Origin: Dimorphilus gyrociliatus
Lineage: Eukaryota > Animalia > Annelida
Length of the DNA: 64,000 bases
Direction: 5' to 3'
Assembly (NCBI GenBank): GCA_904063045.1
Contig: CAJFCJ010000008.1
Location: forward strand, 1,302,001 to 1,366,000
Position numbers and translations under genes: made by a program. Numbering within the stretch: the stretch's first letter is position 1; every line of letters starts with the position of its first letter. Of the stretch, positions 1 through 64,000 are shown in pieces. The notes under the pieces are model-generated. The model was not told the DNA's origin, made no database searches, and saw only the letters and a list, made by a program, of their open reading frames with translations.

Positions 1-531
1 ATACATAAAATCGTAGCCATTAAAAAGTAAACGATTCGATAATTAAACTATAAAGAATTTATCGAATTCTTCGTGTACTGTTAATTTTGAATTCTAGCAC
101 TCTTGTTTTCAATGTAATTCTTTGACAAGCTCTCTTCTTATTTCATGACAATAATTAATATCGACAATAATTAAAATAGCAATTATAATATAGTATTGAC
201 AATTTCCAAACAAGATAGATAACCTTAATTATTTTAATCCACTAATTGTTTGATAATAATGTTTTTATAACTAAAGAATTAGAAAATGAGGTTGAGACAT
301 CGTTAATATTTTTAACCCTTCATTCTGCATTAGAACAAAAGCATTTACTCCTCATTTTGGAATTATTGAAATGTAAATATTTTATAAATAAAGGAAGTAC
401 TAAAGCTTATTTCGTCTCTGAATTTTCCTTTAACAACAAACAAAAATCTCTAATATGCATATAAATATATATGTATTATTCGTATATATATATGTATATA
501 TATAAATGTATATATGTATATATTTATATAG

Positions 532-3500
532 ATACAATGCTATCATTCATCCGCTACGACCGAGATGCTCCAGAAGAGTCTCAAAAATCTGCATGTTGAT
601 AGTTTGGATTGTTTCGATAACATGCGCCGTCCCTTGCACACTTATTTATAGATTTAAAGTTAAGGAAAACAACGCATCCATTTGCGACATTGTACTTGAT
701 CATGGTTTAGTCAAAATCTACGTGCTTAGTTTAACTGTTGCGCAATACTTTATGCCATTGATCGTCATTTCCTTTGCCTATTTCCGGATAATGTTCAGAT
801 TATGGAGGAGTGAAGCGCCTGGTGCTGCTGTTAATTCTCGAGATGCAATTATGCATCGGAATAAGAAAAAAGTAAGTTGATTTGTTTTCCTTTAATATGT
901 ATAGTATATACAGTTCATCGCCGTCTCCTTTGCTGTCGGTTTGGATTTCTGTAGGGACAATAATAGCTTCAGGCTCTTTTAGCTTGTTTTCTTTATAAAG
1001 TAACGTTTTCACATATACACAAGCACAAAAAACGATATGGGGATTTGAAAGATAAACGAATTGCTGATCATTTTCTTTGAAATAGAGTAGGTAAATATTC
1101 AAATAAATTCAGGTTTTGTTCCCAAAAAATCCTAGTAAGAAGAAAGGATATATTGCTCATAGTAGAATGTTTAGTTATTGTTATTGGCTAAAAATTACGT
1201 AAAGCCTAGTATTTTTTCCCCAGCATAAAATAAGGCTTTCTCAAAAATTAAGCGAATGGAACACCTTTAGTCTATACTATTTCATAATTCTTTTCATAAA
1301 GCATTCATTTTAGTACACCTAAGCTTTCAATGTATACTTAACGCTCAGCAGCATTTACATAGTACAATATTATAATGGACGTTTTCAACGCTTTATAAGT
1401 CGTACGAAGCGCGTTAAAAGAAGGTTTCTTTCGAGAATTTGAATAGAACATGTTAAAATAATAGCTTCTCAAAAGAGAAAGTATTAACAATTCTGTCGCA
1501 ATTTATAAATTATTTACAACAAAACTAGAATACGTATTATCTCCAGAAGCATAAAACAAGGTTAGTAGATAATTCAAGGTAAAAAGATTGCCATTAAAGG
1601 TCAAAATACTTAAAGATGGCCACCAACAGATATCACAGTTTGATAATTTGCAATGTTCTATAATATATAAAAAGTAACATTTCTGTAGTGGAATTCTTAT
1701 CAACAGAAATTTTTCCCAAATTCTTCAAATATTAATTTTTTTCATGAGGGAGATAATCAAATTTTTTGTGATAACAGATAAATTCTTTCAACATTTACTT
1801 TTCCTCTAGATATAATTTCGTTTAAAATTTATATAGCAATGATCAACTTTCCATTGATTCTGTGCATAAATAATAGTCCTTTAATTATAGAAGAGAAGAG
1901 GAAGCAAATTGTCACATATTACAAATCAGTCTAAAAAGAAACAAACAATTTCAAAGTAAAAGATTAACATTGAATATAGAATATGCGGAGGTATAAAAAT
2001 AAACATCTCTTTACAAGAATAAATAAAAGGACAAGCAAGACAAAAACATACGAGCTTTAATGGCTTGTTAGTGGGAACTGCACTTTTAATATAAGACTCC
2101 GGAACTAATATTTTTTTATCAATGTAAAAAATATAAATTAGAAAACCCGACCGAGAATATTTGTATTGTTATTTGCGGCACACTTGATTTCAGTTAATAT
2201 CTTTTTCTTTCACTGATGAGTGTTTAGTTTATTTAAAGCTAATTAAATATTAAAGCCTATATTATAATTTATATATATAGTATTTAAAATTAATTCAGAT
2301 TTATGTTCGAGCCAAGGAGACTCTCAGGACCATGAATATTATTCATATATAAATATATCTATATATAATCAGTACATATGTATAATTGAGAGTTGTATAA
2401 GAATGATAAAAATATATTTTAAAGACCTCTTCCATTTATAGTTGTATAATTAACAATACAAAGCTGTCAACAAAGCAACCATTCCTTATTCTATCAATTA
2501 AAAAATTGGTTCTTTTGATTTGCAACGTGTACTTTATCGAAAAGGGTATAATAACCTTTAAAAACGAAATGTTTCTCTAGCAACCAATACGGAAACATGT
2601 TGATTCATTATTAGACAATCGAATACATTAAAAACAGAATTGTTAAAGCTCTCTTCAAAGAATGTAATACTTTTTTTTTGCATTAAAAGTATTAGCAAAA
2701 ATATTTTTTGCTTATTGAGATTCTTTGGACTAATAATATTGTATTATCGATTTTTTCTGTTTCCATTTTACTGTTCATTTAGGAATGTTTAAAAATTTAG
2801 GCATCTGATTCAAATTTCTTCGCTATTTAAAGTGTGTTTGTATCCTTGAAGAAAAAAATGAAACAACTTAAATAAATTAAATTTATTCATAATCGAATAA
2901 CTTATATTGTATATGATAACACAATGACTTTTATATGGAGCTAAAAATGAATATCTTTGAATAAGTTTTTGTTTTATTTATGAATTATTAATAATATTTG
3001 CAAACTACCTTATTATTAATGAAAATTCATTCAAAAAAGGCTGAAAAGGCTTTAAAGCCGATTATTTTGTTAATCTAAATATGTAAATTTGAAGTTCCTT
3101 TAAATATTTTCACACCAACGTTTAAACTTAAGAGCTGTTGGTAAAATATTGTCATTATCTTTATGTAGTCAAAACTTTCAACCTCCAGGGAGAAGCCTCA
3201 TAAGGTTACATTTCAAGATGTTGCTCTTAAGTATTCGCTTTCATTGGGTATATTTTACTTTCTGCTCAGGATTTGGTCATTATATTATTTGCCCCAAAAA
3301 TTACAAATTTTGATACTTGTTTCCTCAAGTGTACGTACCAAATTTACCAAAATTCAGTAGTTATTTTTTAGCATATCTAGTTATTAGGATGCCGAAACTA
3401 ATCTCTCCGGGGAATGAGCAGAGATTCAAGTCGTAGAGTTAACCACCAAAGGTTTACTAAACTATATATATATCGTACTCGTGACATGAGATTTCCCCCA

Positions 3501-4999
3501 AAGAATTCTCGTCTAATAGGCCCAATAATCGGGGCATTTAGCCATGAGCCTATCTTGCAGAAATTTTTTCACGCTTCATCTGGACTTTTACGGATTCGAA
3601 GAATTATTACCAGAGAACTGCTTTATCTAAAAACACCTTTTATCCCCACTTGAATTGACATTATTAATTAGACCACTCTGGAAATGTCTTCGGCACAAAT
3701 ATATACTATATAACTGTCAAGTGGCCTTTCAATTTAGGTAAGATCTATTAGTAACTTTCAATATAGTTGCTTGCTTATTACTTCAAATTAGAAATATTTG
3801 AAAACATACGTATGAAGAGAACGGCATATAAGTTCTCACGTTGAAAATAAAAGGTTCTATTAAACTTGCTAAAGTAAGAAATGTTGAATATATACTGTAT
3901 ATATGACTGCTTTACTTACTATTTTCTTGACAACCTTTTAAAAAGTACTATATGTTTGCTAACAAATTTTCTGTGTAAAATTGGTGCTGTAGAAAAATTT
4001 GTACATAAAAGTTTAAAAAAAGTTGTAAAAAGAAGAGGAAGCAATGAAAATGGAAAAATAATGAGCTTCACACTGATTAAGGTGGGAAGTGTATAAAAGT
4101 AGAATTAGAAATAAGAAAAAGAGATGTAATACTAAAAGAATCATCTCTCAAAGTTATCCTTTGAAATTTGACTGACGAAAATCATAATTGAGAGTTTAAT
4201 TTTACAGTTTTCTTTAAACACTCTTTCATCTGCAGTCATTTTTTATAAGTTTTGCACTTAGAGAAGAGTCAAAATATTTTTGTACTAAAATAAATCTCTT
4301 TGCAATTAGTGCAAAAAAATATTCGTACCTGCGCAGATCTAGTTCTTCAATTTCTAAAGAGCCTGGCTATATGGAAAAAAATTTAGCTAGTTGTAGCTTT
4401 TACAAGATGAGAAATAGTTTAATGAACCTGTTAAGGAATAGATAAATACTTTTGTAACCGAAAAATCAAGTATTTCTTTCGAATATAGAGGCAAAAAAAA
4501 CTGCCAATAAAAAAGGACACTAATCTAAAAGCATCACTTACAGCTGCTTTATTGCTTATCTAAAATCAGTCCATTAGAAAAGGACAAATTTAAAGTTAAG
4601 ATCATATGATTCAAACCATTGTAGAAGCCAAAGCAAACAATCAAATAGAAAGAAGGCGTTTCTAAAGGTGCAGTTGGGTCATAGAGCTGGAAGAGAAATA
4701 CTGAAATTAAATTAGAGAAAGGGAAAAGAAAAAAACAAATTTTCTCTGAATTAATTGAACAAAAAAGGATAAAAAGCTAGCTCTAATAAGTTTGCCTTCA
4801 ATTTCTTTCTTGTTGAAAGCGTTAAATTAAGCGATGTTCAATTGCCTGTTATGTGCTAGCCGGTTGAAGTTAAAACATGCTTTTATCATCAATAAGCAGA
4901 CGAGCGAATCTCGACGGCTTGACGAATAATCCCCGAATGCTGACGGCAAAGTTGTTGTTTAATGGCTTTCGGTCAAATAAAACATTTCTCTCGCCTCTG

Positions 5000-5031
<32 letters not shown>

Positions 5032-8000
5032 TATGCTAGCATATCTAATATAAACATAAACCTTTACATTTATATATGTCAAAAGACAGCTTATTTATTT
5101 TTAAACACCAGGTTACGTGTGCTTGTATTGATAAAAAAGAATTAAAACAGTAGAGAATGTACAGTATTTTTGTTCACATGTTTTTGTTCTTTACTGTAGT
5201 ATATTTTGTAAAATGCATCTTCACTCAAAAAATAAAATGTTTAATAGCTTATTTACATATACGAACTCCTTTTAAAGTCACATTAATCTTACCTCTTTAA
5301 AGAAGCACACAAAGAGTTAAATAATGTAGATCATTGATAGAGGTTTCGTTAACCATCGTTATCAGTATTTGAAATACTCTATTTCGTTTTATGCGAATTC
5401 AATGGTATTTGTTTCACAGACAATGACAAAATATAAAGATATGTATATTTATTATATATATTTGTTCAAATATACGTAGTATAAAGTAATATATTGAAAC
5501 CTTTTGGTTTTGGTGTATGAGGGAAACAAATCAACATATGGCTTAAAGCTGTATCATAGTCAATAAAGCGGGAAACGAATATATTTAGGAGGTTCCAATA
5601 TTAAATTCTCTAGAATTTCTACTGATGTAAACTTATACTAGTTTAAGTAAACAGGTCGATATTGTGAGGAGTAAATCTTGGAAAGGTGATTCCTACTCAG
5701 ATAAACAGATTATTTAAAATAATAGTACTTTATGATATTTTGATAAAGATTAGCTCAAAATATATATTAATTATCGTTAAAAAATTTTCTCTACACCTAT
5801 AAAACCAATAAAATAAATTAAATAAGATAATGCCTTTCTTGGTTATGACTAATAATCAGCAAAATTAGACAAGCATAGTGATACGTGAGTTGTAATTTAT
5901 ATATGCAGCATATACTCATTATCTATCTTCTTTAAAATATATGAAACTTGCATATATCAGCTATCAGTCTCGCTCAAATATTCTTGGGACCATTTATTTG
6001 ATAATCAAATTTAGAACTTTTTACGGAATACTATTTGTCAATTTGGCGATCATTTATGAATCTCATGCATTGAATTGCATTATGCGATATATTAATTCTA
6101 GATTCATATTCATTTTATTATCTATTAATTTTATAATCATAGGATAATCTGATAATACGTATGTGAAATATACATTTGCAATTTTCCTCCAAAGACTAAC
6201 ATTAACGAGATAATTTTACCCTGGTGTAATGTTATGCATCATTCAAAACGAAAATGACGTCTGAAAAATCGGAATCTACTTCAATGAAGAGTGTCATTTT
6301 ACGTTATGAGCATCAGTTAACTGAATAGAAATTGAACTTGGTTCCTGCATAATTGTATTATAGGTTAAACACAATACATATAGAAAGCTGAGCATAAACA
6401 CATTTTTACACGATGCGTCTAATGGCTAGATGCCAACAGACACTAGCCTATCTTTTACTTATTACCGTTACATATGATTCGTCAATTTATATATAAAAAT
6501 TTCCGGCTGAATAGAAAAAATTCGATTTTTAGCTATTGAAACACTCAAGTTGTGTAATTTCCATAAAGAAATATTGCCTCTGCAATAAACTATCGACCAA
6601 CTTGTTTGAGACCGGAATGAAAAATCGAAAATGTCGATCAATGCCACCAAATCTGGCTTCGTCAACAAACTAATGAAGATGCATAGACATAGCAAACAAT
6701 ATCCACTACTGATTAATCATTAGTAATAATCATACTAAAATTTTTTAATTCATTTATTATATTCATTAGGTTAGTAAGGTTTTTTTAAATCGTAAAGAGC
6801 GATACTTGACTCTCTTTGAAAAACCGCTTAAGCTAACAACATGGTTGTACATTTTGCCTAAAACCAATTTCTCTTAATTGATAGAAAGCTGTAAAATAAG
6901 GGAGCAGAATCGGAAATGAAAGAAAAATTAAAGTAGTTCTTCTGCTTTTCGCCAGAGGACGTTCAAATATTTAGCTTAAAAGCGAACCAATTGCCGGGCA
7001 CAAAGAACTAAAGTAACTTAATTTAAACCCATTTATATCTCCTTTTCATTTTATTGCAATATCGGTCCTTTCTGCATTCTATAATAAAGCCAATATTTAT
7101 TTCTATTAACTCTTACTAAACTTTTTCGGGTGTTTATCCTACTTATTTATATAGTCTTTCTTTCATTTAGTCTTAGAGCCGTTAATTTATTGATTAAGAT
7201 ACTTCTATTAAAATATTCATACAGAGGGAAAGGAGAAAACGCATTAAACACGTATACTATATGTCACTCGTTAGCTATACGTATGCAGTATATATGCAGA
7301 TTTTTTAGCAAGTTTCGAAGCACAAATAACATAATGAAAAGTATTATGATGTCTCGTTTCTAAGGCAACGATAAAAATATCATTACTAAACTTACAACAG
7401 TAAAATTCTTAAATATCAACTTATAAGTTGCTATATTCATATTTGAAGAAAATTAGTATTCTATTAGTTATTTTAAAATCTATGCTACTATAGATATACG
7501 ATATTAAAATGGCATTTATTTAATAAATACATTTTTCATTTGTTGACGCAAGTATTGAAATACTAGAAAATCCTCTAACATAACTAAACATAATGGGTTT
7601 GAGCATAGTTTTCTTCTGATGCCTACAAATCCAAAAGCGAAATTTATTTATAGCTTACATAAAGCTTTTTGCCTTTCTTCACTAATTTGCAAGAAGGAAT
7701 AATAAGACGGAAAAAATTAGTGCAATACTGTAAAAAATGCATCTTTAAGATTGAGAGATTCTTAAACCATCTGTAATTGTAAGGCAACCTAATTATTAGT
7801 GTAAAGTAGATTAAATTTAATCTTGAATTGTGGATTTGATGTGTTACAAAAGTTTTTTAAATCTCTTCGTTGCCAGTTACTTCAATTGTACATTTATAGA
7901 AGTTTAATAGAATAGGAAAGTCTAAAACCAATTAATAATACAAGTATGGAATTGCTTGCAAGGATATTTCATTACTATTTAATCGTTAAAAAAGAGAATT

Positions 8001-11000
8001 TAACATAAGATAAGCCAAATTATTCAGTCATATACTCTATCTTATTCTTTAAAAGTACCACATACAATACCACTTAAAGTAATACAATAAGATTCGCATT
8101 AATAAATTAGTATCAACTTATTATAGTCTTTAGGATACTAAATATGGTTTATCTGAGCATAATTCTTCGAGTGGTTGTAGTATATAAAAATTTTTATTTC
8201 ATTTAACTTTAAAATAGAAATTAATTGACAAATAAAAGTAAACTAAACACATCAGTAAACTGACAATTATCAATAAAGCTTCTCTTTTTTCCATTAATAT
8301 AATGATTTAATCATAGAAGAAACCCTAAAATTTTTTAAGATAAAAGATAAAGACGAAAAAGACTATATGGGCAGACTGAAAGTTACTTTTTAAATGTTTA
8401 ATCATTATGGTCAAATACATTGACAGTTGTTAGCCGTCTAATTTTTTGCATCATTAGAGTAATCTAAAACCAATTATTTACTAACAATTTCATAGAATAT
8501 TTTGAAATATCCCAGATTACGTTAATTTCGTTAATATCTCCCTTTATGTAAAGTTTATTTCAAAAGAAATATAGTCTATTATTTCTTTTCTTTTCATCAA
8601 TTCTATTTAAAAGTTATTATCACACATGAAACGTTTTTTAACACGCCGAAAGTATTTTTTATAGTAATAAATTCTAAATGTTAGATTGTTCTCTTTGTCT
8701 AAAATATTATTTCAATATATATTTTTAGGGAAGCAATTTCTTAGAAAAAAAATATTTGTAATCTTTTTATCTATAAAATATAAAAAACATTACAGAATAT
8801 GTAAGCTGTAATTCCTTATATTATTATTTAAATACATATAAAAAATTACTTTATGTTTATCTATATGAAAATATAATCATAATACAGTCGGAATTTGTTT
8901 ATTTTACAAGTTGTATTTATTTATTGTTTATATAGACTTGTAAATATTATCTTTATTCATCAAAAGAATTTTATGCAATCTCTCTATTAGTGATCTGATG
9001 CCTTTGCAGTTTTTTGTACAAAATTCGAAATTCAGTTTCATTTATAGTTGTGTATTAAAAAATCAAGTTTACGTAAAATTCCAGGAGAGAGAAGAAATAT
9101 CGTTATAAATAGTAGTTTGAAGATAGGATTGAGAAGAAATTGGTTGGATTAAGTTTACTGAAGCGAAACGATATTAGGAATAAAAGATTAGTGAAACTTT
9201 GATGATATAAAGATATTTTAGATGCGTAATTTATACAGTATAATAAATGATATTAATCAAAAAATAGTAAGCTATATCATCTGATCATTATTATAAACTG
9301 AATATAAATTTGGAGAGGTAACAATCTTTTTCATAAAGATTATTAAATCAGTCGTCGCTATTTGTAATAATCATTTTCGAATTTTCTAGAGGGCGACTGG
9401 TCATGGATAAAATTTTGTAAGCATTATGTCACGTTCCAACTTGCTAACGGACAATATAGTGCTATCACATGTATTATACCAAAAATCTGCATGATAAAAA
9501 CCAACAAGGCATAAAGATTTCAGAATAATTATAGAATTATCAGTGCTTAAATTTAGTATCTTTGCATCAATGACAATATAATAATAATTTTTTATTGAAT
9601 TATTATTTTATTTAGATACAGAATATATTTTGTTTTGTAAAATAGGCGTCCAATTCAATTATCATACTCCAAGAAAAAAGGGTGACTTCTTAGAAATAAC
9701 AAAGCTTTTATTGATAATATAAAAAAAAGAATTGAGAAATATTCTGGTCCATTCTATTCATACACTTCTTTTCTTTCTTCTCCTTTTATTTTTAGTAAGT
9801 AACGTAATAACTATTCCGCTCTTCAAATATCAATAGTCATACAGCAAACACACTTTAGGATACTTTAGTCCGAAAAAGGTTAATGAAAAAGTATTTTTAT
9901 ATTAATACAAAGTTTTATGAAAAGAGAGAAAAAATGAATTTTTGTGGGCTTTTTATCATGTCTTCTCTTTCGATTGCTTTTTATAATCTTAATAACAATA
10001 GAAAAATTAATTTTGTATTATGTTACATAATGTTTACGAAAAACATATTAAAAATTTCTCTTAATTTTTACAGGTTTTAAAGATGCTTATAATAGTTGTG
10101 GTCCTATTCGCATTTTGTTGGTTGCCACTCCAAACTTACAACTTCTTACAAAGTATTTTTCCTGCTGTTAATAAGTAAGTATTTTTCTCTAACCTATATT
10201 TAGACCAATAATACTTTTAATTAATACAAATAAGATCTTCTTCAATGACACACAAAGATGAAAATTCGATAGAATACAAAAAAGTAACCATTTATATATA
10301 CAGTACAATTGGCGATATTGCAAATATCGAGAAAAGTAGAAAAAATATATATATCTTCTCTTCACCAAAATATTCATTCTAGATTCAACCCAACACTTAT
10401 ATATAACTCAGTTTCATTTATTCTTGCCAAGTAAATGCAATCAAAACGAGTCCGTTCCTAATTCACCGTCTCCATTTTCTCGTCAACTCCAGTTTACATA
10501 ACCAATAAAGGTCAAGGTTAATCTTGTGGAGTCTTAGTAATTTAACAATTCGAAATGAATAGGAAGTTTTTACTTATAAGATAATAAATAGATAGAAATG
10601 TACATAATACATATACAGTATATATATATATATACTCACAATATAACATATAAAAATAATATTATCTCTAAACGAGAATAAGCCAATTTTCAATTGAAAG
10701 CAAAAATACTTTTATTACCCTCTTACGAAATTATCAGTATTCAGAAGAGACTAAATTATATACACACAATAGATCATCTTAAAATATAAGAACATTATAT
10801 AAATATAAAATATAAATATATTTCCGAAGAAAGAGAAATTTTATTAATTAGAAAGAAGGATGTTACATATGAGTAGTATTCTTTACTTATAACTCTAGCT
10901 TAATAATAAATGTGGAATATAATCAAGTAATGTATAGATATTTTAATATAGTTTTATTACTCATAGGTAAAAAATTTTTCATATATAACTCAATATTCAT

Positions 11001-12480
11001 TAGTATTATACACGAACGTGGCTCATTTAATGTTTTATATATTATTATTACTTTTTAAATCATTTCTCGCTAAAAATAGTCTTCTCTTTCTTTAACCAAA
11101 ACGAAATTGTTAGCTTATAGAATTACTTCTTCCCATAACTGTAACAGTATTAGCTGTTTGATTGTTTTATTATATACAAAACTATTTAGAACATGCATTG
11201 CATTATATATTAGTTTAATTCCTATAATGTCATTTGCTAATGCGACTTATTTAACAGAAATAGTAATAATATTATTTTCATCTTTCTGTGGACATCCCTA
11301 ATTTTTTTGTATTTCGGTTTCGCTTATGGGCTAGAGTACGGTTTGTTATAATCAGCCATATTTATATATGTAATTAGTGTAAATAATGTTTTCTAAAAGT
11401 TTCCTTTTAGAATAACTAAACAAATATAAAAGTTTCTGACCTGGAAATCAAATTACTGAACTAGAATGTTGTGGTTTTTGATGCATTAAATCCATGTCAA
11501 AATTAATTTGTTTTGTATTCTTGGCCTGATAAAACGAAATTCAACAACTACTTACACCAAACAGAATAAAATTTCGGGGGAGAAGAATCGTAAACAACAC
11601 TTTAATAAACTATCATTTACTCTCTGTAATGATATCGCGACTAATTCTCCAAAAAGTTAATTATTATCCCTGAAATGATAAGTTGGCTCTCATTATCATC
11701 TATAATTAATTATAGCTTCCATTTTTGTTCTGTTTTTGTCATCAGCAACTTTAATATAATAGTACAGTTCATGCTAATTTGAAGAGCAGCTGGTCTATCT
11801 CTTCTAAATCAAAACAACGTAAATACGCATAGTAAACATAGCAAACACCTGAAATAGCATATATCTAGGCCATTTAGGTATCTTACAAACTAAGTACATA
11901 CCGTAACAGAAGTATTTCTATCAATTTATACTGCATTTAATATTCATAATGCTTTATAAATTTCAGCTACAGATATATAAACATAATCTGGTTTTGCTCT
12001 AATTGGTTGGCCATGAGTAATTCTTGCTATAATCCATTTATCTATGGTCTAGTAAACGTAAGCAGTTACTTTTTCATTTGTATAGCACGTCATTAACTTT
12101 TTCTGCATATACTATACTTTTATATATACTTTTTTATCTTTTTCATCTTTTTCATCTTTTTCTTCTTCTTCTTCTTCTTCTGCTTACTCTGCTTATTCTT
12201 CTTTTTCTTCATCTTCATTTTCTCCTTATATCTAATACAATTTTATCATAATAAAAAGGAAAAATTCAAGAATGGCTTCAAGTTGATTCTAAGAAGATGC
12301 CCTTGCATTTCCCCAAGATCAGATATACGTTTGGCGGAACATACAGAAGATAGTTTTTATCACAAAAGAGAGAGCACTTGTTTAGATACCCATCCATCTT
12401 ATAGCTGTAACGGAGGCGTTAAAGGACAAAAATATATGAGAATTGCAGTAAATGAAAAAACTGCTCAAAGCTATTTATAA
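532..12480 (+). CDS. Lkr: Leucokinin (kinin/lymnokinin) receptor-like class A GPCR, 3' part; exons 532-871, 10074-10174, 11967-12057, 12259-12480; 5' exons lie upstream of the window
   Basis: All four exons have GT-AG boundaries and compatible phases. Translation: (DR)YNAIIHPLRPR..TM4..TM5..LWRSEAPGAAVNSRDAIMHRNKKK|VLKMLIIVVVLFAFCWLPLQTYNFL..|YRYINIIWFCSNWLAMSNSCYNPFIYGLVN|EKFK. The TM5-TM7 motifs closely resemble insect and molluscan kinin receptors as I recall them. Confidence 0.88.
12125..12225 (+). repeat. Pyrimidine-rich (TTC)n/(TTTTTCATC) low-complexity tract in the last intron of the kinin receptor gene
   Basis: Directly visible sequence. Confidence 0.8.
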
Positions 12481-12489
12481 TGACTGTAC

Positions 12490-12520
<31 letters not shown>
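12490..12520 (+). repeat. (AAT)n microsatellite just after the kinin receptor stop codon
   Basis: About ten AAT units, directly visible. Confidence 0.85.
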
Positions 12521-13901
12521 GAAGTCAAAAGATCAGTAATAATGAGAGTTAAAATAAAAATTTGAAATTATTATTCCATTACCCCAAAAGAAAGGAAATA
12601 TCATTTCTCTACTGTTATTTAAATGTGTTTCAAGAAGTAATTAATCTGCAGCAAACATGTATAAATATTCTCTTAATTCTATTGTGTGGTTCAACGCTTG
12701 CCCACTACACCCTCTAACTTATGTATGTTTATATGCTGTAAAAAACATATTGTATATATCAATTACATGTATACATGTATCTGTCATAAATAATAATTAT
12801 ATACTTATATTTATTGTTCTTTAAACCTTATATATTCATGTATGAATTAATATTGGGATGCATTATATGCATCTTCTTATTGTGCTATATTTTGGTGTTG
12901 TATAATTATTATTACCTTAACGTTAGTATAATTGTTAAGGGAAGAAGAGCGACCGAGTAGATATTAAACATTGACCTTCTCATACAATCGTTTTAATAAA
13001 TACCACATAGAATTTTTCATAAATAGTGATAATTTGAATATACTGTATATAGTCACACATATTTCATTACAAAAGCGAACATTTTCCTTGTATAAAGCTA
13101 ATGAGACTGTTAATGACAAAAGAAATTGTGAATTTATAATTACTATCGAAGCTTTGCAATCTTACTTCAGGATATATCCAAAAAAACGCGTATAAGATTT
13201 AATGGAATCACGTAAAGTATAGGATATTAGCGTATATAGCTTAGATACAGTATATACAGTATACAGTAATATGCTGTTATAATATACTTATAATATAATG
13301 TATATATGTGTGTTTGCTGGAGATAAAATTCAGACAGCTTATTCTCTCCTATATCGCCAATTGTAACAGTTTTAACATCTCCTTATTTTCCTCTATTATT
13401 TTTACGCATAGAGAAACTGTGTACTTAATTGAAAATAGCGCTTGTTTAAATGGTTATTTTTATCGGGATTATCAATTTTTTTACAATAAATTGTGCAAAG
13501 AAAATATTAATAATCCTGCTATTGTAACTAGCTGTTTTTTTAGACTAGTTTCCCTGTTTTTGGATGTAAAGTGATAACTGGGGGAAGAATCTGCAGATGT
13601 AGTTATGTCATATTAGATGTAAAGGAAAAGTTAATTGAATTACTAAAATTTTGTTAAAAATCTATAGAGTTACGTTTCAACCGGAGGGCTATTTTGCGGC
13701 TCAGAACTGAACCTTTTGAAAGATAGGAAACAAAGAACAAAATTCTTAATACTATTCATATATATTGTAAGCCGGCTTAATGATTTTTTTCGTTATTACA
13801 AGAACATTAATGATTTATAAATTGACGTTTTGCTTGTTGATTTAGTTTTCTAATTTTTTCGCAAAGCTAATCTAACATTTAACTATATCCACTAGATGTC
13901 A

Positions 13902-16560
13902 CTATCCAACAATAAATCCAGAAAATGTGGAATAATCATTTTTCAGTGCCGAGCCATCTTGAAGTTCAATCCACACTGTATCTTTCGGTTTGAGATATAA
14001 AACAACTGATTGAGAACCGCTTCCATAACCAGCTCTTCTATCGCAATGTATCGGATGCACATGATTATTGTTATGCATAATGTATGCATACGCATCACGG
14101 CCATCAAGAGCAACAAGGTGAACTGTAAAAAAGAAGGCACCACTGGTTTTCGAAACAAATTGCGAATTAGTTTCGTTCCAAAAAACGCCAACATTTGTTA
14201 AAACCTTTTCAAATTTTAAGGCCATGTTTTTGTCCGCTTGAATATTTTCGATTCTTACCACACTAAAAGCTACAGAGTCTAGTTTTCTCGGTAAGAAACC
14301 CATTGAATCTCCCTTTTCCCCTTTCAAACCTTTTCTACCAACTTCTCCTTTATCTCCTTTAGGCCCTGAAGTTGCAAAACAAGTCTGTATTTACTAAATA
14401 CTAAATGGTTTACGGAAATGCATAATCTGATATCTCCTAACAACATTTCATCTACTCTTAGGCATCATCTGTTTGTTCAACAGCTATAAAAAGGAGAAAA
14501 CTAAAAGTTCAATATGTATAAGCCATCACTATTCTCTACTCTCTACATAAAACAAATTTAAAAGTTTATTTAGAATTATGCAGTATTTTCCTTCATTCCG
14601 TTATATATAAATCCGTCACGACTTTCTTATTTTCTTATGTCTTAATGAGTTCAATGAGTCTATTATCATATTCATGATCTTGAAAGTAAATTTAATAGAC
14701 TTTTACCATTATTTCCCTTCGCTCCTTTCATACCATTAATACCGTTGTGACCATTTGCTCCAGGATGTCCATTCAATCCGGGTGCTCCAGGAGGACCGAT
14801 CGCGCATAAGCATTTATCTTTCAAATCTAAACTATTTATTGAAGTTATTGAAATCCAGAATAATAAAGCGAACACAGTTTCAATCTGTATAAAAAAAAAA
14901 AACAAAATACGATATCTTATTAATAGAAAGAGAAAAGTTAAGTGTATTTTACGAGAAAAAGAGAATATATCGACGAACCATAAAATGCATCCTCCCAATA
15001 AGAGTACTAAATGAAAACTAAAAACGACAATGGTAAGTTTATACTAATTATTTCAATGTGTATTTATTTGTTCGGTTTTTCTTTCTTTTTACATGAAAAA
15101 GAAAAGAAAATTTTCCATAGTCTTCTTATTTTTTTTTTCTTTTAATTTTTACGTTTAGAACAATTTCTGAAATACTTCAAATATGAATAAGAGGTATAAA
15201 ATAGATTATATACAAAAGAAAGTAAAAAATAAACTAACAATCCAAATAAAAAAACACGAACAATTTAGCGTGGGAGTGATCTGTTTAGAATAAATTCTAT
15301 TTATTTCTAATATTTTCTGAACAGTTAGGTCCGATATGCTATGTTATTGTCACTCGACCGTCGGAAACAGGAAATTAATTGGCTGTCGAAGAAAAATATG
15401 AAACCATCTATAAAACTTTAGCGTGAGATCACTACGGCTTGCAAGACTGCTGAGGAACCTTATTTTTGCTTCTTCCTCTGTCAAATTCTTTGTCTTATAA
15501 AAAGCTTTGATTAGAATTTTTCAATCTTCATTCCGGCTATCCACACCCGTGTCTACACAGGGGTAACTGTTTCTTTTTTTTTCAATCACCTTTAGTCCAA
15601 ATATTGCTGTTTTTATAAATACGAAATAGAATCAGATACATTTGAAGTAATAAGAGAATAAGTCTATAAATGTTAGCATGGGTTGCTTAGGTTTAAATTA
15701 CGAGTAATTTCCATAAAGCCCTTGCAGTTGGTTTTGCAAAATGTCTAAGTGGGAAGAAGGGATAACTTTGTACCAATATAGCTGGCAAATATGTTAAAAA
15801 ACAATTACAAAACAGAGTTAAATTTTTTTAATTGTTTCACAACAGCTTATTATTTCTCTAGAGGGTCTTCAAAGCGCCAAAAACAATCGAATTAACGACA
15901 AAATGCTAAACAATTAAATTTTGCTCCTTAAGGGGTTAAGTACAAGATGTAGCTTTTTTTATGAAAAGTGTAAGAGTTACACTTAAAATAGATAGTAGAT
16001 TACAAGACTTTCTTGTTATTGATAAAAACCATACTACTACTTAAAAGTAAAGACTTATTGTTCTTCTTAAACAATCAATCTAGATTGCACAAACCATAAC
16101 TACGAATAACAATTATATAATTTGGAGTTTTCTTATATACAGTATATAATATATATATATTTGCTTTTCAAGTAAAAAAATTAAGTAATCTTTATTCCAA
16201 TTTATTTGATAATATTCTTATCAACATATTAATCAATTCACACGCTTTAAAATAATAGATGGAGCTACAGAAAAACTGAACGATCGCCATCTTTAGGAAC
16301 TTTTTATTCTACCTCTTCGAGCATTAACCTTTAGGAAGAGTGAGTGTTAAAGCCAGTTAAATATAAAATAATATGCACAAGTGTTATTTATCCTGAAAAA
16401 ATATTAATATTTCTTAATAAATTGTTCAAATGGAAAAATGAGAATAAAGATGAAAAAGCTGCAAGTGTAATAAAAAGAACGTTAATTTACTTATAATTAT
16501 CTATTATAGCATTAAAAGTAAAAAAAAAGCATATTTTACCTTCTTTACTAGAAAAGACAT
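13902..16560 (-). CDS. Secreted collagen-C1q domain protein (C1q/C1QTNF-like), about 220 aa; exons 16540-16560 (tentative), 14707-14884, 13902-14365
   Basis: Gly-X-Y repeats (GPPGAPGLNGHPGANGHNGINGMKGAKGNNG|GPKGDKGEVGRKGLKGEKGD) are followed by a globular C1q domain (VAFSV..FEKVLTNVG..GAFFFTVHL..SGSQSVVLYLKPKDTVWIEL..YSTFSGF). The phase-1 intron 14366-14706 joins cleanly. The start exon MSFLVKK with an AAG|GTAAAA donor completes a plausible signal peptide but is less certain. Confidence 0.85.
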
Positions 16561-16896
16561 AATAAACCAAAAAATAAAAGACAAGATATAGTGTGAGTAA
16601 AATAAGAAATGTCTACATTTTTCTCTTTTCAACTAGGTCAAATATATAAAAAATGACCTAATAATAAAACTTTAGCATGTATTATATATATTCATATATA
16701 TATGTATACATATAAACATGTACAGTGGATGTTGTGCTTGCTAAAAAAGAAAAAAATGATATTAAGAAGTAATTATTTACGTGTTTACTTGAAAACGTGT
16801 CGTACGTTTCTTAATACTAGTATATACTGTTTGGAAGAGAAATAAAATTTTTCTTTTTAGCAGGTTGTTCTGTAGTAATCAGTGAATAATATACTG

Positions 16897-16931
<35 letters not shown>

Positions 16932-19102
16932 GTACTGGAGTATATACTCTATTCATTTTTTATATACAGCACTATAAATATTTCAGTTTTACTAATTGAA
17001 AAGAGTTTTGATGAACATTCTGTGTATGAATTGAAAAAAGAAATATATAAATATTTTAATAATTAAAAGTAAATGATGGATTTTTCAATCTTTTCTAACT
17101 AATATCATTTATCACTTTCTTTCTCTGACCTTTTAGAAAAAAGAATAGAGTCGATAGGTTTTTCTTTTTACGCTTTTTTCTTTCGTATATTACAATTTTT
17201 TGAAGGTATAAACAAAAAATATGATTTATGTCTTTTTTTTAACTTTCCTCATGTTCTTTCTTAACTTCTTTCCTATTTGGAGCATGAATAATTTTGACTT
17301 GTATTTCTTCTTTCTGTATTGTTTTACAGAATTTAACACGTTACTCAACTGCTTTTTTTAATGTGTTTTCATATTGAAAAGGATATTTTGTAATTTTAAC
17401 ACGTTTTAAAGAAAAATCAAATCAAATTTCTACATTTAAAGGTAAATATGTTAGTTCTTTCTATCCAATTTCAATTTTGGTCTTAGCACATTTTTTCTTA
17501 ACTCTGTGTAAAAAAATCACGTTCAAGGACTAAAGTATTATTGTAATAAATTATAGAGAAACTACGTAAAGAATCATCAGCAGTTTCCTTTTACTAATAA
17601 TAGTTTCAGACAGGCTTCGCTTCTACTTAAATAAGTACTTGAAGAAGATTTTTCATACACAAAAATGATTAGGAGACTAAATGATTACCAAACTGGAAAA
17701 AAATTTTACACTAAAGATTCATTGCAAAATCAATATCTTATTCCTTTTATATCTATGTAACAAAAAGTATATCTAATATAAAAAAATTTAAATAGAAAAT
17801 ACTATTTTATATGCAAAGATGCGTAATTAAATTAAGCTTAAATCTATAAAATCTATAAATATCATTTGTAATTTAATTATCGGTATAACATATAAAAATA
17901 GACAATAAATAGTATACAATAGACTCTTAACACTTATTTAAATTACTCTTTCAAAGCATTACAACTAGAAAAGAAATGGAAATAATATCTTACTTATAAT
18001 TAAAAATTTAAGAGAATAAATGGTAGAAAAAGAAACAATACATAATAAAATGAAATTTATATTCAAACAAAAAGTTGCTTCAATATATAAATAATTAAAT
18101 AAGTATTGCTTATGTATCCTATCTAAGCTATGAATAGTATTCGAATCAATCTTTGATATATTGTCTTCTGTTAGTTTATTTTTTTTTAAGTATTTAAGTA
18201 TCTCATTGAAAATCTATTATTATTCTTTTTACTTTTCAAGTATTTCATTTAAACTTATGACAAGACACTAGTTTAAGCCAATAATAAAAATATATACGTT
18301 ATATAAGTCATATACAGTATATAGCTTTTGAGAAAATTGTCTAATATATATAAATATAACTGAGTATTTTAAGCACTACTAGAACTTTGGTGATGTGATA
18401 AAAGTTTAAAATGATTTTCCTGTTTGTACGGATTATTTAACAAATGCATAATCATTATAACATATTCATGTGGAAAATTATCATCTATTAGAAAGTTAAA
18501 AGAGCGAACTGCAAATGTAGACAATGTATATTTCCAGTGTATAGCTTACTTTAAATCTTTTACGTAAAATGCATGTAAAGTTTCTTTCCCCATCTGGAAT
18601 TATTTAGTTATTATCTATTATACTAATATATATATATGTATGTATTCGACTTGTATAAAGTACGAGTGACAAGTTCAACATTAGTTTATATTAAAATTTG
18701 AATATTCTGAATATTTTTTTATTGAGACTCGGATCAGTTTAAACAGTAATATATGAAATTTGAATGAACACTCTAACCTTAGTTTAATAATAGCAATGAT
18801 ATATGCTTATACAAATAACAATTCTTTTTCTTACCAATATCAGAAAAAGACTTATTATATTTGTTATATTAATCTCCCAGCGTAAAATGAAGAAAAAATA
18901 TGATTGTACTCAATGTTAATATATATAATTAATATACATTGAAAACTTCTCCTTCTTATCTTAATCCCTGAACATCTCGGAAGTATTAACAATAAGGCTA
19001 CAGCCGTCTTTCGTCTCACACTTATATCATTGGTTAAAAAAGGGCACGTGATACGCATTATGTAAACCGAGCAAAATTTCTGTTTTGCAGTTCGACAGTC
19101 GA

Positions 19103-22100
19103 ATGATGGAGGGACTAGAGGGACTGCTAATAAGCAATGAAAGTTATCCTGGACCAAGGAGGGGACCGTTTGTTTTTACTGACTACATGAAGATAATTGG
19201 CTACAGCTTACTAATATTGGCTTCGTTGATGGGTAACATCTTGGTTATTATAATTGTTTTGGTAAATAAGGTAATTTCAAATACAATTTTTATTATTTTT
19301 AGGACTGTAGCAACACATTTAGAATCGTTTGCCTTTATTATTTGCAAAGAGACACGTTCTCGAGATTCAATGAAATTAACTTCTTATACAAATTTTCCAC
19401 AATATATCTGTGTAGACCATTTATTTGATCAAATAGTTTCATTTTCGCTCATCAAACATATCAAACTTTTTTCCCCTCCAACGTCTGTTTTTTTTTATTT
19501 ACATATTTATTGAGTCTTTTTTCTCTTTGAACAAGCAAACTCAATTCTTCTAAACATACTCCTTTGCCTTTATTTTATTGTGGCAATTATTATTACTGAC
19601 CCTTTTCCTATTCTATTATCTGAATATGCTTATACATTAGTTGATGGCACTTATCTAATATATGTCTGTAAGGTTTTAAATGTTCACTATAACTCTGAAG
19701 AAAGTTAAAATAGAGTGATTATCAATGAAATAATTCATTTGAGAGTAGGTTTCGCAAAATGTGTCGAGTAGATATTTTTATGTGATGTATATTTAACTAT
19801 TAAGGGTCTCAACCGGGAGAATTTTAGCTACTAAAAATCTAAAATTATTAGAAATGCAAGTATCATACACATACAAATACATACAAGCACGCTTAAAATA
19901 AGTAAAACAAATTATTCATATTTGATGTTTCTTTTCTATTTTTCTATTTTCATTAAAAGTATTTACAATGGCGTGAAAAAGAGAAACGTATCTGGTTAGT
20001 CTAAAAATATATGATTTTTGAGAATGTAAATCTATTTAAAAAAGACTGGAAATAGCTACCTATAATGTTATTTTAGTACTGTATTTAGTTAATTATTTAT
20101 CAATTATCTCCCCCCAAATGTTAATAAAGAAAACATTTAAAAAAATTACAGTATAACTTATAAAACTATCACGTTTATCAAAATAACAACTCCATCAGAC
20201 CTGAAATTACAAGCGGTAAATCAAATCAAAGATAACGCAATGAGTTTGTTTAAACTATTTGTGGAATCCTGAGAAAATGTTTCCCTTTTACATTGATAAA
20301 ATACTATAATAAATTAGTTCAATATGCTCCAGAAAAATAATTTATGTATTATTATGAAAAAGCTATGCGATATGGTGTATTGAATATTTTATTAAATACC
20401 ATATGTACAATAGATAATTTATTTCATCTTGTTCATATTAATAATAAATTATCTCAAGTTTTCTTTGCCTTAAAACTTATGTCTAATAGTTTTTCTTATT
20501 TGATCTTAAACAAAAAATGCTAAAAATATTAACTTTTTACTAAGAATAAATAAAAAGAAAAGAGAAACCAAAGAATTGCCAATAGCAAAAAATTTTACTT
20601 TCTTTTCATTCTTTATCTGTCTAGTATGAAAGACGTGCATTAAGATGTATATTTTTTATCCATTCTTTTTACTATGCGCGATTCTATTTCAAACAATTGC
20701 ATCTTTTTTGTTCAATAAATACATGTACGTGTATCATACGCAGAGCCTAGACATGAAATTCTGTTTTGCACCTTATACCTTTATTAACTTGTACAATATT
20801 TCTTTCCAAATAAGTAATATAATACATTTTTGTAAAAGAATCTTCGGCTCGTATTAGACTTGACTCTTGAAAGTTTAGCTATAAAAATTTTTGTAATAAT
20901 AGAACCTTTAAAAATATCTATTATATTGCAAGTAAATAACAATACAACGTTAATATGAATTGTTTATTGGAAGACAATGAAATGCCTTTATATTCTTTTT
21001 ACAGTGTTGATACAAATACCCATCAACAATTTACATAATCCTCAATTTTTGCCTTAATTAAAATCTCTTTTCTTACTGATTTCAAAGAAAAATGGGTATT
21101 ATTTATAAAGTACTTTAATAACTTAAGACACACTTTGCTCTTGATGTAATACCTCTGCAAGAGAAGGCAGGTCGTATGCGAAAAGGAGCAATAGAGAATG
21201 AAATCTTAAGACTGACTAATTATATAACACCAAAAATACCTATTATTGGGACTTGATATCGAAATTTTTATTCTCTTCGAAGTCTTTGAAAAGAAGATTG
21301 ATTAATTCGACCGTGAAATGAACTTGTATCTCTTTGCCGGCCCATTGATTACTATCGAGACAAGGGTTGACCAAAATTGATCTCAAACAGGCACAAAAAT
21401 CTTCTAATTACTTACTAACAAATAAATAATTAAAATATAGAGTTTCCGTATTTTTAGCACGATAATAACTAATAAGCTAACTTCTGTCTTTTAATTCTCC
21501 CAATCAGGAAAACATTTATCTTATCTTTTCAGGCAAAACGTATTCATTACAAAGAAATTTCTGTTTTAATTTTAATTAATCAATATTTCTTCATCATCTC
21601 TGAAGATGTACAAGGCATATTGAGGTACTTCTTTATTTCTTCCTTAATTTAGAAAACAATTCTGATAGTATCTTCTTCAGGAAAGAGAAATAAATTCTGG
21701 TTTAACAAAAATTCATATATTTTACAAACTAAATGCTCTTATATATTCAATAAATCTCACTACATAATTGTCGAGTAATGAACTTATCATGAAAAGAAGA
21801 GAAAAGTTTTTACTATTCCTACAAATTCTTCTCTGTTCACAGTTATTTATATTTCTTTGCTGAAACTGAGTCTCTATTGTACACTCTCTTTTTAGCAGTT
21901 TTCACTATTTTTTCAGTCTCTCATGCATTTCTAGACGCTGTAAGAAGAGTGTTTGTTATGCTTTTGTCTAGCTACTATTGTAATAATGATGGTAAATTAT
22001 TTTGAAAATGAATATTTACAACTTTTACCTGTTTTCCCTTTATCATCCTCATCCACAATGAAATTAACTTTTGTAAAAGGGCAAGCCAAATTAGACTTTC

Positions 22101-25100
22101 TTTATTTTTTATTTTGTTATGTCCCAGAGAGCAGAACGGTGGAAATTACTCACACTTGTATAATATCAAATTATATACAATATATATAAATAATTATTTT
22201 ATTAACTTAACTAGTTATACAAGTAATGATTTTAAACAATTTGGTGCCAAAAACTATATAAAAGAGAGATAGGGAAGTGAAAATTTATACTAACAAACTA
22301 AATCTTGTGACTGGTCGTTAACTCAAAGATTTCTCTTTTGACTACCCCATGGGAAATCCACAAATGACCTTGATTTTTACAGGAAATCGTGCTAAAAAGG
22401 ACAATTTGATACGACTAATCAAGAAAATTCGTCTTAGAATAATAAACTTGACAATAAACAAAGCCGTTTGGTTAAACAAAGCTTATTTATAAATAGGTAA
22501 ATGCTATCACATTTCAGTAAATGATAGATATTGATAGTTAGAATTGAAAATTATCTCAGAATCAGAAACTTTTGGGAAAGATATTTTGACTAAAGTTCAG
22601 TCACATAATATGACAGCCACTAATTGGTTTCTCATTTTCTAATTAAGATCCCTAACAGGAAAACAAAACATAAGAAAGTGACAGAAAATATATATTACAT
22701 TATGTTTTATATTAAAATATATATTCAGAGTTTTTTTTTATTGAAATATAAGTGCAAATTAATAATGATCCCTTTTAGAATAGTAGAAAATAAACGTATA
22801 TATATATACATATATTAAAATTTTAGGAAGTGCTTTCCTTGACTATTACTTTTACTAAATTATTTAAAATTAATCAGTGCTAATTTGTACTTATTATAAG
22901 CATGAACTACGTTGTGCCATAGCTCTCTTTTCCAAATGAAAACTTGCGTGCAGCCTAAGAATAACATCATTGACGATTTTAATACCGATATTAGAATATA
23001 TGCCCGCAAGAACATATTATATCAAATTTGATATTTTGGAATATTTTTATTCATTTCCAAAGGTAATTTGATGTCCAAAGAGTTGAATAGCATTTCCCTA
23101 TTTGCGTGTGTATTATGACTATGTGTATGTTGCTTTTGTAATCTCTAAAGGTAACTTAACAAGTGTGAAAAAAAGCAAGAAAACTTTCTTGTATTTCTTT
23201 GAAAAGATGATAGTGTGAAGACTAAATGAAAAAATAAAGTTTTGAGCAAATGCACGGTCTTTTTTTCCTTTATTTTTTACCAAAAAGAAAAGTAAAAAGA
23301 AAAATTTAAGGCCCTTTCTTCTCTGACTATTTCAGTAATTATTTATACTCGTTTAGTTTATTTTTATAACCTTTTGGATGGTCTGATAGTTATTTCAGAT
23401 TGATATCAAATATAATAACGTATATGCATTAAAAAGTCTATATTTGCTCTATTAATTACTTTCAGAGAATGAGGACAGCCACCAACTATCATCTTGTAAA
23501 TTTAAGCGTGGCGGATCTTCTAGTGGTACTCTCAGCTACTTGGGTTCATCTTGTACAACAGCTTTCTGATAGTAGAAATTACTGGCCTTTGGGAGCAGTT
23601 TTCTGTAAAGTAAATAGCTGTTCGCAAGGTAAGAAGTTGTTTATTTGCTTGTATATTTCCCGTATATGTAACGTATAAACTTTTTAAATGAGATAGTGTT
23701 TACGCATCAGAATGTATCTCTAAAGTTAATTATTTTCAGTCAAGTAGACTTGAAAGCTATAAATTCTATAGATATTAAAACCAAGAGGGAAAATTTTATA
23801 ATGAACCTAATTACTTTACTTTCCAACAGGGAGACATATATTTTAGCAAAAACTTATGCTCTACAATTATCATTTACCTCAAATAGAACCTAAAATTTTC
23901 TTATATAAAGAAAAAACAGACTTTTCAGGTCATATTATGAATAAGTTTTAACAAGTAACAGCCTTTTGAGTGACGTGAAGACAAAATAAAAAGTATTATA
24001 CATGTACTGAAGTAGTATTGCTTATAGAAGTTATCAGGTATATAACAGTATATGCATTTATCAAGGTAGTGAAACATATCGACAAACAATAATAAATTGA
24101 AATATGTAGGAAGCACATTAAAATAATACATAAGAACTTCAATGAAATTGCTATATATTATGGAAAAGGAAAGCAAGAAAACAGTAGGCAGAGAAAGAGA
24201 GCCTATCTATATATTATATGCAAATGCGTTTCTATGTGTGTGTGTGCAAAGGAAAGAGAGAGAGAGAAAGAGAGTGAAAAAGTAAACCAATTTTATCTTA
24301 GTCATAATAAGACCGAATATATAGCACTGACTATTATTGAATAATTTTATAAAATATATGCTTTATTGTTCGTTTTCAAAATAAATCAGTTTCTTTCTAA
24401 AAAATTCAATTATGAAAACATATAAAACATAAATTCTGTATATCCTACCTGTATTTAACTTGAGACAACTAGGCGTAAACCTATTTAATGTTCAGTAAAG
24501 TGGATTCTAGCGGAACCAATAATGTGTTAGGAGTACGGAAACTAGATTTCCATATCATTAATCAGAATTTATTAGCTGTAAATAACTCACTTTAAAATTT
24601 TAATGGGTAAAAAAGATGGTAACATATATATTAATATTATACAGGTATAATACTTTCGGTACATATAAATTTTATAAATATGTGATCTATATGATTAGAT
24701 ATACAATACATTCATCTAATATAAATATGCTTATTTTATAGAAAGATGTTAATCTATTATCATTTATTTATTTAAATAATTGTTTTCTTGATTGATTTTA
24801 CAATTTGTTTATACAACAACACTGATTATTAATTTTGTTTTAGTTGGTAAATCTATTTGGGCATGGAAACTAAAAACTCTGCATTAGCTGGAAGCAAGAG
24901 TTTCTGATAACTTTTTTTATATTATTAACTAAGAGAACGAGAACGGAATACATAACAAATTGCATAACAACATCTATTTATATATTTAAACTTTAGTAAT
25001 TCTTTCCTCTGCCTCATTCATTATCAGATATCTAATCTCAAAAAAATAATTAAAAACTTAAAACAAGTAAACTGGCTTGCGATATATTTTCATATAAATA

Positions 25101-27985
25101 ATCCTAGAAAATCCTCTTTATGACCAGTGCAAGCTAAACGATTTTGTTACCGAAATTTGAAGATAGTATACAATATATGAAGTCGATCTAATCCCTTAAA
25201 TTAAAAGCAAGTATAAACAAAGAGAAGGGAAAACATTTCTCTTTGATATCTGGTAAGATATTTCAAGTTATCACAAGACTCGTTTTTAGTCAGGTGTTAA
25301 ACTCTGAAAAAAATAGGAGACGTTGACCTATATGTATATAGATTTATTTAAGATTCCTAGTGATATAATATTTCGAAGGATGCTTGTTTTTTTCTTCTTC
25401 CGTATCCGCTATAGTTTACTATGCTATCTGGAAGAAAAAGCATGTGTAAGACGGATGACTTAAGACTAAGCCGTTAAATAAATGTCACATTATTTAATCG
25501 GAAGTGTTTATAAATGAATAAAAAGGGCAAACCTGATCAATAGAGTATCGTACTAGTATAATAATTTGAAATGATAAATTTTGAAATATATATATATATA
25601 TATACAGTATATATATATATTTCGCTATAATATATGTATTTAAGTATTTCAAACTTGTATTTTATATACCCAATATCGATTTAAATAAAATAAAATTGGC
25701 TAATTTACTATGAATAATTATAGCATGTATAAAGTTCAATGCCTTTACGGTTGACGTTTTTCAATTATATGAATTTATCTGTACAGTTATCTGATTAAGA
25801 CAAATTGACGGACTGAAAAATGAGGATAAAAAGTATATATATAAATAATTATTTTGTCACACAAAAATAGTTTGTATGTGCAAATATTCACTAAATATAA
25901 ATTAAACATAAATTATACAGTTTACTGTATATAGTAAATATTATATTTTAGTAGTTTGTACTTAAATACTGAACGAGAAAGCGAAGAGAGAATCAATCTT
26001 ATGCTTCAAATTTCATCTAAAAATGTTTTTTCCGTATAAAATTTAATTAAAAAAACAGTCATGTCTCCTAATATCGTCTACAAAACTAAGTTTTCAACAG
26101 TTGATCTTTCAAAAGTAGATGCTGGAAGAGTAAAATAATAAAATAATAAATTGATTGATAAAACATTTATTCATTATAGTATTTTTTTTTATTTCTTTTG
26201 TCTGTATCTGTCTATCCATTTTCTATATTTCCTTTATACTATAAATAAGATAATAAGATAATAATGGTATAAGATAAATAAAATACTGTCTATATGCTTC
26301 TTTTGAAATAATTAAAACATAATTGATTTTATTAACTTTTTTTCAAATAGTATCACCAGTTTTGTACATTTGCCTATAATTTCCTTGTATATTATTTCAC
26401 TATTTGTTATAAGTACGAATCGTTATCCACCGTATTTCATTAACTAGGGGCTTTTGCTTTGTAAATTACATACTTTTATAAATAGTGTCGTTTTCTTTCA
26501 ATGCTATCAAGAAGCGGAAATTATTTAGTCAGCCAGTTACTAGTCAATTATAAGTTTCTAATTAGTTACTGGTCAATAAGAAATTGTCTATATTTTATTA
26601 GAATATAATAAATTAATCTAGGGCTGAGATTTTTAGTATAAGTAGTTCATAAATCACTTCTATATTTTATGTGAGAAAAGTCATAAGAAATGAATAAAAT
26701 AATAAGTAATTTATTACATTTAACCTTCGGAGGAAAAATAAACAGTTTTTAAAGGGAAATAAATGATACACAGAATATTATCTAAAGGCTGTTGACATGG
26801 GACTGACATATTGCATGTTTATAGGATATTTCTTTTATCTTTCTCCTTTTTGTTCATAGAGATGCAAAAATAACAGATATATTGTGCTTTTTTTATAAGG
26901 TTAATGGTTTGTATGCACTAATCTAATATTATAAATTACAGTTTTATCTATGGTAGCGAGTACACTAACTCTACTCTTAATTTCCTGCGATCGTTTCTTT
27001 GGAATTGTGTTTGCTATCCGGGCACGGATGACGGCTCGAAGGGCAAGATATTCTTTAGGTTTCGTTTGGTTGGCTGCTTCTACCGTGGCCACACCATTAA
27101 TATTCTATCAAAAATATAGAGAAAATAAATGGAAAGACTATACAGAAAAATATTGCTCCGGCGATTGGCCAAGCGTTACTGTTCAAGAAGGCAACAACAC
27201 TATTATATATTTTCCTTGCAGAACAGCCTATTTCACAATCGTATCCGGAGCACTTTTCTTTGCTCCTTTAGCAATTATGGCGCCAGCCTACGGCGCTATT
27301 TCCTGTAAGCTCTGTAAGGCATCACAACCCGGCGAAAGGGTGAGTGCTGATCTGAATAACCAAAGGAAAAAGACTAGAAAAGTCATAACCATGTTGGTTG
27401 TATTAATAGTCGTTTTTGCTGTATGCTGGGGTCCCTTACAGGTATGGACGAAAGAATATCAGTAAAATAAAAAAGATTAATGTCCTCAAACGATCCATAT
27501 CGACGTGATGGTAAAGTAAACAATATATAAGTTTTCGAATCAATAGTTTAAGAATGAATTAAGAGTAGGAAAAAAGTGAATTGTTTGAATAACATGTAGA
27601 TAAATAAGAGATTTTTCATAGTTATTGTATTCTTTCGTCCATTCTTTCACAATCTCAATAGGCTTGTATACTGTACGATCAATATTGGCATAATTCAATC
27701 AACCAGTTACCTGATTGGTTTCATACTTTGCAATTTTGGTCAAAAATTGGAGCCTTCCTTAATAGCGCTTTAAACCCACTGATATATGCTGGCTTTAACA
27801 ATAACTTCAAGATTGGCTTCTACGCTCTCTTCTCCACAGGAAAGTCAAACTACGGATACACAACAGCGAAATTCAGAAGAGAATCTTCCGAAGTTACAGC
27901 TACCACTAAATTAGCCCCAGGCCATTCCCAAGCGTATCCGCTAACGCTTTTAAACAAAAATAAAAAAGACAAACTACTGTTGTGA
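19103..27985 (+). CDS. Class A neuropeptide-type GPCR (NPFF/QRFP/tachykinin-like superclade; ligand unknown), about 384 aa; exons 19103-19270, 23466-23628, 26942-27441, 27662-27985
   Basis: Seven TM segments with canonical motifs: GNILVII (TM1), RMRTATNYHLVNLSVAD (TM2), WPLGAVFCK, CDRF (DRY variant), CWGP (TM6), NSALNPLIY (TM7). All introns are GT-AG and frame-consistent (1155 nt total). An acceptor-like site at 19089-19090 hints at a further upstream exon. Confidence 0.9.
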
Positions 27986-28084
27986 AACTGAGTATCTTAT
28001 TTTTCTATGTTGTCCTTTATTTGGAATTGAAAGCGAAATATCGTTTTATTGAACTGTACTAGGCCTTTTTTTACGTCAGTTGCT

Positions 28085-28090
28085 AATAAA
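28085..28090 (+). terminator. Candidate AATAAA polyadenylation signal for the neuropeptide GPCR
   Basis: First AATAAA after the GPCR stop at 27985; it lies 23 nt before the ATG of the Mab-21-like ORF. Weak evidence in AT-rich DNA. Confidence 0.3.
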
Positions 28091-28112
28091 CTCATAACAT
28101 TCACTACCGAAA

Positions 28113-29159
28113 ATGGCTACTGTTCCACCAACCGGTGGAATTTTAGAAGCAGTGTTTGAAGAATATTACACAAAAATAGCACGACCTTCTACCGAAAAAA
28201 TTTGTGAATTAACAAACGAAGTTTATGCATTACTTGAAAAATTAATACCAAAATTAAAGGTTTTGTTGGCAAAAGTTGGAGCTAAGTTTTTGAAAGTTGA
28301 ATATTGCGGAAGTGTTTTTAATGGAACTTGTACAAGTGACTGTCCAATTGCTGATGTACTTATAGTTCTTGATAAAAAAGAGACTAAAATCAAATCAAAA
28401 GAACCTGGTTTTAAATGGTTGCTGGCAGAACGATTTAAAACGGATGGACCAAAAAAAGACGGTTATAGATGGGCCAGATGTTCAGACGGTATTCACTTAT
28501 CAAGTCAAATGCTCTTAGACAACTTGTACCGTTGTACAAAAACATCTCTTATGACATCTCCAGACATAACTGTTTCGAAAAATACGAACGAAAATGTCGT
28601 AGAAGTGAGAAAAGACAAAAAAATAATATACTTTACCCCAGCTTTGAATTTAGATGGAAACTCTTTTGCCGTAAGCAGATTTTACGCTAATGATTCCTAT
28701 CAAACTAATGAACTTTACTGGAGACTTCATCATGATAAAAAGACTACGTCCCTATTGTCGATCTGTGATAAGGCAGACGAAGGAGTTCGACGAAAATCAC
28801 TAATTATATTAAAGTCATTTTTTAGACGAGAACCAAGTTTAAGTTACTTAAAGAATCATCATATTCTACACGCAACTTTGCACAGTCTCGACTTAGAAGT
28901 TGATCATATTCAAAGATGGCAAAAATGGCGATTGGATGGAACTGTCTTAAGAATATTAGAAGAAATTAAGTTGAATTTAAAAAACAATTTTATGGCGGAT
29001 TTTTTTATACCAGGTAGAAACTTATTCTATGGCATTGAGAAGAGTTGTATAGCTAATATGCTAAGTAGACTGACTTTCATTCTAGATCATCATTGTTATT
29101 TCGCCAGATTATTACATAAACAATGGCGAGATATAGCATTTGAAGAAGATACAGGCTGA
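28113..29159 (+). CDS. Intronless Mab-21/cGAS-like nucleotidyltransferase-fold protein, 348 aa
   Basis: NTase-like GS motif and following strand (EYCGSVFNG..ADVLIVL), a TPAL strand, and a Mab-21-type C-terminal helical domain (RRKSLIILKSFF..LSYLK..W..LDGTVLRILEEI..L..FFIPGRNLF). Confidence 0.8.
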   Translation: MATVPPTGGILEAVFEEYYTKIARPSTEKICELTNEVYALLEKLIPKLKVLLAKVGAKFLKVEYCGSVFNGTCTSDCPIADVLIVLDKKETKIKSKEPGFKWLLAERFKTDGPKKDGYRWARCSDGIHLSSQMLLDNLYRCTKTSLMTSPDITVSKNTNENVVEVRKDKKIIYFTPALNLDGNSFAVSRFYANDSYQTNELYWRLHHDKKTTSLLSICDKADEGVRRKSLIILKSFFRREPSLSYLKNHHILHATLHSLDLEVDHIQRWQKWRLDGTVLRILEEIKLNLKNNFMADFFIPGRNLFYGIEKSCIANMLSRLTFILDHHCYFARLLHKQWRDIAFEEDTG

Positions 29160-30835
29160 CAATATTATAGTCATGACGATTGTTTTTTTTTGCTTTTTCT
29201 TTTCTATTATTCTAATTTTATCAAAAGCAAATTATTGCTATACTTTACTGGCTGAAATAACTAATAATGATAGTTTTTCAAAAACTTATTAAGCTTTTGT
29301 CAACTTTTGCCTATTCTATTCTTAAATTCGAGTTGTATTTTACTTGTTTGTATATTACCTTCTTTCATAAAATCTTATGTGTCTACTGTATAAACGTCTA
29401 CATACGGGAAAATAAACTATATATACAGATAAACATGCAGCGAACAAAAGCCAAGTAAAAAATTCACATAATATGAATTGTTTCTTATATCTTATGTTCA
29501 TATACAGTATATATATATATACATCGGATATATATAATTTAATTAATATGTTTTCTATTACGAGGAGAAGATTACAACATAATATATTTCGAATGAATAT
29601 ATCTTATTCTGAAGATAAACGCTTTCATTAGCTGGCTTTTAGGGGTGTTGTTTTAAACACGTATCTTGACAACGAATAAATGACATTTTCTATACAGTAT
29701 AAGCTTTACATTAGTCTAGTTATTATGGCATTATACAACATGCTTCGCAACAATGTCGTAAGAGAGCTGCAGTTGTATTGAAATAGGTTTTAAGGTACAA
29801 TTGATATCGTTTTTTTTAAGTTGCCCCAAGAAAAGTTCGTTTCTTGCATATTAATTCTTTGAATTTGTATAGATGTTTAATTTTACGTCTAATACGATTA
29901 TATCACTAGCTATTGCTTCTTATAAGCATCTTCATACTCCAATTACTCTTGATTTGCTTCCCCTTCCCCTCTTTTCTGCCCTTTGTCACATTTGAATAGA
30001 CAAATGCTAGTGACAAAAAAATTGAATGTCAACAAACTATCTGCATAGAGATAATTGAAGACAAGGGAAAAGGTTGAGAAAGACGGAATTTTAGTATCTT
30101 TTGATATTATCCTACAATTTTTTTATTGCTTGTCGTTTCTTTTCCTTCCTATTGCTACATTTCCACAGCAAAGAAGCCATAAGCTGCATACAGTATTTAT
30201 GGTATGTATACAACATAAGGTAAGATTAGCTCCTCGTCACAAAATGTTGCAAAAACAGCAGCGTTTTAATGTTCCATTAAGTATTACTAAAGTATCATGA
30301 AATTATAGCGAAATTTCTAATAATCAAAACTAAAAATATCCTTAGCTTCTTCCTACGTCTACTGACAATTTATGGGATATAAATGAACTTTCTTTATTAG
30401 TATACACGAGGGGTGGTAGATCTTTTGTAATAAGAAAATGTTTCAGATTACAAAGATGAACTATTCGTTCTAAATAAAAGGCCCTCCACTAAATTTTTCT
30501 TTCTTATTGTCGAAATTGTTTGTATTTATAGCCCTTATACTTCATTAAATCACCAGCGTCTATTAATAATATCTTATATTTCAAAAGATATAAATTTTTA
30601 TCTATGCAATTTTCAAAGAAAATTCAATTTTTTATATAATATACTCCCAGTGGAACAGAGTTGCTGTATATAATATTTAATAAACAATTTATATATTTCA
30701 TTAATTAACTTTTCATGTAAACGTGTTTCGGCGTCTTGAATAATCATCTAAAGTTCAATATATATTTTATTAAAATAATTCATTATGTTTTAACAAATAG
30801 ATCTCATTACATTTATTCTTTCTTAATATATTCAA

Positions 30836-33800
30836 TTATTCAATTTTATAAAAAAAATAATATAAGAAAAAATACATAGGAATAACCTTTTTTTCCATTG
30901 TAAAGTGATTACCGCCGCTTTTATCATGACATATATTTGCTATGGTATTTGATTTATCATTGCAAAAATCTTCTTCGCAAAAACAATGTTCCTCTTTACC
31001 ACCAGCCAAATAGTTATCTGAACAAGATGTCTGGTGATCCTGCCAAGTCCTATTTACCAGGCCTTTTCCTTGGCACGTTCTTTGAACCTCGTAAACTTGA
31101 TCTGAGAGTTTAAGATGGCTTTGTTTATTACTAATTTATTATGCAAATAAAAAGGGAAATAGTAACAAATGCAAATTATTTTTTTTACCTCCTCTCCAGA
31201 TTGTTTGCATATAACAAGCACTACAGTTTGATACTACTGAGGAATCCCCTATGATATGAGGAACACTAAAGTTATTCCCATGCCTACATCTTTGATCAAT
31301 AAGAGTAGAATTCATATTGATACGCCAAAGACATTGGAAGCAATTGATAAGAATCTTTTTCTCCGTTCTCTTTACAGCTACAGCTAAGAGAGTAAAAATA
31401 AAATAATGTTTATTTCTATTACAAAGTTTTTCTATTAACAAACAATTACTATTTCTTAGAATTTTATCTCCTTCTGGTTTTAAATCGCACACATTAGGAA
31501 TGATGCTGTTATTACTATTACATAAATTTCCTTTACAAGAACAGAATTCATTTTCTCCCCCGTACAACAGTTCTTTTGTACAAAGTTCTTGCTCATATTG
31601 CCACGGATCTTGTCTATTATATGTGAGACATAACCTAAAGATTTCATATGGTATATCTAAAAAAAACATAATATAAATTGAATAAAATTGCTCTCTTTTC
31701 AATCTTTAGCATATCTTCAGCAATATTAGCAACTTACTGCCCTTCCAAGTAACAATTAATTTACATTCATTGCAACCATTAAGCACATATAACGGAGAAT
31801 CTGAAGGAATCGTGAAATTCTCTCCCCAACCGCATCCTCTATTTGTGTTACTATCCCATGAAGCATAGAGGCATTGAAAGCATGCGAATTTCGGCTAATC
31901 GAAAAGAGGAAAAGGTATAGAATTCAATTTGAGGTCTAGATAGCTTATAATTACTTCATCATTATTGAAAGCACCCGGTAAACTACTACTAATTGTATTA
32001 ATAATAGTTGTAGCAGAACTCGTAGTACTCGTTTGTAATAGCGTATTTTTTCCGTCAGTTTCTCGTACTTGGTCACAAACGTCCGGAATATCATCCGCTC
32101 TCGAATTGCAATAATTATTCTCACAGAAGCAATCAATTATTTCACCCCTCTTTAAACTAGTTCTATAACAGCTATTCAATCTCTTCCTCCACTTATCTTT
32201 AATGTTTATCTCCTTAATACACCCTCTTTCAATGCTTACAAGTTCATCTGGTGAATACAAGTTATCTTATGGTGATATAAATGTTATTTATCACCTTACT
32301 CTCTGTCCATATACTTTTCAATTGGCATTGTTCGCAATTATATTCAAGTTTATTGACAATATCACGTTTCAAATATGAAAAATTCATTTCAATATCACAT
32401 TGACTGCTATGTAAAGATCTTCCACTTGACTTCTCCCACGAACATCGATAGCAAGTTACAGCTTTAGACGGAGGATTTCCTCGTAGGTCATCTGTTTGTT
32501 AGATAAAATAGAAATATGTTTAGTTTAATAAGATAAATAAATATATTTTTGTATAATAAATGTATTTGTATTTATTATTTCTCTACCTAATGAAAGAATG
32601 GAACTAGCTGTCAACCTTTTCTTTATTGTTTTATCACAAATATTAGTAGCATTGTTTTTTATGTTACAAAAGTCGGTATTACAGTAACAGTGTTCCATTT
32701 CACCATCTACTAATGGTACCTTTAAACATTCACTCTTGGGAGTTTTCCATTCATCTCTTTCCTGTCCAGCAGAAGAATACACACAAAAGCGATTTACTTC
32801 GTAAAATTTATCTAAAAGAAAAATATGTTGAAACAAAATAATGCATAACTTGCAATAAGAAAAATATTACTGCTTTTCTTCGTCACAGTCAGGCCGCAAG
32901 CTAAACAATTTTCTATTACCCGATAATCGCTTGGATTGTAAGGTATTGCAAATTCTGAATCCAATCTACAGTCTCTATCGCCAAAGGGATCTTCAGTACG
33001 ATAAAAACACTCAAAGCACGTATATCTATCCTTAGAATGGGACATGTCAGAAAAATTAAACAAGCTATGCTGTATAATATTTACAGTAAAGCAAATGTAC
33101 TTGTATTATTCACGTAACACGTTTTAAAAAAAAGGATATAATTTACAATTCTTAAATTATAATAAAAGATTAATAATTTACAGAGTGATAGCTTGTCTTT
33201 AGGAAATATTTTCCAATACAATCCAAGCTATTCTACTACTCTTATAAAATTCCCCTAAGCAAAATTTTTTACAATTTCCCTAGGATTTTCTGTAATCAAA
33301 AGACATTTCACATTTACAAATTATTTGATTATTAACATCTAAGAGTAAAAAAAAGAATAAAAAAGGATCCTTTTCATTCGTTATATGAACATTTAAAAAT
33401 GTTACTCCCTTAACCCTATTTCCTTATTGCAATTACTCTTTAGGCCGTATATTTCAATCTGCTCCTATCGATTTTCCTATTCAAATAATGTCCAAATTCT
33501 AAAATACTACGCATAGCTGAATTACAAATTTGTAAAAGTTCTAGTCCTTATGTGATATAATAGTTATTGACGCTTTCACTTTCGTTTTCTTTTATTAAAA
33601 TCACTTAATATCTAAAACCCTATTATTAATGAAATTGCTCAAATGATTTAATTAACTTAATTCCAAATTTTCTATATAAAATCTTTATCTAACAGGCTCC
33701 CACGCAAAACCATGTCATCTCTCTTTAGCCTGTCACTACCATATAACGAACACTTTTGTTACACAATCACCTAGTGGATTTTCCAAGTTCGTACTTTTCT

Positions 33801-34323
33801 TTTATAATTATATAAAGAATATAATATTTCATAACCAGGATCTTTATTTATTTCTAGATTATATTTTGCTAAGGCTACTTAACGAAACTGATAAAAACTA
33901 AGTTATGTACTCTTTTTCATGGTAATTACCTAACCGCACATGAAGAACCCATCAAAAACTCGTCCATCAGTTAGATCTTGGGGAATTGCGAAATTTTTAT
34001 CCCACCCACATTGTTTATCAGATGCTTGGTACCAAAGTGTATTTCGACAAATGAAAAATATATATTCTCTTTTTTATAAACAATAGTTGATTTGTTTTTC
34101 CATTTTCTATTATTATTATTAAACAAACTAAGAAAAAGCTATTATATAAGCATATACCTCGCTTCTTTCAGTTACATCTCTTTTGTATAATACGGTAGCC
34201 TGTGCTGAGCTGATTGTACCTGATAAAAAAAACCTTTCCTTTATATCTTTTAACAAATTACATTAATTACTAAATAATACTTGGAAAATATAGCAAAAAG
34301 AGTAAAGTTTTGAGAAAAGTCAT
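30836..34323 (-). CDS. Signal-peptide-bearing, probably GPI-anchored protein with four tandem Ly6/uPAR (three-finger, quiver/sleepless-like) domains, about 612 aa; exons 34281-34323, 34158-34219, 32871-33069, 32587-32811, 32300-32491, 31955-32247, 31738-31894, 31450-31656, 31189-31383, 30836-31101
   Basis: Ten GT-AG exons give one open frame of 1839 nt. N-terminus MTFLKTLLFLLYFPSTISSAQA. Four repeats of CxxC..C..CxxC..C..C..CxCx4CN..C, each split by a phase-1 intron. Hydrophobic C-terminal tail VIPMYFFLYYFFYKIE*. Confidence 0.82.
33911..34060 (-). pseudogene. Degenerate fifth Ly6-domain first-half exon inside intron 2 of the 4x Ly6 gene
   Basis: Translates as CRNTLWYQASDKQCGWDKNFAIPQDLTDGRVFDGFFMCG*VITMKK and aligns by eye with the intact copies (..RGCGWGENFTIPSD..GCNECKLIVTWK; ..CLACGLTVTKK). 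It has an in-frame TAG at 33932-33930, has lost two Cys, and retains a phase-1 GT donor at the homologous position. Confidence 0.6.
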
Positions 34324-35280
34324 TGTTAACTAGTCAAACAGTACGTGATGTCGATATAAAAGCTAAATTTCATATGACACTCGTCTATTCCTGTATCCTT
34401 TATTTTATAACTATTTATCTGATAAAATCTGATGCTTCTAGATCATAAAATAATTGAAAAGTAGTAAATATTTCAATGTCAATACTCTCTATTTACCTGC
34501 TATCGCTACTGTCATTCATCGAAAACACGTTTTTTGTTTTGAAAAATTTTGTTATTTATTATTTAATTACCTCGCAATCAAGAATAGCAAATAAAGTAGA
34601 ACTAAAGCAAAATGAAATGCGTCCTTGATTTCCTTTTAGAGATGAAATGATTTTCAGTATTTGATTTTTGATACTTCGCACTTTGAAAAGAAATCCAGCA
34701 GATGGCACCTATAGACGCCTTGTAGCTTCTAATTTTACGTGATATTAAAAGAACCTTCTCCACCTGCGTTCTAAGCTATTTAAAATGTTACATAAGATAT
34801 TTAAACCTTTCCAAGAGGAGTAATTTTTCACTGTTCGAAAAAAGACAATGTGAAAGAAAAACAAATAAAATACCAGTTATCTGACTAATTAACAAGTTAA
34901 TTATCAATTAAGTTCACTGACGAACACAATAACGTCAAAATATGATTCTAATGTTGAGTGCCAAGTGAAAATATCGGTTTGAATAGCATAGAAATAGAAC
35001 TAAGTGTATTTGCTATGTACTTAAGTTACTGATACACATAAATTTCTTTCCGTCTCATCAAAAGATATTTTAAGCATTTCATTAGATATATTTATCTTTT
35101 GCATTACATAATCTTGTTTGCAGACACAAAGACTATTACATGCTAATCTTAGATTTTCTGCTATTTCTGTAATATTTAGGACTTAAGAAAAAAATTAAGC
35201 TATACTAGTAATTTTTGGCCTAGAAGTTGATTAATTGGACTTGTTAGGCATTAATATTATTCACTATTAATACTCCAATT

Positions 35281-36121
35281 ATGAGAAAATATCATTCCGA
35301 CAAGTATACACTCTACATATTTTATGTTCTTTTAACAATAACTGACTGTCTCTACTCTGGAAAGATTTCGTCTTCACTTAAGTAAATTACATTTATACTT
35401 TCCCTAGTAGTTCATCTAAAACTTATGTATAGTATATTAGCTGAGACGGAAAAAACTTAGGATAAAGTCCAAAACTTAAGTTGATTAATATTATTATAGC
35501 ATCACCAGTTACGATAATACAAGACATAGTTGGAAGGGAAACTCTGTAAAAGAAACAAAATCTTCAAGTAAGCTTTTTGTTTTTTAATTAAATTAAAACA
35601 AAAATTCCGATAGAAAAAACAGCACTAGCCAGAGGATAAAAATAGAAAATTAATCATTTTTATTATGTGAAATTTAGAGGCTGCCGGTATGATTCTTATG
35701 ATTGTTTTTAGTTTGATAATTTTGTCTGCTGCCGTCATATTATCCGTTATATGTAGTTTTGCTAAGAAAAAAGAGTAAGTATCCTTCTTTTATCTCTGAT
35801 TTTTAAATTATTTTGGTATGTTTTTAACAAACAAACGAATGTGTAACTACTTAGTTATAAATCTTCTCCAGAAAGCCTCATGGAAAGCCTTCGTCGACTT
35901 TAGTAATCAGTAATGAATCTAAAATAAACGCAATTAAGATGGAAAATGGTCGAATACCCGTTCAGGCTGCAAACAGCATAGATACTGAGGGATATGATTC
36001 GGATTACAGCAAAATTCAAGTAATGGAAACGGGACAATTTACTTTAGAAAGGACAGCGTCAGAGAGATGGAAAAGTGAACTATTGTTAGTTGAGAATGAT
36101 TTATATACAGGTGGTAAATAA
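35281..36121 (+). CDS. Small orphan type I single-pass membrane protein, about 171 aa; exons 35281-35381, 35500-35567, 35678-35774, 35872-36121
   Basis: Four GT-AG exons in matching phases (2,1,2; 516 nt). Signal-like N-terminus (YTLYIFYVLLTITDCLYS), short Ser/Thr-rich ectodomain with an NIT sequon, TM helix MILMIVFSLIILSAAVILSVICSF followed by a KKK stop-transfer, and a cytoplasmic tail. No family recognised. Confidence 0.72.
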
Positions 36122-36651
36122 GAAGAAAAACATTCTTATATTAATTAATATTTTAAGACATGTTTATAGTAATTTGTAAAGACTATTTGTTTAAGTGCAA
36201 TTAGCATTGCATTCTCTAGTAAACTAAAAAATAATACACTTTTATTTACACAAACAGAAACCATAAAAAATTAGCAAAATATTCAACTAGCCATATGGTC
36301 TTTTCTTAATAAGGTTAATTATACAAGACTTCAAATTTTTCCCATACGCTTGCCCTTTTGCTGAGAAGAAAAATAGCTAGAAAAAAGGAGAGAGAGAGAG
36401 GGCGCTACAAATTTTATTTAGAGTAGGAGACATAGAGAGCGAGAGAGGGAGAGACAGATAGGAAGATAGAGGTTTTTGCTGTCAGCGACCCCTATATTTT
36501 ACGGCAGAAACTTCTCAAATAAATTTCTTCATTCGGTTCGCTGCAAATGCTGCAAGATTGTTGTGCAAACCTGTAGAGTTTAGAATGATTTCAACATTCG
36601 ACGGAAAGAAATCATTTGAAATATTATCTACTTTTCAAAGTACAACACTCA

Positions 36652-39505
36652 ATGCTAGTAGAAAATTGGATTGATAAAACTCGATGCATGAAATTCGCAA
36701 CTTTCAAATTACTGCTATTCTCCACCGCCTTCCTCTTCTTTTATACTATAAACAAATTTACGGAAAGGGGTAAGTAAAATTGACGCGAAGCGTTACTTAG
36801 GGTAATCATATTAACGGTCAATTCGTTTTTATTTTCTTTCTCTATTTCTTGTTAAAGAGTCTAGAACAGAGAGAAAATACATCTATTTTTCTTTCTTGAA
36901 TAAGCGCAGTAGAATCGCGATACAGAAGTAAAAGGCAGAATGGGAGGAAAGATATAGAGAGATAGAGATAGAAAGAGAAAAAAAGAGAGAAGAGACAGAG
37001 ACAGGCAGAGCGAGAGAGGCAGAGAGAGAGAGACAAAGTCAGAGAGAGAGACAAAATCAGAGAGAGAGAGACAAAGTCAGAGAGAGAGACAAAGTCAGAG
37101 AGAGAGACGGATATACACAGACGGACAGAGAGATAGAGAGGGACAGAGTCAGGGACAGGGAGAGAAATATAAAAGTGACAACGACAGAGCAAAAGTTACT
37201 AAGAGTAAAAGTATGCAAGAAGAGAGAATAAAAATTTTCTGGGATCAAAGGAAAACAGGAAAATCCATAAAATAATAGAAACAGAAGTATATCGAAAAAA
37301 AGTAGAGTTATGAAAAATATTATAAAAATGAAAGGTCCGACGGTCGTACGTGACAATATCAAACAAGTGAAGCATCAAGTCGGCCATTGCTGTCAGTTTT
37401 TGACTAACTAAAAAATGCCTTTACGGAAAGATTAGATTAATGTAGGCCTATACTGTTGGTTTGCATATACAAAACAGCAACAAAATAACAGTCATGAAAA
37501 CTATTAGACCCTCTTTTTCTAATTTTCTCAAACTGTATAAAAAGAGTAATAAAAAATCGGAAAAAAGCAATAATCGCATTGATTTCTCTTTTCTTTAGTC
37601 GGTCAAAGAAATACCAAGGCGGCTATAATATTTTTCGGATTTAGGATAATAAGGAAGGGAGTCTATCGGTAAGAAAAATAGCAGAGTAAAACATATTCAA
37701 AAGAGCACATTAAGACGTTTATTGTCTGTGTGAGAGAAAGAGATTTATCTAAAAAGGTGTTAAATATGAATATTTTTAAACAGAATTACTATGCCATTTA
37801 ATCCAGTGTGAGAATTTTTAAAATCTCCTTCACTGTAAATGTGCGATCTAATTTATATAAAAATAGATTATATATATATATTAAAAAATGTCAATATTCA
37901 TTTGTAAATTGAAGAATTGTGGAAGTATATAGTTGAAGTGTTGGCTTTTTTATCTAAGAATATACTATGCATTGTATTGATCAAAATAATACAGAAAAAA
38001 ATAGTAAACATTAATACCTTTATTAAATATTATTACAAGTTCTCATATTTTCTTCATATAAAAGATTTCAGAGTAACAGGTTAATTTAAGAAAATTGCAG
38101 TTTGTAAGCTTACATTCTTTCTTATCTTGACTGTCTAGAAAATGAGTTGAAAAGGTGTAAATTAACACTATGCAACGAAATTTTATCCTGTTTCCTAACT
38201 GATTTATTCATAGTCTTGTTGAATGAATATTGTAAATATTCAAATTATGTGCAAAGGGGAAAATTACCAACATTTCCTTTGTAAGAATGTTAAAATGCTA
38301 TGCACCCACAATCAATGACAAAGCTCTTTACATTTTACTATCAAAAGTTGAAATCATTTAAACAACAAAATTGCTTCCAAAGTAAGTACAGATAATCCAT
38401 GGCCTCAGGGTATTTAAAAAGAAGCGTCGGAAGGAAAAGACGCGTGACGCCTTTCCTACGAGGTCCCTAAACTATTCTAGACCATCTAAATATTAGTATT
38501 CATTATTTGTACGTATTTGCGGAAAAGTTACTTAATTGAATTTTTACGTACAGAGATCCTTTTAATTAAAGGTTGATTTTTTCTTCGGACCTAATTATAG
38601 ACACAAAAAAAGTAAAAGAAGCTTCTTGTACCAAAACTTATAGACTATAATTTCCCAAAACAGCGACGAAAAGCAGAGATAATTACGGTACCTCTGGGAC
38701 TCTTATCGCTTCGTCCAACCAAACCATTCGAAAGACATGCAGCCCTATTAATCCAGCGTCTATGAGTCACATTTATGCGGATGAAAGGTTTAAGATAATC
38801 TACTGTGCTAATCCGAAAGTAGCTTGCTCAACGTGGAAAGCAACTCTGTTATCTTTACACTTAAATGAAACTGACTTAAGTAATGTTGATGTTCATAATC
38901 CGTCCGTGTTGAAACGGTTTGGAATAATTTCGTTCAAATATCTAACTGAAGAGGACATTAATGAAAAGTTAAAGACTTATTTTAAATTCATGTTCAGTCG
39001 TCACCCCTTTGAACGTCTTGTATCAGCCTACATTGATAAATTTACAAAATACAATCGTTACACAATAACCTTTAGAAGACGATATGGACGTCGAATACAA
39101 AGAATGTATAGGAAAAAGAAGAGACCCTCTGGAAATGGAGTAACTTTCTCCGAATTTGTAAGATTTCTAACGGATACCGACGCGAAAGTATTTAGTTACA
39201 ATCCTCATTGGGCTTCTCAAGTTCATCTTTGCCAACCTTGCCTAGTTTCTTATGATTTCATAGGTGAATGGAGAAATTTTATTCAAGACTCGAAATTCGT
39301 CACAAAATTACTAGAGAAACTAGTTGGAAGAAATGTATCTTTGGTTGCACGTCACGTGTCAGAAAAACGCCTGAGTCCAACGAGCGCAAAAGATTACTAC
39401 AGAACTATAAAAAGGAAAATATTATCAAATTTGCAAAAACTTTATAAAAATGATTTACAAACATTTAATTATACAGCAGATGAATACTTTGCTAGGAAAA
39501 TCTAA
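36652..39505 (+). CDS. Golgi type II carbohydrate sulfotransferase (Sulfotransfer_2 family; CHST8/9/11-like), about 319 aa; exons 36652-36769 and 38664-39505
   Basis: 5'-PSB motif YCANPKVACSTWK, 3'-PB motif FSRHPFERLVSAY, TFSEFVRFL, HWASQVHLCQPC..YDFIG, LYKNDLQTFNY. Exon 1 encodes a TM anchor (FKLLLFSTAFLFFYTI) and ends at a G|GTAAGT phase-1 donor matching the acceptor at 38662-38663. Confidence 0.88.
36930..37170 (+). repeat. AG-rich compound microsatellite with about four copies of a (GA)n-CAAAGTCA unit, in intron 1 of the sulfotransferase
   Basis: Directly visible: agagagagagacaaagtc-type units repeated at 37021-37105 within a longer GA-rich tract. Confidence 0.85.
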
Positions 39506-42500
39506 CAAGGAAAAGCTACACAATCATACAATGTAATATAAATATACATCCTCTTTTTGGTATGATATTCAGTGTATATACTGTATATGTGCGTGTGTCT
39601 GTCTGTGTGTGTGTGTAAGAACTATATCCCGATACACTGTATATATACAGTATATATATTTATAGTATATTTATAAAAATGCATTTATATAAATGGAAAT
39701 TTGTCTTTGTTACTTTGGTTCTATTTGTAATAACATGGGTGCGATTTCTTTATGGAGGTTTATTAGTGAAGGAAATCTTTTTGGTTGTTTTGTAAACAAC
39801 ATTGTTAAACATGCTCTATCTACCATTCTCTTTTTTAAAATAAATACTAATCCTTTTAAAGAGTTTAATCTTCTTTAAAAACTGGGTTACAACAAAAAAT
39901 ATGAGGATAAGAAGAGATCTGGAATGTTCGTATAAATGTGAAAATATAATGGCAAAATCTAGAGATGGAATGGGAAAAGAGAATTGAGTGAGATAGAATA
40001 GCCATGCACGGGTATAAATTCTCTAGCTCTTTCTTACTTTCTGTCTCTCTTTTTTTAGTTGTTTTTTATTCGACTCCTCTTAATTTGTCTTCTCTTTCTG
40101 TCTCTCTTTCTTCTTTTTTATTATTATGAATCAATTTTATCATTAGTCGGAGAAAATATAGGTTTAATAGGAAAATAATAATGGCAGCAAATGTATGTTT
40201 GCATAGCTAAATCACTAATTTAGAACAACAAAAGTCAATGCAAGCTACTTGTTTCAGATATTTTTATACTTACTACTAAACAAGATGTTAACTATTTTGG
40301 ACGTAGTAAAAATAGAAAGGGAAGGATAAAAGAGCTAAGAGTAAAAAAGACGAAAAATACAGTTCATTTAAATAATCTAATCGGAAGAACTAATATAATT
40401 TATAAAGGAAAAGACAATGGTAACAAAGTATCTTTATAATACAAAATGTCTGTATTCAATGATGGAATCAAGTTGGAATTTTATACTGTAATTATATACA
40501 TGATCTCTTACTTTTGACTAAGATAGGCCTATATTTGTATGAACTTTCTAAGCTTTAATGTCTAATAATGACTGTAATTGTTCGAAAAGAGGAATAATAA
40601 AAAAAATGACCAAAAAAAACCGTTTAGTGTGTACTTGCAAACAATGGATACCTTTTAGAAACGGTTCCATTTTCGAATGAATACGTATAATTCACCAAAA
40701 AAACACAAAGGCTTCAAAGTATACTGTTACAGTCCTCATTTAGCGTCTTAAGTTCGACTCTGCAAACTTTGTGTGGATTCTGATGAGATCTAAGAAAATT
40801 TTTCCAGTTGGAATCATAGATTTCAATACTTTCGAGATGCTCATATTCTTACTGAAAGAAACGGCGGAATTTGATTATTTACGTCACATGTCAATATTTG
40901 GCAAGCCCAAATAACAGCTATAAAAAAGTATTTTAAGATTATTAACGAAGATTTTATATTGATTTTATACATGGGAATAGTAATCGACGATGGTTTGATT
41001 AATCCGTGAAAAATTGCTTCTTAACCGCTATTAAACGCCTCGTTTTATGGCAGAGCTTTGCCTCAAGTAACGCAATATATATAATATTAACACATATAGA
41101 AATAAATTTGCCCAAAAATGCCAAGAATGCTTATGCTTCAGGCTGAAACTATTATTTTCCAATGAAATAACCCAATTTTGAGACAATTTTTTTATTTCAC
41201 TAATAAAATTAGCCATTCAAAAAAATGAAGTACAAATACAGATTATATTGAAATGGGGTAATTTTTACAGATATTAAGCAAATAGGTAATATCTTATTAA
41301 TAGCAAAAAACATAAAAAAAATACTAACTTAAGTACAAAGATTTCTTTATATTATACTATTTATAATTTTAAAGAATATAGGATATTTGTGTTCAGGCTA
41401 TAAAACTATTGTGACAAATATAAGGATCTGCCTATAAGTAAAATAAGACGAAAAGAGAAGAGTTAAGAGGTTATATAAATTCTACAGCAAACGAGATACA
41501 AAATTTTCTTTCCTTTGTTTAATATGTATCATTACTTTTATAGAAATATTTAATTGGTCATTTATAAAAGTTAATTAATTGATAATGCTTTGCTTATAAT
41601 GAAAATGATCTTTCATATTCATATTATTTTTATTTTACATAAGCCTATACGTATGATTGCTTAGATGTTCCAGAAAACGTGTCTGTAGCGGTCATACAGT
41701 CAGACGATAGTTTGTTTATTTAGTTTGACAAGATATGCAACATTTTTTTGCCAAGCATATAGTAGGAATATAACGTTTCCTCAATAAATATTTACAATTG
41801 TAAACTAGATAATATTAACAGAAATATGATAATTTTTTCTAAACAGGGAATGGTCAGATGATTCACATTTGTTTTACTATAGGATATACTATATGTACAT
41901 ACAATACACTTGTATATACATACTTTATATACGTCTGTTGTGAGGGTGTATGCGTGAGTGTGTGTATGTCTGTACATACACGTATAAAATGAAACTAGTT
42001 CCATCTCCTATATAAAGTGCATTAACAGTGAAAAAGAATTTTAAATTTAAAGACAAAGAAATTGGAAAAGATGAAAAAGATAATGAAGAATCGAATAATT
42101 TAATTTATAGATTAAAGAAAAAAGAATACTTTTTTATTTTAGTGGAATGAATAGAATCCAAGAAGAAATATTGACGTTGTGATATTTGCTAACAAAATTC
42201 GTCCTTAACCAAAGTAATCCGATTGCCCAGATACGTCCACATGATTATGTAGAGCTTAAGCAGTGCGTTGAAAATTCCCCCCAATTATACAATTCAGTGT
42301 GGCTTAATAAACAATAAATTCGCTTTACGATAAAATTTCCTATTGCTATTCATAAAATAGATGTCTCCTTATCTAAATATATCCTCACCTATGATAATAC
42401 AGCCAACAACGAGAAAATATAGAATATATATGTAAATTGCCTTATTATATATGCCGTATATATATACATACTTGTGTTGAATTTAATCAGTATAGAGAAG

Positions 42501-45500
42501 AGTTTGTTTGTACAGGAATACCTCGTCGAACATATAAAATACAAATGAATGGATTAAGAGAACTTACTTAAGTAGCGTGTCAATAAGGACGTTAAAAAGG
42601 GACCAGAAGAATGATACAAACGAGAGATGACAAAAGTGAATCGATTAATAACAAATTCGAGGGGACATTAGGAAAATTAGCAATGAATATTAACCTGGGA
42701 TAAAAAGCTCCTATGCAGACAAGATAGCCTTTCTCTTTCTCAGCCAATATATTACATTTGTCTAAAATTATAAAAATCTTATGGCCATTTATATATTTAT
42801 ATATTTAGGTGTAAAATATGTGTGTTATGTTTTTTACAAGTATATATAAATATATTGTTACGTGCGTTTTATATATATAGCATATATAAATATAAGAATA
42901 TAAGAGGGAAAGAGGAAAATCGATGAAGAGAATTTACCGACACCCATCGCTTTTTACATTTATAAGAAAACGGTTTGTCCGTTGTCCACAGTCCGAATAG
43001 ATAAAGGTCAATTCGTTCGTTAAACCATTTTGCCGCTTCTTTCCTTACGCTCGCGCTCGGCCCCCCTAACATCCTTCAAGCATCACTAAACCGGAAATTT
43101 AGGAAGTAAGAGGAGAAAAATTATTTTGATTATCAAATACAATCATCAAACAAGAATTTGACATTGCTTAAGTGCTTTAGTTAACAAAATACTTAAGGTT
43201 GTTTCCAGGTTTCGATGCTTGTGACTCATCTTTTCTCCTCTCCTTTCTCTTTTACAATTCAATTCGACAATTCTCCTCAAGTATCGATTTATTTAGATTT
43301 TATTTAAAGATTCTCGACTGTATCTTTCTTGTCCTCCTACCCTTAATTGGTTAATGCTAACCGTTAAAATGATTATGATACTTTCTCTTCCTCTTATTCT
43401 TTAAAGACGAAAGAATCGCATTAAGATGTCAAGCCTCCCCAGGATCTGTTTTCGACATAAATTTCATTTTGGTGCGTTAATTCTAGGCATTCGAAATGGA
43501 TTGATTTTTTTCTCTCTTTTTCTATCTATAAATCATAAGAAATCTGTATAAAGGGACCTTTTACATGTTGCACTTATTTCACATAAATTACATTATATTA
43601 ATAAGAGATAATGTTGCAAGACTTGCGGCAAAAATAGCAAAGTATCAATTGTACCCTTACAGCTTTATAGCATGTTAAGACTGAACATATCTTCTCTTAA
43701 GACTATCTTTTGAGCATTGTCAAAAAGCTCTCAATATTTTCCATGGTTAATTATACTAGTAGTACCTATAAGAAAAGCTTTCTTAATTAATATTGATTCT
43801 TTTTAGGTATAAATCTTGAAAAGAATAACAAATACATATTTTCATTTACCATATAGGTTTGGTATACTATGCTTAAGGTATACCTTATTATAGTATAACA
43901 TATATTATAATAAATGTATTATACTGATCCTACTTTATCCATCACGTTGCAAACAACTATTATTCCATGTAACTTTTAAACATATATTTACTGTTCGAAA
44001 CATTTTTCTCTTATATTTATGAATGCCTAGAAATCATTTAACTTCTTGTCATATACATTAACCTAATAAATCCACTTTGGCACGAATGGTCGACTTTTAA
44101 GTATATAGGAAATATACAAATGTTAAAAAGGCTTTATTTCGGTACTTTGCCCTAATTTTTAAGCGATTTACTAGTTATTTGTTCTTTTTCTTATATTTTT
44201 TATAATTATTTTTAATATCACTCGATAATAAACTTATAAATTTCTTCTATCTTTTGATTAATGAAAGATTTTTCTTTCTTGTCATATTTCCTTTCCCAAA
44301 GCCTTAGTTAACGTGTATGAATTATTAAACATGTCTATTCATTCATACTTGCATACTATTAGCACAATTTAGGTTTATTTTATAATGATGTATGATATAC
44401 GATTATTAATCATAATAAATATTGACCAGTAAAATAACATCAACATGCTTTTAGTCTCATTGGAAGAACGTCACTCTATTCCTTCAAGTGTTTTAAAGTT
44501 ATTGAATAAGAAAACCCAAAAACTCTACAAAAAGTAGACATTTTTACTGGAAAATTTTTTATTATCAACAGTTAATGAAATAAATTACAATAAAGAAAAT
44601 GAGAAGCTAATTTGTCTTCATTTAATTATATTTACGCTTTATCCATACCAATAAATTTAAGCATATTTAAGACTTTCATTATCTCAGTTTCCTTAATAAT
44701 AGATAAACGACAATATCAGTAGAAAAAGGAAGGAAAGAAGAATGAATTGATTACCTAAAAAATACCATATTATTTATACTCGATTTAGCATTGAAAAAAT
44801 TTCCTGCTAAACACAAAATTCTATCGGCGTAAAGCTCGTTTTTCAAAGTAAACTTAATAAAATCCACATGTTTGAGTAATGTTACAACAACGTAGTAAAG
44901 TAAACGAAATGAACTAAATTCAATTTTTTCCACAATCTATCCGCCTTGTTTGCTCCCCCTCCTTATTGCAGTCTTCGAATAGAATCTATATAAATATACG
45001 AAGAAAACGCAAGAAACACAGTGGGAAGCTTGGTTAAGAAAAAATGGGAGAAAAAAATTAAAAAATGGCTTTATAGAAGAAGTACCAAACTAAGCATATG
45101 TACGTATGCTAGTGTATATACTGTATACAAAATATTGTTTATAAACAAATACGTATTATAAATATACATATATGAATGTATATAAAGTGTATAGAGGAAA
45201 TGAATAATTTCATCGTATCCTTATCCCAATCATACTGAGTTGTATAGAAATCATTTTTTTATCCCTGTCCTTTACATCTGGTCACGTTTTTCAGCCTATG
45301 CTCTATTCTTTCTTTATGAAAGTTTTTCCTTTTTTATCACAAGATCCTACCCAGAAGCGGAAGAGATCGAATTCTGTGCCCCGAGTATTATAGAGAGAGG
45401 ATATAACCGGTACTATCTGGTACTGATGGATTTTGGAACAAATAATCATTATATAACAATAAACGAAGTATTAGCTTTGTTGTTATTATTCGCTTTCGTG

Positions 45501-47669
45501 TCTTACGTTGTCTTTCCTTCCCTCTTATACTTTTGCTTATAAACGCAAATTTTATGAAGAATGTCTTATTAACCATTCAATCGACAGTAATGACTTTTGG
45601 TGTCCTTCAGAGTGAAATACTCAAATAATAAATCCTAAAGGATAAGGTTACGTCGCAAGCAAGAGAAATTAGCTAGCTAATTGAATAATCCTTTCAGACA
45701 TGCTCGACAGCAAGGCTTTTATTCAATATCCAGGAAAAAATTCCCTCCAGTAGAGCATTTTAACTGGCATCTGGTTTAGGTAAAATATTCATCTTCCTCT
45801 GCCCCCTAACATAGATTAGGTCATTCCGATATCAAACGTTCTTTCGGGCATCGATTCCCAATCGGTTAGATAAATATACCGTAGACGGGAGTAATTGCTA
45901 TCAAAATTACATTAATTACGCAATAAACATGGCAATCTAATCTTACTAATAGTAAAGTTGAATAGGCGATAGATTGCGGCAAAATATTCAGATCACGCTA
46001 GCGGTCGTAGGAAGGGGTTGAGTAGGCTTTTTGCTTGTCACTAATTTCCTGCTAATTACAACTCTAGGCCCTTAGCGACGTGTCTGCAATTTTACCACTG
46101 AAATTTTCTTCGTCGCCTCTTATTACTGGCTTCGAACAAAAGAGAAGAAACCTTGAAGAAAACTAATTTCTTATCCAACACATTCGTTCTCTCCTAATTA
46201 TTACATGACTATAGCTGGAAAAAAGCATTGTCTTTTATCCTCTCAAAAAAGTCTGACAAAAATAGAAAACTAAATTTCCCCACTTTTCTATTGTTTCCCC
46301 ATTATAAAACAGTTTTTTTCAGAATAGTTAAAATATTCTTTAGCCTAATTCAAATAATAACCAATATTTCCAGGAAAATCTTTATTAAAAGAATTTAATC
46401 TATGATGAAAGCGATAAATATTTGAAAGAAAAATTGTATCTTAACGCTGGAATAGTTTCAGTTCCCTTTTTTATATAAAAGAGGTTACCGTGACAAATAA
46501 AGCCATAAAGAGAAGAAATATTCTAGGGTCAAGCGGAAAGGGATAGATTAAAAAGCTTATAATATAACATCTTTAAGAATACTATATCCCTTATCAAATT
46601 TAAAATACGTGTAAGTCGAAAAGAAAATTAACAATCATTCTCTGTTTCGTTTATCTTTTATAAATATTATATATAAAGGATATATATACATATATATATT
46701 TATACTGTATATATACAAACTATATAAATGGCTTTTTTTAACCGCTCACAGAAATGTACTCAATACATCTATGTAAAGAATTATAAAATAGTTTTTTATT
46801 TATTTTAGCAGCTATATTGTTTTAAAAACAACAGAAAAGCACAGAAATATCAATAATCAATAACTATTAAATATATATATATATATCTAAGAACACATGT
46901 TGAATTTATCACAATATTTTTTAATATATAAATTTTTTACTTTAATAGCTAGTGTAATAAATTTACTGCAGATGTTTATTAAGAAAGTTTCTCTTTGCTT
47001 TCAAAGAAGTTTCTCTCTCTTTCTAATACTCAGTAAAACTGAAAACTGCAACTAAGAATACTCTTACATAAAAGTACAGTTTTGATAATAGAAAAAAGTT
47101 GTTTAATACATAAGAATCGACCTCCTGTCTTCTTACCTTAGATAGAATTAACTATTTCTTTTTGTTGTAATTATAGAATGTATGCTTCATTAAATTTTTA
47201 AAAAAGAAATAATCTATTTCGTCTCAAATACATCCGACATTTTTCTTGTAAAAAGGATGCAGCTGTCTTTAATGTTGCATTTTTATTTTCAACTTTTTTA
47301 TTTCTTTAACTTACTTCTTTTCTAATTAAAATTGATGGTGCCATCTATTTGTTAAAATTAAACTGTGTAATAGTTGTGAAATATTTTCGTAATCAAACCT
47401 AGCTTCGATACAAACTGTGAAATGAATAGAAATTTCGCAGGGTTTTAGAATTCTATTATGTTACTTTATCAAGTTCGTATCACAATCAGGTTATAAGAAT
47501 CTCATTATTTCGAAATCTAACGAGAAAGGTTATTTTACTTGAGTATTTAAGTATTTTTCCATTATTTAGTATATTTTGAAACATGCAGATGGCGCATTAT
47601 TTTCTTTCATATTATATGTTGCCATCTATGTTATCAGATCATTCTTGACCAGCTTGTCCCAGCTTTACT

Positions 47670-48605
47670 ATGCAACAGAAAATGGAATACAAATGTATTT
47701 TAGATGAAAAAACTTTGAAAAAGGCTAAAGAAGAGTTGAATGAAGATCCGAATGACCGTTTGGCCGCAGTTGATTCACTCCGAAAATGGATTAGTGAACA
47801 AAAATATATTAAATGTAATACGAGTGTTGAGTTTCTACTACCATTCTTGAGAACTGCAAAATTTAGTCAATTAAGAGCAAGAAGTATATTAGAAGGCTAT
47901 CACAAAACTTTAGTTGAAAATCCAAAATGGTTTGCCAACATTGATATATGTGACAAATCCATTCTTAAATTTCTAAATCAAGGTTGTATGTTTCCTCTAC
48001 CTGGAAAAGATAAAGAAGGAAGGACCCTTGTTTTTCAAAGAATCTCAGCAATGGATTTGAAAACAGAGCCTTCAGTGCTGATGAGAGCTTTCTGGGCACT
48101 TTTCATTTATCTTCGAAGAGACGAATATCTTCAAGTTCATGGATTGAAATTAATTGCTGATTGTACCGGTTACACTATGAAACATTTCAATATCATCCCT
48201 TTCGAAGATAGGAAAAAAATGCAAAAGTTTTGGCAAGGTAACACTCCCTACAGATTTAAAGGATCAATAATGTACAACATCGGACCAATATTTGATACAA
48301 TTTTTAGCTTACTTAAACCCATAATAAGCAAAAAATTCCAGAGTCGAATGCATGTTATATCTAATTTTGAAGAAGTCTACCAACAAGTTGATATGAAATA
48401 TATTCCCAATGAATACCTTCCAGATGATTATACAGGAGAGAGAGCTGGTACTTGCCATGAAATTAATGAAAAATTTATAGAGGATATCAGCAAATATCGA
48501 GAGTTCATCTTGGAAGCTACTGATGATTTAAAATATGGGATTGATTTAGCTCTTAAAGATAAGTCAGTACCCGAACAATCATTTAGGAAATTAAATGTTG
48601 AATAA
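47670..48605 (+). CDS. CRAL-TRIO (Sec14-like) lipid-binding protein, clavesin/RLBP1/alpha-TTP-like, 311 aa, single coding exon
   Basis: N-terminal CRAL-TRIO_N signature (KAKEELNEDPNDRLAAVDSLRKWI..FLLPFLRTAKFS) and lipid-binding domain (LPGKDKEGR..QVHGLKLIADCTG..PYRFKG..KPIISKKFQSRMHV..IPNEYLPDDY). Confidence 0.93.
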   Translation: MQQKMEYKCILDEKTLKKAKEELNEDPNDRLAAVDSLRKWISEQKYIKCNTSVEFLLPFLRTAKFSQLRARSILEGYHKTLVENPKWFANIDICDKSILKFLNQGCMFPLPGKDKEGRTLVFQRISAMDLKTEPSVLMRAFWALFIYLRRDEYLQVHGLKLIADCTGYTMKHFNIIPFEDRKKMQKFWQGNTPYRFKGSIMYNIGPIFDTIFSLLKPIISKKFQSRMHVISNFEEVYQQVDMKYIPNEYLPDDYTGERAGTCHEINEKFIEDISKYREFILEATDDLKYGIDLALKDKSVPEQSFRKLNVE

Positions 48606-49247
48606 ATCAGTTGGGATACTATTACAAAGTCTATACTTAAAACATTCTGCTATGTTGTTCATTTTTGTTAGTTTAAAATGACTAATAGAGATAAATAAAA
48701 TATTATTAATTGTTGAGATGGTTACATTTAAATAGTTTTTATATTCTTTTTTTTCTTTTGGTATAACGCCCCCTTCTTCTCTCATAATATGTGCTCTCAT
48801 CATTGAAATAGATAAGATATGAATCATAATTGCCTCATCAATTGTACTAATAATACACTATTGATATGACAATTTCGACAACTTGATAAATATTAATTGT
48901 AGCTCGATCAAGCGTTTTTGATGTATTTTATGGGTTCTTTAATGCATTTATTATATAAATAAAAAAAAATAATCGATAAGAAAAATAAATAACATTTAAC
49001 GCCACCTGTCTCATTTCCTTGAAGTTAGCACAAATAGTGCAGATAATGAATATATCAGAAAGGAACGCCAATAAGAAATGACAATGGGATAGAAAAAATA
49101 TTAAAAAAAATCTACAAAATGTTTTAAGTTGCGAAATATGAAGTTTCGTAAATGTATAATAGATTGTGCAAAATTTTTAACGACAATTTTACATGATTTC
49201 TAATATGTTTTATGTTTGTTTTTGGCTAATATTTAAGTACAAGTTAT

Positions 49248-50736
49248 TTAATATCTATATCCATTGTAAGGATATCCTTCCCCATATCCACCTTCATAGT
49301 CGTAATCTTGAGCACCGTATTCTGGATTATCGTAAGGGTGCTGTCTTTGATGATATCTATCTTTGGTTATTGCATATTCGTCATCCCTTTTACCTTTTCT
49401 TCTAGGCTGTCTTTGTCTCTTTGGCCTTGTTCGCTTTGCCTGCTTCATTGACTTTGGCTTTTTCTCCTTTGGTGGATCCATTCTATTATAAATTACCGTT
49501 AGAAAGTTTTACTTATCACTTTTCATTAAAGAGGTATTAAATAATTACCCGAATCCACAGATAAGATAGAGAATCGAAGCAACAAATAGAAAACCACAAC
49601 CAATCCAGCATAAAAAGTAACAAGTACCGAGCTTCACTTCCATTATCTTATACAGGTGCTATATAATAAGGGTAAATCACCTATAAGATTATTTGTTTTA
49701 GGTATTCTTAAACTAACCTTGAAGTTTGTTGTGGCATTCTTTAATTGTGCTTCGAAATATTCTGGTTCATCAATTGCTTCACTTGGCGTTGTGATCTTTT
49801 CAGTTTCCATTATTCGAACACCATGGAAACATGCTACACCTCCTGCTATAAGAAGAGCTGCAATATTCAATATAATTCATTAAGTATAATTTTCCTCTCG
49901 AATAATTAATTAATTTACCAGTTACTAAAGTCAGGAGTGCAGTTATCTTCACCAATAATGACTTTAATTTCCAACAAGATATACCACCAACAAAAATGCT
50001 AACTAAACTCATTAGAAGTCCAGTAGCAAGTAATAGAAACCACGCCCTAATCAAATCTATAACAAATAAAAAACACGCTTAGAAATGAAAAATAGACTAC
50101 TTAAATAATTTATTGCATCTAACTAGTTCTTTTATTGTAATTGTCTCCCATTTTTTTCTTCCATGGTGTGTTCAGTATTCTATAGTCGCCGACGTCATAA
50201 CCTTCTTCAGCGAAGCAGTGATCGTCAACTTTATTTCTTGTAATCGAATCATAAACTGAAGAAAATAATATAAATTATTTATCTATTAATTAATTAGTGT
50301 GTTCCCAACAGACTAAGATTCTTGTTTACGATATTGAATGATTCATGAACAATTTTTCCTTAGCAAGAGAAAGGAGTTGTTCTTTTTTATTGAATAAAGG
50401 TCACGCCTACTGTGGCCTAGAATTACAAAATCTTTAATTTACCTTAAAAAGAATTAATAATTTGAATAACTTTTAGATAAACTTTACATTTGTACACTTA
50501 CAATTTTTATTTTCATCATAGCAGGTTCTAAATAATCCTCTGTTTCTATTATGATATAATAAGGGATACTGAGTCTTGTAGGCATTGTTGTATTCAGCTA
50601 TTTCTGTTGTTGTTTTTAGTAAATCTTCGTTAATATCATAAGTGAGCCAGTAATCTAGTGAAAATGATACGGCAACAAAAATAATTCCTACTATATTAAC
50701 CAGTCCACAACACGTTAAAAAGAGTGTCTTATTCAT
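49248..50736 (-). CDS. Claudin/PMP22/EMP-superfamily tetraspan membrane protein, about 329 aa; exons 50502-50736, 50124-50255, 49919-50056, 49718-49857, 49549-49658, 49248-49482
   Basis: TM1 is followed by W..(R)GLFRTC..C, a variant of the claudin W-GLW-C-C motif. Four hydrophobic helices; TM4 preceded by GTCYFLCWIG. Six GT-AG exons are frame-consistent (990 nt). Confidence 0.85.
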
Positions 50737-52190
50737 GATTCTGCCGCACCTTTTGCTGCTCTTAGCACGAAGTAGTAAAATTTTGTGTCTGGGGGCGCCA
50801 CTTTTAATAGGAAATTTCAATACTTATTTCATATTCGTGGTTACGGTATTGAAATTTTTGATGAATCAAAGGTGTAGTTCATATTTTAAAAAATAATATA
50901 ATTTAAAATCGTTTTCATCAAAATTATATTAATGTTATCTTTTCATTCTTTCTTTTTAAATACATGTGATTGACATTGACATCTTCTGTTTTTATTAAGT
51001 GAAAAGTTTTGAATAAACTTCTTATGTTTGCTCGTAAAAAAGACTCACAAAATTACACACTCACGTAAGATGTACATGTATATACCTTTTGTCCTCATTA
51101 TTATATTCAATAAATCAAACTAAATTAAATGAACCAATTAGACATTTAAATTAATACTGTATAATTTTATTTTTTAGTCTTCAATCCAATTTGAATATTT
51201 CAACTTTGTTATTTATTCTTTTGCAGTGATATTTCTTTGTTTTAATTGAATATAAAGTGTATGCAATAGAACAATAGGATTAATATAAAAAGAGATGTTT
51301 CGGGGAAAATGAAGGAAATCTCACCTTCTTTCTCTCTTGCTTCTTCCTGATTATCTATATTATATTTCAAAAATTAAATTTTTGTTAAAAAAATTTTAAA
51401 AGTTTAATCGAAAATTTTCGAACAAATTATAATTAGCAAACTCAATAATAATACAAACGATTGATCTTCCGTATACTATTATATAGCACTTGTAGTTGCA
51501 AATAAATAAAAAAAATAAGAAATAAAAAAATCAAATACCATTTTTAAGCTTTTATATAAAATTGTGGCACTGTTACACACTAGATGCCACTAGTGGCACC
51601 TGTTATTAGAATTATTGTTATTGTGAAAGAAAATTTTTCTCCATGTCTAGTTCTTGGCTCTTACAAAAGTTAAACATCCAATAAAACAGTGATAAAATTC
51701 CAGAGGAAGATAAAATCTTCCTTAAGTTAATAAAAAAATAAGCCATTTTATGGATAAATTTCCTTCACAGATTGATTGTGTCTATTTAACAGCAACTAAT
51801 ATTTAAAGGTTATTCTTTGCCGGATGAAAGCTGAAGAAGTTTACCAGGTGTTACTAGGCCTATGCCCTTGAATTATACTGTATATACAAGCAAAATAAGG
51901 TATATATATATATATATTTATGGAGATGATAAGATATTTTCCCCTTCAGAATAATATCTGTACTGAACAGACACTTATTGCAAGTCTAAGTCAATATCTG
52001 TAGCAAGATAGCAAATTATAGATTGAAGAGATGAATGATTCTCTTTTCTTTAAAAAGCGAAAAGAACTTAAAACCAGTTATCATATCTGATGAACCACAA
52101 AAGTTATTCATAATCTTTTTAAAACATTAGTGTCGTCTAGCAAGTGTATTTATATATATATATATATATATACTAATATATATATATATA

Positions 52191-55100
52191 TTATACAGTG
52201 GTTAGTTTATCTACTTCTTCATAGTCAATTTCTTCTTGACGATATCGACTGTCGCTTAGTTTATCTAGATTTTTATTTCTTCTTTGCCCAAAGTTTCGAC
52301 TTTTATTTGTTGCATAAGCAAATATATCTAAACATAGCTGCAAAACTTCGAAGATGGTCATAACTGATATTCCAATCCATAAACCTATTGAAAGATAAAA
52401 TCACAGTTATATCCAGGAAAACACGTATATAAAAGTACAATAAATGAGATTAAGCGTAACTATTCTAACTGGATTAGTAAAATTACTATACTTCCATTAA
52501 TTATTGTTTATGTTCTATATAAACAATAAAATATAGAGAATTCCATTTAGTATATCATTTACTATAAAAAATAATAAAAACTCTGAAAGAACAAAAATAA
52601 ATAAATATCTAATGGTATTTATATAAAGTAAGTTTGTACGTCATGGAAACACTTTTAAAAATAGATTTGTCAAGACTTTCTTAATTTATTCAACCATAAT
52701 AAGATTTACAACTTTACCAAGCTAATGTTAGAAATATCAAGAGAAAGGTGCCTAAAAGTAAGCTTATTGAATTATTTGAATTCAGAATAAAGTTAACTCT
52801 TTTTTCCTTTTATTTTTATTACAAGTTGGCTTTTTTCGATTCAATTGAATATTTCAGGCTGGAAAAATATAAGGCAATTAAAAAGCTGCAAATGCAGACT
52901 AACATTTCAAAGTACCTTGAGGAAAGAATACTTTCTTTCGAAAAAGAATAGATAAGAGCAGAGGAAAGAAAATTTCCTTTTTAAATAAATCGTAAAAGAA
53001 ATATTTGCGTCATATTTATAAAATAAAATTTTAATTGAATCATTTTTCTAGCAAACAAGAGCAAATTTCTTTTAATAATATGTTTTCAAATGAAAAAACA
53101 CATCTTGTTTACTTCAGCTGATGGTAAACCAGTATCTAAATAGAAACTGTCGTTTCGTCATGCGTGTTTGTCACCAGTAATATACCTCCTTAATTACAAC
53201 CAACTATTTCTTTCCATATAATATTCGGTTGATTTACTTACTACTAAATTCGATATAAGTCCATATATTTTTTTACATAAATAGCTTAGGTTATCAACTG
53301 TGAAAGCAATAAATGAAATATATTTTGCCTGATTGTAAATATTTTCTGTATCCTTTCTCCACGTATTGAGAAAAGTATATATCATTGTGATCCAAATAAC
53401 ATATTATGTCCTGTTTTGCATACAATCTTATTGTTTCCATTTTAGAAGAGAGTATACACCAATTTTGAGAGACTCTTTATTTCTCACCTAATTATTATTA
53501 CTCATAGAGAGCTTTAAAAGCTCTTTTTGTACATGTTCTTAAATTACTAATACTCCCTAAATTTACCTTATTTGCTTTTTGTCCCAGATTTGAGGTATTT
53601 TTTTTGTCAGCTGCTTATCATGGCTGCTAGTGTTTAACTAATTATGACTATATATTCAATTATTTATAATTATTTAACCATATGACGTGGGAAAATATGC
53701 TCTATAGTGTGAATAGGCTACATATATTTTCCTAGTATTCTTTCTGAGATATAGAATAGTTATGTTCTAAGGAAATTATGCAATAGATGTAACTTAAACC
53801 ATTAATGCGATATTGCATATAATTTAATTCAATAGGTATGCATTTAAAAAAGAGTTTTCAATATATACTAACCTAACTGACCTCCAATATCAGATATTAA
53901 TCGAATTGCTTCATAATCAGGAGATTCTACAGTTCTAATCACGTTTGAATCGGCAATGTAAATTGTAATCCTGGTAAAGTACTTATCGGCTACATACTTC
54001 AAATATTGTTCTGAAATTGTACGATTCTTTGAATCTTGCACACTTGAGTTAGCGTAAGCCGATACATCATCAACCTTGAGATGTTCTTCAACTTTTTCTT
54101 TTATAATTCTCTTCTTATCATAAGGTAATTTGGTGTTAATAAAATCATCAACTTTTGAAAAGAAGAGAGTATTGTCTGCTGATTTTGGTGGAAACATTGA
54201 TATAGAATAGCTGGCATCATAGAGGATGTCTGCACACGGGGGATAACATTGGCAAGAATCAATTGCGTCTGGATCCTGAAAATTTTAGTTCAATTGAAGT
54301 AAAGGAAAGAACGTTTGTTTCGTATCTTGTGCCCTACTACAACTAAAAGGAGGAACCAAAATGTACTCCTAAATTAAATTTAGCATTCTATAAAGAATAT
54401 ACAGTGTAAATTTATATATACAGTATATATTATTATACAATATATATATACTGTCTATGTGTGTTAATATATATTTGAATATATATATATATATATACAG
54501 AATAAATATAGCATAAAAGAATAATATTCACAACTTTATAAGGTTTATTACTCCTCATTTAACATTCTACAGGCGAAATCTTTAACAGTTGGCTTCTGAT
54601 TTCTGCTTTTTCTAGGTTTTCCTTAAAAAGTGGACTACACTATTTTTGTAGATATTTTTAATCTTAAAATTTAAAAGAAAAAATAGCTATACACCGAATT
54701 TGAAAATAGAATACAGCTAAAGATGATCATTAAACCAAATTTTTGTTACAACTATTGATTTTTTCGTAAACTAATTTAATAAGAATTCTTTTTAGCCCCT
54801 TAGAATTTACATAATTGCTGGAAAAAGCTTCTTAAAATGCTGTTTTAAGATAAAACTTAATGGTTCATTCTTTTAAATTTTTGGTTGTAGAAGAGCGTTT
54901 TTTCCTTTATAAACTTCATACGTACTTTTATAGTCATATTATGATAAACATCCGTTACGCACTGTAAACGACTATACCAAGAGTTTATTATCTCATGACA
55001 ATCGTCCTCAATTGTCATCATCTTAGCTATTGTTACATTGGAACAATGCGGCCTATTCAACCACTCAGAGGGAAGTTGATAGCAAAAGGGTAATTTAGAA

Positions 55101-58100
55101 GTATTGGAATGCGGTAGGCTATTATCAACGCACTCACATTTCTCCATTATCCTCTTTTGTATACATTCGTTTTGGCAGGATAAAAGTGTATATTTTTTAA
55201 TTCTTGCTGTCTCATCTGTACAATTACCCCATGGATGAGATATTCTAACATTTTCTCTAGCCTTAACTCCTATTCGCACAGTAAGGCCAGGCGAAGCATC
55301 GAAACCTTCAGCTTCTGGATGTGCAGTTGTTCCAGGAGCATGTACAACTACTCGTGCACCTGTCAAAGATAGATTTATATTAGTTTTGAAATATAGTGAC
55401 CCCAGTGGTAATATAGAATATGGAATGTTGTGTGTTTTAGTTGTTGGGAAGTTAAGTCATATTGACAGAAGTAAATAGAAATTGGTAATATTTGCCAGAG
55501 AGATATTATCAAATTCGGAAAAGCTAAATTATAGAGAGAAACCGTTAAGTATTGAAAAAGAGACCATTAAATGCTATTAACAGCGGGTTGTAGTTGTTAG
55601 AAAAACTAAACAAGCATCTTCAACAGCTCTGCTTAATGTATTTTTTATACACCCAATCACGTGAGATGTTTCGGAGAAGTACTTTTAGCCTAGCAAATTA
55701 TTTGATCATTTATATAATATCAGAATAAAAAATTCATTTCTAGAATTGAATGATTAATATGGGACCTTGTTTTTTAACTTTAAGGATAATAGAACGTTTA
55801 ATTCACATTAAGACTTATTTAACATCTTATTAACTTTATCAAGCACTGCCAAGCCCTGTTCTGTTAAAATAGGTCGAAACATAATCGCTTAATTTGCTTC
55901 TTAGTCGACCATTTAACAAATTAAACTTTTATTCCGGCCTGTCGAATTTAATTTCATTTACAAAATAAGCGAAAAGAATAGAATTTAAGCTACGGGCAAA
56001 CTTAAATAATTTTGAGACAAAAAACTTTGGTGTTATACATGTTTCACTTTCATCAAGCAATTATCTATTCTTAATGGATATTGCTATTAATTGTATATGG
56101 TCTCTACAACAGTAAAAAATTTATAACAAACGCCTTACTAATCAAGGGAAAGGAAAGAGAAAAGAAATTCTTAGAAATCTGTATATTTCGCGTGAAATAT
56201 ATACTAGAACAGCGCACAATTTATCAGAAACGGATGTTATTTGATCAACACAATTGGTATTTTGGTGAAAACGTGTCGTTACCCTATTTTTCCTTTTCGA
56301 CCATTTTTGACTATACAAATATATTTATTTAAGGAAGAGAAACAGAGGGAAATAATTCGGTTGTTAGTAATTTTAAACTTGTTGAAAAGAGAAAATAGAA
56401 AATAAAAGTTTACCGATCTTCTAGGAATAGAATACTATTATCAAATTTATTGTGGCACATATCATGGTCGTAGGAGAATAATCATATCATTAAATATTAA
56501 AATTCGTCAATAGTTTTATTTAAAGGAATATTAATACAATAAATTGAGTTGTAGGTGGGTGAATACAGAAATAAATACTATACTTGATGATGAACAAAAG
56601 AAAAGAGCCTCATTGCATACGTCTCAGGTTGCACTCATTTATGATAAATGAAGCTTTGCAGTTTTTTTATTGGTTTATTTTCTGTATGGAATCTATTGCA
56701 TCATCAATAGTTGAGCTCCAACTTTGATTATGCACAAACTATTCCTCTCTAAATGCACTATATTAGTTTGCATTACAATATACAGTATATATTAAACTAT
56801 TTATTATGCATTTTAAATCTTTAGCTACAGCATACTTTCTTATTTATATCATTGATTACTCATATTTGTTTTTAAAATTATTCTATAAAAATTGAATTTC
56901 GAAGTTCTTATATATCTAAATATGAAAGAAATACATTTCATTCAATTGATTACCGATAGTTCCTTTTTGTTAAAACATTTTCAGTTATTTTTTAGCACAT
57001 GTGGCCTTGTGCAGTATAATATAGAAGGTGCATAAATTATACACAGTAATTATAGTAAAAAACTATTCTACATAGAGATAATAAATAGTTTCATTAGTTA
57101 AATAGCATTGAGATGAAATTCAAACTCTCTATAAGATTCTGTACTTTTTCCGTTCAGATAAATGGTTACATAATCAAAGAGTAGCAACTAATTTTCACTA
57201 ATAATCAATAAACAAATATGTGATAAATGATATTCCAATAAGCTGTTACATTGTGATGTATATTCTGAAACAACTAATTTTTAATCGACTTGTGCGATTA
57301 GTCATTAATTACATGTATTTTATAGATATAACCTAAATTTAGTTGTTCATTCCTGTACAATGGGTTTATATCTATTAATTTGAAAAGTTATATATAGCAA
57401 ATTTCATCAGGGAATTATTATATTGTACAGTCAAAATAATCCTAAAGAAAAGGACAAGACAAAGAAAAGAGTTATTGTAATTATTATTTGGTTGAGTCAA
57501 CTAAATGACATTTGGAGGCTGAGATATTATTCATTATATTCGTCTTGGGTCCATCATCATAGGAAATATACGTTTTATACAAACAATATTTATATACAGT
57601 ATATACTGTATATATGTTTATACATATTGTGTATAAGCATCATCGTCATCAGGACCGTTTCCCTTATTCCCTCAACTTAATATTTGTAAACGTTTATTGC
57701 GAGCGACGCTAAGCCTAAACAAGCTTTAGGAAGATAAACGTTCTTTACCGACAAAATGTGTGCTGAAAAGTTTCATCCGGTCAGTTTGAAGGATAGTCGA
57801 AGCATTAACTAAAGTAAGAGTTTATTATACTCTAAATACCATGTTATTTCGAAAAATAAAAGAACTCTACTCGTTCGGCTTATTCTAGTGTTATACTGGG
57901 ACCTATTAAAGAATTTATTAATTAACGTAATTAAAAAAACTAATCTGAAAAGATGGAAAATTTAATTAGACTACTTTTCTAGTGTTTGAGCGTTATTGAT
58001 GCAAAATTATATATTATAATTGAATAATATTCTTATATAATATCTAATAATTAAAATTTATAAAACAATACAATATATAGTCAAAAGAATATCATATATT

Positions 58101-59927
58101 TCTGGAATGGTCATCAGAAAGTTTGGCTTGCTTTTTATATATTAATCTACCTCTTACAATCAACTTAAAATAATAATAATAATAATAGTAATGCGTTAGA
58201 ATCTAAAAAGTTTTCTTTTTTTAAGAGTGGGAAAATAATTGATTACAGATGGTTAAGTATTTATAATTACTTTTTCATAAATATTTACAATTGGATAATG
58301 TTTCTCTCTTCATTCTCTCCGCCCTTTTATATTACAATGGCTCTGTTAAAGTTTATATAATTTAATTACATATTCAATTGTCATTTATGTCAATATTGGC
58401 ATAAAATTATATAGACACTATATTAATTTACTAAATGGAGAAAAAATAGAAGCCGTATAGAGGCAATTAACTTCTTTTGGATCGGCCAAAAATCAACATG
58501 GGGGAATATAATTAAGGTAGCAGATCGTACTGGGATTTCATGGTATCATTCCAACTGACGTTTACATTTAGGACAAAAAGTATGTCTAAGAGATGTACGT
58601 CAACAATTTAGTTGAAATAGTGTTAGCAACTTGTATTATAAATATGATGAAAGAGAGTTTTGCAAACGAGGCCTCATTAGATACATATCTATCGAATAAG
58701 TACACTCTAGAACCAAACTAGAAAGTAATAAAACTAACCTGTAGTTCCAGATAACGGTGAATCTGTTTCTGTTATTCCTGGAGTTACATAATGGCTTGCG
58801 GCTTCCACAGTTCCCCCACTTCCCGTGAAAAGAAGGAGATTTAATCCTTGCTCAACACCATGTAATCTAGTAGCAGTATTCTCCATAATCCTTTCGGGTG
58901 CAAAAGTAAAACAGTTAAAGAATATTTCATTAAAATTTTTAACAAAGATGTGCTTAGCAATTTCATCGTTACAATCCCTATTCATAAAATTACAATGTAC
59001 AATAAATTCCTTCAGTTGAATACCAGCGGAGAAAATTACTTCTGAACCGATATTTGCTGCTAATCCCATCTTTGAATTGAGATACTTTAAATATTCGGTC
59101 CGCCTACGCTGTTGCTCTTCTAAATCTGTATCCAATCCGCCTGTGAAATTCATATCAGTTTCTTGTGGATATTCCTGAAAAGTAAAATTGTCCGGTTCAC
59201 CATACTGATAATCTTGTGGAGGAAAGGTGTCATTGCCGTCTATACGCCTGTCGATAAAGGTGGTAGTAAACATAAACTTAAAGACTTGCTCCTGATATTT
59301 AGTATATTTTTCAGCAAAATCAGATAAATAAGGAAATTTTGCAAAAGTTTCAGAATTATCTACGCCGTCTCGTAGGTTTTCAATTACATTAACGGCAATC
59401 ATATCAAGCGGTTTACAATTGCAGACAGTTACATGTGGAAATCTGACTGGTCTTTGTACTATTTCTACGTTAACTTTTTTAGGGTAAGAATAAAATCTAG
59501 CCAAAAGAATACCCGTTTGCCAGATAAACATGACAAAAGCTGCTAGACAGATAATAGACCAAAATATTTTTGCGGGAAGACTTTTTGCGTTTATAATTTT
59601 TGGAACACCGTGCATTGATGTTTCATCAGCAAACTCTTGAAAAACCCTATTAACAGCTCGTCGTCTACGGGTTGGTGTTGAGTTGTCATCGGAAGAGGCA
59701 TCGAAATGTCCGCCATTTGCCATACTTATAGGAAGAGAATTATACAGTGCTGTAGGCCTTTTAGCTCTTTGTCCTTGATTCATTCGTACATTCTTTTGCC
59801 TTTCCATCTTCCTAATGGATGGAACAGGATTGTAATGAGTCCTAGTAGGTTCTGGACCAGCTGCAGGCCTTCTTTGATGCGCTACAAACGCACAATCACC
59901 GAACATAACTCGACCAATTTCCAACAT
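52191..59927 (-). CDS. DEG/ENaC channel of the FaNaC (peptide-gated)-like clade, about 739 aa; exons 58739-59927, 54926-55359, 53873-54275, 52191-52384
   Basis: Pre-TM1 TSMHG motif, FPHVTVCN, FNCFTF, GARVVVH, Cys-rich thumb (CQNECIQKRIMEKCEC..CQCYPPC), and TM2 LISDIGGQLGLWIGISVMTIFEV, very close to the molluscan FaNaC TM2 as I recall it. Spliced frame is 2220 nt. The start Met is uncertain because there are several upstream in-frame ATGs. Confidence 0.9.
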
Positions 59928-61457
59928 CGTATCATTATTATAAAGAAACAAAACAGTTTTAATCCGAAAGTCTATTTAGAAAACAACGATATTTTTGTCT
60001 ACCGCAGAAGGCACATTTAATTTTTGTAAGCTCCACTCGCTTTGGCTGCAAAAACTGTTCTAAGCAACCACAATCAAGATGGCCGACTAAGTTTTTCTTT
60101 GCAGTTGCGCTCCACTATACATCTTTAACAAAAGTAACGCAGTAGTATATTCAAACAGACTTTAAACTTTTCTGCTTAATTACTATTCTTGAAGCAGGTG
60201 TTATACGCTTTGAAAATTTAATAAAGACTCTTAATTTTTATAAATAACGTCATCGAACACGTGTTATGATTCAGATGTGGTTTTTTATCACTTGTTTCCA
60301 TTTTTTTAATTATTCATTAATGATCATAAACAAAATTTCACTTTATACACATCCAAAATTACTGGAAAGTCTTATTGGTCGTTAAAGATGTCTATGTAAC
60401 AATTGTTTCTCCAGCGTAAACAAAGAAAACAAGTACCAATTCTAAAATGGGACACAAATCTAATGGTAATCTGGTTGACAGTTAATTATCCTTTTTGTAA
60501 TTTTTACGAATAATTAATCAAGAATAAATTGTAACAAGTATTAAAAACTAGAAGAGAGGTGATAAGGTAGAATATTACACAAGACGTATTAAACTTATAA
60601 ATTTGCAATCTAACCTCTCTTAAAATAAAATTAAACTGAACAGAATGCCTAAAAGACAGTTATCATTTGGAAAATAATGTCTATCACCTTATTGTTTAAC
60701 TTAGAGAGATAAAACTATTTAACAGCTAAAAGATTTTCAAACAATTAAACTTTACTAATTTAATTTATCTTTCCTTTACCCTCTTAAGGTTAAAACCAAA
60801 AAAGCCGTAGAGGTCTATTTCTATTAATGGCTTCTCCTAGCTTTACTGACGTCTTTGTGAGAGGTTAAAAGCTGTAGAGTGTCAATGAGTTAGCCTCCAA
60901 TACACAGTTCCGATTAATAATATTTTCCTTTTTATTTACAAAGATAGCTTGTCTAAAATTAAAATACACATCTATAAAATGTTTTATGACAACGAATTAC
61001 ATTCAAAGAATAAGCTAAAAAAAACGGCAAAGATGCAGTAAAAAGTGCACACTTTTGTAAAGGAAAACAATTCCTAATTATAAAGCACAGTTTGTTTAAA
61101 CAAAAAACACTTCTCTGAAGAATCTGTACACATGACGAGTAGTTGTAACGAAAGTAATCGAGTTTAGATTTCTAGTTCAAGTAAAAAACAAGTTCAGTAG
61201 AAAATGTAAAAAATAATAAAATAAAAAATTTCTTATGCTCCTATTTCAAGACTGTGCCAATTTTTAAATAATAATCTTTTGTTTGGAAAGTCAATACGTC
61301 TCTTTTTTTCAAGGAACATCCAATGTTTTACTTTCAAAGCAGGAAGTTGTAAAAGATATCTCACCTACCCTATAGAACATTAATATGTTTTTTTTTATAT
61401 ACGAAGCAGAAAATACCTCTAAAATTATGACCAAATAGTAATAAAATCCACGTATTT

Positions 61458-61469
61458 ACTTCCGGAAGT
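61458..61469. promoter_or_regulatory. Perfect palindromic double ETS-type site ACTTCCGGAAGT upstream of the DEG/ENaC gene
   Basis: 12-bp palindrome with the CCGGAAGT ETS consensus on both strands; function is unverified. Confidence 0.3.
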
Positions 61470-64000
61470 GGAACTTTGTGTTTGATTTTGTTAAGTAATG
61501 GAATAAAGAAATTTGCCCGTTTCGTAATAAAAATTGATTATTTCTACTTGGGATTAAAAGTTCTCATTCCCTCTTATTGATCAAAAAACAATAGAATAAG
61601 ATAAGGAAATCTGACCTTGAGTAAGAAGTAAATGATGTTAGAAAGAAAAAGACAGTTCTAGTAAAATGTTCGTCTTAAGAAAGGCGTCAAGTTTTTATTT
61701 CCGGAACATGTTTATAAATAAAAAACACTGCCACCTTGACATTGAAGGACGCCCTATATTTGCTTCATCCACAGCGATTTGATATTTCTTCTCTGAGTAA
61801 CATATTCCTAGAGTAGTTATCCTAACATGGACAAATGAATCCGGTTAGTTTGTTATTATACTTGAAATTTCTCTTTTCTGATTATTGTGAGCGATGCTAA
61901 AATGTAAATTTGATGATAAAAAATTGAGAAACATACTCTTATGGAACTTTGGGTAAAGGATTAAGTAGTTGAATTTATACTAGGTCTATTTCCGAAGGCA
62001 CTTTAGACCTTTTCCTGTTTTTATATCGTCGTACTTTACTTGCTGAATACAATTAGCTTCGTCAACTTTTCTTAATGATGTCTCTTGAAGGCAAATATTT
62101 TAAAGAAAGTACACGTACATTGTAGTCAATGTAATAACATATGCAGTTTGATGGATAAATAAATGTTATTATCGACGAATAAAGCTAAAGCGTAAAAAGG
62201 CGAAGGTCTAATGGGAATCATGATTAATGACCGACTTTCACATTAACCGCTTTAGATGTATTGTCCTTGAGAAAATATAGTTTTCGCTATATAAAATGAA
62301 ATTATAATAAATAGTAAAAAAGAAAAAGAATAACAGAAAATTCTTCATAGCTTTCATATTTTCGATCTATTATTGTTAAAAATTTAATAAAAAATGGCAT
62401 GTTTTCCGCAAAGATGTTTTTCGCCTTCTTCCTAAATGAAGTAAAATTTCTCAAAATAGATTCTTAAAACTATTTTAAAAGTAATAAACTTACTAAAAGA
62501 GTATACTCTTTTTTATTATTTATGCACTGGTTTGTTTTAAAGATTTAGTAAGGGCAATGGACTGCAATCTGTCCAGTAAAATAGCTAAAAAAACATCTAT
62601 GCCTTATAGTTTTTGAATGTTTACTATATCATGTCATAGAATTATTATTTTATTTTACACTTTTCATTTCTTCCCTTGATGGAATTTTGATAACCGGAAA
62701 TCATAATAATGTCTACAATGATGATAAATAGTAAAAGGAAATTTATATAGTATAAATTTATATATATATACAATATATACAGTATATATATACTATAGAT
62801 GCTATTAAAATAAACTATTTTAAACTTATTCATATAATATTCTACGTGAACTATACCTTCTTTTTCTTTTAGCATGTTGAGAACTATGTTTTGTTGGCAA
62901 AATCATAATTATACTCTGAATTTGGGAATTTAGACTATTTTTTCCCCCTTTGAAAATTGTGTTTCGCTAATCCCAGAAGTCTTTTAATATTCCGCTCCAT
63001 AAAATATCGTACCTTCTTAGTAAAAAGAGGAAGGCGTTAGTGTTTTTTATATCTTTCTGCTTGATTCATGTTCTCAACTATTTTGAGTAAGTTTAGAGGC
63101 TCCGTTTAAATACATCTATAAAAGTGTTATTAATTGTCAAACATATACAGTATATATATAATATTGTATGTAAAAATAATGATATTCGGAAGGAAAAGTA
63201 AGATGTATAAGATGTCAAACTAAACGTAATGATAGCCTCTGTGAATATTTCTTATCCCATAAATCCTTTATACAAATACAAAATGAATATAAGGCAAGCA
63301 AAAATGATTTTCAATAGTTGTGGGTAATAATTTCATACAAAAATGGTATGTATTCATAAAATTTTTATTTTTATATATGAGTATATATCGTATGTATATA
63401 TATATGTTAGTATATGCAGTATATATATATATATATAAATATAATTTATGAACTAGCTCACAGAGTATAAAGATATATAAAGCTAATATATAATTATATT
63501 AATATTTTATTTAATTTCTATGTTTATATCAATCTAAGAGCACATTTGTTTAAGACTTTAATTAATAAACGCCAACATCTTTTCTTTGATTAATTAGAGA
63601 TATATAAAAGTCTCTTCTTTGTTTCTGTTTTTATAGGAATCCCTTTTTCCTGTAATTGTATGCTTCCATTGTAGAATTTGACGTTCCGGGAAAACTATTT
63701 TTTATGAGAATATGGAAACAAATCGAAAAAAAAATTAACATGGGATTACAGATATATATAGCATATATATATATATAGTATATACATTTATATTAATAAT
63801 GTATTATGACTTTCAGATTTTATATTATCTTATATATATATATATATATATATATATTCTGTATATTTGCATTAGTATACTCCTGAGAAAAAACAATCTG
63901 AGGAATGTTTTGCTTGATTGCTGTCTATTCAACAAAAATTTATTGACAAAATTCGATAAATTATTTTACTTCAAAAGATTCTGCTATGACAACGAAAAAT

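Follow-up and report, generated by a model that had tools for sequence, protein, structure and literature searches.

Palindromes of the form TATA-C(A/T)G-TATA in the genome of the annelid Dimorphilus gyrociliatus may well be footprints left by the excision of a Tc1-like (Sleeping Beauty-type) transposon; judging from the sequence patterns described below, we put the probability of this reading at about 0.55. The canonical excision footprint of Sleeping Beauty (SB) consists of TA, CAG or CTG, and a second TA, giving TACAGTA or TACTGTA (10.1101/659086), and the annelid core TACWGTA (W, A or T) matches it exactly. Mass Tc1/mariner excision had already been proposed in the initial annotation of this DNA. 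The sequence of the motif, its excess, its nature as an insertion, its target context and the absence of a positional relation to genes all speak for that proposal, whereas the confinement of the excess to TA runs speaks against it.

A palindrome is the most over-represented word of the window

Across the window (the whole 64-kb stretch of DNA that was analyzed), ATAC(A/T)GTAT is the top over-represented word, microsatellite words aside. Its copy number had been estimated at about 23; we counted 24 exact matches. In 100 shuffles that preserved dinucleotides the mean was 1.37 and the highest count 5, and the order-5 Markov expectation is 5.96. From the 23 core starts listed in the initial annotation, 22 proved exact, while 56783 was off by two (the correct position is 56781) and a core at 30189 had been overlooked. 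The fuller unit is the palindrome TATA-C(A/T)G-TATA with a single central base, which measures 11-15 bp in its perfect form and shows sharp information content over 11-13 bp. In the form TATACWGTATA it was observed 21 times versus 0.5-1.3 expected (order-5 Markov, 1.32), and the 7-mer TACWGTA occurs in 38 copies versus 10.1 expected. Binomial and Poisson p-values for the excess range from 2e-8 to 2e-24. The sites are listed below without strand; a restored run is the (TA)n run obtained when C(A/T)GTA is deleted.

3892..3900: ATACTGTAT, TA flanks on both sides, restored (TA)5
9233..9241: ATACAGTAT, restored (TA)3
10613..10621: ATACAGTAT, bordering a (TA)8 run, restored (TA)9
13040..13048: ATACTGTAT, 865 bp 3' of a C1q-domain gene
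13245..13268: three abutting copies (cores 13246, 13255 and 13262), either several insertions in one TA tract or slippage
16137..16145: ATACAGTAT, restored (TA)5
18312..18320: ATACAGTAT, restored (TA)4
25602..25610: ATACAGTAT, midway along a long TA tract of 9 + 6 units, restored (TA)14
25914..25931: TACAGTTTACTGTA, two half-copies back to back, forming a micro-palindrome with CAG..CTG ends between TAs
29502..29510: ATACAGTAT, 50-75 bp past the end of RNA contigs and 343 bp downstream of the Mab-21 stop codon, in an intergenic spacer between convergent genes
29692..29700: ATACAGTAT, shares the untranscribed spacer between convergent genes with 29502..29510
30188..30196: ATACAGTAT, without TA-run flanks; may be a chance occurrence
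39578..39586: ATACTGTAT, 73 bp 3' of a sulfotransferase stop codon, adjoining a (GT)n run
39645..39653: ATACAGTAT, restored (TA)7, with a one-mismatch copy at 39633
45118..45126: ATACTGTAT, restored (TA)4
46702..46710: ATACTGTAT, 968 bp 5' of a CRAL_TRIO gene
51154..51162: ATACTGTAT, 418 bp 5' of a claudin gene, single TA flank
51875..51883: ATACTGTAT, restored (TA)4
54398..54504: cluster in a 576-bp intron of an ASC channel gene, with a perfect copy at 54417-54427 and four one-mismatch copies at 54398, 54434, 54447 and 54494
56780..56788: ATACAGTAT, exact match, core 56781
57594..57611: two copies with one T in common, one A-centred and the other T-centred
62744..62786: perfect copy at 62776-62786 and one-mismatch copies at 62744 and 62767, the mismatches being of the C>T / G>A type
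63145..63153: ATACAGTAT, restored (TA)6
63413..63423: TATGCAGTATA, one-mismatch copy at a TA-run edge
63855..63865: TATTCTGTATA, one-mismatch copy where a long TA run ends

The excess belongs to one particular three-nucleotide block. Among ATA-NNN-TAT words, CAG/CTG is the most frequent class (24/167) and stands above every class made up of A and T alone, and it accounts for 21 of the 56 TATA-NNN-TATA words. The next class in the latter set, CAA/TTG, has five copies and is a one-step decay product of CAG. A check against control words, suggested along with the original proposal, gave 4 for the ATACTCTAT class and 2 for the ATAGACTAT class, compared with 24 for CAG/CTG.

TA-rich DNA of low complexity inflates the counts of many words, and for the bare 7-mer TACWGTA the order-5 Markov expectation is already 30, which is the ground on which the motif might be put down to composition, or else to an assembly or polishing artefact in such DNA. 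We consider the likelihood of this to be negligible: at the same order the 11-mer TATACWGTATA stands at 21 versus 1.3, G-first mirror-image controls are flat in TA context, and the sites recur in independently sequenced DNA. For the interval 25500-31499 we compared runs X1 (likely the source DNA), X2 and X3 (both RNA) and X7 (C-to-T converted DNA). Contigs of X7, an independent library from 2024, span 29503 and 29693 without gaps, and the motif sequence is therefore not an assembly artefact. Across the same interval, no indel variants and no empty or filled alleles were seen in the same-project DNA, RNA and converted-DNA runs. Sites 29693 and 30189 showed neither indels nor informative loose ends in these runs, and the loose ends found at 29500-29536 derive from other TA-rich loci.

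The unit is an odd-length insertion into TA runs

Viewed within (TA)n, the unit is a 5-bp insertion of odd length, whose three-nucleotide block shifts the TA phase. An origin from (TA)n through substitutions was considered and rejected, because the phase shift demands an indel of odd length. Deleting C(A/T)GTA yields 20 uninterrupted (TA)n runs with n of at least 4, compared with 57 intact runs of that length. The share of TA runs that are interrupted is thus ~25% when n is at least 4, 3% at n=3 and <1% at n=2, and it does not rise with run length past n=4 (small numbers), a point against the footprint reading. The interrupted TA is an interior one in 7 of the 8 restored (TA)4 runs, and removal of CWGTA restores ATATATAT exactly in 15 of the 38 TACWGTA cores. 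A palindrome of the ATATATAT type with a central TA is the preferred target of SB, ZB and Bari (PMC8934666, PMC7913693).

The sites had been described as lying in many cases inside or beside (TA)n, and the flanks confirm it: 21 of the 38 TACWGTA cores have TA on both sides (<0.7 expected) and 10 on one side (2-6.5 expected). At ordinary TAs without TA flanks TACWGTA shows no excess (7 versus 8-15 expected), and the preference for TA runs over isolated TAs is more than 100-fold. If the palindromes are footprints, this requires an element with an unusually strict preference for TA runs. Such confinement is much stricter than the target choice of wild-type SB; for SB100X, ATATATAT represents only 2-3% of the insertions of the wild type, and up to 39% in mutants such as K248R (PMC8934666). 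The TA flanks are also longer than those of background runs, with a probability of extension from two to at least three units of 0.46-0.69 versus 0.22-0.30, which points to insertion into pre-existing TA tracts and not to a bare 11-mer. Clustering of the sites by local hopping was examined and rejected: they are no more clustered than the TA-rich targets themselves.

The strict link with (TA)n of at least four units, the flat relation between interruption rate and run length, and a product that remains a perfect hairpin-forming palindrome would also suit a mutation of (TA)n in which no transposon takes part. Breakage of a cruciform or hairpin, followed by stereotyped repair or a template switch, would add CWG, and the interrupted tracts would persist since interruptions stabilise microsatellites. 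We judge such an origin distinctly unlikely. Templated insertions copy neighbouring sequence, which in this case is TA only, and CAG/CTG is the sole enriched three-nucleotide block, with CAA/TTG as its decay product. Nor are we aware of a repair process by which a constant CAG/CTG would be added.

Central base and decayed copies

The central base of the 9-mer is exclusively A or T: ATACSGTAT (S, C or G) is absent from the window, and the shorter TACSGTA occurs 5 times versus 38 for TACWGTA. CpG depletion as the cause of the absent C/G centre was rejected; at a CpG o/e of 0.86 in the window, CpG loss does not account for an A/T-only centre. Such a centre is the exact prediction of the A-A mismatch model of excision. 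According to this model, a Tc1-like element would integrate at a TA within a ATATATAT-like tract, with duplication of the TA. On excision, the transposase would cut three bases inside each 5' end, and the flanks would retain TA with a CAG 3' overhang. End joining would then proceed by C-G pairing across an A-A mismatch, which repair or replication would settle as TACAGTA or TACTGTA, so that the net outcome would be a 5-bp CWGTA insertion in a former TA run. In non-coding DNA the CWGTA scar would be near-neutral; it may drift to fixation and subsequently decay by point mutation. We infer that the responsible element was Tc1-like and of the SB type.

Copies with one mismatch are consistent with this last step. 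Their mismatches are mainly C>T/G>A changes affecting the two G:C positions (8/24), as expected for neutral decay, and the ratio of perfect to one-mismatch copies suggests a scar age of roughly 0.05-0.1 substitutions per site. Some non-canonical SB footprint words (TACTA/TAGTA, TACGTA and TACATA/TATGTA) are also mildly raised in TA context, 2.5-4-fold and with small counts (13 versus 5 expected for the TATACTATA class, 7 versus 2-3 expected for ATACGTAT). The G-first mirror controls are flat, and TACATA also arises via (TA)n transitions.

Position relative to genes and the possibility of a binding site

No copy of ATACWGTAT lies inside a called CDS, in agreement with the initial description of all sites as non-coding, as far as annotation reached. 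One 7-mer TACWGTA (27669) is located inside a GPCR exon, which is at chance level. The 3' flanks hold approximately 12 sites and the 5' flanks approximately 11; one site is intronic, and three fall within the untranscribed spacer between convergent genes. Distances to CDS ends extend from 73 to >4000 bp on the 5' and 3' sides alike. We detected no fixed distance, position or orientation bias relative to gene starts or ends in the window, parts of which are incompletely annotated.

Copies of TATAC(A/T)GTATA might instead be functional sites of a dimeric sequence-specific protein and be kept intact by selection; candidates include boundary, termination and chromatin factors and DNA-binding proteins derived from a transposase. 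This is possible, although in our estimate rather unlikely. The motif has the makings of such a site, being a perfect palindrome around a single central base with information concentrated in 11-13 bp, and its 21 perfect copies compare with no more than 5 for any one-mismatch variant. Its excess is tied to one exact flank context and its density amounts to about two per gene. Homotypic clusters occur locally, as in the unusually long ASC channel intron with five copies in 110 bp; regulatory introns of D. gyrociliatus are larger than other introns according to the published genome analysis (PMC7854359). Several copies lie 70-540 bp downstream of stop codons. These features have to be weighed against the lack of a constant distance or orientation to gene ends, the three copies in the untranscribed convergent spacer, and TA-run flanks that are longer than a bare motif requires. 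The top ATAC motif named in the genome analysis is CTCF, and the available part of that analysis contains no mention of the TATAC(A/T)GTATA palindrome (PMC7854359).

If the motif were a protein-binding site, its identity with the canonical Tc1/SB footprint, in the preferred target, would have to be a coincidence. To our knowledge, no animal factor has a motif that matches the palindrome, and where the word turns up in the literature, it belongs to LexA boxes of bacteria or to primers. Searches for the motif return SOS papers because the bacterial LexA (SOS) box has the same half-sites, CTGTATA/TATACAG. That box is bound by a repressor, its halves are separated by 8 bp of AT spacer, and it has no bearing on an annelid nuclear genome; the resemblance is only a coincidence of letters. 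It is the near-absolute restriction to TA runs that keeps the binding-site explanation alive.

Transposons in the window and in the genome

No resident Tc1-like or CAG-ended element was found in the 64-kb window. In a Pfam scan, the ten long frames outside called genes yielded a GPCR exon, a C1q domain and collagen, and no transposase. The only dispersed or inverted repeat families in the window are low-complexity TA-rich ones, and a literature search returned nothing tying Dimorphilus to Tc1 termini or footprints. Two CAG..CTG micro-palindromes are present, at 25916 and 5160.

Some Tc1/pogo-type ends start with CAGTAT, and these micro-palindromes could be taken as a sign that the motif words are not empty sites at all and represent the terminal bases (TA + CAGTATA...) of unrecognised short repeat or MITE copies. 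This seems highly improbable. Beyond ~4 bp on either side of the motif there is no similarity between sites, information content being at background, and the sites are not embedded in any longer repeat, inverted repeat or MITE. CAG..CTG ends that lie within 6 kb of each other and are complementary as inverted repeats are TA-rich chance pairs alone, and apart from such pairs no CAG-ended inverted repeats in the window reach 17/24 matches.

The genome as a whole (74 Mb) is known to be poor in transposons (4.87%). The published analysis assigns 0.85% of the assembly to Mariner-superfamily elements and reports MITEs with matching inverted repeats (PMC7854359). That about a quarter of the (TA)n tracts with n of at least 4 are interrupted, yet such elements make up <1% of the genome, counts against the footprint reading, which consequently requires many excisions per surviving copy. 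The initial annotation had gone further and read the motif as a scar left by the loss of transposons while the genome became compact. This exceeds what the data say: the genome still contains elements of the superfamily, and footprints count excisions, normally followed by re-insertion elsewhere, and not net loss.

The strict sequence context and the high rate at TA tracts would be easier to explain by a host-directed process than by random drift of rare events. We therefore mention the speculative and very unlikely idea that the palindromes are the product or the target of a host-directed, sequence-specific process and not passive scars. In one version they may be junctions left where a transposase, resident or domesticated, systematically removed Tc1-like elements, the removal of TA-inserted elements possibly being developmental or germline-programmed; in the other, tens of thousands of putative sites may serve a transposase-derived protein. 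Our estimate covers the two versions jointly.

Comparison with known systems

The footprint of SB and related Tc1-like elements has the same 7 bp, the same A/T centre and the same net 5-bp insertion at TA as the annelid motif, and the restored annelid target is the ATATATAT-type palindrome of SB, ZB and Bari. In contrast, the annelid motif is known only as putative fixed genomic scars without a donor element, its density reaches ~25% of (TA)n tracts with n of at least 4, and it is confined to TA runs far more strictly than the footprint of wild-type SB.

Mariner/Stowaway scars in rice were found, in numbers of tens, by aligning Asian and African rice genomes, and natural Mariner excisions there are mostly messy, with 8 of 94 perfect (PMC4423477). 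They resemble the putative annelid scars in being naturally fixed in non-coding DNA near genes and in the TA-targeting cut-and-paste elements involved, whereas the annelid scar is uniform and so frequent that it heads the over-represented words of its window. The messiness of the rice excisions counts against reading the annelid motif as footprints. Internal eliminated sequences of ciliates are bounded by TA, have a Tc1/mariner-like end consensus and are removed in very large numbers. Their excision is developmental and depends on a domesticated enzyme of the piggyBac type; it is precise, and a single TA remains with no CWG scar. TA flanks, CAG-like ends and mass removal would be common to both systems if the annelid palindromes are scars, while precise developmental excision sets the ciliate sequences apart from the annelid palindrome, which retains CWG.

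Implications

If the palindrome were a binding site, it would rank among the most abundant unassigned cis-elements of the D. gyrociliatus genome. If an active purge took place, it would have helped to hold a 74-Mb genome nearly transposon-free. If the palindromes are excision scars, the density in the window, scaled to 74 Mb, would mean that tens of thousands of former cut-and-paste events can still be read from the sequence, and past DNA-transposon activity would have been far above what the surviving copies suggest. Excisions could then be counted and dated without a sister genome, and the interruptions of TA microsatellites would stem in large part from transposon traffic. The compactness of small animal genomes would, in that case, owe something to elements that keep moving and rarely persist in gene-dense DNA.

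Over-representation of a TA-flanked palindrome

The window covers positions 1302001-1366000 of contig CAJFCJ010000008.1 in assembly GCA_904063045.1, with a G+C content of 23-33%. The 9-mer ATACWGTAT (W = A or T) occurs 24 times in it, whereas dinucleotide-preserving shuffles yield 1.37 on average and never more than 5; its core, TACWGTA, is present in 38 copies where 10.1 are expected. CAG/CTG, with its 24 copies, tops the 32 reverse-complement classes of ATA-NNN-TAT and exceeds all classes built of A and T only, and two control words named in the initial annotation have 4 and 2 copies. In an unbiased k-mer scan (Markov orders 3 and 5), words tiling TATACWGTATA showed the strongest over-representation after pure (TA)n and (GA)n. 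This 11-mer was found 21 times (0.45 expected at order 3, 1.32 at order 5) and the 13-mer ATATACWGTATAT 15 times (0.08-0.32 expected); CAG/CTG accounts for 21 of the 56 TATA-NNN-TATA words (binomial p ~2e-24). The excess is greater than TA-richness provides. Of the 23 coordinates in the initial annotation, 22 were exact and one was shifted by two, and the site at 30189 was absent from it.

Information content is limited to the 7-bp core and about four bases per side (consensus TATA-TAC(A/T)GTA-TATA), and the flanks further out are unrelated. The centre of the 38 cores is A in 22 and T in 16, with no significant strand bias (16 A vs 8 T among the 9-mers, p = 0.15). C- or G-centred versions amount to five bare 7-mers and none within the ATA..TAT context; CpG loss is ruled out as the cause by a CpG o/e of 0.86. 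Derivation from (TA)n through substitutions is likewise ruled out: the three-base CWG block shifts the TA phase, so the word needs an odd-length indel. The motif sites in the window were not found to be embedded in a longer repeat, in paired inverted repeats or in a MITE. A less likely but real rival reading is that the motif is the site of a dimeric DNA-binding protein, since such a site would also look like a perfect palindrome of 11-15 bp, locally clustered at times. The published ATAC analysis gives CTCF as its top motif and, in the text available, leaves this word unmentioned (PMC7854359).

Two micro-palindromes with TA-CAG...CTG-TA ends, at 25916-25929 (14 bp) and 5160-5198 (39 bp), could be nearly wholly deleted elements or chance.

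Interruption of TA runs

Removing CWGTA from each core restores an uninterrupted TA run.

Table. Restored TA runs
TA units (n): sites
1: 7
2: 7
3: 4
4: 8
5: 5
6: 2
7: 2
8: 1
9: 1
14: 1

Set against the intact runs of the window (135 with n = 3, 26 with n = 4, 14 with n = 5 and 17 with n of at least 6), these counts place a CWG block in about one quarter of ancestral tracts of at least four units, 3% of (TA)3 and <1% of (TA)2. In 7 of the 8 restored (TA)4 runs, the TA that was hit is an interior one.

Table. Cores by TA flanks
Flanks: observed; expected
Both sides: 21; <0.7
One side: 10; 2-6.5
Neither side: 7; 8-15

Genomic position of the sites

Gene context was taken from called genes and Pfam hits:

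506-877, plus strand, GPCR exon
13905-15043, minus strand, C1q/collagen-type secreted protein gene (C1q-domain exon after a collagen-repeat exon)
26950-27985, plus strand, GPCR
28113-29159, plus strand, Mab-21-like gene
30504-33045, minus strand, Ly6/QVR gene
36652-39505, plus strand, sulfotransferase
47670-48605, plus strand, CRAL_TRIO gene
49248-50736, minus strand, claudin
53868-55567, minus strand, ASC channel
58734-59951, minus strand, further ASC exon

About 12 sites lie on the 3' side of the nearest CDS, about 11 on the 5' side and one in an intron, at distances from 73 bp to >4 kb, and their clustering is not above that of TA-rich targets. In one 576-bp intron of the ASC gene, a perfect copy and four copies with a single mismatch lie inside 110 bp. 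On the plus strand, contigs of two RNA runs (X2, X3) stop at 29428-29453, and those of the minus-strand gene begin at 30887; sites 29503, 29693 and 30189 therefore fall in the untranscribed spacer of convergent genes.

An X3 contig of 2269 nt (26940-29428; X2 similar) spans the GPCR, a 220-bp intron (27440-27659), a 127-bp gap and the whole Mab-21-like gene. Read-through or a transcript common to both genes may explain it, a two-gene contig being no proof of one RNA; the Dimorphilus genome paper excludes operons (PMC7854359). Within the called sulfotransferase range, a 750-bp AG-rich degenerate tract (36420-37176; AGAGAGACAAAGTC-like units, 8-14-bp period) gives a strong plus-strand skew of G over C and A over T. 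Two stretches of 8-9 kb (39505-47669 and 18113-26949) carry no called gene, against a genome-wide average of one per 5 kb. RNA contigs of low depth lie at 25643-26969. The long open frames in these stretches (19052-19510 and 45204-45539) had no Pfam hit.

Comparison with sequencing runs

Contigs of X1, the likely source run, match the compared stretch (25500-31499) exactly, and sites 29503 and 29693 are crossed gap-free by contigs of X7, a 2024 run from another study. No indel alleles were seen among the runs compared with this stretch. Many further X1 contigs align to 29500-29536 only, with alignments that begin just ahead of the CAG, which suggests other genomic loci built alike. X7 carries wholesale C>T/G>A changes like bisulfite-type data: nearly all Cs (251 places) are read as T, or Gs (329 places) as A, including 27988-28213, and X7 is therefore bisulfite- or enzyme-converted DNA. 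The gene-dense stretch looks essentially unmethylated.

Excision footprints as the probable source of the motif

In the standard model of Sleeping Beauty (SB), staggered cuts give the donor flanks overhangs of 3 bases, and repair yields the 7-bp footprints TACAGTA or TACTGTA, differing solely in the fourth base (bioRxiv 10.1101/659086). The preferred target of the Tc1/mariner-type transposons SB, ZB and Bari is the palindrome ATATATAT with a central TA (PMC8934666, PMC7913693). All but one of the directly testable predictions of this model agree with the window: the word matches letter for letter and has a W-only centre; it is an indel, and its removal restores the target; the hit TA has an interior position; and the sites are indifferent to gene features. 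We read the TA-run palindromes, by pattern matching, as probable Tc1/SB-type excision footprints (probability roughly 0.55), which is the best available reading and a specific one. Six shorter non-canonical SB footprints are known (TACATA, TATGTA, TACTA, TAGTA, TACGTA and TATA; 10.1101/659086); here, non-canonical words with no substitution route are mildly co-enriched (TATACTATA class, 13 vs 5; ATACGTAT, 7 vs 2-3), and G-first mirror controls are flat. One-mismatch copies (24 vs 21 perfect), the largest class being C>T/G>A at the two G:C positions, suggest scars of moderate age, crudely 0.05-0.1 substitutions per site.

The exception is that scars are predicted at ordinary TAs too; here the excess does not extend beyond TA runs, implying a target preference of >100-fold. 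ATATATAT receives just 2-3% of wild-type SB100X insertions in human cells, and mutants such as K248R reach 39%, with 43-fold TA-repeat enrichment (PMC8934666); strict TA-run specificity is thus possible, yet assumed here. A TA-tract process independent of transposons is improbable as the source of the motif, and minor rivals and unlisted explanations share the remaining probability. A hit rate of about one quarter among the longer TA tracts calls for many excisions for each element that survives, which we infer to be arithmetically possible in a fast-breeding, inbreeding worm. Natural Mariner excisions in rice are mostly messy (PMC4423477), and messy scars would escape a k-mer count.

According to the genome paper and its supplement (PMC7854359), transposable elements make up 4.87% of the D. 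gyrociliatus genome, the Mariner superfamily 0.85% of the assembly and MITEs with matching inverted repeats 0.08%, and copies are either old or very recent. The footprint interpretation of the initial annotation fits the pattern; its mass loss of transposons during compaction, with no intact element left in the window, is not supported as stated, because scars count excisions rather than net loss and the superfamily persists in the genome. Our literature search found no paper tying Dimorphilus to footprints and no description of the word in an animal genome. We file the motif as a new, unusually dense case of a known scar type.
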